Source of the DNA: Candidatus Obscuribacteraceae bacterium
Lineage (GTDB): Bacteria > Cyanobacteriota > Vampirovibrionia > Obscuribacterales > Obscuribacteraceae
Length of the DNA: 64,000 nucleotides
Reading direction: 5' to 3'
NCBI GenBank assembly: GCA_044226015.1
Contig: JBGAHS010000001.1
Span: 1,312,001-1,376,000 of the forward strand
Made by a program: the position numbers and the translations under genes. How positions within the stretch are numbered: the stretch's first letter is position 1; every line of letters begins with the position of its first letter. Positions 1 through 64,000 of this stretch are shown here, piece by piece. A model generated the notes under the pieces. The model had not been told where the DNA came from and ran no database searches. It saw only the letters and a list, made by a program, of their open reading frames with translations.

Positions 1-31
1 CCGCGCAGCCTCGAAGCCTGAGCTAATCAGC

Positions 32-1336
32 TTAGCAAAAATAACTGCCTGGAACTGGGCTGTCTGAAATGAATCGCCAGCGCTTGTTTCCGCCTAGCCG
101 TCCGCCCTTCATATAAACCGAATTGTCTTTATAGAAGCTGAGTAAAGATGCAAACTTTTCTCCGAGGTCGGCAACAGGATAAGCAAACTCATTTGCTATC
201 TCATCAATACTGCGGGTGTCTTCTTCGACTTCCATGCGTTGATTGGTTTCGGGGTCAATCAGCAAGCGCTCTTTAGACCAGGGCCAGGTGCAATACTGCG
301 TCATGAGTCCACTTATGTCTGGTGTGTTTGGTCCTTGATTTAACCAATTATGATTGAAAGCAAAAACTGTTTGACCTTTCAAAACTCGCTCAAGAGGTGC
401 CTCTGCGAGATTCCAATTGTTCGCCGCGATTAGCAAAGTGTCGTCTTGCGATGCATCACTTGTTTTGCTTACTATTTGCACTGGCAAATCGAGTATCTTT
501 CCGGCCGCTGTCGCGATAATTGTAGAATCTCTGTCTGGCAGCCCGACGATTTGACGGGGAGTCTTTCCTAATTCGTTTAGCAAACGCTGCAGTTTGTTTA
601 AAGTGGTGGCAAGTTGCTGGTAGGAAACTCCAACGTAAACCCATCGACCACCAGCGACTTTGAGCTGTTCTTCATCTTCATTGAAGTAATCTAGAATTGC
701 TGCTCCGTACTGAATAAAGTGCCAATATTGAATTTCCAAAGGTGGCTTTTGCAGCACCGCGAGCCTGATACGAAGTTCGTCTAGCTTGTCTAGAGCATAC
801 AAGGCGCCTCGAATTTCATGGCTTGCGGCCTGCGATAGGAATTGTCTGCGTGATTCCTTGCTGAATTGCTCGGCACCGTCGGTAATACCACATAAAAGTG
901 ACGACCAGTAGAACTGATATCCTACCCAGAAGCTTGCGCTGAGGTCGCATTGCAGAAGAACTTCACGGGCTTGCGCCGGCTGAAACAGCGAGCAAAGCGC
1001 GATGGCTAACTCTAAACCAATATTGCTATTGCCCGGCTCAAGCTTCATGGCACGTTCCAGCATAGGAACGGCAAGTCTGTCATGACCCGCGTCGATAAAA
1101 TGGTAGCCAAGGTCGAAGAAAGCCTTCGAACTCTCGAAGTCGGAGACGACAAGCTCGAACATTCGGGCTTCTTCCTCGGCCCCCATTTGCTTCAGGCACA
1201 TACCTGCAAGAACATAGCTGTCTCTGTTGTCAGGGTCCTGATTAAAGGCGAATGTCAAAAGACGCAAGCATTCTTGATATTTACCTTGCGCAAAATTTTC
1301 TTTTGCAGACTCCAGCGGATCCGGTTGAGTAGTCAT
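32..1336 (-). CDS. TPR-containing protein with uncharacterised C-terminal domain
   Basis: 434-aa ORF; N-terminal TPR-like helices (AFFDLGYHFIDAGHDRLAVPMLERAMKLEP). Confidence 0.75.
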   Translation of the reverse strand: MTTQPDPLESAKENFAQGKYQECLRLLTFAFNQDPDNRDSYVLAGMCLKQMGAEEEARMFELVVSDFESSKAFFDLGYHFIDAGHDRLAVPMLERAMKLEPGNSNIGLELAIALCSLFQPAQAREVLLQCDLSASFWVGYQFYWSSLLCGITDGAEQFSKESRRQFLSQAASHEIRGALYALDKLDELRIRLAVLQKPPLEIQYWHFIQYGAAILDYFNEDEEQLKVAGGRWVYVGVSYQQLATTLNKLQRLLNELGKTPRQIVGLPDRDSTIIATAAGKILDLPVQIVSKTSDASQDDTLLIAANNWNLAEAPLERVLKGQTVFAFNHNWLNQGPNTPDISGLMTQYCTWPWSKERLLIDPETNQRMEVEEDTRSIDEIANEFAYPVADLGEKFASLLSFYKDNSVYMKGGRLGGNKRWRFISDSPVPGSYFC

Positions 1337-1495
1337 AAATGCTCCTGTTTCCGCATGATTATATCGCTTTAGCTTAGCTGTCTAGCATTGTCAGCTGCTT
1401 GGCGACTATGAAAGAATAGATTTAAACTGAGTTTGGCTAGCCTAATCTATGCTCGGGCGGAGTCATTAATTTTAGGTGTGACGAGATTTCTAGCA

Positions 1496-2467
1496 ATGAG
1501 CAGAATTAGAACAAGCATTTTGGCATTTACTCTGGCACTTGGAATTAGCAACAGTGCCGACGCCCAGCTTATGCAAATGGAGCGCCATGATGTGGTGCGA
1601 ATCGATGTTTTTGATAAGCCTAAAAAGCCCAGCGAAGATGCCGTGATTCTTGACGCAACTCCGGTAATCTCATGGGTTGACGAGACGAAAAAACTTAAGG
1701 CGGTGCTGGTTTGCGTCCACGGTCTCGGTTTGCATAAAGAGAATTACAAAGACTTTGGTGAGCGAGTAGCTCGCGACGGCATCGGTGTTTATGCGATGGA
1801 TGTCCGTGGATTTGGTGAATTTCAGCAAATGCCCGGCGAGCGAAGGTGTGACTTCCATAAGTGCCTCGACGATGTTTGTCAGGCATTGAAGCTAGTCAGG
1901 GCAACGCATCCAGGTGTTCCTATTTTCGTGATGGGTGAGTCCATGGGTGGTGCTATTGCCATGAGAGTTACGGAAGAGCATCCGGAGTTGGTCAACGGCT
2001 TGATTTCTTCTGTTCCTGGTGCCAAGAGATATGGCCAGGGAAAGTCTAGTTTCGCAGTAGGAATGAAGCTACTGACCGGTGGCGCGCATGCAAAAGTCAA
2101 CGTTGCAGATACTGTGGTTAACCAATCGACCAGCAACGAAGAGCTCCGTGAAGAATGGATGAAGGACAAGATGGCCAGATTTGTCTTGACTCCAGCAGAG
2201 CTGATTCAGTTTCAGTCCTTCATGGAATCGAATGAGAAAAATGCCGGAAAAATTACGGCTACTCCAGTTTTGATGGTGCAAGGTGCTCAGGATAAGCTTG
2301 TTAAGCAGTCTGACAACAAATCAATACTCGACCATATTCCTTGCGATGACAAATTGCTGGTTTTTGTGGATGGCGGAGAACACCTTATTTTCGAAGAAGG
2401 ACAGTTCAAAGAAGACGCAATACAAATGCTTTACGCATGGATAAATGACCACACAGCCCGCGAATGA
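1496..2467 (+). CDS. Alpha/beta hydrolase, lysophospholipase/monoacylglycerol lipase family, with signal peptide
   Basis: VHGLG oxyanion motif, GESMGG nucleophile elbow, QGAQD and late His (GGEH). ATG at 1496 begins a signal peptide; the ORF track starts at TTG 1433. Confidence 0.85.
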   Translation: MSRIRTSILAFTLALGISNSADAQLMQMERHDVVRIDVFDKPKKPSEDAVILDATPVISWVDETKKLKAVLVCVHGLGLHKENYKDFGERVARDGIGVYAMDVRGFGEFQQMPGERRCDFHKCLDDVCQALKLVRATHPGVPIFVMGESMGGAIAMRVTEEHPELVNGLISSVPGAKRYGQGKSSFAVGMKLLTGGAHAKVNVADTVVNQSTSNEELREEWMKDKMARFVLTPAELIQFQSFMESNEKNAGKITATPVLMVQGAQDKLVKQSDNKSILDHIPCDDKLLVFVDGGEHLIFEEGQFKEDAIQMLYAWINDHTARE

Positions 2468-2716
2468 TCCATGAATTATGCCTAATCCTTTAGCTCAGGA
2501 GCGCCGGTTTCCACCTGCCTTCCTGATGGTAAATGCTGCCGGCAGCGCCCTGCGCTCAACAATTGAGAGCCGACAGACTTCTGCTGCTGTCATTCTAGTG
2601 CGGCGTTGTTGAAGATAACGGAATTCTCAAGGAAACAAATTGCTTTCGCTTCAGGTCTTAAGAGCTGTGCTTACGGTATCCTTAGGTCGTTGCACAGCTA
2701 GCTCAGGAGCCCGCAA

Positions 2717-3880
2717 ATGAAAGGCTTTGGCAAGAAATATCTAGTTTATATAGTGGCGTCAAGCGTAAGCATCGCATCGTTCAGCTTAAGTGATGGTGCG
2801 TTCGCTCAAGGCACCCCAGCCGCAAGCACGCCAGCTGGCGGAGCAAGCACCGCAGGCGGTACATACACGCCTAACCCCCGCGCCGTTAGCTTGTACATTT
2901 TGGGTTTGACTGCTCATAAGCAAAACAGCCCAGAGTCAGCAATTATTTTCTTCAAGAGAGCCTGTGATATCGACCCCAACCTGGCAGATGCGCAGTACAA
3001 CCTTGGTGTGCTTTACCAGATGCAAAAGCGCTTTAAGGATGCTCAACCCCGCTTCGAAGAAGTCTTGAGGATCAAACCAACAGACCCTGATGCTCATTAC
3101 CAGTTGGGCATTATCTTGCAGGATCAGGGACGTGCGGCCGAAGCACGCCAGCATTTTTCTGCTATCGCTCCTAACAATTCTCATTTTGCTGATGCTCAAC
3201 GCAGAATTGGTATGTTGAATAGCATGCCAGAAGGCGCTGCTCCGCAACAGCCAGTTGCTCAGGTTCCTGTTCAGACTCAGCCAGTGGCTCAAGCACCGAC
3301 ACAATACGCGGAGAATGCCACTACATCTGGTGTAGTTCCTGGATATGGAAGCATGACGCCAAGCCAGTCAGCCCCTCAACAGACTGCACAGGTGCAGGTT
3401 GAGAGGGCTCCTGCTACAACCTACATTCCTCCTAATGCTTCTGCACCTCCTCCCTCTTCATCAGGTCCTGTCCCGGTTATTCCTAATTCGCAATTGCGCA
3501 TCATAGCTACAGGTTTTTCGGCTCCGTCAGGATTGGCCTTTGACCGTCACGGAAGCTTGTACGTAGCGAATTACATGAGCAATAGCATCGACCGCATCGG
3601 ACCAGATGGTACACGTAATACTTTCTGCACCGGCGTCAACCTTCGCGGACCCATTGGTCTGGTCGTTGACGATGCAAATAACCTCTACGTAGCTAACTAC
3701 AGTAGTGGCACTATCGTGAGAGTCAGCCCCGCTGGCATCTCAGGCGTCATTGCCTCCGGCTTTCGCAAGCCGTATTACCTGACCCTGGATAAGGATGGCA
3801 ACCTGTACGTCAGCCAGCAAGAAGACAATTCAATTGTTCGAATTGTGCTTCCAAAGGTTGTCGGAGCCAAAACTCAGTAG
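2717..3880 (+). CDS. Secreted TPR + NHL/beta-propeller repeat protein
   Basis: Signal peptide, TPRs (ADAQYNLGVLY, DAHYQLGIIL), Pro/Gln linker, NHL repeats (PSGLAFDRHGSLYVAN, PIGLVVDDANNLYVAN); RBS AGGAG. Confidence 0.85.
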   Translation: MKGFGKKYLVYIVASSVSIASFSLSDGAFAQGTPAASTPAGGASTAGGTYTPNPRAVSLYILGLTAHKQNSPESAIIFFKRACDIDPNLADAQYNLGVLYQMQKRFKDAQPRFEEVLRIKPTDPDAHYQLGIILQDQGRAAEARQHFSAIAPNNSHFADAQRRIGMLNSMPEGAAPQQPVAQVPVQTQPVAQAPTQYAENATTSGVVPGYGSMTPSQSAPQQTAQVQVERAPATTYIPPNASAPPPSSSGPVPVIPNSQLRIIATGFSAPSGLAFDRHGSLYVANYMSNSIDRIGPDGTRNTFCTGVNLRGPIGLVVDDANNLYVANYSSGTIVRVSPAGISGVIASGFRKPYYLTLDKDGNLYVSQQEDNSIVRIVLPKVVGAKTQ

Positions 3881-3929
3881 TACAGCGTAGAGCCAGCAGG
3901 CAGTTACTTAGCTAATTCAGTAGGTCAGA

Positions 3930-4601
3930 ATGGCTGTTGAATACGATCCCCATGCATTTTCCCCCTTTCGCACAGGCATTTATATTGCTACTGCAAGGTA
4001 TTTTTTTGGAACCATTTTTGCTATCCAAAACCATCTTGAATTTTCAGGACGTGAAAACATACCTCCTGGTCCTTGCGTTTTCGTAGGTAATCATCTTTCA
4101 AATTGGGATCCTCCCTTAATAAGCCGAGTAACAGATAGACCAGTCTCCTTCCTGGCAAAGAAAGAGCTTTTCTCGGACAAGTTTTTTCGGAATCTGGTTC
4201 TGGCCTATGGCGCTATTTCTATAGATCGAGAGAAGCCAGAAAAATCAACCTTCAAAGCAGTCAAAGAGATGCTAGCCAAAGGCTGGTGCCTTGGAATGTT
4301 CATCGAGGGAACTCGAAGTAAAACTCCCGGCATGCTTGGAACTCCCCAGATGGGCGCTGCGTATTTTGCCAAATTAAACAAGCTCCCGCTTGTACCAATC
4401 GGCATCGTTGGTACAAATGTAAAGCGTGGAAAAGTCTACGCCAAGATCGGAAAGCCGATTGCGCCCGAGGGGACCTTAGAAGAGATTAGCTGGAAGGTGA
4501 TGGAAGCTCTTTCTGACCTGACCGGTTTCAAGCTTCCTACTGCTATTGAAGATAAATCTGCAAAGAGTGCTGACGCGGATTCGGCGGACTCACAACGCTA
4601 A
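3930..4601 (+). CDS. plsC: 1-acyl-sn-glycerol-3-phosphate acyltransferase
   Basis: NHLSNWD (HX4D), FLAKKELF, FIEGTRS motifs. Confidence 0.9.
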   Translation: MAVEYDPHAFSPFRTGIYIATARYFFGTIFAIQNHLEFSGRENIPPGPCVFVGNHLSNWDPPLISRVTDRPVSFLAKKELFSDKFFRNLVLAYGAISIDREKPEKSTFKAVKEMLAKGWCLGMFIEGTRSKTPGMLGTPQMGAAYFAKLNKLPLVPIGIVGTNVKRGKVYAKIGKPIAPEGTLEEISWKVMEALSDLTGFKLPTAIEDKSAKSADADSADSQR

Positions 4602-5056
4602 GCCAAGCCTATAGCGGCGACCAAACCTAATTCCGCTGGGGTGAAGAGTTGTTCTTTATCAATTTCAGCTTTGAGCCTTTTTGGCGTTGTGGCTCTAAAG
4701 GTTATTGTGCTGTTTTCGTAGCGAAACGAAGTTGTTGCACCATCGCACAGAAAAGTGTATTCGCCGTCTGCGCTCTTGCCATTGTTGTATATTCTCGAGT
4801 GGAGAAATTTGATGCGTTTTGAGAAAGCTCGCGCTTTAGCATTGGCTACTTCCTCCACACTAGGTTTGTGAGCCTCGCCCATGTTGCGCATAAAGATGCC
4901 TCTGGCTACGCGAACAATCACACCTTTCCTGGCTAGCTCGCTCAAATTGCGGTCTATGCAGTTTCGTGGAGCTAGATGGGCAAAATCTCTCGATACGAAC
5001 AGTTTGCCATCTTCTGTGTTGCGAATTTTCGCCTTAATAGATGCGGAATAGTCCAT
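4598..5056 (-). CDS. DUF6088 / AbiEi-antitoxin-like winged-helix protein
   Basis: LFVSRDFAHLAPRNCIDRNLSELARKGVIVRVARGIF matches the DUF6088 N-terminal wHTH pattern; RBS GGAGGT. Confidence 0.75.
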   Translation of the reverse strand: MDYSASIKAKIRNTEDGKLFVSRDFAHLAPRNCIDRNLSELARKGVIVRVARGIFMRNMGEAHKPSVEEVANAKARAFSKRIKFLHSRIYNNGKSADGEYTFLCDGATTSFRYENSTITFRATTPKRLKAEIDKEQLFTPAELGLVAAIGLA

Positions 5057-5090
5057 GAGTAAACCTCCGAAATGAAAATATGCGTTCTAG

Positions 5091-5122
5091 TCTTTAAACG
5101 TAATTTGAGTGCAAAAAGTTCA
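5091..5122 (-). promoter_or_regulatory. Putative ECF-sigma-type promoter TGAACTTTTT-N11-ACGTTTAAAGA upstream of DUF6088 gene
   Basis: Same motif with identical spacing recurs at 47582-47613; AAC...CGT signature typical of ECF promoters. Confidence 0.55.
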
Positions 5123-5202
5123 GCCCTTGACAGACAATTTTAGAAAAATGTTTTCCAGAGATGTAAGTAGATGGCTTAGCAAGCTGCTTACAATCTCGCA
5201 TA

Positions 5203-8043
5203 TTAGACGATGGCGATTTTAGTCTTGTCTGGAAAAGGCAGGTTCTCTATAAACCACTTGTGGCGGACCTTTTGACTGGTTAAGACGATCAATTGACAGT
5301 GAGGTAGCACCTTGTGAATAAGCAAGTCCATGCATCCAGTAAATCTGCGGTCATCTAGATCACAAAAAGGTTCATCTAGCACTACTGGTAGTGGCAATCG
5401 ATTAACAATGTATCGGCAAAGCATCAGGCGCATGATCCAGCTAATCTGCTGGCGCAAACCACGCGAACATTTTGCATCGAGTTCGCTTTCATGCAGTGTC
5501 TGGTCCTGATCTCTGAGGGTCACGGTGATATCGAGGTTATCGTCCCAGTCAATCTTTGCCACATCAAGATCCATATCCTCTAGCATGTCTGTCGAGATGG
5601 CAGCGAGTTCTTGAGACCAGGATGTTTTGCTTTCTCTTGCAACTCGCATAAGTGTCTCTTTTGCCAGGTTAATAGATGCTCGATTTCTCCTAATCAGCTG
5701 CAGGTCTCTTTCTAAAATTTCCACCTCATGTTGAGTCTTTGGGTGAAACTCGTCGAAGTTCTTAATTGCTTCTCTGACGGAATTACGAAGGGCATTTATT
5801 CGTTCCTCACGTCCCTCGATTTGATCATGAAGTTTCTGCAAGTCACCGTGACCCATGCGACCTATTTCTTCATCTTCAATTGTTTCGCCAAGAATGTCCG
5901 GGTATTTTGCAATCAACTCTTGCATGAAGTTCCATGCATCTGCCCGGCGGTGTTGCAGTTTCGCCAGCATCTCAGTCAAGTCATTTTCAAAGACTTCTGA
6001 ATTGCTGATTTCGCTTTCCACGCGTTCTAATTCTTGTTTCAACGATTCCCAGTTTCGATAGACTTTGCACTGACCTTCGAATTCCTCGAAGGAGTCATCG
6101 ATGTTCTCTGGGTCGCGTAGATGTGCTCTTTCGAAGTAGTCAACGAGGACTGCATCAATCTCAGCTAGTTCGCCTTCAAGGAATTTTCTTTCAGACTTAC
6201 GGTGATTTACTACTGCGGTGCTTCTTTCTAATTTGCGCATACTCTCGCGATGCCAGAGTATTTCTGATGCAAGGACTGAGATAGCAGCTGCTGTGACGAT
6301 ACTCGAGCCTCGGTTCACCTTTTCCAGGTAGACCATACCTTCTTTGCTCAGGCTTTGCAGATTTTGCTCGCGACTTTCCAGCATTTGCTCCAGAATGTCG
6401 AGTTGTTTCAAACGTCCGGCAAACATTGCGTAGGTCTGCAATTTCTTAAAGAGTTCAGCGCCACTTTCCATTCCGTACTTTTGCGCTATTTGTTCTCCCT
6501 CACTCTGAATCTTCGCTATCAGATCGCTGAGGTTGATTTCTTTTTGATCGGAACTTCCTTGCTGTTGAATCAGACCTTCGACTTTGCTTTCAAATTGTTT
6601 GCGCACACCTGAAAGCAAGGGTGGTAAGAGCAGCAGACCAGCGACAGACAGCACAAAACTCGTTTGGAAGATTGTTCCTAGAACTTCTTGCTCTCCAGTT
6701 AGAGAAAATAGAACAATGAGTGCAGACGCCACCACGAGTGACAGCATTACGTTTCTAATTTTTCTGAACTTCAGGTCGAAACCTTTGATTTCCTCATGAA
6801 GGTCTTTTAGCTGAGCTCCGGCTCCCTGGCTGAGTTCAACCAGGTTCTGAAGCTTGTCTTTTTGTCTCTTAAGGTCATTTGCCAGCGTATTAGCTGTTTC
6901 AATGTCTGAAGGGCTCATACCCAAAACGGTTTTTCGAATCAGTGCAATGTCGTCGAATCTCACCCCAGCATCTTTGACACGACGCATCTCTTTATCACGC
7001 TCTTGTCGCAGCTGTTCAATTTCCGCCTGTGCGCCAGCTATAGTTTTCGACAATCCAAACAGTTGTTGAGAATCTTCAATTGTAAACTGCTCAAGCTCTT
7101 CATTGTGAGCGGTCAAAATATCTTCTTGTGCTTTGGTGTCTTGAATGCTCTTTAACAGCTCGTCGTCGTGCCGTTGCAAGTCAGCGAGTCGTGATTGGCG
7201 ATTGACCCACAACTCCTGCACTTTGCGTTCTCCAGCTACTGGAAAATTGGCGATGTGCTCAACTTGCTTGATTTGCTTATTCAAATCTTCAAGTTGATAC
7301 AGCTTTTGCTGAACCATCATTATTCTTGCATCTAGTTCTGCTGTCTCCAGGCAGAGGCTGAAATATTCTTCTCGCTTGAGTACGTCTTTGTCTAAAGCTT
7401 GCTCTGACTCCAATTGTTTTAATTCATCAATGAGAGTTCCTGCCTCAGCTCTTTCGCGCTCTAACTGTCCAAGCCTCTCTTCCAGTACTACCTTTCCACG
7501 GTTGAGTCCGGTAAGAAGATCATCTATTCGATAAGTTTTTCCTTTGAAGGGATACTTCTCTTGTTTCTCTTCAACCAGGCGAATAGCGCGTTCGATATTT
7601 CTGTTCTGTTCCGTTTTGCTTGCAAGCTGACCCAGCAAATTGAGACGAACTCCACGATCTGCAAGCATTGAACTGCTACCTTCATCTTGCCCAATTAATA
7701 GCAAGGTCTGGAACATTTCTTTGCTTACGCCAGCGAATTGGTCATTGGCGATTTTTGCCGCTTCAGGCGGACTGAAGTCGAGCTGCTTTTCTTGAAAGTT
7801 ACGTTTGAGAACTATTTGCTGATCATCTATTCTCAAATATAAACTGCCTTCTTTGAGGTCGGCGGCACCTGGGATGATCTCATCTTTGTTGCTAGAAATA
7901 ATATTCGATATGGTGGTGAACAAATCAGACTTGCTCTGCTCTTCTTCAGTGCATAGCAAATTCAAACGATCAGGTTTGAAGACAAATTCTTTAGGTTCGT
8001 CCTCAATTCTTTTGGTTGAATAGTAGGCTGATTCAATCTGCAT
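5203..8043 (-). CDS. SMC/Rad50-like (YhaN/SbcC-type) coiled-coil protein with degenerate ATPase motifs and two internal hydrophobic helices
   Basis: Long coiled coil; C-terminal Walker B PVVLDEPF; degenerate signature CSRG; Walker A region reads EEEQSKSD; overlaps upstream SbcD-like gene. Confidence 0.75.
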   Translation of the reverse strand: MQIESAYYSTKRIEDEPKEFVFKPDRLNLLCTEEEQSKSDLFTTISNIISSNKDEIIPGAADLKEGSLYLRIDDQQIVLKRNFQEKQLDFSPPEAAKIANDQFAGVSKEMFQTLLLIGQDEGSSSMLADRGVRLNLLGQLASKTEQNRNIERAIRLVEEKQEKYPFKGKTYRIDDLLTGLNRGKVVLEERLGQLERERAEAGTLIDELKQLESEQALDKDVLKREEYFSLCLETAELDARIMMVQQKLYQLEDLNKQIKQVEHIANFPVAGERKVQELWVNRQSRLADLQRHDDELLKSIQDTKAQEDILTAHNEELEQFTIEDSQQLFGLSKTIAGAQAEIEQLRQERDKEMRRVKDAGVRFDDIALIRKTVLGMSPSDIETANTLANDLKRQKDKLQNLVELSQGAGAQLKDLHEEIKGFDLKFRKIRNVMLSLVVASALIVLFSLTGEQEVLGTIFQTSFVLSVAGLLLLPPLLSGVRKQFESKVEGLIQQQGSSDQKEINLSDLIAKIQSEGEQIAQKYGMESGAELFKKLQTYAMFAGRLKQLDILEQMLESREQNLQSLSKEGMVYLEKVNRGSSIVTAAAISVLASEILWHRESMRKLERSTAVVNHRKSERKFLEGELAEIDAVLVDYFERAHLRDPENIDDSFEEFEGQCKVYRNWESLKQELERVESEISNSEVFENDLTEMLAKLQHRRADAWNFMQELIAKYPDILGETIEDEEIGRMGHGDLQKLHDQIEGREERINALRNSVREAIKNFDEFHPKTQHEVEILERDLQLIRRNRASINLAKETLMRVARESKTSWSQELAAISTDMLEDMDLDVAKIDWDDNLDITVTLRDQDQTLHESELDAKCSRGLRQQISWIMRLMLCRYIVNRLPLPVVLDEPFCDLDDRRFTGCMDLLIHKVLPHCQLIVLTSQKVRHKWFIENLPFPDKTKIAIV

Positions 8044-9256
8044 CTGGAGTCGTCACCGATCCTTCGCGAATGGCTTCCAATCCAAAATAAAGCGCATCAG
8101 TGATGATTGCTACTTTTTCAGAGTCTCTTTCCATGTTGGTATGAAGTTCGTTTCTCAAACCACCAAGAATGCAGGCGTACTTAGACTCAATCTGATTTTT
8201 CAAACTTATTGATTCTAGATAATTAGGACGAATGTTGACCTTTGATTTCAGATGGAAATAGTCGCTCTTCATCTGTTCAGTGATTAACTTCACATCTGCG
8301 CCCACAGGGTAGAGTCCGCTAGCATTAATGAGCAACACATCTATATTCTTTCGTGCACCACTTTCTTTTATTTCTTTTTCAAGGTCCATACTCAAAACAT
8401 TTGGGTCTCTGCCGCTTATATCAAAATCTATGTTTATGATGCGTCGCGGGTCAAACTCCTCTGTTTGCATGGTCATCTCGATTCCCGAGCTCATGCGGCG
8501 GTCGAGATTGGCGAAGATAGCCGTTCTTGGACCCAGTTCTTTGGCTGTCAGTCCTACAAAAGTGCCAGAGGCACCGGCAAAAATGACCTCATCTTCTTCT
8601 GATTTCAAAATCGACTGATTTTTGAAACCTGAAAATGCGATGTAAGAGTAACCTCTACTCTTGAACTTTTTGCTAAGTTCGTTCCTCGATTTTTCCGTAG
8701 CTGCGTCCGCTAAACCAAGTGGTAGCAGCAGAATGTTTATTGCTGCCTTTTCAGCTTTTTGCAGCTCTGGAATGTAAGGCATGCGTCCGCGATTATCTTT
8801 GGTGAGCGCAATGCCGCTAATCTTGATTGAATCTTTGCCGGGCAAATTGAAACTATGAACAGTGTTTGCCCCGAAAATGTGAACATTATCTGACCATGGT
8901 TCAAGTCCTCTGGCTCGCAGGACAGACTCATCATAAAGAGAGTCGCTGTGTAGAGGATCTGACGCTCCGGGAGCAATAAAAACGGGGATTTCCTGCAAGC
9001 GTGCAAATATTTTTTGAACGCTTGCAAGAGTGCTAGTACTCACGTTTTCAGCATCGAACAAATTGCCTGGAATCAGAACGGCGTTAACGTCATTGCTAAT
9101 TGCAACTTTAATAGCTGCAGCCAGTGCTTCGATTGATTCTTCGCTTCTTTGCTTTCGCTGCGACGGACTCAAATGAAGTGACATTGAAGCGCTAGAGTCC
9201 AGGTTCAGATCAGAAACCTGACAAAAGGAGAAGCTTACAAAATCACTCTGGCTCAT
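8033..9256 (-). CDS. Mre11/SbcD (YhaO)-like metallophosphoesterase-fold protein with degenerate metal ligands
   Basis: Motif order conserved but altered: QVSDLNL, PGNLFD, APGASD, FSGFKN. Confidence 0.75.
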   Translation of the reverse strand: MSQSDFVSFSFCQVSDLNLDSSASMSLHLSPSQRKQRSEESIEALAAAIKVAISNDVNAVLIPGNLFDAENVSTSTLASVQKIFARLQEIPVFIAPGASDPLHSDSLYDESVLRARGLEPWSDNVHIFGANTVHSFNLPGKDSIKISGIALTKDNRGRMPYIPELQKAEKAAINILLLPLGLADAATEKSRNELSKKFKSRGYSYIAFSGFKNQSILKSEEDEVIFAGASGTFVGLTAKELGPRTAIFANLDRRMSSGIEMTMQTEEFDPRRIINIDFDISGRDPNVLSMDLEKEIKESGARKNIDVLLINASGLYPVGADVKLITEQMKSDYFHLKSKVNIRPNYLESISLKNQIESKYACILGGLRNELHTNMERDSEKVAIITDALYFGLEAIREGSVTTPDAD

Positions 9257-9267
9257 TCAATTCTTCC

Positions 9268-10470
9268 CTACAGCAGCTCGAGTATTGTTGCCATGCCTTG
9301 CCCTACACCTATGCACATAGTAGCTAATCCGTACCGTGCTTTCTGTCTCTGCATCTGACGAGCCAGAGTACAGATAAGTCTGGCGCCACTCATGCCTAGA
9401 GGGTGCCCCAGTGCTATGGCACCACCATTGACGTTGACCTTGTCCATATCTAACTTAAGTTCATCAGCGCTTGCTAAGACTTGTGCTGCAAAAGCCTCGT
9501 TCAATTCGAATACGTCGATATCATTTACGGTTAGATTTGCTCTGTGCAGAACTTTTTGTGTTGCGGGCACGGGGCCTATGCCCATGCATGATGGGTCGAC
9601 TCCTGCGGCTGCAGCGCCTACCCAGCGAGCAATAGGCTTCAATCCGAGGTGGTTTGCTCTTCCTTCAGACATCATCAGCACAGCGCAGGCACCGTCATTG
9701 ATACCGCTTGAGTTTCCTGCTGTTACTGTTCCGCCATCTCTGAATGCTGCTTTCAGTTTTTGCAGGTCGGCTAGCGTAGTCTCTGGTCTCGGATGTTCGT
9801 CCCTGTCTACTATTTTGGGGTCACCCTTTTTCTGGGGAATGCTTACTGGAATAATCTCTTCGGCAAATATGCCAGCTTCTTGAGCCTTGCCGCATTTTTG
9901 CTGACTGCTTAGGGCAAAGGCATCTTGCCTTTCTCTGCTGATTTTATATTTCTCGGCAACATTCTCTGCTGTCTCACCCATGCTAAAAGGATGGTGCATT
10001 GCTGCCAGTTTGGGGTTAGTGAATCGCCAACCTAATGTCGTGTCGAACATTTTCAGGTCGCCTCGGGGAAAAGCAGCCTCAGGCTTCGCCATGACGAAGG
10101 GAGCTCTAGTCATAGATTCGACTCCGCCTGCTATGAATACTTCTCCTGCGCCAGTTTGAATTGATCTTGCTGCCTGAGCCACAGCCTCCATACTCGATGC
10201 ACACAGACGATTGACCGTAACACCACCGATATTGATGGGTAGTCCTGCTAGCAAGAGCGACATGCGAGCAACATTTCGATTGTCCTCGCCTGACTGGTTG
10301 GCGCAGCCAAGAATAAGATCCTCGATTTCCGCTGGGTCAACCTGGCTGTTTCTTTTCATGAGTTCAGCGATAACATGAGCCGCCAGATCGTCTGGACGAA
10401 CATCCTTTAATGTTCCACCATATCTCCCGATTGGAGTTCTGATTGCATCAACGATAACGACTTCTTTCAT
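9268..10470 (-). CDS. pcaF: Acetyl-CoA C-acyltransferase (thiolase), PcaF/PaaJ-like
   Basis: [49 protein letters not shown] motifs; subfamily assignment less certain than the thiolase call. Confidence 0.85.
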
Positions 10471-10504
10471 TTTTGCTCCTGTTTAAGTTCGTGCTCTAAT
10501 TTTT

Positions 10505-12484
10505 CTACATTGCCAATCGAGGAGTGGCTATCCATAGCTCTTCATCTTTGCTCAGTGTGTCCAGTACATCCGCCTGAGTCTTGGGATTGCTGGCGACGGC
10601 TCTTCTAACTACTGGATTTTTGTCTTTTGACAAATTCGCAAGCACTGCTGCTGGACAATTTTTGTTTTCTGCAACAGTCATGCGCACCCAGCTTTCACTG
10701 TCAGCAGAGAGCTTCTCAAGGATGCTTGCGTCCGCCTTCGTACTTCGAGCCACTGCCGTTCTCACTTCCTGGCTAGGGTCCGCCTGTAACTGCAAGAGCA
10801 AGTCGGGAGGTGATTTCGCTTTATCAACGGATTCTGCTCGAAGATCAGCGTCGTGAGATTTTGCATACTCCTGCAACAAATCAGCCGGACAGTTTGCGTG
10901 TGAGGCAATCTGTAATTTGAGAGAGTCACCAGAAATTTTGGATAGAACGCGAATTGCATCTTCCGGCAGATCCGCCCGCGATAAGAGGAGTCTTCTGAGA
11001 ACGCCATCTTTGTCATCTGAGATTGCCACAAGTGCTTCTGCGCTCGTAGAAGGGTTTTGTGCAAGCGCTATGCGTACGTTGTCGCTATCATCTTTGCTCA
11101 AAATTGCGAAGGTGGCTGCGTCGATTCCTTTGTTTTCAGCTAGATGTTGACGGACTCGTTCCACTGAATCTTTTGTCAATACAGAAATTATGCTGCCTGG
11201 AACCTTCTCGTTGCGTGCCAGTTCTCCTCTAACTACCGACGAACTGTCCTTTACCAAAATGCTAGCGGAATTGGAGCGGATTTTAGGGTTGCTAGCTAAC
11301 AAGCGTCTCACCAGTGGTGAAGTGCTGTTTGCAATTTTTTCTTCCAGCTCTGGGCTCAAGTCTGCACGAGACGCAAGCCCTTGTAAAACAGCCAGAACCT
11401 TATCATTTACCAGGCTTGAAGCTGTCTTCGCGTCCAAGCTCGGATTTAGTGAGACTGCGGTGCGTACCAGAGGATCTTTGTCTGCGGCTAAAATTGTGAG
11501 AGTCTCCACAGAAGTGCTCTTGTTGTGAGCCACTGCTTCCCTGACGCCAGGATTTGAGTCCTTCGCCAGCAGCTGTAGCACTGTCAGTGGTGCGCCAGGG
11601 TTCACTGCGAGGTCCATCCGGACCTCATAATCGGAGTCTTTGTCCAGCTTGTCGAACACCTCTTTGGGAGTCGCTTTGTTACAGGCAATTGCTTGTCTGA
11701 CAATGAGATTATTGTCCGCGGACAAATTAATCAGTGCTTGTGATGGAGTATTTGGGTTTGCTGCACAAAATGCCTTAACACCCAAATCACCATCGTTTGA
11801 TAGGGTCAACAAAACGTTTGAGTGAGCATTGTTTTGCTTGGCTAGGAATGTGCGCAACATTCTGTCGCCAGTTTTCGCCAGACGTTCCTGGACATCAATT
11901 GGTGTGTTGGGATTGCGTGCCAGTGCAAGTAAAAGATATTCAGTTATCACAGGACTGACCACCAACTTTCGCAGTAGGTCCGCTGGCGTTTTGCGGTGCG
12001 ACGCTAAGAGTTCGTATGTTGAAGGGGGCTGTCCGCTCGTCAATTTCTCAAGAATTTCGCGAGAGGGGAAATTAGGTCCTCGAAGGAGTGCTTCTCTTAC
12101 GCGCTCGTCTTCATCGTTTACTAGCTGAGCCTGCAGAGCGGTGGAACAAGATGGATTTGCGATGACAGCCATCTTTACCAGCGCTGATTCATCTTTGGCG
12201 AGATTCTGCAGTGTTGAGGAGGACGTTGACGGATTTTGTGCAACCGCCATTTTGATGTGCTGTGCTGGAATCGTTATTCCGGCTGGAAGCAAGGATTGTC
12301 GGGCAGTGCTTTGCAGCGGATTATCAGCAGTCTGAGAGCCCTGTTCCGCTTGACTGATGAGGACATGGTCCACATTTCGGGATGCGTTTGCGTTTAGTTC
12401 TGTTGCAGCAAGTGTTTGACCTTGCGTCGTTGCCATAAAGCTGAACGATAAGGCAATCAACAGTTTTGCCCTGTCCGTGGACAT
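10505..12484 (-). CDS. Leucine-rich-repeat-variant (LRV)/HEAT repeat protein with signal peptide
   Basis: More than 20 repeats of about 24 aa (VRxAxAxNPxxPxxxLxxLxxD); ATG 12484 preceded by GAGGAGG; hydrophobic N-terminus. Confidence 0.8.
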   Translation of the reverse strand: MSTDRAKLLIALSFSFMATTQGQTLAATELNANASRNVDHVLISQAEQGSQTADNPLQSTARQSLLPAGITIPAQHIKMAVAQNPSTSSSTLQNLAKDESALVKMAVIANPSCSTALQAQLVNDEDERVREALLRGPNFPSREILEKLTSGQPPSTYELLASHRKTPADLLRKLVVSPVITEYLLLALARNPNTPIDVQERLAKTGDRMLRTFLAKQNNAHSNVLLTLSNDGDLGVKAFCAANPNTPSQALINLSADNNLIVRQAIACNKATPKEVFDKLDKDSDYEVRMDLAVNPGAPLTVLQLLAKDSNPGVREAVAHNKSTSVETLTILAADKDPLVRTAVSLNPSLDAKTASSLVNDKVLAVLQGLASRADLSPELEEKIANSTSPLVRRLLASNPKIRSNSASILVKDSSSVVRGELARNEKVPGSIISVLTKDSVERVRQHLAENKGIDAATFAILSKDDSDNVRIALAQNPSTSAEALVAISDDKDGVLRRLLLSRADLPEDAIRVLSKISGDSLKLQIASHANCPADLLQEYAKSHDADLRAESVDKAKSPPDLLLQLQADPSQEVRTAVARSTKADASILEKLSADSESWVRMTVAENKNCPAAVLANLSKDKNPVVRRAVASNPKTQADVLDTLSKDEELWIATPRLAM

Positions 12485-12613
12485 TTCGAGCCTCCTCAAT
12501 CTGAGCTGCGGTAGGCTGCTAATTATAGACTAGTACAGCGTTTTCCATATTATTGATGGCTGTTTACAACGCTCTGCCTTGCTCGATTTTCAAGAAGCTT
12601 TAAGCTCTTGCAA

Positions 12614-15067
12614 CTACTGCCTTTCTGGCTTTTTGGACGGCGGCATTTTGTTTTGTGTATTTTGATTAGAGTTGTTTGGCTTTTGTGGAAGGGGAGGCAT
12701 TTTTGGAGGTCTTGGCATGGATGGTTCGCTAGGAGCTGCCGGACTTGGCACCGTATTCGGTGGCGGTTGAGTTTCTCCGGCGCCTGGCTTCTTCGGAGGC
12801 GAGTTGTGATTAGCGGTTGATTTAGTGGTCGGCATGCTGCGGTTTAAGCTTGAAGCTTCAGACTGCATACTTGCTGATGGTAAATTTTGATTTGCGCTTT
12901 GTGGCTTAACTGGGGGCATGTTTTGATTTGAACTTGCAGGCTTAGCTGGGGGCATGTTTTGATTTGAAGTCGCTGGACTTAATGCATGTATGTTTCGATG
13001 CGAATTTTTCGGGCTCGCTTCAGGCGTGTTCTGATTTGAATTTGCAGAATTGGAATTGACTGAAGGTAGATTCTGGCTAGAACTGCTTCCATTGTTCATT
13101 CTGGGCAGCTGTGGGCTATGTCTGCTTTCGGTTGCTTTGATCGCTTTCAAGCCCGTGTTCGAATCATTTGGAGCGAGCGGAATTTCTGAATGCGAATCGC
13201 TAGGAAAGCGATAATGCCGCCCGATAAGTTGCTTCAGTTCTGAAAGCTCTAGCTCTTGTGCTGCATGCTCAACATACTTTGCTTGCCAACCGTCGAGCGC
13301 TTTTCCGAGATTTGAAAGTGATAAAGCTGAAGCTTTAGCTGCGGCGAGGTTCACTCCGACCTCGCAGTGGTTAAGCGTAAGGGCCCGTGAGATAGCCGAG
13401 TAGCCCTGGCTTTCTCTTAGCGCGATTTTCAACAAAGCTTCGGAATGTTCTGAGCCTATGCGCGAACTGACTATAGATATGATCTTGCGAAAGTTTGCTA
13501 GCGGTTGAGACAGGTCTTGAGATACGACTCGCATTAACTCGTAATGTATTAATCTAGAAATAGCAAATGCGACCTGGCATGATGTAACGTTTCCGATCTG
13601 TCTGATGATATCAGATACGGTGCTCAGCCCATCTGCGGCGCGCCACACAGACCGCATCGCCTCCATTTCATCGGGACTTAATTCATATGCTTCCTGAGGG
13701 TCGGACAGTGTCTGTGCCAGCAGCCCCTGTCTATCGGGAAGTTTCTCCAGTACGCTCTTATCTCTTAGAGCCATTTTTTTCCAAACAGACTCGATGTTGT
13801 CGCTTGCTAGAGCTGAATCTAGCAGTAATTTGTCGAGCGGTCGGGTTATTTTGCAATCTTCAGTTGAAATATCGGGAGGCGCTGGACGTTCCATGTAAAC
13901 AAAAACGCCTTCTTTCCATACAGAAACAAACTCTGTGACGGCGTTGTTTGCCCGAAGTTTATTTAGCTTGGCGAATGTTAATCGTCCCTGGTCGAAAACA
14001 GCTTTAAATGACTGATCTTTGTAATCAACGACAACCACCCCACTAGCTCTGTTGCTGGCAAGGTTTTGCAATACGCCTGCAGCGTCTGTGGTTCCAAGAT
14101 TACCTATAAGGGACTGTACGTGTCCTTCGTCATACTCGACTCTGACTTTTTCATTTTCTGTGTCTCGAATTTGCCCAAAGAATGATAGGTCTTGCAACGC
14201 TAACTCAAGCTGTCTTGCGCTCATGAATCCCTTTGCTACAGCCATAGAGCCTATTGACAGACGAGTCTTTTTCGTCTGCAGCATTGCGCTTTGCACTTCG
14301 TCTAATTGATCGCGCGTTAGCAATTGAGATTCGATCAAGTAATCTTTCAACTTGAACTGCCTTCCGTTTTGGAAGTTCTGAACTAGAAAAGGAATCTTCG
14401 CAAATATGGGGTAGATGGCTCGCATCTTTTCCAATTTCTTCAGCTCTTTCTGCAGTGACTCGAAGTCATATTCAGAAACAAATCGTTGCGCCAGTGTATG
14501 GAGGGGCGTGTAATTGTCGATTGCCAGAAGCACAGCCTTATTGTGATTGCGTTTTTCAGAACCTGTCTTGAGCTTGATACCGTATGTGGTTAGAACTGGA
14601 ATTGACGTGAGTAATATTTGCTCTGCTAAATTTGTGCTTTCTCTGCGGACCTCAATTGATTGACCCATGGCTTGTTGAATACTTTTAGCAATCAAGCTGG
14701 AGTAGTCATAGACTGCGGAAAAAGATTCAAAGACATGAAATGATAAGAACCCCGTTTGCTTCTCTTTTATAAACGCGGCGGCTCTGTCCTTCGTAATGAA
14801 AACGAGTGCTCCTTGAACTGCCAGGAAAATTTTTGCGAAAGCGGATGCGTTTACCAGAAACTCTGCGGGGAAAAGCAGCCCGGACTCAATTGTTTTCACT
14901 ATGACAATGTCAAAGAGTCTTCTTGATTGCGTTAGTGCCTCGAGTTCTTCCAAGGTTCGAGGACCGAACTGCATAACCGCAATGTTCTCATCGGAGACCG
15001 CCCGTAGACGCATGGTTATGTCGTCTACATCGCATGAATCAAGCCAGCTTCCGGGATCATTTGACAT
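12614..15067 (-). CDS. DUF4388 (PatA-N-like) domain protein with degenerate MshEN-like segment and Pro/Asn-rich tail
   Basis: GNLGTTDAAGVLQNLASNRASGVVVV...FDQGRLTFA (DUF4388-like); KLKDYLIESQLLTRDQL...IGSMAVAKGFMSARQLELAL. Confidence 0.65.
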   Translation of the reverse strand: MSNDPGSWLDSCDVDDITMRLRAVSDENIAVMQFGPRTLEELEALTQSRRLFDIVIVKTIESGLLFPAEFLVNASAFAKIFLAVQGALVFITKDRAAAFIKEKQTGFLSFHVFESFSAVYDYSSLIAKSIQQAMGQSIEVRRESTNLAEQILLTSIPVLTTYGIKLKTGSEKRNHNKAVLLAIDNYTPLHTLAQRFVSEYDFESLQKELKKLEKMRAIYPIFAKIPFLVQNFQNGRQFKLKDYLIESQLLTRDQLDEVQSAMLQTKKTRLSIGSMAVAKGFMSARQLELALQDLSFFGQIRDTENEKVRVEYDEGHVQSLIGNLGTTDAAGVLQNLASNRASGVVVVDYKDQSFKAVFDQGRLTFAKLNKLRANNAVTEFVSVWKEGVFVYMERPAPPDISTEDCKITRPLDKLLLDSALASDNIESVWKKMALRDKSVLEKLPDRQGLLAQTLSDPQEAYELSPDEMEAMRSVWRAADGLSTVSDIIRQIGNVTSCQVAFAISRLIHYELMRVVSQDLSQPLANFRKIISIVSSRIGSEHSEALLKIALRESQGYSAISRALTLNHCEVGVNLAAAKASALSLSNLGKALDGWQAKYVEHAAQELELSELKQLIGRHYRFPSDSHSEIPLAPNDSNTGLKAIKATESRHSPQLPRMNNGSSSSQNLPSVNSNSANSNQNTPEASPKNSHRNIHALSPATSNQNMPPAKPASSNQNMPPVKPQSANQNLPSASMQSEASSLNRSMPTTKSTANHNSPPKKPGAGETQPPPNTVPSPAAPSEPSMPRPPKMPPLPQKPNNSNQNTQNKMPPSKKPERQ

Positions 15068-15330
15068 GCAAAAAAAATCTCTGAGACTTATGATGAAGTT
15101 ATTCCCGATATCTCATTTCTGTCGCTGAGTTTTCCGACATCCCTCTCTAATATTTGTTAATGCTGAGGCCGGCTTTCGGAATCTCTTCGTAGCGTTGGGG
15201 TTGGGGGATTCGCTATGTTTGCCCAACTGGGCCAGACATTCTTAATTATCAGCAGTTCGCTTGGGCTGGGTATATTTACTAGCATTGATTGGTTCTATAA
15301 TCTAAACGTCAGTCCCCCCTTAAAGTAGTC

Positions 15331-16023
15331 ATGGCAAAGATTCTCCTCGTTGAAGATGATAAAACCATCGGCAAGTTGGTTGCTCTCCAGCTTGAAAGAG
15401 AGCATCATCTCGTAGAACGTGTTGATACGGGGAAGGACGCGCTATTTAATCTTCGCGTTCATGATTTTGACCTTGTAATTCTTGACTGGATGTTGCCTGA
15501 TCTGAGCGGCTTGGAAGTATGCAAGGGATATCGTGATGGTGGCGGAAAGAGTCCTATCCTCATGTTGACTGCCCGAGGGGAAGCCCAGGATAAAGTCAGT
15601 GCGCTTGACACTGGCGCTGATGACTACCTTGTGAAACCTTTTGTGCCAGAAGAACTTCTGGCTCGTGTCAGAGCTCTATTACGTCGTCCCAACTTGATGA
15701 CTGGCAAGCAAATTTCTGTGCAGGACATTGTCCTAGACACAGCCAGCCGCCAAATAACTCGCTCTGGCAATCATGTTGAATTAACGGCAAAGGAATTTGC
15801 GCTTTTAGAATTGTTGATGAGGCATCCTAACCAGAGTTTCAGTGTGGAAGCTATTCTTGATAGGCTCTGGAAGTCAGAGACAACTGCATCGTTGGAAACA
15901 GTTCGTACACATGTCAAAACCTTGAGACGCAAGTTGGGCGATAGCGAAGAGAGCCCAATTATCAGAACTAAGCGAGGACTGGGATATCGCATAGTCAGCG
16001 ATGAGGCAAATGCCAGGGATTAA
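15331..16023 (+). CDS. OmpR/PhoB-family response regulator
   Basis: REC (LLVEDD, LDWMLP, DDYLVKPF) plus wHTH (LTAKEFALLELLM, RTKRGLGY). Confidence 0.95.
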   Translation: MAKILLVEDDKTIGKLVALQLEREHHLVERVDTGKDALFNLRVHDFDLVILDWMLPDLSGLEVCKGYRDGGGKSPILMLTARGEAQDKVSALDTGADDYLVKPFVPEELLARVRALLRRPNLMTGKQISVQDIVLDTASRQITRSGNHVELTAKEFALLELLMRHPNQSFSVEAILDRLWKSETTASLETVRTHVKTLRRKLGDSEESPIIRTKRGLGYRIVSDEANARD

Positions 16024-16859
16024 GGCGTTCTGTTACGAACTTCTCTAGCTTCGGTTTCTGCCGCATCGGCATCGCCACTGCGATTCTGACTCTTGTAAAA
16101 CGCCGCGAGATTGTTAAGTGCTTCTGAGAGTTCTTGAGAGTTGCCTTTGTGCTTGCGCACTGTGTTTACGTAAGTTTTGAACATTGATTCTGCTTCAACG
16201 ACATTGCCTTCCTTATATAACACCTGAGCGAGGCTTCTTTGACTTTCCGCAAGCACGCTTGATGAATCTGGACTGTAGCTGAGCAGGTTGCCAGCATTGG
16301 CGCCACCGTTTTCGTTTATCTGAACGACCCGTTTCAAAATTCGCTCAGCATCGGAATATCGACCCTGCCTGGTGTACAAGGTGGCAAGACTGCTGAGTGT
16401 GTTGGAGACTTCAATTGAGCCAGGCAAGCTCGTCGGATTTTGCAAAACGTTTGAAACAAACGTCCTGGTATTCAAAAATTCGCCGTTGGAGTCACTTAGG
16501 GCGCCGGAGTATCCGCTGGTGATTATGAGTGAGCGAATGAGGAAGTGCTCGGCGTCGCTGAGTCTGTTGTTATTCATATAAAACGTGCCAAGCAGGCGCG
16601 CCGTCTTTCCGGAGACGGAGGACATAGCTCCTGCGCCTCGGACAGATAAGGTTAATGCCTGATTCAGCTTAGTTTCTGCTGTTGAGATATCGCCTTCGCC
16701 GTTAGCCTTTTGTGATTCTTCAATCAGGTTGTTAACGTCGGAGATTGTGTCAGCAAGCGAGGCTGGTGGAACTGTTAGCATGATAATTAGCAAGCCCACT
16801 GCAAAAAAGCAGGACTTAGTCCATGAGCGCCCGGTGAAGTTGTTTGCCAGTCCAAGCAT
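16020..16859 (-). CDS. Secreted TPR protein
   Basis: Signal peptide; TPR_12-like repeats (TLSSLATLYTRQGRYSDAE, ALNNLAAFYKSQNR). Confidence 0.8.
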   Translation of the reverse strand: MLGLANNFTGRSWTKSCFFAVGLLIIMLTVPPASLADTISDVNNLIEESQKANGEGDISTAETKLNQALTLSVRGAGAMSSVSGKTARLLGTFYMNNNRLSDAEHFLIRSLIITSGYSGALSDSNGEFLNTRTFVSNVLQNPTSLPGSIEVSNTLSSLATLYTRQGRYSDAERILKRVVQINENGGANAGNLLSYSPDSSSVLAESQRSLAQVLYKEGNVVEAESMFKTYVNTVRKHKGNSQELSEALNNLAAFYKSQNRSGDADAAETEAREVRNRTP

Positions 16860-19659
16860 GTTTTTCCAGTTTTGAATCGAGCTCTTTGAAGATGGGCAGT
16901 TCCAATTCGCTCAATCTATGAGTCTCGCTTTTATTATAGAGGAGTCTTCTCAGTCTCTGGTTGCAAACTATAACAATCTTGTTAGGAGCATTTTGTCTGC
17001 ATAAGAACTGAGGGGAGTTAGCGAAGAGTTTCTGCTGTGTTTTGTTGAGTTTGGTAGAAAGGTAGTTGCTGAGTGAGGTTTCTAATTCAGTTTCCAGCCA
17101 GTTTTGTAGAGCTTCTCTCATTTCGGGAAAAGGGCGTTCAAGTTCGAGTTCTTTAATCGCATTTTCCTGCTGGCGAAGAAATTCTCTAATCACAAGTTCA
17201 GCAAATTCTCTTTTGTTTTGAACGAAAAGCCTTGTTTTTTGTTTTGCGCTTTGTTTCTCGATGATAAGGCTTTCCAAAATGGAAAATTCACTAGCAGAGC
17301 ATTGGAAGCTCTCTTTTATAGAATTCAAAATAAGAGCGTCAAGCTGCTGCTCAAGGCTTTCCAATTGGCTTGCTGCTTTGTTCTGTTCTCTGATAATTTC
17401 GTCGCAAATTTTTTCCGCGTCGTCGTTTTTGGAGAGCTGGATGATTCTTTTGTCTGCGGAGTAGTGCAGGCGAGTTTCATCAAAGAATTGAATTGTTTCT
17501 TTTGCCTGCAGCGCCTGGCCTGCGATCTTCTCTAATTCTTTTCTGCCGTCATTGCCAATTTGCAGTAAGGGAATCTGTTTGATATCGCCCACCTGGCAAT
17601 TGAAGGTAGGGTTAAGCAGTGCCATGCAAAGTCCAGCGAAACTTGAGTTTAGATAGGAGAGCATGTATGCGAGATCCGCCTGGTTCGCGAAGAAAAGGGC
17701 TGAGCCTCCGACATCGAATATTGCTCTTTCCGTCATTTTTCTAACCGCAAAAGCGCCGGTTGAGACGAATGAAAAAGTCAGTCCTTCTCTAAAATAGTAT
17801 TGTTCGTTTTTTACTACCCAGGACGTTTTTCCTTTGAGATAGGGATAATTTGTCTCGACAGCTGCTTTAATATCGCTACCGTCTTTGCCCCAATCTACCA
17901 CTGTTTGGCAGGCGGCCTGCCATCTTTCGCTGCCGGCACCTTTAATGTAGGGATGCCAGCGAACACTAATTTCTTCAGGCAAGACGTCCCACCAAAATCT
18001 GACAAAACGGTCATTATCACTGGTGGCTAGTCCTTGTTTGACCTCTGCTATTTCGCCAAGCTTTGCGGCATCATTCATGATGCGCTGGAGGATTGATGGA
18101 CATTTGTAGTTAAAGGCGTAGGCGCGATTTTCAGAGAGCGTTTCATAACTTAGGGTTTGGAATTTCTGTTCTGAATTATCGTCACAAGCGAGTTGCAGTG
18201 CCTGCTGTTTGTCGCTGCATTTACTGATGTCTAGAAACTCTGCCGAGCTTCTGTCTGATGAATTAAGAGAGTCAGTTTCGTCTGGCTCATTTGGTTTTCG
18301 TGCGGATTTTGCAGGTGTTGATTTGCTCGTTTTCGCGTCGGCGATTTGTGCTTTGGCTTCGAGCTGGGGCGCCGCCTGGGGAGCTGCCTGGGGAGCCGCA
18401 GTTTGCTCAAGCACAATCAGCATGCTATTTATTTTCTCTCCTGCCACGAGTGGAAATACACCAGTGCCTAATTCCACTACGGAGAGTAAGTGGTTCCTGT
18501 TGAGCAATTCTTTTCTGAGTTCACCATAACTGGGAAGAAACAGTAAGGATGATTGTGTAATGAATGACACTCGCCCGGATGGCTTGCAAAGCTCGAGTGC
18601 GCGAACAAGAAATGCTGCGCTTATATCATTGTGAGCTGTTGGGTATTCTGCTTTCAAAAATTGTTTGAGTCGGCGGTCGAGTAGTCGTCTACCAATGTAT
18701 GGGGGATTGCTAATTACAGCATCATATTTTTTTGAAAGAGTGTGATTGCTATGCCATTCTCGGTTTAATGAGCCTGTTTCTACATCTGAGTGGTTCTTAC
18801 TTGCGATGGAAACATCAGTTAGATTTAGCGATAACGAGAGGAGAAACTTCTCGCCTTGCTCTTCAGTTAAATGGCTCAGAGCTTTTAGCGCCAAAGCGAA
18901 GCCGCAAACCCAAAGAGCCTGAGAATCTAAATCGCTGCCATGAATGCAATTATTCAAAATGTTGCTTGTCGAAAACTCTGGGGATAATCCTTCAAGCTGA
19001 TGCAACTCATACAAAAGATCGAATGCTGCTAGAAGGAGGTGTCCTGAGCCTGCCGCGGGGTCTATGACTCTCAAGTTCGCGGCAGGGGAGGTTTCCGACG
19101 ACAGTTCTCTCCTATATATACTTTTGAAGTTCGTTTGTTTCTCCCTTGCAAATTGCCAGCGTGGCAAGATTGAGTTTGCTGCAAGATAGGCAGCAATCCA
19201 TCGTGGTGTGTAGAGTTGCGTAAAGTGGATGAGATCTTCTTTTTCACTTTTCTTGTCTGCGCTCTGAATTCTATCAAGGGCTTTTCTTCGAGCTGATTCG
19301 CAACTGAACTGATAAAAGTAGCCCGCAAAGTTTTCGTCGAATTGATCAAGTGTTTCGGATTTCTTTCGAAGTTGCCTCGCAAGTTCATGCAAGTTCGCCT
19401 CTCTAACGTTGTGTTCCGCTGGGATTTTGCTTTTGAAGTTTTCATCCAGAGAAGCTACAAGTTTCAAAATCTGTGTAGTACTAACTTTGTTTGCAATGCC
19501 CTGCTTCTCTCGTCTGCGAATTGCTTCTGCGATCAGCAGTTCTTCAAGCGAAAACTCGCTACTGCTCTCGCTTCCGCCAGCAGACTTCTGCAAATTGAAA
19601 TAGAACTTTCGCAATGACGAGAGAAACTTTTTGGCATCGTCCAATGAAGTCGTTGGCAT
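16816..19659 (-). CDS. pglX: PglX (BREX-1)-like N6-adenine DNA methyltransferase, stand-alone
   Basis: TQLYTPRWIAAYLAANS, motif I DPAAGSGHLL, motif IV ISNPPYIG, KQGLATSDNDRFVRFWW, WHPYIKG, YFREGLTF. ATG 19659 overlaps the upstream stop as TAATG; the ORF track starts at 19707. Confidence 0.8.
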   Translation of the reverse strand: MPTTSLDDAKKFLSSLRKFYFNLQKSAGGSESSSEFSLEELLIAEAIRRREKQGIANKVSTTQILKLVASLDENFKSKIPAEHNVREANLHELARQLRKKSETLDQFDENFAGYFYQFSCESARRKALDRIQSADKKSEKEDLIHFTQLYTPRWIAAYLAANSILPRWQFAREKQTNFKSIYRRELSSETSPAANLRVIDPAAGSGHLLLAAFDLLYELHQLEGLSPEFSTSNILNNCIHGSDLDSQALWVCGFALALKALSHLTEEQGEKFLLSLSLNLTDVSIASKNHSDVETGSLNREWHSNHTLSKKYDAVISNPPYIGRRLLDRRLKQFLKAEYPTAHNDISAAFLVRALELCKPSGRVSFITQSSLLFLPSYGELRKELLNRNHLLSVVELGTGVFPLVAGEKINSMLIVLEQTAAPQAAPQAAPQLEAKAQIADAKTSKSTPAKSARKPNEPDETDSLNSSDRSSAEFLDISKCSDKQQALQLACDDNSEQKFQTLSYETLSENRAYAFNYKCPSILQRIMNDAAKLGEIAEVKQGLATSDNDRFVRFWWDVLPEEISVRWHPYIKGAGSERWQAACQTVVDWGKDGSDIKAAVETNYPYLKGKTSWVVKNEQYYFREGLTFSFVSTGAFAVRKMTERAIFDVGGSALFFANQADLAYMLSYLNSSFAGLCMALLNPTFNCQVGDIKQIPLLQIGNDGRKELEKIAGQALQAKETIQFFDETRLHYSADKRIIQLSKNDDAEKICDEIIREQNKAASQLESLEQQLDALILNSIKESFQCSASEFSILESLIIEKQSAKQKTRLFVQNKREFAELVIREFLRQQENAIKELELERPFPEMREALQNWLETELETSLSNYLSTKLNKTQQKLFANSPQFLCRQNAPNKIVIVCNQRLRRLLYNKSETHRLSELELPIFKELDSKLEKHAWTGKQLHRALMD

Positions 19660-20423
19660 TAGCTCTTCTGCGAGTTTGCTTCCATGAAGGCTAGAGTCAG
19701 TTGCCATGCGTCAGTTGCGGCTTCACGATGGTAGAACTCTCTTGTGTCATTAAAGAATGCGTGTTTTGCGTTAGGATAGATTTTGATATGCGTTTTCTTT
19801 CCGAGATCGAGCTGCTTTTTCTCTAACTCATTGATGTGCACAATTGGAATCAAATCGTCGATGCCACTGAAAAGTCCAAGGAAAGGACAATTGAGTCCGC
19901 CGGTGTAAGAAATTGGGTGGCGAGGCTTTTCTGTGGTGATGTCCTGGTAGTAAATTCGTCCGTAGTAGTCGATGGCATAAGCGAGTAGGGGTGTTCTTGC
20001 TGCAAATAAGTATGCGATAGCGCCGCCCATGCAGTAACCCAGCGTCCCGATGGCTTTGGGGTTAACTCTTGCGAATTTGCGGGCGTGGTCGAAAACTGAC
20101 TGGAGATCGCTTATCAGCTGCTCGTCAGGGATGCTTGCCCAGACGGCTCTCATCGCTGCCAGATCGTTACGGTCGTAAGGCAAATTTGGATGGTATGCAA
20201 AAAGGTCGGGTGCAAAAACTATGTAGCCTTCCTGGGCGAATCTCCTGGCAACTTCTCGGATGTGTTCATTTACGCCAAAAATCTCGTGAATGAGAATCAG
20301 TGCCGGATAGACTTTGTTGTCATCAGGAGCTGCACAATAGACTGGAAGGCTGCCCCCGCTTCTTTTAATGCTGAATTCCTCTTCGAAAAGGCCAGAATTC
20401 GAATTGGGATGGCGGTCATGCAT
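19659..20423 (-). CDS. Dienelactone hydrolase family protein
   Basis: HEIFGVNEHIREVARRFA, GYCMGG nucleophile, HAFFND. Confidence 0.92.
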   Translation of the reverse strand: MHDRHPNSNSGLFEEEFSIKRSGGSLPVYCAAPDDNKVYPALILIHEIFGVNEHIREVARRFAQEGYIVFAPDLFAYHPNLPYDRNDLAAMRAVWASIPDEQLISDLQSVFDHARKFARVNPKAIGTLGYCMGGAIAYLFAARTPLLAYAIDYYGRIYYQDITTEKPRHPISYTGGLNCPFLGLFSGIDDLIPIVHINELEKKQLDLGKKTHIKIYPNAKHAFFNDTREFYHREAATDAWQLTLAFMEANSQKS

Positions 20424-20540
20424 TGCAAATTTCCTGTGATTCTATGTTCTAAAGATGAGAAATGTCGGTTTCAAATGTGGAATAGTCTGATTGTAACCAA
20501 GCAACGATTCGGACAGGCATTTCAGGGACTGAATTATTAA

Positions 20541-22439
20541 GTGCTGATAAAACGAGTTATTAGTTTAGCGTTCTTGAGCGGATTATTTCTTGGACTTGCG
20601 CCGCTTGATTTCGTTGTGTCTGAGGCGAAGGCCGAGTCCCTTTCCGTGACAAACGGCAGCAAGGGTGCCAGCACTGTTCCAGTTTCGCAATCTTCTCAAA
20701 TCGTTATTTTGCCGATGTTGATAGTTGGTAGGCAGTGTACCTTCAGTGTGGTCGACGGAAATGGTAGACCACTTTCAAATGCTGGAGTGAATCTGGGTGA
20801 GCAATTATTTGTGACCGATTCCATGGGTACCGTCACTTTCAATGTTCCTGATCAGGATGCTTTTGAGCTGACTTTGCAGGGTGATGGGCGCAAAAAGATT
20901 GGCAAACGCAAGTTTAAGCGTGTCACTGACAAAGTTCTTGCAGAGAGTGATTCGCTAGCTGAGGCTGCAAGCAGTATTTTGAATCTCGATAGCACTACAT
21001 CTGGTGCACCAGCTGTCTTGTACTCGCCTTCAGTCATTTCTCCGGGCGAAGTGTTTGTTGTTTTAGGGAAGAATTTTTCCGAGAAAATTTCCGACAACGT
21101 CATCGATATTGATGGGTTAAATGCAACGGTCCTTTCAGCGAGTAAAGATGGACTTCTGGCGCTTGCGCCAGTTCGCTTGCGGATGGGGCCGCAAAAGGAA
21201 ATTTTTGTCACAGTGAATAATCAAGCCTCAAATATCTGTGAGCTTGATGTGGCTACACCGTTTTTCAATCATTCGAAAACTGATGACAATGATGCCTCTC
21301 CTGAGCACGGAAAGTTGGGAATGAATGGAACGAACGTGCCTTGTCTTTTGAGAGTTGTAAACGAAGACACTGATGCTGTCACGCTCTGGTCACCAAAGCA
21401 GGAGCCGATGGGGAAGACAAATATTCTTCTTACTCCTGGTGGTGATCAAAATTTTCTAGATATAGACATGCGAGTTCTAGCTCGATCGAAAAAAGAAAAC
21501 CCGGTCAGTTTAAGTCTTGAACAAGCAATGGGTTCTCTGAATGGCAGTGGCACTATTCCTCCGCAATTACTCAGTGCGATTTGCAAGGCTGAGATTATTC
21601 GTTTGGAAAGACGCAAGGTTGCAACGGAATATCGTTTGGATGCCTTGCGAAAGATGAGTGGACCTGAACTTTCCGGACAAACAATTGATGCTGACAAAAT
21701 GGAGACGGAGAGCAAAGCGCTTTCTCTAAGACTGCAAAGAATCAGGAAGAGTCTCAGTGCTCGTCAAGCCATTTTTGAAAGTCTTGGTTACACAGATGCA
21801 CAGTACAGGCAAGTTTTGGATGATGCTACAGGTGGTGCATTATTGACGCTGGACCAGTCGGTGAAACCAATTGTCATAGTTTCAGATGGTGGCGTTGCTT
21901 ATGCCTCCAGCGACTCGGATAACAAGCCAGCGCCGAAGACTAAGAAAAAGGCTATTTCACAGAGGATGATGGAGCCGGTAATACGACTTCTTCCACCGAT
22001 GACAAAAGAAGAGCAAGCCATATTTGATGCGATGCAATCAAAAACTCCGACGGGAAACCTTGGGGACTCAACTACTTCTGGTCGATCAGGTGGTGACAAC
22101 GTCGTCACCAATGCAGAGGGGGTTCAGCTAAGAGGGCAGAATTTTGTCGAACCAGAGCCGGGGTTTTCGGAAGAATCTCGCGCTGGTTTGGGTAAACCGG
22201 GAGATTCTGTTAAATCCCTGAAGAGTTCGGCAGGTTCCAAGCCTGCCGCTTCTGTAAATTCCAAGCCAGCTCCCGTGCATTCCAAGCCTGCAGCTGAGAA
22301 AACAAATTTGGTGAAAGATTCGAATGCAAAAAGCTTAGCTGTGAAAAAGTCCAAGCGTGGCAAGCCTGCGATTTCCTCCAAGACTGCTAAGCGTTCAATT
22401 AGTTCTGTGGTGCTTAAGAAGCGCAGGCGTCGTCGCTAA
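20541..22439 (+). CDS. Secreted protein with IPT/TIG-like domain and basic C-terminal tail
   Basis: Signal peptide; SPGEVFVVLGKNFS...VLSASKDGL IPT/TIG-like segment; ends KKRRRRR. Confidence 0.6.
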   Translation: MLIKRVISLAFLSGLFLGLAPLDFVVSEAKAESLSVTNGSKGASTVPVSQSSQIVILPMLIVGRQCTFSVVDGNGRPLSNAGVNLGEQLFVTDSMGTVTFNVPDQDAFELTLQGDGRKKIGKRKFKRVTDKVLAESDSLAEAASSILNLDSTTSGAPAVLYSPSVISPGEVFVVLGKNFSEKISDNVIDIDGLNATVLSASKDGLLALAPVRLRMGPQKEIFVTVNNQASNICELDVATPFFNHSKTDDNDASPEHGKLGMNGTNVPCLLRVVNEDTDAVTLWSPKQEPMGKTNILLTPGGDQNFLDIDMRVLARSKKENPVSLSLEQAMGSLNGSGTIPPQLLSAICKAEIIRLERRKVATEYRLDALRKMSGPELSGQTIDADKMETESKALSLRLQRIRKSLSARQAIFESLGYTDAQYRQVLDDATGGALLTLDQSVKPIVIVSDGGVAYASSDSDNKPAPKTKKKAISQRMMEPVIRLLPPMTKEEQAIFDAMQSKTPTGNLGDSTTSGRSGGDNVVTNAEGVQLRGQNFVEPEPGFSEESRAGLGKPGDSVKSLKSSAGSKPAASVNSKPAPVHSKPAAEKTNLVKDSNAKSLAVKKSKRGKPAISSKTAKRSISSVVLKKRRRRR

Positions 22440-23041
22440 GTCTGTTCAAGAAAGATTCAAGCTCTGAATGCCGAACCCAATTTGCTAGCGTGCGGTTTAG
22501 TGCCAGTGCCTCAAAAGATTAAAGCAAAATAGGTACATGAAAATTCGATTTGTTCGTCCATACAGATCCTGAAATGTTGCCTGAACAACAAAACAAAGCT
22601 GGTTCTTAGGACAGTCTATCGGAAAGTTCCAGCTTAGCTCGTAATTGTAATGCAGCTAACATTACAGCGAAGCTAAGAAACATCAATTCAGGGCTTGGAA
22701 GCCACACCCCCTTGCTGACACCTGAAAACCAGCATGTTTGCTTTCCAGTTTCTCGACCGTGTTGGCGAATCTGAGCTTCTGTTAGCTGCAAGGACAATTT
22801 CTAGTATCAGAAGCGGTGTCAGGAAATGAAAGTCCAGCCATGGTCGCAGATTAATTCTGGAATTGCAGAATGCTGTTTCTATCGTAATACCAACGATGTG
22901 GCAGGCTAGCGTATACGTTAAATTGGGGGACAGATGTACCCGGACCGTGCGTTGTGGCGTAAACTGGTCTTATGTGCAGATAGAGACGTCAGGTTTTATG
23001 TAGCCTGACGTATGTTTCGAACTCCATCCGAGGGCTCTTGA

Positions 23042-26000
23042 ATGACTTCACCAAGCAGAACTTCCTGGAAGCCGCTTTTGTCTTTGTTTTGCTTGCTTTC
23101 TGGGCAAGTTGCGTATGGGCAAAATGTGCCGATTCCAAGTTCAAGTTCCAACACTGCTTCTCAAGCAGGTCGGGGCATGAGACCAGGGATGGTCAATACT
23201 TCAGGAGCCACGGCGATCGTCTCGGGGCATCGACCTGTCAATCTTGACTTGAGCTCGTCCTCAGCAACGATTTCGGCGGCAGGGCTTGTGCCGAATGGCA
23301 ATGTCAGCATAAATGTCGGTAATTCGACTCAGATAGTCACCCCTATGTCGATGTTGACTCCAGCGGAGATGCTGGCTGTTTATCAGGTGGTTAATAGCGG
23401 CGCTCAATCTATCCTTGTTGGCTCGACAGGTACGGCGGTCGGTGGTTCTCTGGACATAGGGGCTCAATTGAGCCACAACATTAACAGCCTTGTAATTCCC
23501 AAAGGGGTTTCGGCCGTTACTAATGTTGCTAACAGTTCCGGACTCTCGATAAGCGGCAATTTGGTTAATGCAGGCAGTTTGCTAGCAGTGTCTGATAATG
23601 CGGCGGTGAAGACTGCTCAAATTTCCGCTAACAACATCTATAACAATCCAAATGCGCTCATTTCGACTGTCGTTCCGCAAGGTGGAGTTGCGGGATACAA
23701 CAATCTGGTCAGCAATTTGAACTTGAATTTGAATGCCGCAAATAACGTCGTTAATAATGGCACCATATCTAGTGCTGGCAATTTGTCCATTAGTGCTGCT
23801 GGAACGATATCAAATACGGTGGCACTGGACAGTTCTATTGCTGTAAGTACCACAACTCCGTCCTTGTTAGCTGTTGGCGATATCTCTCTTGTAAGCGGCT
23901 CTGGAAACCTGCTCAACTCTGGGCTGATTCAAGCCGGTGGTTCTGTAAATGTAGCTACGAAGGACCCTTCGACTAATCTAGCAATTAACAACACCGGTGG
24001 ATTGATTCAGGCTTTAGGTACTACCGCAGGTGATCTCTCGGGCATGATCAATATTCGCGAGCACGATTACAGTGCAAGTGCGAGTACGTTGTTGGTTGGA
24101 GGCGATTGGGACTCGAAGCAGCTTAATGTTAATGGCGGGCAGGGCGAAGTATTTGCGAATGTGGAGAATGTCAGCGGTAAGTTGAATACAAATGCCGGCA
24201 TTGCTCACGTATATGCAGAAACCCCTAATCTCACCATTGGCGAATGCACCATTAGTGGTGACCCGACCTATGTGAATTCCGGGGGGAACGTAACCATCAG
24301 CGGTACCCTGGCGGAAGCAGAATCTCTTGCAATCATAGCTTCCGGCAACATTTTAGCTGCTTCTGGCGTGGCGTCTAAGATTGTAAACTCCGATGGTGTT
24401 CGAGGCTATGACGTTTACTTGATTGCTGGTGCCAAAGTCACGATCACCAACTGCACGGGATGTTCTAACAGCGCTGGTGGAATCACAGTGCCAACTGGCA
24501 AGGTGACTGCGGGATTTGTTCAAGTCGCTACTGGTGGTACTGGCGGGAAGATTGACCTCACCACCGGCAATACCTTGTCTTCGGGTTCTATCATCGACAC
24601 CAGTGGCACCACTGCGCGAGGTGGCGACGTATACTTGATCGCTCTAGGCGGCACGTCCGGCACGATCAGTTATCCGACAGGCACTAGTATCAACACTGGG
24701 GCGGGCGTTGACAAATCCACTGATGGCAAGGTCTTCATTTTCGCTGGGAGCACAGCCGGCACTAGCAACCTTGGTGGTATCGTCACCACGTCGGGGGTTG
24801 GTCCGAACACCCTCCAGGGCGGAATCGACATCCGCACTGCAGCTCCAGTTTTCTCGGGTGGTGCGGGCGCTTGCGGCACTTGCATCAGCTTCGACTCAAC
24901 AGGTGTTCAGTCAGGATCTATAGGCAATGGAACAGCGTCAAACGGCAATATTAATCTCAATGGAAACGTCGTCACTCGAAATGGAGCTAGTATTTTGGCG
25001 ACGATCGGGACCGGCACTCTCACCACTATTGGCACATTGACCACCGGGCTGAATCAGCTCGGGGCTGGTGGGTTGGTCGTCACTGGTCCTGTGACCGGTG
25101 GTATCACCTACAGCGGTAGCGGGTCTCCCAGCATACTCGCAAATGTGAATGGGGCTGTAGACCTGACGACAAGTGCGGGCAGCGTGACAATTGGTGATGC
25201 TACCCATCCTGTAACGATTACTGGCAATCTCTCCGTGAACTCTGCTAATGCTACTACACTTGGCAAGAGTGCAAGCATACAGAGTACCAATGTTTCAATC
25301 ATTTCAAAGAGTCTGTCAGTGGATGCGAGCGCCAGCATTTCTGGTACTAATAGTGTCTACTTCAAAGGCGCCTCAGTCAGTATCGGTAGTGGTACTGGAC
25401 TGCTTATTACAAGCGCCGTGTTAGGACAAATAACCACCAACAATCTGATGGTCGACTCAAACACTAGCATCACAGTAAATGCAAATCTTAATACCAGTGG
25501 AACTGGTGCTGGAGCTTACAATCTGTACTTTAATGCCTTGTCTACCACCTTCACTACCGGCACCAATACGGTGACATTGGGCAACAAGACTCTTGACGTG
25601 AACTCTGTGGGAGCTTTAACTATTGGAAATATCACCGCTGGTGATACCACGATAAACCTCACTTCTTCTGGTGGCGCTGTAAACCCGTCTACGATAACTG
25701 CGGGAAAGTCGACCGTCACAATCACTGCTGCTACAACGGTGCCCTTGAAGGGGGTTTCGCTTGATACCACTTCAGGTTCTCTAGCTGTGCACTCTAGTGC
25801 AGCTGGTGTCCAGGCTATCTCGCAAAGTGCTGGTAATTTGTCTGCCGGCTTCATTGATCTGCAGGTCCACAACAGCACTGCTGGGAGCAATATCGGGACA
25901 GCTGCGGCTCCTATCCTGATTTCCTCTGCTAATTCCTTTGTCAGTTCAAATGTTGCAGGAGCCTCCTCCTCTGCCTTTATTCGAAACACCAGTGGTGGTG

Positions 26001-29000
26001 TGATGAACTTCCAGTCCTCGGGAGGTCTCAATTCTGGAAGCACCACTTTGACGGTGACCGGAGCGGGCAGTATCAATTTTTCAGGCGACGTGCTTGGAGC
26101 TGCTTTGAAAGCCACCACTGGGTCTGGAACAATCACCGCTAGCAACAGCACGCTGATTGTAGCTGGTACAACTGTGACGTTGACTTCAACCAGCGCGGAC
26201 ATAGGCTCAGTCGGTACACCGATCAATGTTCGCACGACGGGCTCAGGAAACACCATCACCGCGGATACGACAGGATCTGTTTTCCTCAACGTTACCAATA
26301 GTGTTTTGCCAAAATTTGCTAGTACAAGCACTTTTGCAAATCTAACTTTGACTACGGACGGTTTTATTGAGACTAGTACTGCGCTGGCTGCGACTAATGC
26401 GCTCAGCATCAGCACTCTTGGCGGCAACATAAACATGGACCTTTCGCTGAGTGCAAAAACAGTCTTTCTGTCCACCGGCGGCGGCAATCTAAATCAGGCC
26501 GCCGGAACTGTAACTGGTTCGACAAGCGTTGCGATTGAAGGCAATAGTATAGTTCAGGTCAAGACTGCCACTCCAAGCTTACTGTTGCGAGGCGTTTCGG
26601 GTGACATTAATGTTGTCAATACTGGAGTCGTTACAGTGTCTTCCAGTGGCTCTGGGGCGAACGATGGGGTCTCAGTTAGCAATAACAACAACATTACTGT
26701 CTCTGGCAGTTTGATTGGCAATACAGGTTCGAATGCTCAGCCTTTTGCTTTCCAAACAACTGCTAACAACGGAAATATCATTTTCAACGCGGATGTTAAG
26801 GGGGCTCCTGGCATAACTGCTCTGACCAACGGCACCGGCACTGTCACTGTAGCGACTGGTGTCACACTGCAATCGCCTGGTAAAATATCGCTCGGAGCGG
26901 CGTCTGTGAATCTCAACGGAACTGCGAAAGTAGATTCCGCCACTTCTGTGCAAGTTTACCCAAATGTGGCGGGCACTTCTATTGGTATCAATGGTGGTGC
27001 CGGCACCTTTGCTGTTCCTGCCAGTTTGATTAGCAAGTTTACAACTCCTCAACTAATAATTGGAAGTCAGTCCGTGGGTTCGGGCGCGGTTACACAGTCC
27101 GGTTCGTTGACCATCGACAAGAGTGGCTACAGCACTTACGAGCTGCAGATTGTCACTAATGGCACTTACAACGGGGTCGGTAGCACCACAACGCTGACGG
27201 GCGATCACGATACATTTACAGTGAACTCCGTGCAGAAAGCAGATATCGGCACTATAAATGGAACGGGAACTGCTGGCGGTGTCGTTAACATAACAGCTTC
27301 CGGAGTGACCATCCAGGCACTTGGTTTCTCACTTCTTGGAACAGCCAGTGCGACTATAACAGCAAACGGACTTAGTGGAAACATTGCCAAGAGCGCAACT
27401 ACTCCTGGTATTTTAACCGTCCCCTTCTTGACTCTTGCCGCCACTGGTACGACAAGCAACATCACGGGATTATCGATATCAACAACAAGTTTAACAACTT
27501 CGACATCGTCAGGTAATGTAAGCCTTACAAACACTTCCTCTGGGACTACACTTGGAATAGCGAACACAAATGTCACAGGCACATTTAGTGTAACTAGTGA
27601 CGGACCTGTCTTCCTTTCGTTCAACCAGCAGGCGTCGGTAAGCTATAGTTTGACCACAACAGGAGCGATAACAGCTAATTCAATTGGTGCGAAAATTGTT
27701 TCGCCAAATATTAGTCTTACAACAACCACAAAAAGTCCCATCACAATAAACAATGCGGCTAATCAATTGTTGCAGGCTTCCACTTCGCTCAATTTGAGCA
27801 GTGCTGGCGGTGATATTGATGTTTTGAGTGCAACTCCTTCGGTAAAGGTTGATACTTCAGGCAATGCGAACGTATCCAATGCAACTGCTGGAACTCTCAC
27901 GCTGACATCTGGTGGAGCCACCTTCAATAAGCTTACAGTGGCTGCCGATCACGGGCTCACTATCGGTAGCGCGCTTACTGCTGCGGGAGACATTACATTT
28001 ACCACTGCCAACAATGGCGGTGTTGTGGTCAATGGTGGCAATGTCACATCGAATCTCGGCAATGTTTTTATCACTGCAAATGGGACTGGGACGATCAATC
28101 TTTCGAAGGTCGTGAGTTCGTTGACGAAGGATGTGACGCTCACTTCAGGAACGCTGACCGCCTTCACGGGGACCGGTGCTGTATCGGCCGCAGCCGGCAC
28201 CGTGTTCTATATTCCGACTGCCGGCACTACCGTTGGAGTGGCTGGAGGGGCTGGAACCTATGCGGTACTTGCAGCTCAGCTCTCTGCTAGCACTGCCAAA
28301 ACTGTGCAAATAGGTGATAATGCATCAGGAAACATCAACTCCGGGTCATTCACCCTGAATACTTCAGGGGCAGGTTCTTTTGATATCAAACTCAAGACTG
28401 CTGGAACGTTCACAGCAGCTGCTGCAACTACAATAAATTTGCAGTCTCATAATATGAATATTGATGCAAAAGGTGCCTTGTCTATAGGAACAGTTTCTGG
28501 CACAGGTTCAGCGCTTACGATGAATGCTGATAGCATCACTATGACAAAGAATATTGGGCTGGGAACATCGAGTTCTGCAACTTTGTCGGCAAATTCAGGG
28601 GCGATAGCGAACACAGGTTTCACGCTTACGGCAGCGTCTGTGAGCGTAACTGCCGGAACAAATATTGGTGCTGGATCTGGCAGTCCACTGACGATATCTT
28701 CAAGCAGCCTTTCCTATTTTGCTGCCGGAAATTCGGACATAAACAATACTAGTGGCAGCACGTTAACCGTATCTGGCATAGCGTCGGCAAATAACTCAAC
28801 ATTGAAGTCTAATAGTTCTATAGTCACCACGACTGACCTTTCAGCAAACAGTTTGTCTGTTGTGAGCACCAGTGGTGGTATCAGCTTCGGCGGGAACATA
28901 ACTGGCGCCGACGTGGTTCTGACGGCGAGTGCTGCTAACTCAATTAGCAAGACCGGAGCGTTCACCATTACTGGTACCAATACCATTTCTCTGACCAGCG

Positions 29001-32000
29001 GCTCGGGAGATATCGGTGCGATTACGACGGATACTCCTTCGTTGACGCTTACAAGCACAGGCAAAGTTGACATTACGAACAATTCCGCATCACTTAACCT
29101 CGTGACTAGCGGCAATTACGCAAGTTTCAGTGTTTCGACGGCGGGCAATCTGTCAACAAGCACCACTATTAGTTCGCTTGGAAACTTGAGTTTGACTACT
29201 CAAAATGCTGGTAACATCAGTTTCAGCAACAGCCTGAGTGCGGGTGGCTTGCTCAGCCTTGTGGCTGACACAACTGGAAAGATTACGCAAAGCGGTTCAG
29301 GACTTGTTTCCGGCTCAAGTTCGATATCTGCAACGAGTGGCTCTGGCGACATTACCTTCACTGCTATCAATGGTTCTGTGTCTGCCAAAACGACTGGCTC
29401 GCTCTCCATGACCGCAGTCAGTGGAGCCTTGAGCTTGAGTTCCGGTGGCGCAACATTCACGAATGTAAGCCTCACGGACAGTTTTGGATTGGGTATTTCA
29501 ACTGCAAATGTAATCACCGCTTCCGGCAGTTTCAACATTTCTGGCGCTGGTATGGTCTCTATCGCAGACAGTGTCGATGCTGGAACCATCACCCTCAACG
29601 CAGGCACGCTGTCTCTGGCGTCGTTGACTTCTCCGAAGGCTCTTAAGGCTAGCACAGTGAGTTTAACGAGCAATTCTTCTCTCACTGTGGATGGCTCAAT
29701 GATCAATTCGCCGAGCTTGACGTTGAGCAGTTTGTCTGGCGGCATCACTTTGACGAACAGCAACTCGACTACGCTCAGCGCCACTGCATCTGGCGCCGTC
29801 TCGCTGACATCTACTGCCACCGGTGGAACCGTGACTCTTGGTTCTGGAAGTTCCAGTGCTTCTACCTTCAAGCTTACTCTGTCCGGTACTAATGAGTCGC
29901 TCATCATTGCCGGACCAGTGGGCGGTACCTTTGTAGATATGACTGTGAACTCAGGCAGCATAACTCAACAAGCTGGCGCCGATATTACTGGCATTAACAG
30001 TGTCACTCTAAAAGCGCCATCCGGTGGTATTAGCTTTGGGGCTTCTGTGAAAGCTACTTCAGGAACCGGAACGGTGTCAATTACAGCCAAGAACTCATTG
30101 ACGGATGCTTCTGTTTCGGCCTTAAGTGCTAATACTTTGAGTCTCACATCAACGAGCGGCAACATTAGTTTGACCAGTTCTGGCTTGACTGGGAAGGGTG
30201 GCTTAACTCTCGATGGAGCAACCGGCGTCCTCTCGACTGGTGGTTTGCTCGACACAGCTGTACTGACACTCAAAGGGGGCTCAGGCTCTGTCACCGTATC
30301 CGACACTAATGCTAGTTTAATAACCGCCACCGCCTCTGGTGACATCAGTGTCAGCGATTCTGTAAGTGGGACGGTGAATATTTCCGACTCTTCTTCCACC
30401 AGTGGCAATCTGTCAGTGACCGCCACCGGGGTAGCTGATATCCAAGTTCTTACAAATCTGAGTGCTGGCAAAGATCTCACATTGCAGGCAATGAACGGTT
30501 CTACCAGCGGTTTTGGAGACCTGACTGCTGGGGCTAACGTAAATTTGATTGCTGGAAATGGCACGGTTTTCGTCGGAACAAAAGCCAGCGGCGTCGGTGT
30601 ATTCATTACCGCATCTGGCCAGTTGACTGATGTCGCACTTTCTAACATCGTTGCTTCGCAGTCAATCGGTCTTACATCCACCGGTGCTGACATCTTGTTG
30701 ACTGGTCCGTTATCAGCGGCTACATCGATTACTTTGAGTGGAGCCACAGGTGTCAGCACTTCGAGCACCATAAGTACTGGCACTCTAAACTTGGCTGGGG
30801 GAGGTGTGATTACCATACCACAGACTACCGCCAGCACCATAACTGTCAGTGGTACTGCTAGCGTGATTGTAACGGATCAAAATGCTTCGTCTGTCACTTT
30901 AGGCGCAGTCAGCGCCGGTTCATTTACTTTGACATTGCCAAACGCAAAAACTTTCGATCTGAACGGTGCCATTTCAGCTGGCACAGTTTCGCTCACATTC
31001 AACAACGCGAATCTTACGCAAAGTTCCGGGTCTCTTGGCGCGACAAGCAGCTTAAGCCTGATCTCTAGCTCCGGAAATGTGGGCACTGTAGGCGCATCTA
31101 TAAATACTTCCTCTCCAATTATCAACTTGAATGTTCCTAATACGGTGAACATTTCTAATAAGACTGCAGGAACTTTGATTGTAAACTCCTCCGCTACGCT
31201 GGCAAATTTGTTGGTTTCTACGGACCATACACTCGATATGGGCACAAACCTCACGTCCACAGGCGTTCTGACGCTCACTAGTACAGCTAACGGTGGCTCG
31301 ATTGCAATATCTAAGGACGTATCAGGTGCTGTAGTCACAATTTCAGCAAATGGCGCAGGCACCATCAGTGGAGCCGGAACTATTAGTGCAAGCACCAATT
31401 TAACGCTGAGTTCTGGTTCGGGTGATATCGGTACTGTTGGTACCCCACTCAAGACCAGTACGAACCAGATTCTCGGTCTGGGAACAACTGGGTCGGCCTA
31501 TCTGAGTAACAGCATTGGGTCTGGCTCGTTTTTTGTGAGCTTCTCTGTGCCGACTTTGATGAATCTGACAATGGTGAGTGATCGAGACATCACGACAGGC
31601 TCGGCCATAACAGTAACGAATGCGCTATCAGTTAGTACCACTGCTAACAACGCTGGCATTTTAATTGGAGCAAATACGAGTGCGGCGACGGCAACCCTTT
31701 CAGCTAATGGTTCGGGAACAGTCATAGTAGCTTCCGGTAGCACTCTTAGCGGAAGCACTTCGATCGATTTGAAATCATCTTCCGGCGACATTAGAGGTAC
31801 AGCAGCCCTGGCGGCGGCTGGTCTTGCAACTCCGTCTCTCTCTCTTGATACTACAGGGAACGTGATCATATCGAACACCTTTGCCGGTAATTTTCAGCTA
31901 TTTAATTCTGCTGCTACTTTCACATCTTTCAGTGTTGCTACCTCTCAGTCATTGACCACGCAGAATGCCATCAAGGCTGGTGGCGGCATAACTTTGTCAT

Positions 32001-35000
32001 CTGGTAATAACGGCAGCATATCTCTTTCTGGCGCCCTGACTGCATCGAATATTTCTCTGTCTGCCAACGGTTCAGGAGCTATCGTGGCTGCTGCGAATTT
32101 GTTAACTGCCAGTTCGCAAATCACCCTGACCTCTGGCTCTGGAAGTATCTCTGCTTCAAATCTCAACACACCTTCGTTGTTGTTGGGCAGCACTGGAGAT
32201 GTAAACGTAAACAACAGTAGTGTGGGCATACTCAATCTAGGTTCTACAGGTACTAAGTTCAATAACTTGCAAGTTCAAACAAGCAATGGACTGACTACTA
32301 CCAGTTCAATACAATCTGCTGGGAATCTGACTTTAGCTAGCACCGCCGGTAGCATCCTCATCGGAGCTGCGCTATCGGGTGGTGCGGTGTCTCTGACTAC
32401 CGGTTCTGGCTCTATAAATGCCGGAAGCAATGTTGTGACAGGAAGCACATCTGTGAGCTTTGTCACGTCAGATGGGGCTGTAGGTGATTCCAGTGTGATG
32501 AACGTTAACACTGCAAGTCTTAGCTTCGTAAACCTCGGTACTACGGGCATGTTTGCTAATGTCAGTGTTTCTGCGACACCTGCAGTTGCTGTGACTTTCA
32601 CAAAGTTCAGCAACCTGACTTTAGCTGCCGACCATTCTATTAATGGGTTGAATAGTCCTATAGCTGTGGGCACCATTAAAATGAGTACTGCGAACAATGG
32701 TTCGATTACTCTGGCAGGAGCGCTTGCTGATGTTATTCAATTGAATGCGAACGGAAGTGGCGGTATTACAGCAAGTTCTAATTTGACAGCGACCAGCAGC
32801 ATTTCTCTGAGTTCAGGAACTGGCGATATATCCTCGATTTCGACCAGTACAACTAAGCTGACTGTCAACACTTCAGGTTCTGCGTCGGTACAGAACAGCA
32901 GCCCTGGCACCTTGACTTTCGCTTCGAGTTCCACTTTTACGAACCTAGATTTGCAAACAGACCATGATCTATTTGTAAGCACATCAGTAAGTTCGAGCGG
33001 AAACCTTGTCTTGATGACTACCGCGAACTCAGGTTCGATTGACCTCGCTAGCACTGCCAGCGGGAAGAATGTGACCATAACCGCAAGCACCGCTGGAAAC
33101 CTAACTGCTGCCGGATCGATTAGTGGCAGCAGCACCGTTTCTCTATCTTCTGGATCTGGCAGCATAGGTACAAAAATTACGGCAATAAACACTGCCACAC
33201 CCGACCTCACTCTGAACACCACTGGAGACTCTTTCATAGCCAACACAACGGCTGCAGGTCTCAAGCTGTCGGTTGGTGGCTCTACGATGAATTCGTTGAC
33301 TGTAAACTCAAATCACGGCATCACCAGTGGAGCCACTCTAAAGGCAACGCAAATCAGTTTGAGTGCAGGAAATGCCGGTGACATCACTGTGAATACATCG
33401 ACTCAGTCGCTCACTTTTAGTACGACTGGAAGTGTAACAGCAACTAACATCGGAGCCGGTTCTCTCGACCTCACTGTGGCTCTGGTTCCAATCAATCTAA
33501 ATGTAAGTACAAATCATGATTTGAACACTCTTGGGGCTATAAGCGCCAATGGTACGGTGAATCTTAGCACTATCTTGAATGGCGGTTCTATCGCTCTGGG
33601 GGCTGACCTGAGTGGAACCAATGTCACATTGCAGGCTGATGGCGCCGGGACTATCACAAGTGCAGGGAAGGTAACTGCAACGGGCACGCTGACCCTGAGT
33701 TCTGTGTCGGGTGACATTGGTGGTGCTGGTCTGAGTACTTCTGCACCCATCATGGTGTTGAACACCAGTGGTTCAGCTAAAATCAGCAACAATACGAGTG
33801 CTGGGCTCAGCTTGAGTTCAAGTTCAACCTTCAGCAACTTGACTCTGAGCACCAACCACGCCTTAACTGTTGGAAGCAGTTTGTTCTCGGTTGGCTTGTT
33901 GCAGCTCTCCACGGCAAATGGTGGCAACATCTCAGTTGGAGGCAACATAAGCGGTGGAACGACATCGCTAAGTGCTGGTGGGGCTGGCACTCTCACGGCG
34001 AGTGGAGCCTTCTTCGTGTCAGGCTCGTCAATTAACTTGAGTTCGGGAAGTGGTCTAATCGATTTGTCCACTAAGACAACGGACTTAACTGTTGGAACAA
34101 CAGGCGCTGTAACTCTCAAGAATACGATAACTGTCTCTCCATTGAACCTCAGCTCTGGTGGAAGTACATTTAGCAGTCTGACAGTCAGCAATGACAGTGA
34201 CATCAACACAAGCAATGTGATCAATGCAACCGGGCTCATATCTTTAAGCACCACCAACAGTGGCGGTATCAATCTTGCTGACTCTTTAACTGGTGGATCT
34301 GTAGCACTCAATGCGAACAGTTCCGGTGCAATTAAACAAACCGCAGGAAGCATTTCTGCTGCGACCGTGAGTCTTGTGAGTGGTTCGGGGGCAATTCAGA
34401 ACATTGCCACCCAAACTCCAGCATTGACAGTGGGCTCGACAGGCAATGTGTCTGTTCAAAACACTACTGCAGGATTGCTTTCGCTCTCATCGACTGGAAC
34501 TAATTTCGCGAGTCTTGATATCAAAACAAATCATGACCTATCCACAAGCACCAGTCTGAGTACCGTGGGGACGCTCTCTTTGAGCACTGCTAATGGTGGC
34601 GGCATCACATTCAATGCTGATGCGTCTGGAGCTAACCTCAACGTCGTCGCTAATGGCTTGGGAGCAATTCAAACAAAAACCAATACGTTAACGGGCGTGA
34701 GTTCTGTGACCCTGACCTCAGGAAGCGGCGATGTCACTGTTAACTTGAAAGCGAGCAACCTTTTCATTGACACCACCGGTAATGTCAATATAACGAACAC
34801 GGGCAATCCCATCGGTACAAACCTGGCGGTCCACAATAGCGGAGGAACTTTCGCAAGCTTTAATGTGAAGGCAAATCAAAGCTTGACTCTTGTTGAAGCG
34901 TTGAGTTCGACTGGTGCTGTCGTGCTGAATTCCTCTAATAATGGAGATGTTTCCACTCTAAATAAGGTATCGGGTAGCAGCGTTCAAGTAACGGCCGATG

Positions 35001-38000
35001 GATTAGGCAAAATTGATGGAAATTTCGCCGGGGTGAGTTCTGTCAATTTGAGTTCTCTTTCTGGGGCGATTGGTTCTTTCGGCGCAGTGACTTCGACTCC
35101 GCAGTTGACTGTGAGCACAAGTGGATCTGTCAAAGTCACGAACACCTCAGCCGGTGTGCTCTCTCTCATCGAAGGTGCGAAGACTCCTTCAAGTCTCAAC
35201 GTGAGCAGTGACAACGGAGTATCTGCCAGCGGATTGAAGTCGGCTACGCTCGTTGTTGATGGGCAGAACGGGGCGGTCACGCTCAGCTCGATAGCAGCCA
35301 CGACCTTGACCGTTAACTCTCTTGTTTCTGCAACGATCACCGATACAGCAAGTACTGTAAATCTGAAAGCTAGTTCGGCGACAGGCGGCAAGTTCTCATT
35401 GACTCTGCCATCTGGCGCACTGACAGTTTCGGGTGTTTTGAACGCGAAGTCGGTCAATTTTGATGCCTCTGGCACTGCAACGATTAACGCGGCTGTGAAT
35501 GCTGGTGATTCAATCAGCGTGAAGGCTAGTTCCATCACTTTAGCTGCTGCTCTGACTGCTGCAAATCCTGGTTCTACGATCTCACTTCATTCACTTGCAG
35601 GTCTCGGGGATGGGCAGGCGAGCAAGGTGAGTGCTGAGAACATCAGCCTTGTCTCTACTGGTGGTACCGTCAATTTGACTGTTCCAATTAATGCTGCTCA
35701 GTCGATCGTTCTTAAAGGAGCCACTGGCGTCAGTAGTTCTGGTGTTTTGAATTCTCCAAGTTTGCTTGTGGATAGCAGCTCTGGTGCGGTGAGCGTCACA
35801 AGCACGAATGCCAGCGATCTCACTGTCACTTCTGCAGGCGCTGCAATAGTTTCCGACACACATTCAGGTGCTGTTAATCTGAGTTCCGGCAATACTGGTT
35901 CTCTGAGTGTGCTTTTGACTGGGGCTGCTTCCAGCCTCGTTCTTGTGGGACCGATTAATTCCAGCGGCGCCATAACCTTGAATGTGCTAAACGGAGGGAT
36001 AAGTCAATTTGATTCGGCCGCTACTTTAAAAGCGACTTCAGTGCAGCTTAGTTCTGGGACCGCTGTGACGCTAAATGCAAATGTACAAGCTAATTCAGTG
36101 AGCATCACTTCGTTTAATTCAATAGGTGATGCTGGGCTGTCCTTCATCAGCACGCCAGCTTTGAGCTTGAAGTCTACTGGTGGAAACATTTCATTGAATG
36201 CGAATCTTACTGCAAGTTCAAGTATCAGTTTGACTGGCTCTACAGGGGTTACGAGCACTGGAAAACTATCTACAGCTTCGTTAACGCTGAGCAGCGGTTC
36301 GACGATCAATGTGCAGGATACGGATGCGGGTGTCGTGGTCGCCACTGGTGTGGGTAAGGTTGACCTGACGCTAAATGCGTTGAGCACTAATTTGACGGCA
36401 AATTCTTCGGGTGACGCAGTCAATGTGCTAGCAAATGGAAATGTGCAAGTGCAGAGTGCTGGACCTACTACCAATGGTGCGCTGCTTTCTTACACTGTAA
36501 GCACTAACCCTAATGTAAACGGCGATGGAAAAATTACAATTGCTGGTGATATCAATGCAAATCAGGTCACTTTGCAGTCTTCTGAATCTGGCGTGGGTGG
36601 TAAAGGCGGCATCGCCTGGACTTCCGGTGTGCTAGTCGCTCCTGTGGTCGTCCTGAAGGATGGCGCTAGTGGCACTGGAACCGCCGACATAGGTTCTCTG
36701 GCGCTGCCGATCAGCACATCTACTGGTTCTTTGACCACCCTGACTAAGGGTGACGTTTATGTGTCTGATTCATCCGCTGGAAATTTGCAGCTTGTTTCAA
36801 ATACATCGAATAAGCTCAGTGTGAGCAGCACTGGCTCGATTGAGATTGTGGCAAATCCAGATGCTAACTATATAAAGTTGGTAGCTGCATCGAAGGTTAG
36901 CCTTTCCAATGATTTATCAGCAAATGCTGATGTTAGCAATGGAATTGGTGGCAGTATCTTAATTACTGCTGACTCACTTGAGAATAAGAGTGCTGGAACC
37001 CTAAAGCTGAGTGCCGATGGCAGTGGAAATGGGGCTGGCGGCAAATTAGACCTCAATCTCAACTCTGTGAGCTCTCCGAATGACGGGTCCCTGATGCTTA
37101 GTGCCAATGGCTCCGGTTCTGGTGATGGTGGCTCTGTCAACCTGACGAGTGCAGCTGGTTCGCTGAGTCTTGATTCAGGAAAAGGCTCAATAATTATAGC
37201 CGCACACGGGCAAAATGGTGGCAGCATCTCTGTTTCAGCAGGACTGAATCTGACGGTTGATCTGACAAATGTCTCTGTCACAGCGGGCACTAATGGTAAC
37301 GGTGGCAACATATCGTTTAGTGCTGGTTCCAGTTTGAATTTCACAAATAACTCGCAGATCTCAGCAGATGGCGATGGCACCGGTGCTGGTGGCTCTATCG
37401 TCTTGTCTGCGGATCAATTGACCTATGCTGGAATTGGAGCCAGTCCGCTTAAGCTCACTGCAAATGCCGGGCAGCCTACCGGTGTCGCGGGCAAAATCAG
37501 TGTTTCTGTGAATAAATCTGATCTGGTGCTGACGAAGAATCATCAAACGCTATACAGTGGAATCGAAATTTACGCAGAAGCCAAAGGGACTGGCAAAGTC
37601 GATACATTGAACAAGCTGGCGTTGAATGGTGTGAGTTTTGCTACTAAGTCGAACATCGCTGTCTATCAGGATGGTATTGATTTGAGCCATTTGGCTGCTA
37701 ACGGAAATGGTGGCAATGCGATTCTGGATGCCGGTAGTAAGGTTATATTCAATGGCACTAACACACCTACTTTCAGTGGTGGTTCAGCGACGGTGGCGAC
37801 CAATGGGGTCGGTTCTGGTTCTGGTGGCTTGCTTGCTATCTACGCGGTTGATGGTGTCGATTATGCTGGTGCAGGGTCTGCTCCGCTTACGCTCAGCGCC
37901 AATGGTGGTCTGACAGGTAGTGGTGGCATCGTCATATTTGAGACCAACAAGTTGTCCAATCTTCAGGTGGGTACTGTCGCTACGAGCAATGTGCAGATTT

Positions 38001-41000
38001 CTGCTACAGGCGGGTCACTGAACAATGCTGCAATAGCAAACGGTGGTGTCATTGTCATTCAGAATGGCGGGTCACTGAATGTCACGGCGGGAGGCGTCAA
38101 GGCTGGTCCGTTGGGGCTCAATGGTAATGGCGCTACTTATGTTCTCAAAGCCGGATTCTATAAAGACGTTGTGACGCAAGGTTCGGGTAGTGGTACTTCG
38201 AATCTTGCTGTTGGCTTCGCTTTGACAGCTAACGGCGTGGGGTCTGGCAGTGGGGGGAGCATCTCACTGGGATCCGATAGTTCGACGCCGATGAATATGG
38301 GGTTGACTAAGAGCAATTTTAATGGTGTCGCTGGACTTGTTTCTGTGTTAAAAGGCAAGACCAGTACGGGTGCAAATGGATCCCTTTCCTTTGATAACGG
38401 CAGTGGATCAGTTGTATTGACCGGTTCTTATACAGCCATTGCCAATGCCTCCATAAGTGCTTTCACCGATGTAAGTCTGGGCGGTTCGCTCGGTATTACA
38501 ACAAGCAAGACGGCTATTCAGAACACGAGTGTGATCTCACTTCTGTCGCAAACGGGTAGTGTGTTGAGCAAAGGCACAGTCAGCGCAAGCAACATAGCTC
38601 TTAACGCCGGAGCGGGATCAGGCACCATTGGCACGCCGACGGCCGCCTTCAAGATCGCAAGCGGTCTCTTGACACCGGTCGCTTTATCGGCGAAGGCTGG
38701 TGGCACAGTGAACATCAGCAATACAGGTACTGGTCCTATGACTCTGGGCAGCTACGGTGCAGTCGGTCTCTCGGGTGCGGGGACTTCATTCATAGTCAGT
38801 ACTGCTGGTAGTCTGCAAACAAACAGCAACATTTCAAACACTGCGGGTGGTGCCGTTCTCAGTACCATATCACTAAAGGCAACCGGCAACATAACGCTTG
38901 GTGGCGGGCTGTCGACTGGAACCACGAGTGCCGGAACAATCAATCTGACCGGTACAGCAGCTGTCGTAAATGCTAGTTCAAGTGGTACGGACCGCATCGA
39001 CACGGCGAACTTGAACATTAATGCTGGTGCGAAGGGAACAGTCGGAGCGCTCGGAAATCCGTTGAGAGTGACCAACCTGGTGAACCTCTCCTCGTTAGCG
39101 AAGGGATCTGTGTATATTAGCAATGCTGGCACTTCTGCGCTCACATTGACGAAGCTTGATTCTGCCGGTCAACTCGATTTAACCACTGCTGGTGCGCTCA
39201 CCGTGAAGAGTGCAAACACAACAGTGACTGGAATCAACTTGAATGCTGGCGGAGACGTAACCTTCTCTGCGGCTATTGGGTCTTCCACAAAGACTACATC
39301 AGTAAATGTTGTTAGCACTGCTGGAAGCATCAAGAGTTTCAGCAGCTCAAGCATCCTGTCGGGTAAGAACATTGTTTTGAGCAGCAACAACAGTATAGGT
39401 CTTCTGGGCGTGACTCCGGCACCATTTTACTTTAACGCTGGTGCAAGCTTGAAGATGACTGCTCCGGGGCTAGTGAACGCTGTCAATAAAGGTAGTACTG
39501 CGGCGAGTCTGCTTAGTTCCACCCTTGGTGCTACGCTTGATTTGAGTTCCAGCGCTGGAAGCCTAACTATTCCTTCGACTGAGCTGATCAGCGTTTCTCA
39601 AGCTGTGAAAGTCACTGCTAAGTCTTTCCAAATCGATGGGAAAATGAGCAGCTCTGCAGCCGTGAGTCTTATAGCTGTGGGGGCTGGAAACGTGCTTGGA
39701 GCTGCCACGGGGTCTCTTGTATCTCCTGTCAGTGTCAGTCTGAGTAGCACTTCGGGCTCGATTGGCAGCAGCACTGCTGCTGTTCAAGTTGATGCACCGT
39801 CGGTGACACTATCCACTACAGGACTGATCAACGCTAAGAGCATCAATGTGGCTCCGGTTAATCTCTTGTTCGGAGCTGCTAAAGCCGCGAAGACAGTGAA
39901 CTTTACTGCGGCTGGCGATATCAACGTTGCTAGCGCTATCACTACTGCTGCTACAGGTTTCACGCTGACCAGTACCGGTGGCAACATCAATCTCGGCGCC
40001 AATATCGTGGCGTCGAGTGCTGGCACTATGACTCTGAGTGCCAGCTCTATCACTCAGACGGCAGGCATTTTGCAAGGTGGAACGCTGAGCCTGACAGCTA
40101 CAAGTGCTGATGTGAAAGGCGCAGCTGGAAGTCTGAACGTTAATGCTGCTAAGGGGCTCGGAGGATCCGCTGCGTTGGGAACTTTCGATGTAAACAATAC
40201 TGGAACTGCAATTCTCTCCTTGCTTCCAAGTTCAGCTGGAACCTTCAAGCTATCTTCGGCTTCTTCTGTTGTTATTTCAGGGGCTGTGCTCGCAACGAAT
40301 TCACTGTCGATTACGACGAGTGGGTCGGCTCACAATATCACAGACAAGGTTGGAACTGAGATTTTGCAGGCTAGCCAGGTCACGTTGTTTGCTAGTGGTG
40401 CCAATAGTTCGATTGGAACAAGCAAAGTTGGTGTCGCGGTTATGACTGCGGATCTGACAGCGAACACTGCGAGTACTGGAACCGGTCTTGTGAATTTGAA
40501 CAGTTCATTTGCGGGTTCGATGCAATTGAATCCATCCAGTTCGGCTAGCTCTTTTACGCTGAAGACTGCCAGCGATACTGTTCTGAACAACATATCGGCG
40601 GGCAATGGCAGCCTCCTTGTCACGGCCAGCGGCGGAACATTGTCTACAAATTCTGGTGCGGTGTTATCTGCAAAGAACGGTGCTTTGACCTTGAACAATA
40701 CGAACCTTGTCAATGGCAAAATTGTCATTCAGGACGGTTCGCAGATCACGACTTCTGGTAAGTCTGGACTTAACGTCAGCATGATCATAGGGGCTACAAC
40801 AACTGTTGCTGGCACGCCGGCCGCGGGCGTGAATTACAAAGTTAATGGTGCTTCTGTGACACCGCCGTTGCCACCGAACACCTTCTTCTTTGGCAATAAG
40901 GGTATTTCGACTACAAGTCCTTCGACTATTGATCTATCAGTGCTTGGTGGTGCCAAAGTGATCTTCAACACTGATAACAGTGTGCTTGGTGCTTCTGCAA

Positions 41001-42340
41001 TTACTGTTGTCGGAAGTTCATCGGGACCGCACACATTTATCCAGGCGGATCCTCCTGTGGTGACAGGGTCCAGCGGTGTACTGCGAAGCACCTTTCCAAT
41101 TGTGGCAGTTACGCAGGACGTGGGGGCGCCGGTGGTCGCATCGCAGGGCGTGGCTCCGCAGATTGCGACTGCGCTTCCGGGTCTGGCAGCGGTTCAGGGC
41201 GTGGCTGCGCTTCAGGGTGCGGGGGCGCTTCATGGTGTGGCTGCGCTTCAGGGTGTGGTTGTGCTTCATGGCGTGGGGGCGCTTCAGGGTGTGGCTGCGC
41301 TTCAGGGTGTGGCTGCGCTTCAGGGTGTGGCTGCGCTTCAGGGTGCGGCTGCGCTTCAGGGCGTCGGGGGGTTCATGTACAGCGGCACTCAGAGTGCTAC
41401 TTTGACGAATGTGTCGTCAGGATCATTGTTTGCCGACACATCATTCGCCACCCGAATGACTGCCACCGGAAGTGGTGCCAGTCTCGTGGCGACCGAAGGG
41501 GTCGACGGCGTCAGCGTCCGTGGGGCAACTTATGTGCCTACTCTCGTCGCTGACAACGGAGCTGTATTCGGACTCGAAACAGAACTTGAGGACGGAAGTT
41601 TACCGGCGCAGTTGATATCTGACAGAGACATGGGACTTCTCTGCGCTGAAACAGAAACGCGTGCTGTTTCCTTGGCCGATTCAGCTGAGCTACAAAAAAT
41701 CGCATCTGCGGGTCCGCTGACTTCAGGCATTTCAATGAAGCCCAAGGTTGCACCGCTGACTGCAGGCATTTCGATGAATCGCAAGGTTGCAGTGCATTCT
41801 TCGTCTCTTACCCGCGAGCTTCAATTACCCAAGGGCTCAATATTACTTGCTCCAACATCCGAAAGTGTCGTAAACACGCCTTCTGGGCGTGTCCATGTCG
41901 CTGCCGGAGCGCTTGCGCTGATAATATCAGTTGAGGATGGTTTGGCGGTCTACGATCTTGACGATCAGCATTCTGCTTCAGTAAAAGTGGTAACTGCTAA
42001 GGGGCAACATTTCCAGTTGAATCCTGGCATGAGTGTGGTTTTGTCGCGGGCAAACGTCAGAGCTTTTGATGAAGTGAATCCAGCGCAGTCGATTGCGTAT
42101 CGCGAAATTCAAAGGCATACCACGGGGGGAGAGTTTGTTGCTTTCACCGCTGAATTCTCTGTTCCTTCTGCAATGAGAGCTGTGGTTCCGTTGAGGAAGT
42201 TGCTGGAATCTAAGCATCCTATGGCAAAGCGATTGGCATTCCACTTGCTCAAGACGACTGCCGCTAATCAACAAGTTCATAGCAGAGGCGGTGGCTTCCA
42301 ACTCATTCCTCGCAAAGCAACTACAGCTTGGGTGCGTTAG
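23042..42340 (+). CDS. Giant (6432 aa) secreted Gly/Ser/Thr-rich beta-strand repeat protein, filamentous-haemagglutinin/adhesin-like
   Basis: Uninterrupted 19.3-kb ORF; signal peptide; many imperfect repeats (LSSGSGDIG...STPSLTLNTTGNV); globular C-terminal region. Confidence 0.85.
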   Translation: MTSPSRTSWKPLLSLFCLLSGQVAYGQNVPIPSSSSNTASQAGRGMRPGMVNTSGATAIVSGHRPVNLDLSSSSATISAAGLVPNGNVSINVGNSTQIVTPMSMLTPAEMLAVYQVVNSGAQSILVGSTGTAVGGSLDIGAQLSHNINSLVIPKGVSAVTNVANSSGLSISGNLVNAGSLLAVSDNAAVKTAQISANNIYNNPNALISTVVPQGGVAGYNNLVSNLNLNLNAANNVVNNGTISSAGNLSISAAGTISNTVALDSSIAVSTTTPSLLAVGDISLVSGSGNLLNSGLIQAGGSVNVATKDPSTNLAINNTGGLIQALGTTAGDLSGMINIREHDYSASASTLLVGGDWDSKQLNVNGGQGEVFANVENVSGKLNTNAGIAHVYAETPNLTIGECTISGDPTYVNSGGNVTISGTLAEAESLAIIASGNILAASGVASKIVNSDGVRGYDVYLIAGAKVTITNCTGCSNSAGGITVPTGKVTAGFVQVATGGTGGKIDLTTGNTLSSGSIIDTSGTTARGGDVYLIALGGTSGTISYPTGTSINTGAGVDKSTDGKVFIFAGSTAGTSNLGGIVTTSGVGPNTLQGGIDIRTAAPVFSGGAGACGTCISFDSTGVQSGSIGNGTASNGNINLNGNVVTRNGASILATIGTGTLTTIGTLTTGLNQLGAGGLVVTGPVTGGITYSGSGSPSILANVNGAVDLTTSAGSVTIGDATHPVTITGNLSVNSANATTLGKSASIQSTNVSIISKSLSVDASASISGTNSVYFKGASVSIGSGTGLLITSAVLGQITTNNLMVDSNTSITVNANLNTSGTGAGAYNLYFNALSTTFTTGTNTVTLGNKTLDVNSVGALTIGNITAGDTTINLTSSGGAVNPSTITAGKSTVTITAATTVPLKGVSLDTTSGSLAVHSSAAGVQAISQSAGNLSAGFIDLQVHNSTAGSNIGTAAAPILISSANSFVSSNVAGASSSAFIRNTSGGVMNFQSSGGLNSGSTTLTVTGAGSINFSGDVLGAALKATTGSGTITASNSTLIVAGTTVTLTSTSADIGSVGTPINVRTTGSGNTITADTTGSVFLNVTNSVLPKFASTSTFANLTLTTDGFIETSTALAATNALSISTLGGNINMDLSLSAKTVFLSTGGGNLNQAAGTVTGSTSVAIEGNSIVQVKTATPSLLLRGVSGDINVVNTGVVTVSSSGSGANDGVSVSNNNNITVSGSLIGNTGSNAQPFAFQTTANNGNIIFNADVKGAPGITALTNGTGTVTVATGVTLQSPGKISLGAASVNLNGTAKVDSATSVQVYPNVAGTSIGINGGAGTFAVPASLISKFTTPQLIIGSQSVGSGAVTQSGSLTIDKSGYSTYELQIVTNGTYNGVGSTTTLTGDHDTFTVNSVQKADIGTINGTGTAGGVVNITASGVTIQALGFSLLGTASATITANGLSGNIAKSATTPGILTVPFLTLAATGTTSNITGLSISTTSLTTSTSSGNVSLTNTSSGTTLGIANTNVTGTFSVTSDGPVFLSFNQQASVSYSLTTTGAITANSIGAKIVSPNISLTTTTKSPITINNAANQLLQASTSLNLSSAGGDIDVLSATPSVKVDTSGNANVSNATAGTLTLTSGGATFNKLTVAADHGLTIGSALTAAGDITFTTANNGGVVVNGGNVTSNLGNVFITANGTGTINLSKVVSSLTKDVTLTSGTLTAFTGTGAVSAAAGTVFYIPTAGTTVGVAGGAGTYAVLAAQLSASTAKTVQIGDNASGNINSGSFTLNTSGAGSFDIKLKTAGTFTAAAATTINLQSHNMNIDAKGALSIGTVSGTGSALTMNADSITMTKNIGLGTSSSATLSANSGAIANTGFTLTAASVSVTAGTNIGAGSGSPLTISSSSLSYFAAGNSDINNTSGSTLTVSGIASANNSTLKSNSSIVTTTDLSANSLSVVSTSGGISFGGNITGADVVLTASAANSISKTGAFTITGTNTISLTSGSGDIGAITTDTPSLTLTSTGKVDITNNSASLNLVTSGNYASFSVSTAGNLSTSTTISSLGNLSLTTQNAGNISFSNSLSAGGLLSLVADTTGKITQSGSGLVSGSSSISATSGSGDITFTAINGSVSAKTTGSLSMTAVSGALSLSSGGATFTNVSLTDSFGLGISTANVITASGSFNISGAGMVSIADSVDAGTITLNAGTLSLASLTSPKALKASTVSLTSNSSLTVDGSMINSPSLTLSSLSGGITLTNSNSTTLSATASGAVSLTSTATGGTVTLGSGSSSASTFKLTLSGTNESLIIAGPVGGTFVDMTVNSGSITQQAGADITGINSVTLKAPSGGISFGASVKATSGTGTVSITAKNSLTDASVSALSANTLSLTSTSGNISLTSSGLTGKGGLTLDGATGVLSTGGLLDTAVLTLKGGSGSVTVSDTNASLITATASGDISVSDSVSGTVNISDSSSTSGNLSVTATGVADIQVLTNLSAGKDLTLQAMNGSTSGFGDLTAGANVNLIAGNGTVFVGTKASGVGVFITASGQLTDVALSNIVASQSIGLTSTGADILLTGPLSAATSITLSGATGVSTSSTISTGTLNLAGGGVITIPQTTASTITVSGTASVIVTDQNASSVTLGAVSAGSFTLTLPNAKTFDLNGAISAGTVSLTFNNANLTQSSGSLGATSSLSLISSSGNVGTVGASINTSSPIINLNVPNTVNISNKTAGTLIVNSSATLANLLVSTDHTLDMGTNLTSTGVLTLTSTANGGSIAISKDVSGAVVTISANGAGTISGAGTISASTNLTLSSGSGDIGTVGTPLKTSTNQILGLGTTGSAYLSNSIGSGSFFVSFSVPTLMNLTMVSDRDITTGSAITVTNALSVSTTANNAGILIGANTSAATATLSANGSGTVIVASGSTLSGSTSIDLKSSSGDIRGTAALAAAGLATPSLSLDTTGNVIISNTFAGNFQLFNSAATFTSFSVATSQSLTTQNAIKAGGGITLSSGNNGSISLSGALTASNISLSANGSGAIVAAANLLTASSQITLTSGSGSISASNLNTPSLLLGSTGDVNVNNSSVGILNLGSTGTKFNNLQVQTSNGLTTTSSIQSAGNLTLASTAGSILIGAALSGGAVSLTTGSGSINAGSNVVTGSTSVSFVTSDGAVGDSSVMNVNTASLSFVNLGTTGMFANVSVSATPAVAVTFTKFSNLTLAADHSINGLNSPIAVGTIKMSTANNGSITLAGALADVIQLNANGSGGITASSNLTATSSISLSSGTGDISSISTSTTKLTVNTSGSASVQNSSPGTLTFASSSTFTNLDLQTDHDLFVSTSVSSSGNLVLMTTANSGSIDLASTASGKNVTITASTAGNLTAAGSISGSSTVSLSSGSGSIGTKITAINTATPDLTLNTTGDSFIANTTAAGLKLSVGGSTMNSLTVNSNHGITSGATLKATQISLSAGNAGDITVNTSTQSLTFSTTGSVTATNIGAGSLDLTVALVPINLNVSTNHDLNTLGAISANGTVNLSTILNGGSIALGADLSGTNVTLQADGAGTITSAGKVTATGTLTLSSVSGDIGGAGLSTSAPIMVLNTSGSAKISNNTSAGLSLSSSSTFSNLTLSTNHALTVGSSLFSVGLLQLSTANGGNISVGGNISGGTTSLSAGGAGTLTASGAFFVSGSSINLSSGSGLIDLSTKTTDLTVGTTGAVTLKNTITVSPLNLSSGGSTFSSLTVSNDSDINTSNVINATGLISLSTTNSGGINLADSLTGGSVALNANSSGAIKQTAGSISAATVSLVSGSGAIQNIATQTPALTVGSTGNVSVQNTTAGLLSLSSTGTNFASLDIKTNHDLSTSTSLSTVGTLSLSTANGGGITFNADASGANLNVVANGLGAIQTKTNTLTGVSSVTLTSGSGDVTVNLKASNLFIDTTGNVNITNTGNPIGTNLAVHNSGGTFASFNVKANQSLTLVEALSSTGAVVLNSSNNGDVSTLNKVSGSSVQVTADGLGKIDGNFAGVSSVNLSSLSGAIGSFGAVTSTPQLTVSTSGSVKVTNTSAGVLSLIEGAKTPSSLNVSSDNGVSASGLKSATLVVDGQNGAVTLSSIAATTLTVNSLVSATITDTASTVNLKASSATGGKFSLTLPSGALTVSGVLNAKSVNFDASGTATINAAVNAGDSISVKASSITLAAALTAANPGSTISLHSLAGLGDGQASKVSAENISLVSTGGTVNLTVPINAAQSIVLKGATGVSSSGVLNSPSLLVDSSSGAVSVTSTNASDLTVTSAGAAIVSDTHSGAVNLSSGNTGSLSVLLTGAASSLVLVGPINSSGAITLNVLNGGISQFDSAATLKATSVQLSSGTAVTLNANVQANSVSITSFNSIGDAGLSFISTPALSLKSTGGNISLNANLTASSSISLTGSTGVTSTGKLSTASLTLSSGSTINVQDTDAGVVVATGVGKVDLTLNALSTNLTANSSGDAVNVLANGNVQVQSAGPTTNGALLSYTVSTNPNVNGDGKITIAGDINANQVTLQSSESGVGGKGGIAWTSGVLVAPVVVLKDGASGTGTADIGSLALPISTSTGSLTTLTKGDVYVSDSSAGNLQLVSNTSNKLSVSSTGSIEIVANPDANYIKLVAASKVSLSNDLSANADVSNGIGGSILITADSLENKSAGTLKLSADGSGNGAGGKLDLNLNSVSSPNDGSLMLSANGSGSGDGGSVNLTSAAGSLSLDSGKGSIIIAAHGQNGGSISVSAGLNLTVDLTNVSVTAGTNGNGGNISFSAGSSLNFTNNSQISADGDGTGAGGSIVLSADQLTYAGIGASPLKLTANAGQPTGVAGKISVSVNKSDLVLTKNHQTLYSGIEIYAEAKGTGKVDTLNKLALNGVSFATKSNIAVYQDGIDLSHLAANGNGGNAILDAGSKVIFNGTNTPTFSGGSATVATNGVGSGSGGLLAIYAVDGVDYAGAGSAPLTLSANGGLTGSGGIVIFETNKLSNLQVGTVATSNVQISATGGSLNNAAIANGGVIVIQNGGSLNVTAGGVKAGPLGLNGNGATYVLKAGFYKDVVTQGSGSGTSNLAVGFALTANGVGSGSGGSISLGSDSSTPMNMGLTKSNFNGVAGLVSVLKGKTSTGANGSLSFDNGSGSVVLTGSYTAIANASISAFTDVSLGGSLGITTSKTAIQNTSVISLLSQTGSVLSKGTVSASNIALNAGAGSGTIGTPTAAFKIASGLLTPVALSAKAGGTVNISNTGTGPMTLGSYGAVGLSGAGTSFIVSTAGSLQTNSNISNTAGGAVLSTISLKATGNITLGGGLSTGTTSAGTINLTGTAAVVNASSSGTDRIDTANLNINAGAKGTVGALGNPLRVTNLVNLSSLAKGSVYISNAGTSALTLTKLDSAGQLDLTTAGALTVKSANTTVTGINLNAGGDVTFSAAIGSSTKTTSVNVVSTAGSIKSFSSSSILSGKNIVLSSNNSIGLLGVTPAPFYFNAGASLKMTAPGLVNAVNKGSTAASLLSSTLGATLDLSSSAGSLTIPSTELISVSQAVKVTAKSFQIDGKMSSSAAVSLIAVGAGNVLGAATGSLVSPVSVSLSSTSGSIGSSTAAVQVDAPSVTLSTTGLINAKSINVAPVNLLFGAAKAAKTVNFTAAGDINVASAITTAATGFTLTSTGGNINLGANIVASSAGTMTLSASSITQTAGILQGGTLSLTATSADVKGAAGSLNVNAAKGLGGSAALGTFDVNNTGTAILSLLPSSAGTFKLSSASSVVISGAVLATNSLSITTSGSAHNITDKVGTEILQASQVTLFASGANSSIGTSKVGVAVMTADLTANTASTGTGLVNLNSSFAGSMQLNPSSSASSFTLKTASDTVLNNISAGNGSLLVTASGGTLSTNSGAVLSAKNGALTLNNTNLVNGKIVIQDGSQITTSGKSGLNVSMIIGATTTVAGTPAAGVNYKVNGASVTPPLPPNTFFFGNKGISTTSPSTIDLSVLGGAKVIFNTDNSVLGASAITVVGSSSGPHTFIQADPPVVTGSSGVLRSTFPIVAVTQDVGAPVVASQGVAPQIATALPGLAAVQGVAALQGAGALHGVAALQGVVVLHGVGALQGVAALQGVAALQGVAALQGAAALQGVGGFMYSGTQSATLTNVSSGSLFADTSFATRMTATGSGASLVATEGVDGVSVRGATYVPTLVADNGAVFGLETELEDGSLPAQLISDRDMGLLCAETETRAVSLADSAELQKIASAGPLTSGISMKPKVAPLTAGISMNRKVAVHSSSLTRELQLPKGSILLAPTSESVVNTPSGRVHVAAGALALIISVEDGLAVYDLDDQHSASVKVVTAKGQHFQLNPGMSVVLSRANVRAFDEVNPAQSIAYREIQRHTTGGEFVAFTAEFSVPSAMRAVVPLRKLLESKHPMAKRLAFHLLKTTAANQQVHSRGGGFQLIPRKATTAWVR
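41180..41362 (+). repeat. In-frame 18-bp tandem repeat (GVAALQ, about 10 copies) in the giant gene
   Basis: Unit GGTGTGGCTGCGCTTCAG. Confidence 0.9.
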
Positions 42341-42415
42341 AGGTTTGCCGAGATGGAGATATTTTGATACGAGTCTTCCCTGTCGTTTGGACGCCTGATC
42401 TCCGTTTCTACAACA

Positions 42416-42652
42416 CCGCAAATTCGGATCGATACCGATCGAGTTACGAAATTGGATCGATACCGATTGAGTAGCAAGAATATCTGTGCCTTCAGAAGCG
42501 AAGATTTTCCTTAGGCTGGATGGAGTTGTTGAAAACGCAAATTTGGATCGATACCGATCGGGTTGCGAATTTGGATCGATACCGATTGAGTAAGATTATC
42601 TGTGCCTTCAGAAGCGAAGATTTTCCTTAGGCTGGATGGAGTTGTTGAAAAC
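42416..42652. repeat. Two copies of a 116-119-bp intergenic repeat, each with two GGATCGATACCGAT cores
   Basis: ATCGATACCG at 42428, 42456, 42547, 42575; TATCTGTGCCTTCAGAAGCGAAGATTTTCCTTAGGCTGGATGGAGTTGTTGAAAAC twice. Confidence 0.9.
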
Positions 42653-42666
42653 ACGAATTGCATGCG

Positions 42667-42721
42667 GTTGAGATGCAGTTGAGATGCAGTTGAGATGCAG
42701 TTGAGATGCAGTTGAGATGCA
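42667..42721. repeat. 11-bp tandem repeat (GTTGAGATGCA)x5
   Basis: Perfect copies read directly. Confidence 0.95.
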
Positions 42722-42830
42722 GTGTAACCGTAGGGGTGAACGGTTTTGCCAATAGCTTGCAATCCGATGGTGTAAGCCACCCGGCGGAGCGCCCACCCAG
42801 ATCACTAGCATGTGGCGGCTTGCTCCGTGG

Positions 42831-42933
42831 CGTCCAGTTCCGTCCAGTTCCGTCCAGTTCCAGTTCCGTCCAGTTCCGTCCAGTTCCAGTTCCGTCCAGT
42901 TCCGTCCAGTTCCGTCCAGTTCCGTCCAGTTCC
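42831..42933. repeat. 10-bp tandem repeat CGTCCAGTTC (about 9 copies, two 6-bp partial units)
   Basis: Read directly. Confidence 0.95.
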
Positions 42934-42947
42934 GCAGAGGTTTAAAG

Positions 42948-43322
42948 TTACAATGAAGCCGCACTCTTTCCTACGATCTGCTCCACGCGTGCGGATAGTT
43001 CTTTAAGGTTGAAAGGTTTTGCCATATAGTCTGTGGCGCCGGCATCCATCAAGGACTGTATTTCTTTTGCCTCTGTTCTTCCTGTTAACATCAATACTGG
43101 CATTTTCCCGCCTTCAGTTCGATATTGCCTGAGAACATCTATGCCGTTCATTCCAGGAAGTTGCCAATCCAAGACTACGATATCGAAAGCACCGAAACGC
43201 ATTTGTTCAAGAGCTTCTGTTCCTGTAAAGACAGCTTCAACTGTGTGTTGCTGAAACATGAGCCAATCTTGAAGCGTTTCCGACAGATCCGTGTCATCTT
43301 CAACCAGCAAAATGTTAGCCAT
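42948..43322 (-). CDS. Single-domain response regulator (REC)
   Basis: LLVEDD, LDWQLPGMNG, LTG, YMAKPF. Confidence 0.92.
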   Translation of the reverse strand: MANILLVEDDTDLSETLQDWLMFQQHTVEAVFTGTEALEQMRFGAFDIVVLDWQLPGMNGIDVLRQYRTEGGKMPVLMLTGRTEAKEIQSLMDAGATDYMAKPFNLKELSARVEQIVGKSAASL

Positions 43323-43351
43323 ATAGAAGTTCCTTTTAGCGAGCGGACTGT

Positions 43352-45934
43352 TTACCCTTCGATGACAATTTGGCTACGTCCATTTGCTTTCGCTATGTAT
43401 AGCCTTTTGTCTGCATGTAAAACAAGATCGTGAATAGTGTTTCCGTCTTCCGGAAAATCGACCATTCCGGCGCTGAACGAAGTGTAAAAGGGTTCCCCCT
43501 GGTCGCCCTGAAATTCAACCTTCTTTAGTTCATCCAATACCCGGTTTAATGCCTTTTGCATCGTTTCTTTGCGCTCGTGCTTGAACGCAAGGATAAATTC
43601 TTCGCCACCCCAGCGACCTCGCAGGTCTTCAACTCGGAATCGTCGCCGTAACAATTTGCCAAAATATTGTAAAACTCGGTCGCCAGCCATGTGTCCAAAC
43701 TTGTCATTGACTTTCTTGAAGTGGTCAACGTCCATCAAGCAAAGCGAGAAGTTGAATTTGTGCCTTTCTGATTCAGAAAGCAAGGCGGTGATTTGATCCA
43801 CGAAAGCGCGGCGTAGAAGTAAGCCTGTCAAAAGGTCCCGGTCTTGTCGTTCCCGTTGCATTCTGGCTCTGTCCAGCCGTACTTTCACACGCTTCAACAA
43901 TTCCATGTTGATTACCGGCTTTGGAAGATAGTCATCGCCGCCTGAATCAAACGCTGAAAGTCTAGACGCGAGGTCCGTTTGCGCTGTAAGGAAAATGATT
44001 GGCAAGTCTTGCCATCTGCCTGTGCCACGTACTTTTTTGCAAACATCGAAACCTAGAATTCCCGGCATCATCACATCGAGAAGCATCAGGTCGGGTTGGT
44101 ATTCTTCAAGAATTTCCAGCACGTAATTTGGATTGTTTAGAGCTTTGACCAACATTCCTTCATTTCCGAGCGTGCTGGTAATCAAATCCGTGAAATCTTC
44201 ATCATCATCGACAATCAGGACCCTAGAGCGGCCTCCCTCTCTGATGGTAACCAGATGTTGTAGGGCCTGTTGAAGAGTGTCTTGCTTGTATGGTTTCTCC
44301 AGGAACAGTGATGCCCCAGCATGGGTTGCTTCGGCTCTATCATTCTCGTCGTTGTGCGAGATAAATCCTAACGGTAGAGTTTCGTACCCAACCATGCTTC
44401 TAAGCTCTCTGGCTAATTGGAACGCACTATCACGCTCATCTGGTACTATCTCAATGAGAGCTGCATCTAATTGCTGTTTTGCCGCTCTTTCGAGTGCCTC
44501 CTCTGGACTTCCTACTCCGATAATTTCTAAGGGAATACCTTGTCCAGCTGCTGTGTGCCCATGTACAGACGGATCTCCTTTACCGTTGTTGTTCAAAGAG
44601 GGCGGCTCTTTGCTGACAACGAGAACTTTTGCTTTGGCAGCATCAGGATTCAGGTTCGCCAATTCTTCGGCCGTCGGTACATAGTCCGAAAACTGTAGCT
44701 TTACGTTTTCAACTTCTTTTTTTGCTGCTAAAAGAGCGCTGTCGACGTGACCCCATTCTTCTTTGTGGTTTACGTCTGCTAGTTCCAGCATGTCTCTTAG
44801 TGAATATTCAATGCGCTCAGCGAGGTTGCCTAGCACATCGAAACCACAGGACCGGGATGTGCCTTTTAGGTTGTGAGACAATCTTCGTCCTTCTATCAGC
44901 AGATTGGGATCGGGTTTAGTTCGATCTACTTCCTGAATATTCTGTTCGATCTGCTTGACGCGTGATGGTAGCGACTTGGAAAACTTCTGGCGGAAACTGA
45001 GTAGCGTGGCGTCCGCGAATGCATTGAGAGTCGCTGTGGAGGGACTGCCAGGTAGTGGAGGACCAGCTTGGGAGCCGCCCCCTGGTAAGGGCACTGTAGC
45101 GGTCGGTTGTGGGACTTGCAACCCTGCATTCATATTGGCCAGGCCTGGAAATTCGTAGCTGTTGGTGTTTCCCCCGGCCACTGGCCACGGTGTATTTCCG
45201 GAGCCTGGCACTGAAGGACCCGACCAACTCATGCCATCTTTTGATGTTGGAATATTGGCAGGTGATGAGAGTGAATTTGGAAGAGAGCCGGGTGATTGCG
45301 GCAGGGGCTGGGGAATCTCGCTTGATTTGGCCACTTGCTCGGATTGTTGGTTTTGTGTGCCTATGTTTTGCGGTAACGCAGGATAGGTACCCGAAGTAAC
45401 AGAACTCTGCGCTGTAAATGAAGGCGATGACGAAGGGATGGCGGTGAAGGAGCCTGATGCTGATGGCATTGGTGTCGAGATGGACCCGCCAGGAGTCGGT
45501 ACTACTCCCATCGGCGGCGGTGTTGATTCTAACCCGCTACCTGGGAGAGCTGGAAGTCCTCGCCTCTGGTCGTGCCAGAGTGCGTCAACTTGAACCCCGA
45601 ATACGCTTGATTTTATTGGACGATGAAAGATATGGGCGACCTTCAATTCTTTAGTGATTTTTTGAAAGAACTCTGCATCTCGCCAAATCTGAGATAGAAA
45701 AGCAACCTTTAGTTCCTTTTCCTTCTGTCTCAGTTTAATAATGAATCCGACACCATCAATATCAGTCAGCTCTTCACCAACCAAAACCAGGTCCGGCTTG
45801 CTGTCCAAAATCATTTCTATAGCTTTGTGACCAGAGATTTCCTGTTCAACACTGAAATCCCGCGCCTCAAGCAGAGGCACTATAAGCGCACGTAAAGCTT
45901 CGTCTGTCTCCAGCAGGAGAACCTTTCTGCCCAT
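43352..45934 (-). CDS. Diguanylate cyclase with REC-linker-Hpt-REC-REC-GGDEF architecture
   Basis: Hpt SHNLKGTS; canonical third REC LLDVMMP; DVDHFKKVNDKFGHMAGD; RVED I-site; GGEEF. Confidence 0.9.
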   Translation of the reverse strand: MGRKVLLLETDEALRALIVPLLEARDFSVEQEISGHKAIEMILDSKPDLVLVGEELTDIDGVGFIIKLRQKEKELKVAFLSQIWRDAEFFQKITKELKVAHIFHRPIKSSVFGVQVDALWHDQRRGLPALPGSGLESTPPPMGVVPTPGGSISTPMPSASGSFTAIPSSSPSFTAQSSVTSGTYPALPQNIGTQNQQSEQVAKSSEIPQPLPQSPGSLPNSLSSPANIPTSKDGMSWSGPSVPGSGNTPWPVAGGNTNSYEFPGLANMNAGLQVPQPTATVPLPGGGSQAGPPLPGSPSTATLNAFADATLLSFRQKFSKSLPSRVKQIEQNIQEVDRTKPDPNLLIEGRRLSHNLKGTSRSCGFDVLGNLAERIEYSLRDMLELADVNHKEEWGHVDSALLAAKKEVENVKLQFSDYVPTAEELANLNPDAAKAKVLVVSKEPPSLNNNGKGDPSVHGHTAAGQGIPLEIIGVGSPEEALERAAKQQLDAALIEIVPDERDSAFQLARELRSMVGYETLPLGFISHNDENDRAEATHAGASLFLEKPYKQDTLQQALQHLVTIREGGRSRVLIVDDDEDFTDLITSTLGNEGMLVKALNNPNYVLEILEEYQPDLMLLDVMMPGILGFDVCKKVRGTGRWQDLPIIFLTAQTDLASRLSAFDSGGDDYLPKPVINMELLKRVKVRLDRARMQRERQDRDLLTGLLLRRAFVDQITALLSESERHKFNFSLCLMDVDHFKKVNDKFGHMAGDRVLQYFGKLLRRRFRVEDLRGRWGGEEFILAFKHERKETMQKALNRVLDELKKVEFQGDQGEPFYTSFSAGMVDFPEDGNTIHDLVLHADKRLYIAKANGRSQIVIEG

Positions 45935-46106
45935 TCTATGTAACTAGTCCCGCCCCACGAAATTTAATAAAGGTTATTTCGAATCATGCCCAGAAATATC
46001 GCTACTTACACTTCTCAGATAATCTTGTGCAACTTGAAGGACTTTCTGACAGCTACCGGAATTCAATTCGAAAACGAGGATTTACTGCCTAACATGTGTG
46101 GTAAAT

Positions 46107-46279
46107 TTCGATACTCAAACGGTATCGCTCGGATAAGCGACTAGTTCGATACTCAAACGGTATCGCTCGGATAAGCGACTAGTTCGATACTCAAACGGTA
46201 TCGCTCGGATAAGCGACTAGTTCGATACTCAAACGGTATCGCTCGAATAAGCGACTAGTTCGATACTCAAACGGTATCG
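46107..46279. repeat. 38-bp tandem array (4.5 copies) TTCGATACTCAAACGGTATCGCTCGGATAAGCGACTAG
   Basis: Near-perfect copies; internal inverted pairs CGATAC/GTATCG and TCGCT/AGCGA. Confidence 0.95.
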
Positions 46280-46592
46280 TTAAGATACGACACGATCCCT
46301 TGAATCGAATTCAGATAAGCAACTTGATAAAAGTTGCGGAACGATTATGAGTTCAGCGCACAAAAAAATTTAGCCAATCCAAATTGAATCGGGCGTGACT
46401 GTGAGCTGCAGATTCTGATGACTCCTTACGCGTCTGATGTCTAATACTCCATTATGCTTATTCACTTCTTTGAAGTTAGACAAATGAGGCAAGTATGGAC
46501 GCTTGTTTCACCCGTGGAAACAATTGCGTGCATACTTGAGCGTCATGACCAAATAGCTCTATGCTCAATTGAAAGATGGGCTATGTTAACCA

Positions 46593-47555
46593 TTAGACCG
46601 CTGACGGCACGAAAACCTTGGAAGGAGAAACATAGCTCTGGATAAGATTTCGATTTGGCGGTTCGGCTGAACAAAATTCAAACCAACAAGATTGATTCCA
46701 GTTTTTAGTGAGCGAATTCCAAAACAAAGCTAAGTACATCTGCACATATTTACGGCTGATTCTCTGCCAAATATTTTTTGTGGTTTGGAAAAATTGTTCT
46801 AGGGATGTGCCGATGGTTTCAATAGATGGTGGAATGCCTTGTGTTTCGCTAAGTTTGTACGATTGACCATTCCTAGACTCGATCAATCCTCTAAACTGTA
46901 GGCTCGTCAAACCCATCACCAAATCATCAAAGTTAATGCCGATAATTTCGATTAGCTCGTCAAGGGTCTGAAACTCATCTATCTTGAGACACTGAAAAAT
47001 TGATTGTTCAAGTTCGCTGAGGGAATTTAAATGATCATTCGATTGGGAATCTTTATGTTCGAGTTTGTTTAATGCAAGTTGTTCTTCTTTTGGATGTGCA
47101 TTAGCCGGAGTCTCTGAGCTCCTTCTACAAAAGAGCTCAAGAAACACTGCTGTCGAAACGAGAGGTAACTCTCGCATTCTTTCAGTGATGAAAAGCGCGA
47201 TTGTCTTGATGATGTTTTGCGCTGTCGATAGCGCTGTTCCGAAAATCTTCGCAAACTCATACGCGGAGAAGAGTATTCCTTTTTCTGTGAGCCAGAGTCC
47301 TGCAAACCATGCTCGAACTAAGCGAACTCTCGCAAAGACTGTATCAGCATATATTCTGCGTTTACGACCACAATTATCACACTCGGAAATTCTAGGATTT
47401 TGCGTAACTGTGTATTTGTCACTTCCACATCTTTCGCAATTTGGTGTTTGGAAAATCAACGATAGTGCTCTGTGACAGGATAATTCATCCGGAAACAATT
47501 TGTTGAACTCCTGCATGTTTCGCTGGAGATCACTTTCTCTTTTTTCCTTCGCCAT
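46593..47555 (-). CDS. IS1595-transposase-like Zn-ribbon/HTH protein with internal winged-helix and no recognisable DDE domain
   Basis: FPDELSC...CERCG...CDNCG...TVF...WF (IS1595-type Zn ribbon); LSELEQSIFQCL...TLDELIE...LTSLQFRGLI (DprA-like wHTH); ISRKYVQMYLALF (IS1595-like C-terminus); ATG 47555 with GAGGAG RBS. Confidence 0.65.
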   Translation of the reverse strand: MAKEKRESDLQRNMQEFNKLFPDELSCHRALSLIFQTPNCERCGSDKYTVTQNPRISECDNCGRKRRIYADTVFARVRLVRAWFAGLWLTEKGILFSAYEFAKIFGTALSTAQNIIKTIALFITERMRELPLVSTAVFLELFCRRSSETPANAHPKEEQLALNKLEHKDSQSNDHLNSLSELEQSIFQCLKIDEFQTLDELIEIIGINFDDLVMGLTSLQFRGLIESRNGQSYKLSETQGIPPSIETIGTSLEQFFQTTKNIWQRISRKYVQMYLALFWNSLTKNWNQSCWFEFCSAEPPNRNLIQSYVSPSKVFVPSAV

Positions 47556-47581
47556 GATCACGCTCCTCTTTGTTCTTTTAT

Positions 47582-47613
47582 TCTTTAAACGTTTTGCGTG
47601 TGAAAAAAGTTCA
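47582..47613 (-). promoter_or_regulatory. Putative ECF-sigma-type promoter TGAACTTTTT-N11-ACGTTTAAAGA
   Basis: Matches 5091-5122 in sequence and spacing; about 27 nt upstream of the start codon. Confidence 0.55.
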
Positions 47614-47833
47614 AAAAAAATGCTGAGAAGTTACTACTTGGGTTCTGATTTTAACTTGGCTTTGTCAAGCTATGCCTCGGTGAGAATCGTTTTTCTTCGA
47701 AAATGTCTTACGGATGCTGGTAGCGCATATGGTGGCGCTTGATTATTAGCTGAAAAGGTATTAGAGAGCAAAATTGGAAAAACTTCCTGTTGGAATTCAG
47801 CAACAGGCTAGGCAACAGGCGCTAGCGGATCAT

Positions 47834-48081
47834 AATTACTCGGACTCACTGATTTTTTTCTGGCAAGTGCTAAGGCGCCTGCGATTTTCTACCGCCAATC
47901 CTAACGCAATTATTTCCAAGCTAAAAAATTGCTCTTACTCACGGACTTTGTTTGCTGGCAAGTGCTAAGGCGCCTGCGATTTTCTGCCGCCTGTTTTAAC
48001 GCGTTTATTTACAAGCCAAAAATTACTCTGACTCACGGATTTTTGCTTGCGAGCGCCATTGCGCCTGCGATTTTTCTGCCG
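47834..48081. repeat. Diverged 93-94-bp tandem repeat (about 2.6 copies) overlapping the 3' end of the DUF488 gene
   Basis: Units start at 47834, 47927 and 48021; shared ACTCAC.GA...GCGCCTGCGATTTT. Confidence 0.8.
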
Positions 48082-48628
48082 ATGTTTCCCTCTCGGAATC
48101 TGCGTTTGCCAAGAAAAGATTGAGCTGGGTCGGGGGCTCGTCTACATGATTCGCCAAAACCAATTCTAAATAAGTTTGCAAATCACCATGCTTTCGGATA
48201 TGCAAAACATCAATCCCGGATTCAGATGCAAATTTGGAAATTAAGAGATGGCGATGGCAGCCGCTAGGATCCTCCTCTCCGCACATCACGGCAACTCTGA
48301 ATGATTTAATACCTTTCTGCAACCGTTCCATGCCACCGAGAAACTTACTCGATGCCGCGAGTTTTGCGTAATCCACGAATCCCTCGGAATCGTAAAACTC
48401 GTTTTCTTTCGGTTTACCGCCTATCTCATGACCAAGAAATACGTACTTGAAGTTCCTTTTTTTTAACTCTTGTTTCAAAAACTCACCTGTGAAGTGCGTT
48501 GCATAGCGCGAGTAAGGATTGCTCCTTACGTCTGCTACCACTTCTATTGAGTGCATAGCTAGTAGCTCGATGAATTTGTCCATCGAATAGTTTGAGTGCC
48601 CGATAGTATAGAGTCGAAGTGTGCTCAC
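48023..48628 (-). CDS. DUF488 family protein
   Basis: LYTIGHSN, VADVRSNPYSR, MCGEEDPSGCHRHLL. Confidence 0.9.
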   Translation of the reverse strand: MSTLRLYTIGHSNYSMDKFIELLAMHSIEVVADVRSNPYSRYATHFTGEFLKQELKKRNFKYVFLGHEIGGKPKENEFYDSEGFVDYAKLAASSKFLGGMERLQKGIKSFRVAVMCGEEDPSGCHRHLLISKFASESGIDVLHIRKHGDLQTYLELVLANHVDEPPTQLNLFLANADSERETSAEKSQAQWRSQAKIRESE

Positions 48629-48662
48629 GCTTTAACTAATCGAAAGCTTGTGAAAGTTCCAG

Positions 48663-50408
48663 CTATTCGGCAACCAGTTGATATATGCGGTCGAGTGCAG
48701 CGTCAACGTCAGCCGGCAACTGCACTCTTAATAGGCGCCTTTTTCGCGAGCTCAGTGCTTTGAAGTCACCGAGCGCTTGAGCTTCTTTCAGGACTGCGAA
48801 ACTAAATTTCTCTCCCGGAATTTCAACGTCTTGTTTTTCTTCGCTTGTGATTTGCAAGAAGACGCCGCTGTTTGGTCCACCTTTGTGCAACTGCCCCGTT
48901 GAGTGTAAAAACCTTGGTCCAAAACCAACAGTTGTGGCGACTTTGTATTTCTGCATTACAAAGTCGCGAATCCTTTGGAGTTTAGCCTCCAGTCTGGGGC
49001 AGCACTCAATGTATGCATTTATAGCAAAGTAGTTGCCAGGGCTTAACTGTGAGAGGTGTGCTTGAAACAATGCTCTCATCGTTTCCTTACTTCCAACTTT
49101 TGCCTTAAGTTGCTTGATGTTATCGTCGTCGGCAAACAACTCGAATCCACTTTCAATAACGAGCAATTTGTTTTCTGGAAGATACCCTTCTTCTTCGTAT
49201 TCAGCGAGTATCTCTTTGGTGAAATCTTTGCTCTCTTGCACATTTGGCTGATTGAAAGCGTTAATTCCGATAATTGAGCCGCCGGTTGCAGTTGCAATTT
49301 CCCAACGCAAGAATTCGGCTCCCAGGTGAGCCAGATCGCTCATTTCAATACGAACCACTGGTTGCCCGGCTGCCTCTAGAGCTGCGATCCGCGCATCTTG
49401 ATCGGGACAGGTTTTCGTTGAAAGTCGCACATAAACAAACAATCGATCAGAACCATAGTCAGATGGTTCGCTTAGCGTTTCCGCTGCAATCGGTATAATT
49501 CCTTTGCCGTCTTTGCCAGTGCTCTCTGCAATGAGCTGTTCAAGCCAGGTGCCAAGGCTGTGCACCGCAGGTGATGTCACTAATGTGACTTTATCTCTAC
49601 TTCCTCTGGTTAGGACACCAAGGATTGTACCAAGCAACACGCCTGGATTGTCTCCCGGAGATACTTCTGCACCACACATCTTTTGCATGCTGTGGGCATG
49701 TTCTAGAATCTCTTTGACGTTAAGTCCCATTACTGTCGCTGGAACCATACCGAAGTTTGATAGAGCTGAGAATCGACCGCCAATACTTGGTCGTCCGTAA
49801 AAGGTGTGAGCAAACTTCAAATCCTTTGCTTTCTTCTCCATCGAAGAGCCAGGATCAGTGATAGCTAAGAAATGTTCTCCTGCTTTGTCACCAACGATTT
49901 TTTTTGTTTCGTCATAGAAGTATTGGCACAGAACGTTAGGTTCTGTCGTGCTTCCAGATTTGCTCGCCACGATGAAAAATGTTTTGCCTGGATCAATCTG
50001 GTTTCGGATACTGAGCACCTGTGCGGGCACTACTGAGTCAAGAACCAACATTTCGGGATGACCAGCTATGTTCCCGAATGTTTGTCGCATAACTTCTACA
50101 CAGAGGCTGCTTCCACCCATTCCCAGCAAGACAGCATGCTTGTAATTCTTAGACTTGATCTCGCTGCTGAGTGCGTCAAGTTTGCCGAGGTGCTCAAGTT
50201 GTTCATCAACAATGTCGAGCCAGCCTAGCCAGTCGCCCTCATCTTTGTTGCTCCACAAGCTAGCATCTTTTGACCAGAGACGTTTGGGAAAATCTTTGCT
50301 GGTAAGAGCGGCGAGTTCAGCTTTTAATGCTTCTTCGAATTTTCCTAGCGAATGGCTGGTTGCACCGGTTTTGACATTCTGCGCCACACTGCTATCGGCG
50401 TTTCCCAT
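48663..50408 (-). CDS. pgi: Glucose-6-phosphate isomerase (PGI-domain type seen in Tal-Pgi fusions)
   Basis: LGMGGSSL, VASKSGST, IGGRFSALS, EQLIAESTGK, FNQPNVQESK, GPRFLHSTGQLHKGG; ATG 50408 preferred over the ORF-track start 50450. Confidence 0.88.
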   Translation of the reverse strand: MGNADSSVAQNVKTGATSHSLGKFEEALKAELAALTSKDFPKRLWSKDASLWSNKDEGDWLGWLDIVDEQLEHLGKLDALSSEIKSKNYKHAVLLGMGGSSLCVEVMRQTFGNIAGHPEMLVLDSVVPAQVLSIRNQIDPGKTFFIVASKSGSTTEPNVLCQYFYDETKKIVGDKAGEHFLAITDPGSSMEKKAKDLKFAHTFYGRPSIGGRFSALSNFGMVPATVMGLNVKEILEHAHSMQKMCGAEVSPGDNPGVLLGTILGVLTRGSRDKVTLVTSPAVHSLGTWLEQLIAESTGKDGKGIIPIAAETLSEPSDYGSDRLFVYVRLSTKTCPDQDARIAALEAAGQPVVRIEMSDLAHLGAEFLRWEIATATGGSIIGINAFNQPNVQESKDFTKEILAEYEEEGYLPENKLLVIESGFELFADDDNIKQLKAKVGSKETMRALFQAHLSQLSPGNYFAINAYIECCPRLEAKLQRIRDFVMQKYKVATTVGFGPRFLHSTGQLHKGGPNSGVFLQITSEEKQDVEIPGEKFSFAVLKEAQALGDFKALSSRKRRLLRVQLPADVDAALDRIYQLVAE

Positions 50409-50642
50409 TTCCTTATCCCCTTGTGAAGCTATCAGACTCGATGATGCCAAGACTATTATTTCCCGGCTGTCAGCATACCGGGCGAGGCAATCCTAATGCG
50501 CTAAGTATATCTAAATATGTCCCGAGAATTGAGACTCTTTAAGAGTACTTTCCTCACAAAAAGCTGTAATTCTGATGTCAGCAAGTGAGTTCTGCTACAC
50601 TATGCCAGACATTTGCGCATAGAGTCGATTGGGAGGTTCTAG

Positions 50643-51080
50643 ATGGTTGAGACTATTCAACTAACTCGCCAGGTTCAGGTTAAAGCTATTGTCACTGAAA
50701 ATTTCAAGGGGCAGGTCGCCGCTGAAATCAATCGCAACCTGCAACAAATCGATGCAGAGCTTCAACAGTTGGAATTCAAAGGCAAGAGAGCTATCTCTGA
50801 TATCGAAAAGAGAAGTCCCAGTCCTATGCCCCCCGAAGTGAAAGCTCAGGTTGAAACGATCAGGCAGCAGGTCGAAGCTGAGAAGCTCCGCTTAATGCAG
50901 CTGAAAGAAGAAATGACAGCTCAGAGCAACGCGCTTAACGAATTGCCTATTGGAAGTGTTGTTACTCAATTCACAGTCGAAAACCAGGTAGATGTCAGAA
51001 TCGGGGAGAACATATTTCAACGCCTTGAGGGCGGTGAGATTCTCGTTAAAGACGGCATAATTCAAGAGATTCGTATCTAG
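50643..51080 (+). CDS. YlqD family protein
   Basis: VQVKAIVTE...QIDAELQQLEF...EILVKDGIIQEIR pattern; RBS GGAGG. Confidence 0.85.
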   Translation: MVETIQLTRQVQVKAIVTENFKGQVAAEINRNLQQIDAELQQLEFKGKRAISDIEKRSPSPMPPEVKAQVETIRQQVEAEKLRLMQLKEEMTAQSNALNELPIGSVVTQFTVENQVDVRIGENIFQRLEGGEILVKDGIIQEIRI

Positions 51081-51121
51081 GTAACTCGATTATCGCGACT
51101 CCATCGCGATTATTATTAACC

Positions 51122-51316
51122 TCAGCAAGAGGTCCGAAGATTGGGAAGTGCTCCTTGATCCTCTAGCGACAGCATTTGCGAGGATGCTTCGCGCGGACCC
51201 TCGGTTTGAGCTGGCTTGTTAAGGGCTTGCAATTCAAGGTTTTTCCAAATCTGAGTAGCCCAGCTAGACTGAGAGTCATCAGTCTTATCAATCGAATTTC
51301 CAGGTTTGTCGGTCAT
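51122..51316 (-). CDS. Small hypothetical protein (about 64 aa)
   Basis: ATG 51316 with GAGGA RBS; non-overlapping ORF. Confidence 0.4.
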   Translation of the reverse strand: MTDKPGNSIDKTDDSQSSWATQIWKNLELQALNKPAQTEGPREASSQMLSLEDQGALPNLRTSC

Positions 51317-51450
51317 AGTAACGGGTCCTCGCTTGATTTCGCCCAATCAATGCGATCCTCATTCACTTATCGCATCAAAGAGGAATGACATTTTTGTAAC
51401 ATTTTTACACCTTGAAATTTCGAAGGTCAAAATCAAATGCCGAGTAGCAA

Positions 51451-51659
51451 TTGGAAAATCGAAACGCAAACGGTAGCGATTGGAAAATTGAAACGCAAAC
51501 GGTAGCGATTGGAAAATCGAAACGCAAACGGTATCGATTGGAAAATCGAAACGCAAACGGTATCGATTGGAAAATCGAAACGCATCGATTGGAAAATCGA
51601 AACGTAAACGGTAGCGATTGGAAAATCGAAACACAAACGGTGTCGATCGGAAAATCGAA
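51451..51659. repeat. 29-bp tandem array (about 7 copies) TTGGAAAATCGAAACGCAAACGGTA(G/T)CGA
   Basis: Units at 51451, 51480, 51509, 51538, 51567 (7-bp deletion), 51589, 51618. Confidence 0.95.
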
Positions 51660-51823
51660 GCCAACAAGTTCCGTTCAGAATTTGAATAGCGTTATCTCAA
51701 AGCGATAGCATTTCGTCAATTTATAATTGCGATATTGGGATATTCGCTTCCTCTACCTTTAGATCAATGGATTATTCGCGGAACCATGTATTGATTCACC
51801 GGGAATTTAATACAGCCGTCACT

Positions 51824-52642
51824 TTAGGAGGCGAGCTTGAAACCTGCTACTTGTTTCAGATAGTCTCGCAATGAGGCAATCCAGAATTGGAGCTGAGCTG
51901 TTGTAACATCGAAACCGTCGGTGGCTTCCAACTTTGCAAGGCATTCGTAAAGCTGGCGCGACGATTCCAGTGAACGAACCGACAACTCTTCGATTGTAGC
52001 GATGTGTTGCTCTGATCTTCCGGTCGAAAGGGTTATGAGTTTGTTTTGTGCACGGCTAAGACCCATGATGAAAAGCCCGCGCTTCCATGGCTCGCAATTA
52101 TTCAACACCACTCGGATCATGAACTTCTCTGGAACGCCTGCTGCAGGCATCTGGTCCATATCTTCTTGGATTTCGACTACCTTTTTTCTCTTTGTCTTGA
52201 ACTGTGCTCCCCATGCTGCTGGTTTCAAATCCTCTGAGGTAATTTGTGACTCAACCAATTGCGAGCCGAATAATCTGCAGGCTATGCATGTGTGTTTCTC
52301 AACTGCTTTGACTAACCCTTCGTTGTCTTCGCCATAACGTATCAATAAATCTTGGAGATAAGTGCCACCATCATTTTTTGGTTCGCCAAGCCTAATGCAA
52401 GCCTTATCGCGATTGAAACTGTCGCACACATACCCAGGTCCTAGTGTTTCTTTCAACAACGACTCCACTTGCCTGCGCAAAAAAGTCTTGAAATTAGATC
52501 CAGAGATGTAAGGCATACCTGAGAGGTCTTTTAAAGTATAGAGGTCTGGGGAATTTCGCCTTCCGTCTCCGGATTGTTCGAGACGAGCACCATTTTTACA
52601 TTTGATGAAACCTGTGAGAACCACGCGGGATTGAAAACTCAT
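51824..52642 (-). CDS. RAMP-superfamily Cas7-group protein (Csm3/Csx7-like), stand-alone
   Basis: DLYTLKDLSGMPYISGSNFKTFLR (compare PxIPGSSxKGxLR); Cys cluster ending CIACRLFGS; C-terminal G-rich loop degenerate. Confidence 0.8.
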   Translation of the reverse strand: MSFQSRVVLTGFIKCKNGARLEQSGDGRRNSPDLYTLKDLSGMPYISGSNFKTFLRRQVESLLKETLGPGYVCDSFNRDKACIRLGEPKNDGGTYLQDLLIRYGEDNEGLVKAVEKHTCIACRLFGSQLVESQITSEDLKPAAWGAQFKTKRKKVVEIQEDMDQMPAAGVPEKFMIRVVLNNCEPWKRGLFIMGLSRAQNKLITLSTGRSEQHIATIEELSVRSLESSRQLYECLAKLEATDGFDVTTAQLQFWIASLRDYLKQVAGFKLAS

Positions 52643-53010
52643 TGTGGTGCTACCTCGCTAATACGAACTGTTGGGGGCAAGATATGGCACCTGACGACAC
52701 TGCTGCGTAAGCAGAACGCCGAGCTAAGTAGCTGGCGGTATCAAATATGGTGCCCTTACGGGTTTCTCTCAAACTTTATTGCGTAACAGTATACACAGTT
52801 AATCTATAACAGGATCGTCGTTACCAAAAATCGCGGGTTAAAAATAGTTCTTGTCAACTTCGTGCTTACGGAATACTGCATGCTGCCCCGTTCGGGCGGG
52901 GTCTGGTTATCTAACTTGCCCGCTGATAGATGACGCCAACTGTTTGCAGGATTACCGGTAGACATTCGACGATGCATTTCTTTTGCTTGCAACACGAGCT
53001 GTTTCTGGGG

Positions 53011-53440
53011 GTCGGGACGGCAAGCGAGATCCGCCAATGGGTGGCGTGAGGACAGTAAGCCAGATCTGGCAGCTGGAGCCAGGCGGCAGGGCTTCAATCA
53101 GATCTGGCAGCTGGAGCCAGGCGGCAGGGCTTCAATCCAGATCTGCCAGCCGGAGCCAGGAGTGAGGACAGTAAGCCAGATCTGCCAGCCGGAGCCAGGA
53201 GTGAGGACAGTAAGCCAGATCTGCCAGCCGGAGCCGGGAGTCAGGACGGCAAGCGAGATCCGCCAATGGGTGGCGTGAGGACCGTAAGCCAGATCTGCCA
53301 GCCGGAGCCGGGAGTCAGGACGGCAAGCGAGATCCGCCAATGGGTGGCGTGAGGACCGTAAGCCAGAGCTTGCAGCTGGAGCCAGGAGTCAGGGCTGCAA
53401 GCCAGATCTGGCAAGCTGGAGCCAGGCGGTAGGACGCTAA
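53011..53440. repeat. GC-rich mosaic tandem array, 11 units of 35-39 bp anchored on AGATC
   Basis: AGATC/AGAGC at 53027, 53062, 53100, 53139, 53178, 53217, 53256, 53291, 53330, 53365, 53404. Confidence 0.9.
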
Positions 53441-53643
53441 CCGCAAGCCAAGTTCATCATAGATGTTCGGAATCCAAGTTCGCGAGCAATGGTGACGAGC
53501 CGGTTTTTGTGCCGGCCCCGCGAGAAAATCTCGCCGGACGCCTAGGTGTCGGACCATTAGGTGTCGGACCATGGTTCTCTTTATCTCGCACGGCATTTGC
53601 ACGGCAGTTTCTATATCGTCGATTTGTTGGGCGAGGAAAATCG

Positions 53644-54198
53644 ATGGATAGATTCACGTTTAAGGCAGAACCGGAGTCGAGTAAGACTCATAACAATCCT
53701 GGAGATGTTTGGCTTTCTGAGTTACTCCAGCATAGCGAATTGAGGTCAGTTCCCATAAAACCACGAATTTCTGATTTGCCACCACAGCACGCGGAAAAGT
53801 CTGATGAAAAAAAGATTGAAGAAGTCGCCACCACTTTAGCTTCGCAGCTCACAGCAAAAGTGTCCACGATGAAGGATTGTACGAGCAATCGGTGTGAACC
53901 GACCCATTTGAACATGTTCAATCCGAAGGCTCTACCGCACGGTATCGTTGGTGTTCAGCTTGACTTCGAACTCGAAAGAGGCGGAAAAAATGGACGGACA
54001 ATTGACGAAACTATGTTAGTTGGAAATGAGTCCAATAAGCCGCAAGAAGATCTGAATCGCACTCTAAACCAGCTAGTTAGCTCCGGTGCCGAGGACGGTC
54101 AATTTAGGCTAAAGCTTGAAGCCAAAGACTCTGCTTTAGGCTCTTTTCGGGAAATGGAGGGAACTGTTCACGTGCATCTTTTGCGTGGCTTGAACTGA
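53644..54198 (+). CDS. Hypothetical protein
   Basis: ATG 53644 with GAGGA RBS inside the 229-aa ORF; no recognised family. Confidence 0.55.
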   Translation: MDRFTFKAEPESSKTHNNPGDVWLSELLQHSELRSVPIKPRISDLPPQHAEKSDEKKIEEVATTLASQLTAKVSTMKDCTSNRCEPTHLNMFNPKALPHGIVGVQLDFELERGGKNGRTIDETMLVGNESNKPQEDLNRTLNQLVSSGAEDGQFRLKLEAKDSALGSFREMEGTVHVHLLRGLN

Positions 54199-54401
54199 GC
54201 TTATCTGTCATGTGTGCTTGTAACATCTCTTTCTCCGTCACTTGCGTGGCTTAGCTCATTCTTTTGGCGTTCGCCAGGCAGGACCAGTGGACCTGCTCGT
54301 TGTGCAGTTTCGTTAGAAGGCGCGACTCTGCAGTTGCTTAATTGAGTCACGTGGGAAGTCGCATCTAGTTGACTGGAAGGTGCTTCTGATCCGTTTGACT
54401 G

Positions 54402-54765
54402 GCGTGAGGCTGTCTCATCCGCCACGGATGCGTGGGGCTGACTCCTCCGTTATGGATGCGTGCTGCTGCTTCATCTGACATGGATGCGTGGGGCTGTCTC
54501 ATCGTCCATGGATGCGTGGGGCTGTCTCATCCGCCGGATGCGTGGGGCTGTCTCATCCGCCATGGATGCGTGGGGCTGTCTCATCCGCCACGGATGCGTG
54601 GGGCTGTCTCATCTGACATGGATGCGTGGGGCTGACTCCTCCGACATGGATGCGTGCTGCTGCTTCATCTGACATGGATGCGTGGGGCTGTCTCATCGGC
54701 CACGGAAGCGCCTTGCCCGTCGGGAAGGTGAGCCAACGTAATCATGTCGGATGAAAAAGCCCCAC
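54402..54765. repeat. REP-like 28-bp tandem array (about 11 copies) GGATGCGTGGGGCTGTCTCATCCGCCAT plus one inverted copy
   Basis: GGATG at 54426 through 54676, about every 28 bp; CATCC-loop-GGATG hairpins; inverted copy CATGTCGGATGAAAAAGCCCCAC at about 54743-54765. Confidence 0.9.
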
Positions 54766-54778
54766 ATGCGTGGACTGT

Positions 54779-55624
54779 TCATTCGTCGTGACTTGCGTGT
54801 GTACTCCAGAGTTCACCGCCTGGGCGGTTGACCTGGTTGATCCAGTCTCCGAATTTTCCACCAGATTTCCAGATGAGTTTTGGTGGTCCACTCTTCGTCA
54901 ATGAATAAACGGTGTACATGTGATAGTTCGAGTCGTTCAATTTTTCGTGTATAAATGCGATTTCCTGTTTGCCATCGTGATCTACATCGGCAGCTGAAAC
55001 TGTATCCAGCTTTTGTCCGGTTTTGGGATCGACGACAGTGACATATTCCATCGGCGGAGTGTATTCGGTCAATACGACTCTTCCGTTCTTTAACCATTGC
55101 ATGGCGGCTATCCATCGTCCGTAAATTTTACCCATGCGAAGAACGTAGCCGCCAACTTTGTGATTTTTCCACTCCAAGCTGTTCAAGAATCCTTTATCCA
55201 TTGAGCTAGGCGGCAGATGTGATGTCCACGACTTTACTGTATCGGCCTTGTTTGCACTGTCCCCTTTTGTATTGTCACTCACAACTCCGTGCTTAACTTT
55301 GTTTGCACTCTCTGCTCTATCAGCGACGTCATCACCGTCGTTCTTATTCGCATTATTGCTCTTGGGGATGTCGCCCTTACTTGTTGTGGCAGGAGCCGCC
55401 GCTAGCATGAGACCCACCGTATCTTTAGCGGTCTTTCTAATTCCGATGGAGTCGGAGCTTTCGTTGTAGGCAGTTTCTTTTCCATAAAAGTTTGCAGAAT
55501 CGGCTTTGCGATTCGAAACACAATCACACATGGTTGGTGCTGCTAAAACACGAGAAAAGGTAGTCGGCGCCAAAACGAAGAACACCGAGCAAAATATGCA
55601 GCTGATTTGCGTGGTTCGGTCCAT
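54779..55624 (-). CDS. Secreted hypothetical protein with one FG-GAP/EF-hand-like Ca-binding motif
   Basis: Signal peptide; ADVDHDGKQEI. Confidence 0.6.
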   Translation of the reverse strand: MDRTTQISCIFCSVFFVLAPTTFSRVLAAPTMCDCVSNRKADSANFYGKETAYNESSDSIGIRKTAKDTVGLMLAAAPATTSKGDIPKSNNANKNDGDDVADRAESANKVKHGVVSDNTKGDSANKADTVKSWTSHLPPSSMDKGFLNSLEWKNHKVGGYVLRMGKIYGRWIAAMQWLKNGRVVLTEYTPPMEYVTVVDPKTGQKLDTVSAADVDHDGKQEIAFIHEKLNDSNYHMYTVYSLTKSGPPKLIWKSGGKFGDWINQVNRPGGELWSTHASHDE

Positions 55625-55883
55625 AAATCCATTTTTCCACTGAGTGCCTTGATTGTGCTCAGGGTTATCACCGTAATTGCATTAAATTAAATTTCCATCA
55701 CGAAGTCCTGATGATAATAATTACACTTTTAGACCTTTTCATCGTCGCATCAAAAAGACAAAGCTCTCGAAACCTTTGTTATTGTTGTCGTTGCTTAGGA
55801 CACCCCAGTATCCAAGATGAACTGCGTTCAATGATTTTTGATTCGCATCTAATAGATCATGGGTCTGTCAACGGAGACAGGCA

Positions 55884-57368
55884 GTGCTATTCAATAGTTT
55901 TACCTACTTACTTTTCTTACCACTTGTGGCGTTGGTCTATTGGACGGCTCCGCAACGAGCGAGACATCTCATCCTCCTGCTAGCGAGCTATTTCTTCTAC
56001 ATGAGCTGGATGAAGATCTACGGCTTGCTTCTGTTCGGATTGACTGCAATCAATTATTTGCTTGGAATTTCTCTGGCAAGCTCGAAGTCGCATTCATCTC
56101 GCCGATTGATTTTTATCGCTGGATTGAGTGCAAATTTGGGCTGTTTGGCGCTTTTCAAATATACCAATTTCTTCATTGACTCGGTCCGGCAAATTAATGC
56201 CGCGCTTGCGCATGCCTTTGGTGTGCCTATTGTCGCTGATCTAGCCAGTCTGCCTGATCTACCCATCATTCTTCCACTGGGGATCTCATTCTTTGTTTTT
56301 GAATTCATCCACTATCTAGCAGATGTGTTCAAGGGCGAGAAGCCTATGAAGTCGCCTGTCAGATTTGCACTGTTCGCGGCATTCTTTCCTTCGCAAATTG
56401 CTGGTCCCATCAAGCGTTTTGAAGATTTCGAAAACCAGCTCACTGCGTCAGCACAATTTTCGAAACAACTGTTTCAATCTGGACTTCTGCTGATTTTGCA
56501 GGGACTCTTTAAGAAGGTCGTACTGGGCGATAATCTTGCTCCGCTAGTGCAGGCAGGTTTTTCTGCCCCGCAAAATATGGGCACCTTCGATGCCTGGATT
56601 TGCGTTTTTGCCTTTGCTTTGCAAATCTACTACGATTTCTCTGGTTACACCGACATCGGTCGTGGATCGGCTATGGTACTCGGTTTTACGCTTCCCGAAA
56701 ACTTCAATATGCCTTACGTGGCGAAGAGTCTAAAAGAGTTCTGGCATCGCTGGCACATCAGTCTGTCCACATGGCTTCGCGATTATCTTTTTATTCCCAT
56801 GGGCGGCTCACGCAACGGCAAGGTCGCTGCCGCGCGGAACCTAATAGTGACCATGCTCTTGGGTGGTCTCTGGCACGGAGCATCATGGCATTACGTAGCC
56901 TGGGGTGGCTTCCATGGCAGTGGGCTTGCGGTAAACAGAGTTTTGGATACATTAATTGAGAAATCGCCTGCGCTCAGCCGCGCTTCACAGACCTGGTGGT
57001 GGAACCTATCTGCGCAATTGTCAACATTTTTGCTCGTTTGTATTGGCTGGGTTGTTTTCCGCGCAAGTGACATGAATGAGGCAATGGGTGTATACCAATC
57101 GATGTTCACGATGCGCCCATCGACTGGACCAGAAGCAACAATTGCCGAGCTTTTTCTGCAGTCGAGTTTGCCAGTAGCACTGATACTATATGTGGTGACA
57201 TACACGCTGACAAAGTACTTCCCAACTTGGGGGCTTCATTTGCCAGAATCTCTGCGCAATCTTCGCTTTCCAATTTATGCCAGAGCGATCGCGGTTGCCG
57301 GATTCGCTCTTGTTGTTGTTGGCTTAGCACCACAACGCTCCATTCCGTTTATTTATTTCCAATTTTAA
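55884..57368 (+). CDS. MBOAT family O-acyltransferase (AlgI/PatA-like)
   Basis: LPLGISFF, QIYYDFSGYTD, FWHRWHISLSTWLRDY, GLWHG, FIYFQF. Confidence 0.95.
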   Translation: MLFNSFTYLLFLPLVALVYWTAPQRARHLILLLASYFFYMSWMKIYGLLLFGLTAINYLLGISLASSKSHSSRRLIFIAGLSANLGCLALFKYTNFFIDSVRQINAALAHAFGVPIVADLASLPDLPIILPLGISFFVFEFIHYLADVFKGEKPMKSPVRFALFAAFFPSQIAGPIKRFEDFENQLTASAQFSKQLFQSGLLLILQGLFKKVVLGDNLAPLVQAGFSAPQNMGTFDAWICVFAFALQIYYDFSGYTDIGRGSAMVLGFTLPENFNMPYVAKSLKEFWHRWHISLSTWLRDYLFIPMGGSRNGKVAAARNLIVTMLLGGLWHGASWHYVAWGGFHGSGLAVNRVLDTLIEKSPALSRASQTWWWNLSAQLSTFLLVCIGWVVFRASDMNEAMGVYQSMFTMRPSTGPEATIAELFLQSSLPVALILYVVTYTLTKYFPTWGLHLPESLRNLRFPIYARAIAVAGFALVVVGLAPQRSIPFIYFQF

Positions 57369-57383
57369 GAACCCTTCAGTAGA

Positions 57384-59045
57384 TTGAGTAAAATGGTTGA
57401 ACTAAAAGACAAAATTGAATCAGGTATTCAAAAAACGCAGGCGGAGGCGAGTTCGAGATCGCTAGCTGGAGGCGTAGCTACTCTAGCCAGCGCTGCTCTG
57501 CTGAGTGTACTCATGATGGGTCTGACGTGGGGCGTCGTTGAGTGTATTTTTGCTGCAGCGCATGTTGGCGAGGATACAGTTGCACAGCCGGATCCGCTGC
57601 TGGGATACTCTCATCTCGAAAATCAGATGATTACTTTTAGATCTGAGGGCTATTCGCGCTCGCTGATAAACCCAATGGGATTCAGAGATCGTATATACGC
57701 CGTTCCTAAGCCTCCTGGCGTCAAGAGAGTGTGCATCACTGGAGACTCTATGACTATGGGTCTGGAGGTTCCGCTGTCTGCGACATATCCAAAGCTCCTG
57801 GAAAAACGCTTTCAAGCCGAAGGCAAGAACATTGAAGTGGTAAATTGTGGCATGTCGGGAACTGGAACGGGACAGCAGTTTTTGGGATGGCGTCAATCTA
57901 TTTCAAGACTCCAGCCCGATATGTTGATCATCGGTTACCACCTTGGGGATACGGACGACAATGTAGGCGGTGGAACGAATCCTCCTCGCCCAACATTTCT
58001 AGTTGATGCTAAGAACAATCACTTGAACGTAGATTTCGCTGATGTGGATAGATTCTTTGCTGGGGAGAACTCTAGATTTTATTCTTCGTTTGGATGGTTT
58101 CGCCGGAACAGCCGTGTGCTTGCGGTTTTGAATAAAATGGATCTCGATTTGCACGCCGATCCTGCACATAAATTGGTGATGAATGTAATCGGAAAGCCTA
58201 TTGGGGCTGCCTGGTCATCGCTGTTGAAAAAACTACCCGCGGGAAATTGGCAAATTCAAGAGCGTCGAGCTATTGTTGCTGACTTGCTGCCGGGATCTAA
58301 TTCTGTTCCCAAAGTGAATGCACCAGCTTCACCACCACCACCTTCACCAACACCAGCTTCCGATGTGACTGCAGCCGCGGTGTCCGTGAAGTCGGGAGAC
58401 GCAGCAACATCAACCTCTGATCCGGCAACAGAAGCTTCGGCAACGGCAGGTTCGGCAAAGCCGGCTTCGGCAACAGCCGCTTCGGCAAAGCCAGCTTCGG
58501 CAAAGCCAGCTTCGGCAAAGCCAGCTTCGGCAACGCCAGCTTCGGCAACGCCGGTATCAGGATCTTTATCAGCTTCAGGTGCGAGTTCTGAGGCAGTGCC
58601 AGCAACCGCTGCATCCGTAGCGATTCCTACTGCCGTATCTACAGTTCCTTCAACAGAAGCAAAGGCGATGCCTGTGGAACATGGACAAGCAGACATCGAT
58701 TTATATCGTGGCATGATCTGGCTCCATAACCAAAGAATGCAGGTCACTCTATCCATCCTGAAAGAGCTCAATGCTGAATGCAAAGCTCACAATTGCAAGT
58801 TAGTAGTTGCTGGTCTTCCGGCATACAACAATACGATCATTTATTATCGTGAGCTCCAAGATATTCGCAAGCTTGCTGAGAAAGAGCACTTCGGATTTGT
58901 TGAGTGCTGGACTCCGTATCCAAGGCGAGGACCGCTGGAAGACAGCAAATACCATTTCAGCACGCACTTTAATTGTGCTGGTCACCAAGTAATGGCTGAA
59001 ACTCTCTATAAAAGGGTTTTTCAAGACCCTTCGATGTCCCTATAA
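57384..59045 (+). CDS. SGNH/GDSL hydrolase-fold protein, likely O-acyltransferase partner, with Ala/Ser/Pro-rich insertion
   Basis: TM helix; TGDSMT, NCGMSG, THFNCAGH motifs; follows the MBOAT gene. Confidence 0.8.
   Translation: MSKMVELKDKIESGIQKTQAEASSRSLAGGVATLASAALLSVLMMGLTWGVVECIFAAAHVGEDTVAQPDPLLGYSHLENQMITFRSEGYSRSLINPMGFRDRIYAVPKPPGVKRVCITGDSMTMGLEVPLSATYPKLLEKRFQAEGKNIEVVNCGMSGTGTGQQFLGWRQSISRLQPDMLIIGYHLGDTDDNVGGGTNPPRPTFLVDAKNNHLNVDFADVDRFFAGENSRFYSSFGWFRRNSRVLAVLNKMDLDLHADPAHKLVMNVIGKPIGAAWSSLLKKLPAGNWQIQERRAIVADLLPGSNSVPKVNAPASPPPPSPTPASDVTAAAVSVKSGDAATSTSDPATEASATAGSAKPASATAASAKPASAKPASAKPASATPASATPVSGSLSASGASSEAVPATAASVAIPTAVSTVPSTEAKAMPVEHGQADIDLYRGMIWLHNQRMQVTLSILKELNAECKAHNCKLVVAGLPAYNNTIIYYRELQDIRKLAEKEHFGFVECWTPYPRRGPLEDSKYHFSTHFNCAGHQVMAETLYKRVFQDPSMSL
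58433..58552 (+). repeat. In-frame 15-bp tandem repeat (ASAKP/ASATP)
   Basis: GCTTCGGCAAAGCCA units. Confidence 0.85.
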
Positions 59046-59056
59046 GACCTAAAAGC

Positions 59057-59313
59057 TTAGATCGATACCGGTTGAAAATCGAGTTTGAAGCGAGGCGCTT
59101 GCCAATCGAAAATTAGATCGATACCGGTTGAAAATCGAGTTTGAAGCGAGGCGCTTGCCAATCGAAAATTAGATCGATACCGGTTGGAAATCGAGTTTGA
59201 AGGGAGGCGCTTGCCAATCGAAAATTAGATCGATACCGGTTGGAAATCGAGTTTGAAGGGAGGCGCTTGCCAATCGAAAATTAGATCGATACCGGTTGGA
59301 AATCGAGTTTGAA
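59057..59313. repeat. 56-bp tandem array (4.6 copies) TTAGATCGATACCGGTTG(A/G)AAATCGAGTTTGAAG(C/G)GAGGCGCTTGCCAATCGAAAA
   Basis: Units at 59057, 59113, 59169, 59225, 59281; between convergent genes. Confidence 0.95.
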
Positions 59314-59364
59314 TCTTGTCTGTCGAATAAAAATTCTAAGCTATCTAGGGTATCAAAGTGTCAG

Positions 59365-60657
59365 CTAATTCGTGTCGGCGTTATACCTGGCTCTATCAGC
59401 ATCTGCTCTGGCTCGATCCGACGCATCTCTGGCCAGATTAGCGTAGTTTTGCGCCTGAGTACCACCATTGTAGGCCGCAGATTCTGCTCTCTGCGAAGCA
59501 TAGTAAGCATCATTGGAGGCATAATATGCCTGGTCTGCCCAATTTTTTCGACTCCATTTATCACTTCCATAACGCGCTTTCTCTGCATAGTTGCGTGCTC
59601 TGGTTGCTTCGTTCTCAGCCCTTTGATAAGCGTTGTAAGCAGTCGCTGTTGCTTGCGAATGATCGGTCGGTGGCGCCGCTGCACTTCCGCTGCCACCACC
59701 CATAGTGCCACCGAAAGAAGGACTGCCTCCTTCGAAAAACACTCGAAGGAGATCTTGTTTGGTCATACCAGGAAACATGCCGGACATTCCCCTGTTTTGT
59801 TGAGGTGGGGACGGGCGGGTATAGGCATTTGGTGTGTAATTTTGTTTCGCTACAGGTTGCTGTGGTACTCTCGATACGGGAGTCCTCGACCAGTTGCTTT
59901 TGGTATCGATAGCATTTAGCGCTTGTTCGAGATTCTGCATTGTATTAGCTCCATTAGAGGAACCATTTCTCGCAAGGTTTGGCGAACCGTACTGTTGCTG
60001 TTGTCCATAGTTGTTTTGCGGTTGACTAGCGTACTGGTGAGACTGCATTGCTGAATTCGGTTGAGGAACATACCGCTGTTGAAAGTTGTTGGAGTGTTGG
60101 GCTCCGAATTGTGTGGTTTGGTTATAAGGCTGTGCTCTACCGCCAAATGAATAGACATTTCGGGCTCCGGTATAGTTCGAGCCGGAAGCTCCGTTGTTAT
60201 TTCCGTAAGTATAGTTCGAGCCGGAGGCTCCGTTGTTATTTCCGTAAGTATAGTTCGAGCCGGAAGCTCCGTTGTTACTTCCGTAAGTATAGTTCGAGCC
60301 GGAAGCTCGGTTGTTATTTCCGTAAGCATGGTTCGAGCCGGAAGCTCCGTTGTTATTTCCGTAAGTATAGTTCGAGCCGGAAGCTCCGTTGTTGTTTCCG
60401 TAAGCATAGTTCGAGCCGGAAAATCTGCCGTTGTTATTTCCAAAGGATCTGCTGGTGCTGTTGCCATTGTTGTTGGAGTAAGACCTATTCGAACCACCGA
60501 ACCCGCTGTTAAATGAGCTGTTTGATTGTCCAAAACTACCGTTGTTATTATTATCTGCGGGAAAGTACTGAGCATTTGCAGATGAACTAGAAAACATTGC
60601 TAGAACGAGCAACGAGGAAAGAACCAAATTTGTCTTCGCTGGTTTCATTTCGATCAC
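59365..60657 (-). CDS. Secreted Asn/Gly/Gln-rich low-complexity protein with Ala-rich helical C-terminus
   Basis: Signal peptide; 13-aa repeats NNNGASGSNYTYG. Confidence 0.7.
   Translation of the reverse strand: MIEMKPAKTNLVLSSLLVLAMFSSSSANAQYFPADNNNNGSFGQSNSSFNSGFGGSNRSYSNNNGNSTSRSFGNNNGRFSGSNYAYGNNNGASGSNYTYGNNNGASGSNHAYGNNNRASGSNYTYGSNNGASGSNYTYGNNNGASGSNYTYGNNNGASGSNYTGARNVYSFGGRAQPYNQTTQFGAQHSNNFQQRYVPQPNSAMQSHQYASQPQNNYGQQQQYGSPNLARNGSSNGANTMQNLEQALNAIDTKSNWSRTPVSRVPQQPVAKQNYTPNAYTRPSPPQQNRGMSGMFPGMTKQDLLRVFFEGGSPSFGGTMGGGSGSAAAPPTDHSQATATAYNAYQRAENEATRARNYAEKARYGSDKWSRKNWADQAYYASNDAYYASQRAESAAYNGGTQAQNYANLARDASDRARADADRARYNADTN
60170..60442 (-). repeat. In-frame 39-bp tandem repeat (about 7 copies)
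   Basis: GTATAGTTCGAGCCGGAAGCTCCGTTGTTATTTCCGTAA units. Confidence 0.9.
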
Positions 60658-61727
60658 TGATTCTTCGGTAATTTGACGAGATGCATTACACTCGTATCCG
60701 GAATGGGCTCGCCATCACAACTTTGTTCAATCGATTGCCAGTTGAATTCGTTTGAATTCAAACGAGTGAATACGTTTTTTGCAAGTGTGTTTTTGCCTTG
60801 AGAAGACACCCCTGCGAAACTAAGTGTCCATTGCTCCCCATTGTGGTCCCATTTGCCATATCCAAAGCCACCGTCACAATCAAAATGCCATGAAACTAAC
60901 GAGCTAGTTTTTGGATCCCATCCGATGATTTGTTTATCTACTAATTCACTATTATCTGGCTCTTTGAATATGGTTTTAGCCTCGATAAATTTGTGGTTTT
61001 CGGTCCACTTAATTTCAACGGAGCCTGATTCTCCCGGCTTTTCAATCCTCCAATTTCCAATCATCCAGGACATCTCGAGTAATTGGTCATGCGATTTCAA
61101 ATTCTGAATTAGTGTCTCGGTAGCTTCGCTAATGAGCCAACCCGCATTCTCTTTTACGAGCACCACAGATATTTTGGACGTAGGCAGTTCCGCTTCACCG
61201 CTTTTGCGAGTGAGGTCTCCTGTAGCGATTGCGACGTGTGGTGCTGGAAAAGAAACTGTCTCCAGATGAATTGCTATTTTGTCAGCAGCCCGGTTCTTGA
61301 ACGCTGCATTAAAGTAGTCTTGCAGCTGCCCTTTGCCCTGAAATGACTCGCCATCTTGATTAATGAATGTAGCGTTGGGATTCCAGAGAGAAAGCAATTT
61401 CGTTGCATCGCCGAGATTAATGCATTCGGCAAGGTTCCGCAATGTTCCGCGGACTTCTTCGCCGATGTCATCGCTTGTGACAATATTCGTGGACTTTTTT
61501 GTTTGTACATCCGACTCCGAAAGTTTGCTGATTTGTGATTTCTTTCCAGAAGCGGATTTCTTGTTTGCGGATTTCTTGTTTGCAAGTTTCTTGTTTGCTA
61601 TATCATCCCCAGTTTGTTGAACTTTCTTCGGTTCGGTTGATGCTTCTACCGCCCCAGCTGGTAAGCAATTCTCAGCGCTAAGAGAATAAAACAAAAGGGC
61701 TATTGTCAGTGCTATTTGTGTCTTCAT
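60654..61727 (-). CDS. Secreted SnoaL/NTF2-like (SgcJ/EcaC, DUF4440) domain protein
   Basis: INLGDATKLLSLWNPNATFINQDGE...VLVKENAGWLI; second domain WMIGNW...QIIGWDP...SWHFDCDGGFG. Confidence 0.75.
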   Translation of the reverse strand: MKTQIALTIALLFYSLSAENCLPAGAVEASTEPKKVQQTGDDIANKKLANKKSANKKSASGKKSQISKLSESDVQTKKSTNIVTSDDIGEEVRGTLRNLAECINLGDATKLLSLWNPNATFINQDGESFQGKGQLQDYFNAAFKNRAADKIAIHLETVSFPAPHVAIATGDLTRKSGEAELPTSKISVVLVKENAGWLISEATETLIQNLKSHDQLLEMSWMIGNWRIEKPGESGSVEIKWTENHKFIEAKTIFKEPDNSELVDKQIIGWDPKTSSLVSWHFDCDGGFGYGKWDHNGEQWTLSFAGVSSQGKNTLAKNVFTRLNSNEFNWQSIEQSCDGEPIPDTSVMHLVKLPKNQ

Positions 61728-61809
61728 AATGACCCGCAGGAAAAGGAAATATTATAAAGCATTCTATTTGTCATTGAATCGGCGAGGGACGGATCTCTTT
61801 GCATCGACG

Positions 61810-62348
61810 CGATCACCCAACCGGTATCGATTGAAAATTTGAATGACCTGGCAGCGAGAAAATCATAAAGTGGAATGCGTAAGATTTTCCCGGATTAGGT
61901 TGTAAGAGAAACGATCACACAACCGGTATCGATTGAAAATTTGAATGACCTGGCAGCGAGAAAAACATAAAGTGGAATGCGTAAGATTTTCCCGGATTAG
62001 GTTGTAAGAGAAGCGATCACCCAACCGGTATCGATTGAAAGTTTGAATGACCAGGCAGCGAGAAAATCATAAAGTGGAATGCGTAAGATTTTCCCGGATT
62101 AGGTTGTAAGAGAAACGATCACACAACCGGTATCGATTGAAAATTTGAATTACCTGGCAGCGAGAAAATCATAAGTGGAATGCGTAAGATTTTCGCGGAT
62201 TAGGTTGTAAGAGAAGAGATCACCCAACCGGTATCGATTGAAAGTTTGAATGACCAGGCAGCGAGAAAATCATAAAGTGGAATGCGTAAGATTTTCGCGG
62301 ATTAGGTTGTAAGAGAAGCGATCACCCAACCGGTATCGATTGAAAATC
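61810..62348. repeat. 102-bp tandem array (5.3 copies) beginning CGATCACCCAACCGGTATCGATTGAAA
   Basis: Units at 61810, 61912, 62014, 62116, 62217, 62319. Confidence 0.95.
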
Positions 62349-62559
62349 TGGTGCTATGAACATCCGTAATTTGTGTTGGACAAATTGAGCAGCCAACCAT
62401 TATCGATAGAACCTTGTAAACCAATGTTCCGATCGAAAAAATCAGTACGCAGCAAAATGCATGCGAGTGGAGGTCCTCGCATGCACCAGTGTGGTGTACA
62501 TCGTTCAAGCGAATGGTTGAGAATCAATCATTTTCAAAGCTATCTTTCAAACTGCCAAT

Positions 62560-63549
62560 TTACTCTTCGAGATAATCGCGCAGCTTTTCAGTGTGATCCG
62601 ATGTTCGCAGTTGGCGTAGCGCCTTCAGCTCAATTTGGCGAGTGCGCTCTCTTGTGATTCCTACAAGTTTTCCAACCTGTTCAAGAGTTCTTTGATTACC
62701 ATCTTTCAAACCAAATCGAAGGATGATGATTTCTCGCTCTCTTGCAGTAAGCATTGAAAGAACGCCTCTGATATCCAGCGCCAAGAGAGCTGATGCAGTT
62801 GACTCTTCTGGTGGAGTTGACAGTTCATCCTGCACAACATCGGAAAGACTGTTGTCTTCTTCCTCACCAAGCGGAGAATCCAACGACATCGGTGTTCTGT
62901 TTGCCGCCAGCACTTCTTTAATCTTGGTGATACTGCATTTCATTGCTTTTGCAAGATCTTCCATTGTGGGTCGGCGACCAAGCTCTTGCGAAAGCTGACG
63001 CGTCGTCTTACGCAAATTGTTAATCGTCTCGACCATATGCACTGGCACGCGAATAGTTCGAGACTTATCCGCAAGGGCTCTTGTGATACCCTGACGAATC
63101 CACCATGTCGCATAAGTGGAGAATTTGTATCCGCGTTCAGGGTCAAATTTCTCTGCCGCTCTGATGAGCCCCAGGTTTCCTTCTTGAATCAAATCAAGAA
63201 AAGGAAGACCTCTATTCTGGTATTTTTTTGCAACGCTAACTACCAGTCTAAGGTTCGCCTGCACCAGTCTTTTTTTTGCTAGCTGATCACCCTTGCAGAT
63301 GCGTCTTGCTAGCTCAATTTCCTCTTTTGCAGACAGGAGTTTTACTCTTCCAATATCGCGAAGGTAAACCTGCACAGAATCTTCAGAGCGGGAGCGCCCT
63401 GTTACATCAATGTCGGGCTCGCTATCGTCGCTATTTTCGTTATCACTGAAGAGATCTGGGTTGTCATAACCGGACTGAGCAAAGTCCAGTGTGAAATCAT
63501 CCAACGTGATATCTTCGATTGTTTGTGTATTGTATCTTGCCATTTTCAT
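62560..63549 (-). CDS. RpoD/SigA-family sigma-70 factor (short acidic N-terminus; group 1 or 2)
   Basis: [61 protein letters not shown]...TRERTRQIE. Confidence 0.95.
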
Positions 63550-63809
63550 TAGCGGTCCAAGTCCGCTGTTTGTTGGTGTATACGATATTTCCGTGAAGTA
63601 GTCCGCGCATTGGACTACGCCACCACAGGAGTGGAGGCGCGGAAATTTTTCAGGTACTCGGTTTAGTTGACGACTCTACTATTAAAATGTTCCAACACCA
63701 ATGTTGGAATGACGTTAACCCTAGATCTTTTTGTCGTAAGTACTCGGTATTCTTTTGTTAGTAATTCACGGCTTTGCTGCGAAGCTTCTTACGCCAAAGA
63801 TTCTCAGGT

Positions 63810-64000
63810 TTAATCTTTGAACTTGCCGTAGCTGTGAAGTCCACCAAATCCCAGCGAATTAAATCCCAGGTATGTAAGGATTGTTAAAAGCATCCCGCCG
63901 ACGGCCACCAGAGAAAGCTTCTCCGATGAACACTCATGGTGTATGCGCAAATGGATGTAAGCTGCGTAACCCAACCAGGTCGCCAGTGCCATGGATTCTT
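63810..64000 (-). CDS. ccsA: Cytochrome c biogenesis protein CcsA/ResC, C-terminal fragment (gene begins beyond window end)
   Basis: KESMALATWLGYAAYIHLR (end of WWD domain) and terminal GLHSYG. Confidence 0.85.
   Translation of the reverse strand, partial: ESMALATWLGYAAYIHLRIHHECSSEKLSLVAVGGMLLTILTYLGFNSLGFGGLHSYGKFKD

What the first reader, a model, noticed from the sequence alone, without database searches (positions are those of the whole stretch)
42416..62348. Five unrelated intergenic tandem arrays share one core motif, CAAHCGGTATCGAT
Seen: arrays with unit lengths of about 119 bp (42416), 38 bp (46107), 29 bp (51451), 56 bp (59057) and 102 bp (61810) differ in most of their sequence, yet each carries CAA(A/T/C)CGGTATCG(AT) in one orientation or the other, about 26 copies in total counting variants. 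Flanks fall into two subtypes: ...GATTG(G)AAAAT (29- and 102-bp arrays) and ...GATCYAATTT (119- and 56-bp arrays, reverse strand). In the 38-, 56- and 102-bp arrays the terminal partial unit still contains the core, giving n+1 cores around n near-identical linkers. Inference: the core may be a protein-binding site arrayed for chromosome organisation, a nicking or recombination site that drives local amplification, or a handle in repeat-derived RNAs. I know of no named family matching it.
Basis: partly seen in the sequence, partly recalled or inferred. Interest (0 to 1): 0.8.

Follow-up and report, generated by a model that had tools for sequence, protein, structure and literature searches.

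The report
Transposase relic seeds local palindrome territories
These repeat arrays are copies of one short DNA palindrome that crowd around a nearby gene descended from a transposase; copies of that gene in these uncultured relatives of cyanobacteria often sit in their own patch of such palindromes, which the gene's protein likely spreads nearby even though it has lost the usual cutting site.

Summary
In detail: 26 motif hits against 0.36 expected, 25 of them in five intergenic arrays. The 'core' is one local variant of a ~28-bp palindrome (AAACTSNAN-CG-NNNN-CG-NTNSAGTTT), found at 402 sites in 99 clusters genome-wide. It encodes an IS1595-derived protein (Zn ribbon, HTH, winged helix) without the DDE core. 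The genome has eight paralogues, each with a site 90-510 bp downstream; 37 of 99 clusters lie within 25 kb of one (4.9% of the genome). The central four bases track the nearest paralogue. Gene-centred clustering recurs in relatives (G012 21/23 sites; G041; G013). Palindrome excess: 67/88 genomes with the gene, 1/16 without. Paralogues group by genome and lack shared neighbours, so the gene moves, but slowly. Best reading (inferred): a cis-acting protein binds its palindrome and promotes repair-driven local copying, like RAYT/REP but territorial. Binding, cutting and empty sites are not shown. This scan noted the protein family and its upstream palindrome before in another genome (e1-2955481); that note's listing does not mention territories or arrays.

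The parts
46593..47561 (-). 322-aa IS1595-derived protein: Zn ribbon (C42/C45/C61/C64), HTH, conserved F-[KR]RS-x-ETPA-x-HP-x-x-E motif, DprA-type winged helix (about residues 180-240) and IS1595-like C-terminal helices (SRKYxQxY); no DDE core. One of 8 paralogues in this genome.
47603..47614 (-). Conserved upstream motif TTGAACTTTTTT, also upstream of other paralogues and homologues; promoter-like by inference
   Evidence: window sequence; alignments
46107..46279 (+). 38-bp array, 5 palindrome cores; the gene-proximal site, about 315 bp downstream of the stop
42417..42659 (-). 119-bp array with two cores per unit (4 cores), in a convergent gap
51444..51659 (+). 29-bp array of head-to-tail cores with no linker, in a convergent gap
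59057..59313 (-). 56-bp array, 5 cores, convergent gap; letter differences in run X2
61809..62347 (+). 102-bp array, 6 cores around 5 linkers
47834..48081 (.). 95-bp tandem repeat without the core, 270-520 bp upstream of the gene; one of several core-less arrays near the gene (link uncertain)

Best explanation
The arrays are local copies of a ~28-bp palindrome that clusters around a gene for an IS1595-derived protein lacking the DDE core, and the protein likely binds this palindrome mostly near its own gene and likely promotes its local copying through host repair. SHOWN: the gene and the site travel together; sites pile up within about 50-100 kb of the gene, densest close to it; the central four bases differ between territories; the gene has moved to new places in each lineage and is under purifying selection; the central 14 bp are conserved while their edges are indel-prone. 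INFERRED: (1) a dimer reads the two half-sites with its Zn-ribbon/HTH; (2) it acts in cis because it loads soon after translation beside its gene, as described for Tn5, Tn10 and IS911 transposases; (3) tight binding or bridging of two sites, or nicking by the new R-R-S-x-E-T motif, provokes breaks or fork stalls; (4) repair by fold-back gives the perfect arms, repair by slippage between two cores gives core-only and n+1 arrays, and rarer events plant a core at a new nearby gap or move the gene with its site.
For: G000: all 8 paralogues have a site 90-510 bp downstream. Without contig joins, 37 of 99 clusters lie within 25 kb (4.9% of the genome), 52 within 50 kb (9.5%) and 65 within 100 kb (17.9%). 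Centre type against nearest gene: 0 of 5000 permutations reach the observed value (72 clusters). Out of sample: the C4 paralogue had no known sites and proved to have its own variant (35 of 45 ATAG-centred sites within 100 kb). G012: 21 of 23 sites within 70 kb of its 3 genes. Closed genome G041: 14 of 34 listed sites in the first 3.3 Mb lie within 50 kb of one gene. G013: every listed site lies in C13:727-855 kb around its gene or on C24; core arrays 9 in 138 kb near the gene against 0 in 200 kb of controls. Upstream palindrome with arm >=12 bp in 41 of 57 non-G000 gene loci, perfect arms up to 32 bp with locus-specific outer sequence; control 2 of 400. Palindrome excess in 67 of 88 genomes with the gene and 1 of 16 without. 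Paralogues monophyletic by genome (G000 8 of 8, support 100; G024 13 of 13, support 99); few shared neighbours; dN/dS 0.09-0.16. Sites favour convergent gaps (34 of 87, 19% expected) and avoid divergent ones (10 of 87, 30% expected). G069 against G076: core substitutions 1.3% against 8.7% background, gaps 12.5% at 10-19 bp from the centre against 2.4%. 14 of 55 arrays have core-only periods of 27-29 bp.
Against: No catalytic centre is identified: the DDE core is gone, no acidic triad is conserved, and fold searches return only HTH or winged-helix matches. No clean empty site was found among the ~33 site positions compared between G069 and G076, so insertion at a new place was not seen. No residue-to-site covariation is visible by eye. 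27 of 99 G000 clusters lie more than 120 kb from any gene, and G041 has a genome-wide tail. In G065, winged-helix paralogues have few nearby sites, and two of four showed none as the top word. 21 of 88 gene-bearing genomes show no excess with the pattern used (12 of them in one genus). Seven G000 genes were found by looking in site-rich regions, so their proximity is not an independent test. Related genomes are not independent.
Confidence: 0.5

Rival explanations
1. Founder diffusion: the gene arrives with one palindrome (its operator or element end), and copies spread from that founder by short-range host recombination and slippage. The protein binds the site but need not act in cis or drive the copying.
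For: It predicts gene-centred density and inherited variants equally well. Sister paralogues L031 and L033 share a variant. No catalytic motif is known. Core-less arrays are also dense near the genes in G000 and G012, which could mean these regions are slippage-prone.
Against: Paralogues only 32-41% identical to the window protein still have tight territories. The core stays conserved at distant sites. Genomes without the gene mostly lack the excess.
Confidence: 0.22
2. Selected chromosome organiser: each paralogue binds and bridges its own sites to fold or insulate a ~100-kb domain (parS-, matS- or Noc-like logic), and the arrays are kept because more sites bind more protein.
For: The core is conserved and the gene is under purifying selection. 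The protein has two DNA-binding modules and no nuclease core. Most of the family lacks ParB_N (3 of 41 genomes match).
Against: Gene number runs from 0 to 19 per genome, positions are not conserved, and there is no tie to dnaA or the terminus. No ATPase partner showed up among shared neighbours. It does not explain how the sites arise.
Confidence: 0.17
3. Ordinary transcription factor: the palindrome is an operator, the upstream site gives autoregulation, and the scattered sites are a regulon.
For: A palindrome lies just upstream of a conserved promoter-like motif in 41 of 57 loci; the protein has HTH and winged-helix domains.
Against: Sites avoid divergent gaps and favour convergent ones. In G000 the proximal site is downstream of all 8 genes. 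A regulon would follow gene function, not distance from the regulator.
Confidence: 0.08
4. Unrelated microsatellite-like expansions or assembly artefacts that share a word by chance.
For: The genome is rich in tandem repeats (387 arrays with period >=20).
Against: 26 hits against 0.36 expected; 341 PWM sites against 6 in the reversed genome; present in an independent run; conserved across the family.
Confidence: 0.01

Closest known systems
RAYT / REP / REPIN systems (Bertels & Rainey 2011, PMC3116915; bioRxiv 10.1101/2021.07.10.451892; passages read)
   Same: A transposase-derived gene with short extragenic palindromes in its immediate vicinity; several gene-plus-repeat groups per genome; tandem clusters; slow turnover and vertical persistence between close relatives.
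   Different: The protein is IS1595-derived, not an IS200-like HUH/Y1 enzyme, and has no recognisable catalytic core. REPIN doublets are reported as randomly distributed, whereas these sites form gene-centred territories. The unit is one palindrome in direct arrays, not an inverted doublet. RAYTs are described as non-jumping; this gene has multiplied and moved within lineages.
IS1595-family insertion sequences (definition from PMC8101967 passages; Pfam PF12760, PF12762)
   Same: Zn ribbon, HTH and C-terminal helices are homologous (hhalign 99.3%, E 2.8e-20).
   Different: The DDE domain is replaced by a new motif plus a winged helix. No terminal inverted repeats or 8-bp target duplications were found. 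Inverted repeats of true IS1595 elements in these genomes do not resemble the half-site.
cis-acting bacterial transposases Tn5, Tn10, IS911 (PMC6182136, passages read)
   Same: Offers a known route by which a protein acts mainly near its own gene.
   Different: Those act on their own two ends; here the apparent reach is tens of kilobases and many sites, and cis action is inferred only from position.
parS/ParB, matS/MatP, Noc sites (recalled)
   Same: Palindromic sites clustered in a ~100-kb region.
   Different: No ParB_N match, no link to the origin or terminus, several territories per chromosome, each centred on its own gene.
HIP1 of cyanobacteria (PMC4390886, abstract read)
   Same: A CG-rich palindrome in a sister lineage, with a proposed enzyme-plus-repair origin.
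   Different: HIP1 is an 8-mer that is frequent across the genome and tied to methyltransferases; this is a ~28-bp intergenic site confined to regions.

Membership tests
RAYT/REPIN | HUH/Y1 tyrosine transposase (PF01797) | tested here: not met
   0 matches in G000, which is 92% complete; the adjacent protein is IS1595-related
RAYT/REPIN | Cognate palindromes in the immediate vicinity of the gene | tested here: met
   8 of 8 paralogues in G000; 41 of 57 other loci
RAYT/REPIN | Repeats randomly spread through extragenic space | tested here: not met
   37 of 99 clusters in 4.9% of the genome
RAYT/REPIN | Unit is an inverted REP doublet | tested here: not met
   Solos and direct tandem arrays of one palindrome
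IS1595 insertion sequence | N-terminal Zn ribbon | tested here: met
   PF12760 in 8 of 9 aligned members at E<=1, best 4.7e-7; four cysteines 99-100% conserved
IS1595 insertion sequence | DDE catalytic domain (PF12762) | tested here: not met
   No match in G000; the ELDE and TDG motifs of true transposases L127, L130 and L135 are absent
IS1595 insertion sequence | Terminal inverted repeats and 8-bp target duplication | tested here: inconclusive
   In six related G001 copies similarity starts at the palindrome and ends near the stop, with no second end seen; the copies are only about 68% identical
parS/ParB | ParB-type CTPase in the genome | tested here: not met
   No ParB_N match in G000 (92% complete) and matches in only 3 of 41 genomes
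parS/ParB | Sites near the origin | tested here: not met
   dnaA is at C6:816 kb; the nearest clusters on C6 are at 417 kb and 51-73 kb
CRISPR array | Unique spacers between repeats | tested here: not met
   Units within the arrays match at 87-99%; no Rfam hit
HIP1 | Short palindrome frequent across the whole genome | tested here: not met
   Regional, and 2 of 99 clusters fall in ORFs
any protein-site system | Protein binds or cuts the palindrome | not testable with these tools
   Needs EMSA, ChIP and nicking assays

The most novel reading that the evidence does not exclude
A new class of cis-acting 'territory writers': a transposase that discarded its DDE core, gained a winged helix and a new R-R-S-x-E-T active or clamping centre, and now writes and maintains its own palindrome variant across ~100 kb around its gene. 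It would divide one chromosome into several gene-addressed domains and raise tandem-duplication rates within them (core-less arrays are 3-4 times denser there in G000). Forms without the winged helix amplify the site only right beside the gene, so the winged helix would set the range.
Probability: 0.3. Interest if true: 0.92.

Novelty: categorically new. Interest (0 to 1): 0.8.

Why it matters
How short bacterial palindromes arise and spread is a long-standing question, so far tied mainly to RAYTs. This is an independent gene-plus-palindrome system in which each repeat variant can be assigned to one gene by position, which makes origin and spread directly testable with one gene and a 28-bp site. 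It also poses a clear biochemical puzzle (spread without a DDE core) and gives a genome-scale picture of how far a bacterial protein may act in cis. The family is large: 518 clusters at E<1e-30 and 88 of 104 genomes of the family.

Tried and rejected
parS/ParB, RAYT and an intact IS1595 domain in G000: no matches. Abutted terminal repeats of IS1595 as the origin of the palindrome: the inverted repeats at L130 and L135 do not resemble the half-site. Tyrosine nucleophile: Y276 is His in three G000 paralogues. Fold searches of the full model and of a winged-helix-less homologue gave only HTH or winged-helix matches (best Z 9.7 and 4.7); this does not show a new fold. Homodimer prediction: no answer. 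No RNA holder listed. Rfam: none. Residue-to-site covariation: nothing visible. Empty sites between G069 and G076: none clean. C11-C10 adjacency: no end overlap, only shared 18-19 bp core variants, so statistics were repeated without joins. Core-less array enrichment did not replicate in G069 (7 of 21) or G041 (0 of 2), and G013 numbers are small. A second linker motif gave 35 hits, 34 beside a core, none as an independent cluster. The search for related loci could not use A1. The plasmid search and paper search gave nothing useful. The family tree is the quick search, not the finished careful one.
Full report
1. Observation. The window is G000:C11:1312001-1376000. TRF finds the five arrays at the stated places. 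CAAHCGGTATCG with one mismatch gives 26 hits, 25 in the arrays, against 0.36 expected. The flank subtypes and n+1 cores read as described. Run X2, from another study and year, holds 0.95 of the words and its contigs break at the same arrays, so they are real; copy number is not shown. The organism is a Melainabacteria member by the Atlas clusters of one of its proteins; the name Obscuribacterales comes from an earlier scan note on this genome and was not tested further.

2. The core is part of a larger palindrome. The exact 14-mer has 50 copies, all in the last 34 kb of C11 or the first 10 kb of C10, and at most 2 in each of 40 relatives. Of 387 arrays with period >=20, 50 carry a CG-NNNN-CG centre at least twice. 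A symmetrised matrix gives AAACTSNAN-CGRTAYCG-NTNSAGTTT, with 341 sites against 6 in the reversed genome. With the C4 variant added by a pattern built after seeing it, there are 402 sites in 99 clusters. Two clusters fall in ORFs; of 87 classifiable ones, 34 are in convergent gaps (19% expected) and 10 in divergent gaps (30% expected). Fourteen of 55 arrays have core-only periods of 27-29 bp, and similarity at array ends extends a median of 16.5 bp from the centre, with a broad spread. The unit is therefore about 28-30 bp.

3. A gene at the centre of each cluster region. Comparing proteins among site-rich regions gave one family with a member in most of them; the window's member is 46593-47561. 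All eight paralogues have a site 90-510 bp downstream. Without contig joins, 37 of 99 clusters lie within 25 kb of a paralogue (4.9% of the genome), 52 within 50 kb and 65 within 100 kb. With joins, 27 lie beyond 120 kb, 24 of them of the GTAC type. The central four bases follow the nearest gene: ATAC 70 of 75 sites near the window gene (counting C10 as its continuation, which is assumed), ATAT 29 of 31 near C1:1137 kb, ATAG 35 of 45 near C4:84 kb, TTAA 7 of 8 near two sister paralogues. At cluster level, 0 of 5000 permutations reach the observed association. Seven genes were found by looking in site-rich regions; the C4 paralogue was not, and its territory is an out-of-sample confirmation.

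4. Relatives. The family occurs in 88 of 104 genomes of the family, up to 19 scored copies each, and as 518 clusters at E<1e-30. In 41 of 57 non-G000 loci a palindrome with arm >=12 bp lies about 80-230 bp upstream, centred on CGATATCG, CGTTAACG, CGAATTCG or CGATAACG, with perfect arms up to 32 bp whose outer sequence differs by locus; the control is 2 of 400. G012 has 21 of 23 sites within 70 kb of its three genes. In closed G041, 14 of the 34 listed sites in the first 3.3 Mb lie within 50 kb of one gene, with a genome-wide tail; only 50 of its 64 sites were listed. G013 has 94 sites; all listed ones are around its gene or on C24, and its arrays have the same n+1 build. An excess of >=10 sites over control is seen in 67 of 88 genomes with the gene and 1 of 16 without; genus g35 mostly lacks it with this pattern (3 of 15). 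These genomes are related and often incomplete. In G065, four of five paralogues without the winged helix have arrays directly upstream, while winged-helix forms have few scattered sites.

5. The protein. It aligns with true IS1595 transposases over the Zn ribbon, HTH and C-terminal helices (hhalign 99.3%). The ELDE and TDG motifs of L127, L130 and L135 are replaced by F-[KR]RS-x-ETPA-x-HP-x-x-E and a DprA-type winged helix. Conserved residues are mostly R, S, T, K and Q; E160 is the only near-invariant acid. The model is confident (pLDDT 92.5) but matches only winged helices or HTHs. Paralogues group by genome (G000 8 of 8, G024 13 of 13, G007 4 of 4; quick tree of 64 rows) and share few neighbours, so the gene has been copied to new places in each lineage. 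Between G069 and G076 (90-95% identical), all three genes and their sites are orthologous and dN/dS is 0.09-0.16, so movement is slow and the protein is maintained.

6. How sites change. In that pair the central 14 bp differ at 1.3% of positions against 8.7% in other intergenic DNA, while gaps reach 12.5% at 10-19 bp from the centre against 2.4%. The events include 7-14 bp insertions at the core edge and 33-bp gains or losses of a core; they are few. No clean empty site was seen. Core-less arrays are also enriched near the genes in G000 and G012, but not in G069 or G041.

7. Mechanism. Shown: co-occurrence, gene-centred density, territory-specific variants, conserved core with unstable edges, and a mobile but selected gene. 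Inferred: the protein binds the palindrome as a dimer, acts near its own gene (cis action through coupled transcription and translation is described for Tn5, Tn10 and IS911; PMC6182136, passages), and provokes repair events that perfect arms, duplicate cores, capture linkers and sometimes plant a new site (0.5). Rivals: diffusion from a founder site by host processes (0.22), a selected domain organiser (0.17), and an ordinary regulator (0.08). Binding, cutting and expression are untested.

8. Comparison. [quoted passage not shown] This system fails the tests for the enzyme, the distribution and the unit. It fails IS1595 membership on the DDE domain (definition in PMC8101967, passages), parS on ParB and position, CRISPR on spacers, and HIP1 (PMC4390886, abstract) on length and spread. 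parS, matS and Noc features are recalled. No supplements were read.

9. Novelty. Ten full-text searches (listings seen) showed no description of this protein or palindrome; the library lacks most subscription papers. I agree on the anatomy. The gene is stable between close species but not across genera, and the site is downstream in G000. The territories, their variants and the arrays are not in that note's listing.

10. Verdict. A real, family-wide gene-plus-palindrome system with gene-centred territories. The link between gene and site is well supported; the mechanism is a best guess. Novelty: categorically new, with RAYT/REP as the nearest analogue. Interest 0.8.

Noticed in passing
G000, within 50 kb of the eight family genes (e.g. 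window 53011-53435, 54402-54710, 47834-48081): Tandem arrays without the core are also enriched near the genes: 10.8-13.3 per 100 kb against 2.9 far away. Seen in G012 (23 of 35, p=0.003), not in G069 or G041.
   Followed up: partly
L173, L174, L175, L177 (G065); L129 (G007): Shorter paralogues without the winged helix carry 35-37-bp arrays (about 40 bp in L129) of the palindrome directly upstream; 4 of 5 in G065.
   Followed up: partly
window 23042-42340 (+): A 6432-aa ORF; its first 4999 aa give only a weak DUF2807 hit.
   Followed up: no
G000 and 40 relatives: ParB_N matches in only 3 of 41 genomes of this class, so these bacteria may segregate chromosomes without a canonical ParB.
   Followed up: no
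window 16816-19707 (-): A 963-aa Eco57I/N6-methyltransferase-like gene.
   Followed up: no
G000 C10:2543-4822 and C10:5649-7262: A duplicated gene start, each copy next to an identical 83-bp core array: a possible core-bounded segmental duplication.
   Followed up: no
G016:C5:1828783 and 1840439 (L133): Two inverted, frameshifted IS1595 copies about 11 kb apart, with a palindrome 4.5 kb away.
   Followed up: no

Follow-up and report, generated by a model that had tools for sequence, protein, structure and literature searches.

Here, we describe a single-copy gene on the minus strand of genome G000 (8.19 Mb, 13 contigs, 92% complete) of a Candidatus Obscuribacteraceae bacterium, which encodes a 272-aa RAMP protein of the Cas7 group and lies between two tandem arrays (Table 1). 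The stretch of DNA analysed, referred to as the window, comprises 64,000 nucleotides (G000:C11:1312001-1376000). The protein was matched to TIGR02581 (Csx7) with an E value of 1e-14 and 54.6 bits, under the curated cut-off of 108.05, to the PADLOC Csm3 profile (E 3e-14) and to Pfam RAMPs PF03787 (E 0.003; 18.3 bits against a cut-off of 22.1), and the top matches of an atlas search were all RAMP/Csx7 proteins (0.93-0.94). An AlphaFold model (pLDDT 73.7) was searched with Foldseek, yielding III-D Cas7 8bmw_H as the best match (E 4e-6), and structural alignment to that chain covered 208 residues with a Z score of 12.8 and an rmsd of 7.0. Profile and structure searches, the fold check proposed in the initial annotation, find the RRM-like RAMP fold of the Cas7 group, closest to Csx7 and III-D Cas7, in a protein that scores below the Csx7 equivalog level; the ORF and every motif quoted in that annotation were likewise recovered.

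Table 1. Features of the cas7 locus, in coordinates of the window.
Feature	Position	Strand	Basis or remark
Glucose-6-phosphate isomerase gene (pgi)	48663..50450	-	10/10 loci; control for selection and tree
ylqD, convergent neighbour	50643..51080	+	Conserved in 9/10 loci
Hairpin between ylqD and small ORF, likely terminator	51092..51110		Compensatory changes in 4 loci
Small 64-aa ORF ending RTSC	51122..51316	-	Downstream of cas7 in 4/8 genus loci
29-bp tandem array, x7.7, judged a bystander	51444..51659		165 bp past the cas7 stop
Solo Csx7-derived cas7, 272 aa	51824..52642	-	ORF with ATG start; profile and fold matches
LSTGRSEQH in place of the glycine-rich loop, aa 205-213	52004..52030	-	Alignment
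Eroded thumb, aa 145-172	52127..52210	-	Shorter than in any canonical Csx7; no hairpin predicted
Predicted zinc-binding insertion, C73/C82/C119/C122	52277..52426	-	Cys in 30/30; zinc suggested by homologues
PYISGSNFK palm/alpha-1 motif, aa 44-52	52487..52513	-	Alignment
PDLYTLKD, aa 32-39, holding D33	52526..52549	-	Alignment with Csm3
Degenerate copy of family-wide spaced palindrome	52737..52754	-	Just downstream of the promoter box
Putative -10-like promoter box TGTGTATACT	52788..52797	-	Exact in 9/10 orthologous loci
35/39/74-bp mosaic tandem array, judged a bystander	53011..53435		369 bp before the cas7 start
RpoD-like sigma factor gene, other flank of ancestral insertion site	62560..63549	-	8/10 loci

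Motifs were compared between 30 proteins of the clade that holds the solo Cas7 and 30 canonical Csx7 proteins. R6, D39, R56, the four cysteines, the FGS of LFGS (aa 124-127) and D138 are kept in 30/30 clade proteins, and R6, D33, S49, K52, R56 and FGS in 28-30/30 down to approximately 33% identity. D33, which is D in 28/30 and E in 2/30, follows beta-1 and aligns with the catalytic Asp of Csm3, and the D-x5-D spacing is that of IDNPVIKD in T. onnurineus Csm3, whose mutant PDB chains read IANPVIKD, with Ala in place of the Asp equivalent to D33; the accessible text of PMC7937560 names Asp36 as catalytic. The alpha-1 residues that face crRNA in Csm3 are retained as well (S49 and K52 in 29/30, R56 in 30/30), and the [IV]PGSSxKGxxR motif with FGS is recognisable, but its P is present in only 2/30 and its second G in 1/30, with P-to-S and G-to-N/T changes inside the clade. 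The Asp resembling that of Csm3 and the four-Cys cluster of the initial annotation are both borne out.

Neither the thumb nor either glycine loop survives in the clade, in line with the shortened thumb and eroded glycine-rich loop recognised earlier. The thumb spans 26-40 aa in the clade versus 43-50 aa in canonical Csx7, and is the least conserved region of the former (identity 0.22) and among the best conserved of the latter (0.49); elsewhere, conservation is mostly higher in the clade, with the zinc domain and C-terminal helices at 0.60-0.62 versus 0.15-0.21. Within the canonical thumb pattern R.GV.IDR...E.VP, Arg is found in 2/30 and Ile in 1/30 clade proteins. AlphaFold, run on alignments of differing diversity for the two proteins, built a thumb hairpin for canonical P0032 (strands 151-159 and 164-176) and none for the solo Cas7, whose residues 143-167 have a pLDDT below 50. 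The G..SRG.G loop pattern occurs in 0/30 clade versus 26/30 canonical proteins, and the Gly of the N-terminal GxG loop in 0/30 versus 90%. An invariant S-R-x-Q-x-K segment takes the place of the glycine-rich loop lead-in, and R177, C183, Q199 and S227 (30/30) and S196 and R197 (29/30) appear newly fixed, in numbers inflated by the closer relatedness of the clade set. Net charge is near neutral in the clade (-4 to +6) and more acidic in canonical Csx7 (-12 to +2).

The initial annotation had seen no cas10, cas5, cas6, cas1 or spacer-bearing array in the window, and extending the search for a type III locus to all of G000 (92% complete) revealed no other cas gene or CRISPR array. The 272-aa protein is the sole PF03787 match in the genome, family models for Cas1, Cas10, Cas6 and DevR-type Cas7 found nothing in it, and tblastn with the III-A, III-B and III-D proteins of relatives matched only with Csx7, at the solo cas7 itself. 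A repeat-spacer scan of G000 reduced 97 candidates to five weak 3-copy ones, none a convincing CRISPR, and the mini-array pattern of relatives gave 0 matches. Neither the III-D gene set (cas10, cas5/csx10, small subunit, csx19, cas6) nor a CRISPR array or mini-array to go with it was found in G000.

A complete III-D operon is found in the same family, in genome G022, with genes for cas10 (with GGDD), cas7, csx10, csm2, csx7, cas7 and csx19. Its Csx7 (P0032, HEY9867743.1) is 31% identical to the solo Cas7. A quick-search tree with 52 proteins unites the 16 clade members it includes in one monophyletic group (SH-aLRT 100, stem 1.01), sister, with support of 99, to the G022 Csx7 and one other protein; a III-D operon's Csx7 in this family is therefore the likely ancestor of the solo Cas7, as judged from sequence. 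Proteins P0032, P0030, P0031, P0029 and P0001 form graded intermediates, of which P0030, encoded on the single 3.9-kb contig where it is known, still has part of the glycine loop and gives the impression of an intermediate. With Csx7 and III-D Cas7 (TIGR02581; HEY9867743.1; 8bmw_H and Cas7-2x of 8s9t) the solo Cas7 shares the RAMP fold, the four-Cys insertion, the alpha-1 S-K-R, FGS, the Asp at the catalytic position and the C-terminal helices. Unlike III-D Csx7, it has no cas10, csx10, csm2, csx19, cas6 or array, has lost the thumb and both glycine loops, and is encoded at a fixed chromosomal site with its own promoter box and vertical inheritance. Because it departs from III-D Csx7 in thumb, glycine-rich loop, score and operon, we do not file it as a III-D component.

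A protein search yielded 27 relatives of the solo Cas7 at 63-94% identity. Among 107 genomes of the order, intact single-copy orthologues are present in 8/8 genomes of genus g1 and 2/2 of g28, the eleventh match being the canonical Csx7 of G022, and a broader profile over the order genomes added no further clade member. In a sample of the phylum, 20/400 other genomes matched, only at the level of canonical Csx7 (E 1e-11 to 1e-20), and exact peptide patterns found no relatives in viral contigs. The range is narrow, namely two Obscuribacterales genera, here known only from metagenome-assembled genomes. The ten loci share the neighbours pgi (10), ylqD (9), a sigma factor (8, including that of the window at 62560) and DUF488 (8), and all other RAMP and cas1 matches of the ten genomes lie on contigs other than that of the solo cas7. 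An eleventh clade copy (L035) lies among different genes on a metagenome contig of 5.6 kb, with no cas gene apparent in its ORF list; genomic context covers these 11 members, and the remaining ones are placed by sequence. At the sigma-ylqD-pgi site of nine genomes of other genera cas7 is absent (9/9), with sigma adjoining ylqD in 8/9 and four unrelated genes between them in 1/9; at two of these loci ylqD, hidden by the ORF filter, was placed from separate searches.

Like pgi, the solo cas7 has been passed on vertically and kept under purifying selection. The cas7 and pgi trees agree in their main groups, dN to six close genus members is 0.20-0.27 for cas7 and 0.21-0.28 for pgi, and the closest pair gives dN/dS of 0.021 and 0.028, respectively, with synonymous sites saturated (pS 0.72-0.93). 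No orthologue has an internal stop (0/10). The initial annotation had asked whether homologues are always solo, which they are at 10/10 genome loci, and had considered that they might sit in ordinary type III operons with a decaying copy here, which is not so, given solo loci and the dN/dS of 0.021. Its proposal of an exapted solo Cas7 emerges stronger than it was put, with synteny and purifying selection added.

The box TGTGTATACT upstream of the gene may be a -10 element; a sigma-70 scan did not list it. The public sequencing runs listed for the gene included no RNA run, which is neutral as to its expression. As a 10-mer it occurs in only 4 copies in G000, of which 3 are upstream of genes, and no regulon theme was seen among them. 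Binding of the solo Cas7 to the promoter-side palindrome was considered and rejected, because that motif is abundant in 82/82 family genomes independently of the cas7 gene.

Domestication of the solo Cas7 is very likely in our estimation. We favour, with a probability of roughly 0.58, a domesticated, guide-independent protein, predicted to bind zinc, that has a role in the host and single-stranded cellular RNA as its ligand. A guide-independent role is proposed because the thumb and glycine loops are lost and the palm, the zinc cysteines and the Asp at the catalytic position are kept. In class 1 complexes, the palm binds RNA and the thumb of a neighbouring subunit kinks it every six bases (PMC7937560), and in S. 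epidermidis Csm3, K52, K54, R56 and the glycine loop face the crRNA and D32 is catalytic (10.1101/452599). A palm with zinc site and Asp, but with neither thumb nor glycine loop, would therefore present no guide to a target and might still bind single-stranded RNA. The accessible texts offer precedents: S. epidermidis Csm3, when free, is monomeric and adheres to nucleic acid (10.1101/452599), non-specific binding of single-stranded RNA is described for free Csm3 and Csc2 (10.1101/452599, PMC4615900), and Csc2 trimmed at its lid tip shows only a modest drop in RNA binding, the basic groove by the zinc domain mattering more (PMC4615900). The solo Cas7 would thus no longer build a crRNA filament kinked every six bases, and may bind RNA through R6, S49, K52, R56 and FGS as a monomer or short oligomer. 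R177, C183, the S196-R197-x-Q199-x-K201 segment and R229 could confer a new specificity or partner, D33 may preserve RNase activity or be structural, and the flanking arrays would have no part in this role. Catalysis by Csm3 normally needs a guide-target duplex.

RNA binding is the weak link of this reading. The glycine loop faces crRNA in Csm3, and loop loss together with the alpha-1 P-to-S and G-to-N/T changes could equally mean that RNA binding is gone; the near-neutral net charge counts against it too. The solo Cas7 would then be a scaffold, a zinc-stabilised Cas7 fold that contacts a protein partner or DNA through its newly fixed surface. Loss of the thumb and both glycine loops, the invariant S-R-x-Q-x-K in place of the loop lead-in and the strong conservation of zinc domain and C-terminal helices relative to canonical Csx7 (0.60-0.62 versus 0.15-0.21) all suit a scaffold. 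Against it, R6, D33, S49, K52, R56 and FGS, which are RNA-facing or catalytic, are retained in 28-30/30 down to approximately 33% identity, and the sole DNA motif beside the promoter is the palindrome found throughout the family with or without the gene. We regard a scaffold free of RNA as unlikely, at odds of somewhat over one in five.

A role in trans is less probable still: as a palm without thumb, the protein could, by inference, end a filament, and so cap or poison the Cas7 filaments of a type III complex, for example a III-A complex with a fixed spacer or incoming III-B or III-D systems. Both genera do have a III-A operon that lacks an array and comes with a fixed mini-array of one spacer, and further RAMP loci exist in 7 of the 10 genomes that encode the solo Cas7. 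Set against this, G000 has cleanly lost the whole III-A module with Cas6 and mini-array, and the solo cas7 must therefore be independent of the module; in G061 (91% complete) neither a further RAMP match nor cas1 was found; terminal branches are not relaxed where the III-A module is missing (0.23 and 0.19, versus 0.26-0.32 with it); and the protein appears to derive from III-D Csx7, not from III-A Csm3. The fixed guide of the relatives was also considered as a guide for the solo Cas7 and dismissed, being absent from G000.

The two flanking arrays are composed of head-to-tail units with no unique spacers, and their distances of 165 and 369 bp agree with the non-CRISPR arrays about 165 bp downstream and 370 bp upstream that had been reported. 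Their copy numbers are unconfirmed, because a second study's run contains the cas7 gene and array-derived contigs and no contig that spans either array. G000 has 271 tandem arrays at one threshold; the 29-bp array shares its core, CGGTA[CTG]CG, with 41 of them as part of a genome-specific superfamily, and the 35/39/74-bp mosaic array is unique within G000. The initial annotation had proposed that the Cas7 may bind repeat-derived RNAs, which would make it an array-RNA ribonucleoprotein of the VIPR kind, assembled on flanking-array transcripts. A lone RAMP paired with a tandem-repeat RNA is known from VIPR, and both arrays lie within 400 bp of cas7, a double bracketing (arrays within 500 bp on both sides) seen for only 19/5370 G000 ORFs. 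Predicted folding of minus-strand array transcripts is modestly more stable than that of shuffled sequences (z -2.4 and -2.1), and a scan listed no terminator-like site between the cas7 stop and the 29-bp array, which could fall within a read-through transcript from cas7. Comparison across loci tells against the proposal: 0/9 orthologous loci have an array at the same threshold within 500 bp, two of them having weaker, unrelated repeats (21 bp x4.5; 57 bp x2), and no array similarity was seen in the flank alignments. The mosaic array also lies 214 bp upstream of the promoter-like box. In an 88-kb stretch around cas7, 18/43 ORFs have an array on one side and 5/43 on both, among the latter a GGDEF regulator and an aminotransferase-like gene, so that coincidental adjacency in an array-rich region, offered as a caveat at the outset, is the better reading, and the arrays are probably peculiar to this genome.

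The molecular parallel fails as well. The solo Cas7 shares with VIPR a lone RAMP gene, long intergenic flanks and no CRISPR array, but Vipr, as described in the accessible text, is an early-branching, mostly viral RAMP with thumb and glycine-rich loop, accompanied by a vap gene and 9-16 YNNGG repeats (10.64898/2026.04.26.720920). The solo Cas7, in contrast, is a late III-D Csx7 derivative, nested among Csx7 in a tree that holds no Vipr sequences; it is cellular and has neither thumb nor glycine-rich loop, the parts that Vipr retains. The longest GGY-NN run in its flanking arrays is 3, versus 9-16 in vrRNAs, and no Rfam match was found. An array-bound ribonucleoprotein is consequently very improbable. 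Least credible of all is that the gene survives only as the degenerating, functionless leftover of a III-D operon that was lost, because the orthologues are solo, syntenic and under purifying selection: the eroded functional motifs, scores under family cut-offs and the complete III-D operon with a sister gene in the family would suit decay, but 0/10 orthologues carry a stop, dN/dS (0.021, with saturated dS) equals that of pgi, and the gene's own promoter box is conserved across genera.

Solo cas4 and solo cas6 genes exist. Solo cas1 genes have been described in the literature, where we found no solo Cas7 of the present kind, although subscription papers and supplements may hold one. HRAMP, ARAMP, type IV-B and the Streptomyces I-E/STAND systems are likewise lineage-restricted sets with a type III- or I-derived Cas7 and no array or adaptation genes; in the accessible texts, IV-B assembles on non-CRISPR RNA and its Csf2 keeps the thumb (PMC8730458, PMC12669027, PMC7937560). 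All of these comprise several genes, Cas5 being accompanied by a nuclease, Cas11 or an NTPase, whereas ours is one gene among housekeeping genes, with no second RAMP on its contig in 10/10 genomes. Isolated Csm3 and Csc2 (S. epidermidis; T. pendens Csc2; M. kandleri) are described as binding single-stranded RNA independently of sequence, with structural zinc in two, but each belongs to a complete system as an ordinary subunit and has its thumb or lid and its glycine loop intact.

Array-less CRISPR derivatives described so far either comprise several genes or are viral, and they retain the parts that grip the guide. A Cas7 conserved like a housekeeping enzyme minus exactly those parts amounts to a natural deletion experiment, raising the question of which tasks the palm, zinc domain and catalytic Asp of a Cas7 perform when there is no guide. 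The 272-aa protein and its graded intermediates provide a direct test bed for the exaptation of CRISPR subunits. At perhaps one chance in three, it would be the first fully domesticated Cas7, a single-gene, guide-free host RNA regulator or ribonuclease, and would complete a circle in which a common RNA-binding fold entered CRISPR and left it again. As the lineage also has a frozen one-guide III-A, one ancestor may have turned two separate type III pieces to the control of host genes.

The type III-A operon (cas10, csm2-5, cas6) is present in six relatives, five of g1 and one of g28, with no regular CRISPR array nearby in the fetched stretches. Five whole loci share their flanking genes and have a dead Cas10 without GGDD. 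The accessible text of Shmakov et al. (10.1101/2023.03.03.530964) reports no conserved mini-arrays in type III systems. No target of the fixed spacer emerged: a search with 3 mismatches matched only the mini-array itself in 5/5 genomes, and a 16-mer of it, allowed 2 mismatches, was as frequent as controls in 3 genomes. The mini-array, which lies 3' of cas6, consists of one spacer between two eroded repeat hairpins; the spacer is near-identical in 5/5 g1 genomes tested and different in g28, and contains CTCCTTT, complementary to a ribosome-binding site.

Relatives of the source genome G000 within the same order carry a type III-A operon without an array, at a chromosomal site that is fixed among them. 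Its Cas10 is without GGDD and, in g1 (the Obscuribacterales genus that includes G000), is also truncated. The operon is missing from G000 at G000:C7:301.8-303.0 kb. After the operon comes a one-spacer mini-array, the spacer of which contains an anti-Shine-Dalgarno stretch and is near-identical in 5/5 g1 genomes tested; mismatch-tolerant searches of the g1 genomes found no target for it. Operon and mini-array together resemble a domesticated system, either a regulator guided by RNA or an addiction module. Among other type III loci fetched from relatives, a III-D operon with canonical Csx7 was checked against profiles at L022 (G022:C32), and L025, L026, L034, L027 and L030 are loci that we take to resemble III-D2 or III-B, labels drawn from gene order, with the profile check covering L022 only.

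Coordinates of features (window positions unless a locus is named)
Feature	Position	Strand	Remark
322-aa ORF	46593-47561	-	
pgi-DUF488 block	48023-50450		
Hairpin	51092-51110		after 64-aa ORF
64-aa ORF	51122-51316	-	unannotated; C-terminal end LP..RTSC
Spaced palindrome	52737-52754		degenerate copy
Conserved leader	~63550-63760	-	upstream of sigma factor
Tandem arrays	42417, 46107, 51444, 59057, 61809		part of G000 expansion
Type III-A operon	L023:6055-12170 (G062)		no array; also L024, L032, L033, L029, L052

The leader of the RpoD-like sigma factor gene, a conserved neighbour of the solo cas7, is strongly conserved in all loci inspected (8/8). It contains, in this order, GGGTTAAC, the palindrome TTCCAACA-N4-TGT[TA]GGAA and an AT-rich box, followed in most of the eight by a hairpin-like block; these elements likely represent an operator and a structured 5' leader. 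The pgi-DUF488 block adjoins ylqD in g1 and in g28, the second genus with solo cas7, and none was seen in 9 stretches examined from other genera; the block may therefore have reached the ylqD site in the same ancestor as solo cas7. The 322-aa ORF weakly matches an IS1595-type zinc ribbon and a DprA winged-helix, with no counterpart at the relatives' loci. The 64-aa ORF is conserved in three related genomes (G063, G064 and G065), and the hairpin after it shows a fixed TGGAG loop and compensatory changes.

A spaced palindrome, (G)CACCR-N4-YGGTG(C), occurs in 166 exact copies in G000, versus 0-15 when the gap length differs. Among the spaced palindromes of this genome, CACC-N6-GGTG ranks first (9-fold), and ~90% of its copies are intragenic, in several frames. 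The spaced palindrome was found in 82/82 family genomes (8-388 copies each; control 0-5) and in 0/2 sister-family genomes. G000 also contains 271 tandem arrays of differing period, many sharing a CGGTA[CTG]CG core, compared with few at relatives' loci; ~149 of the 271 are non-coding, and it is non-coding tandem arrays that have expanded in G000.
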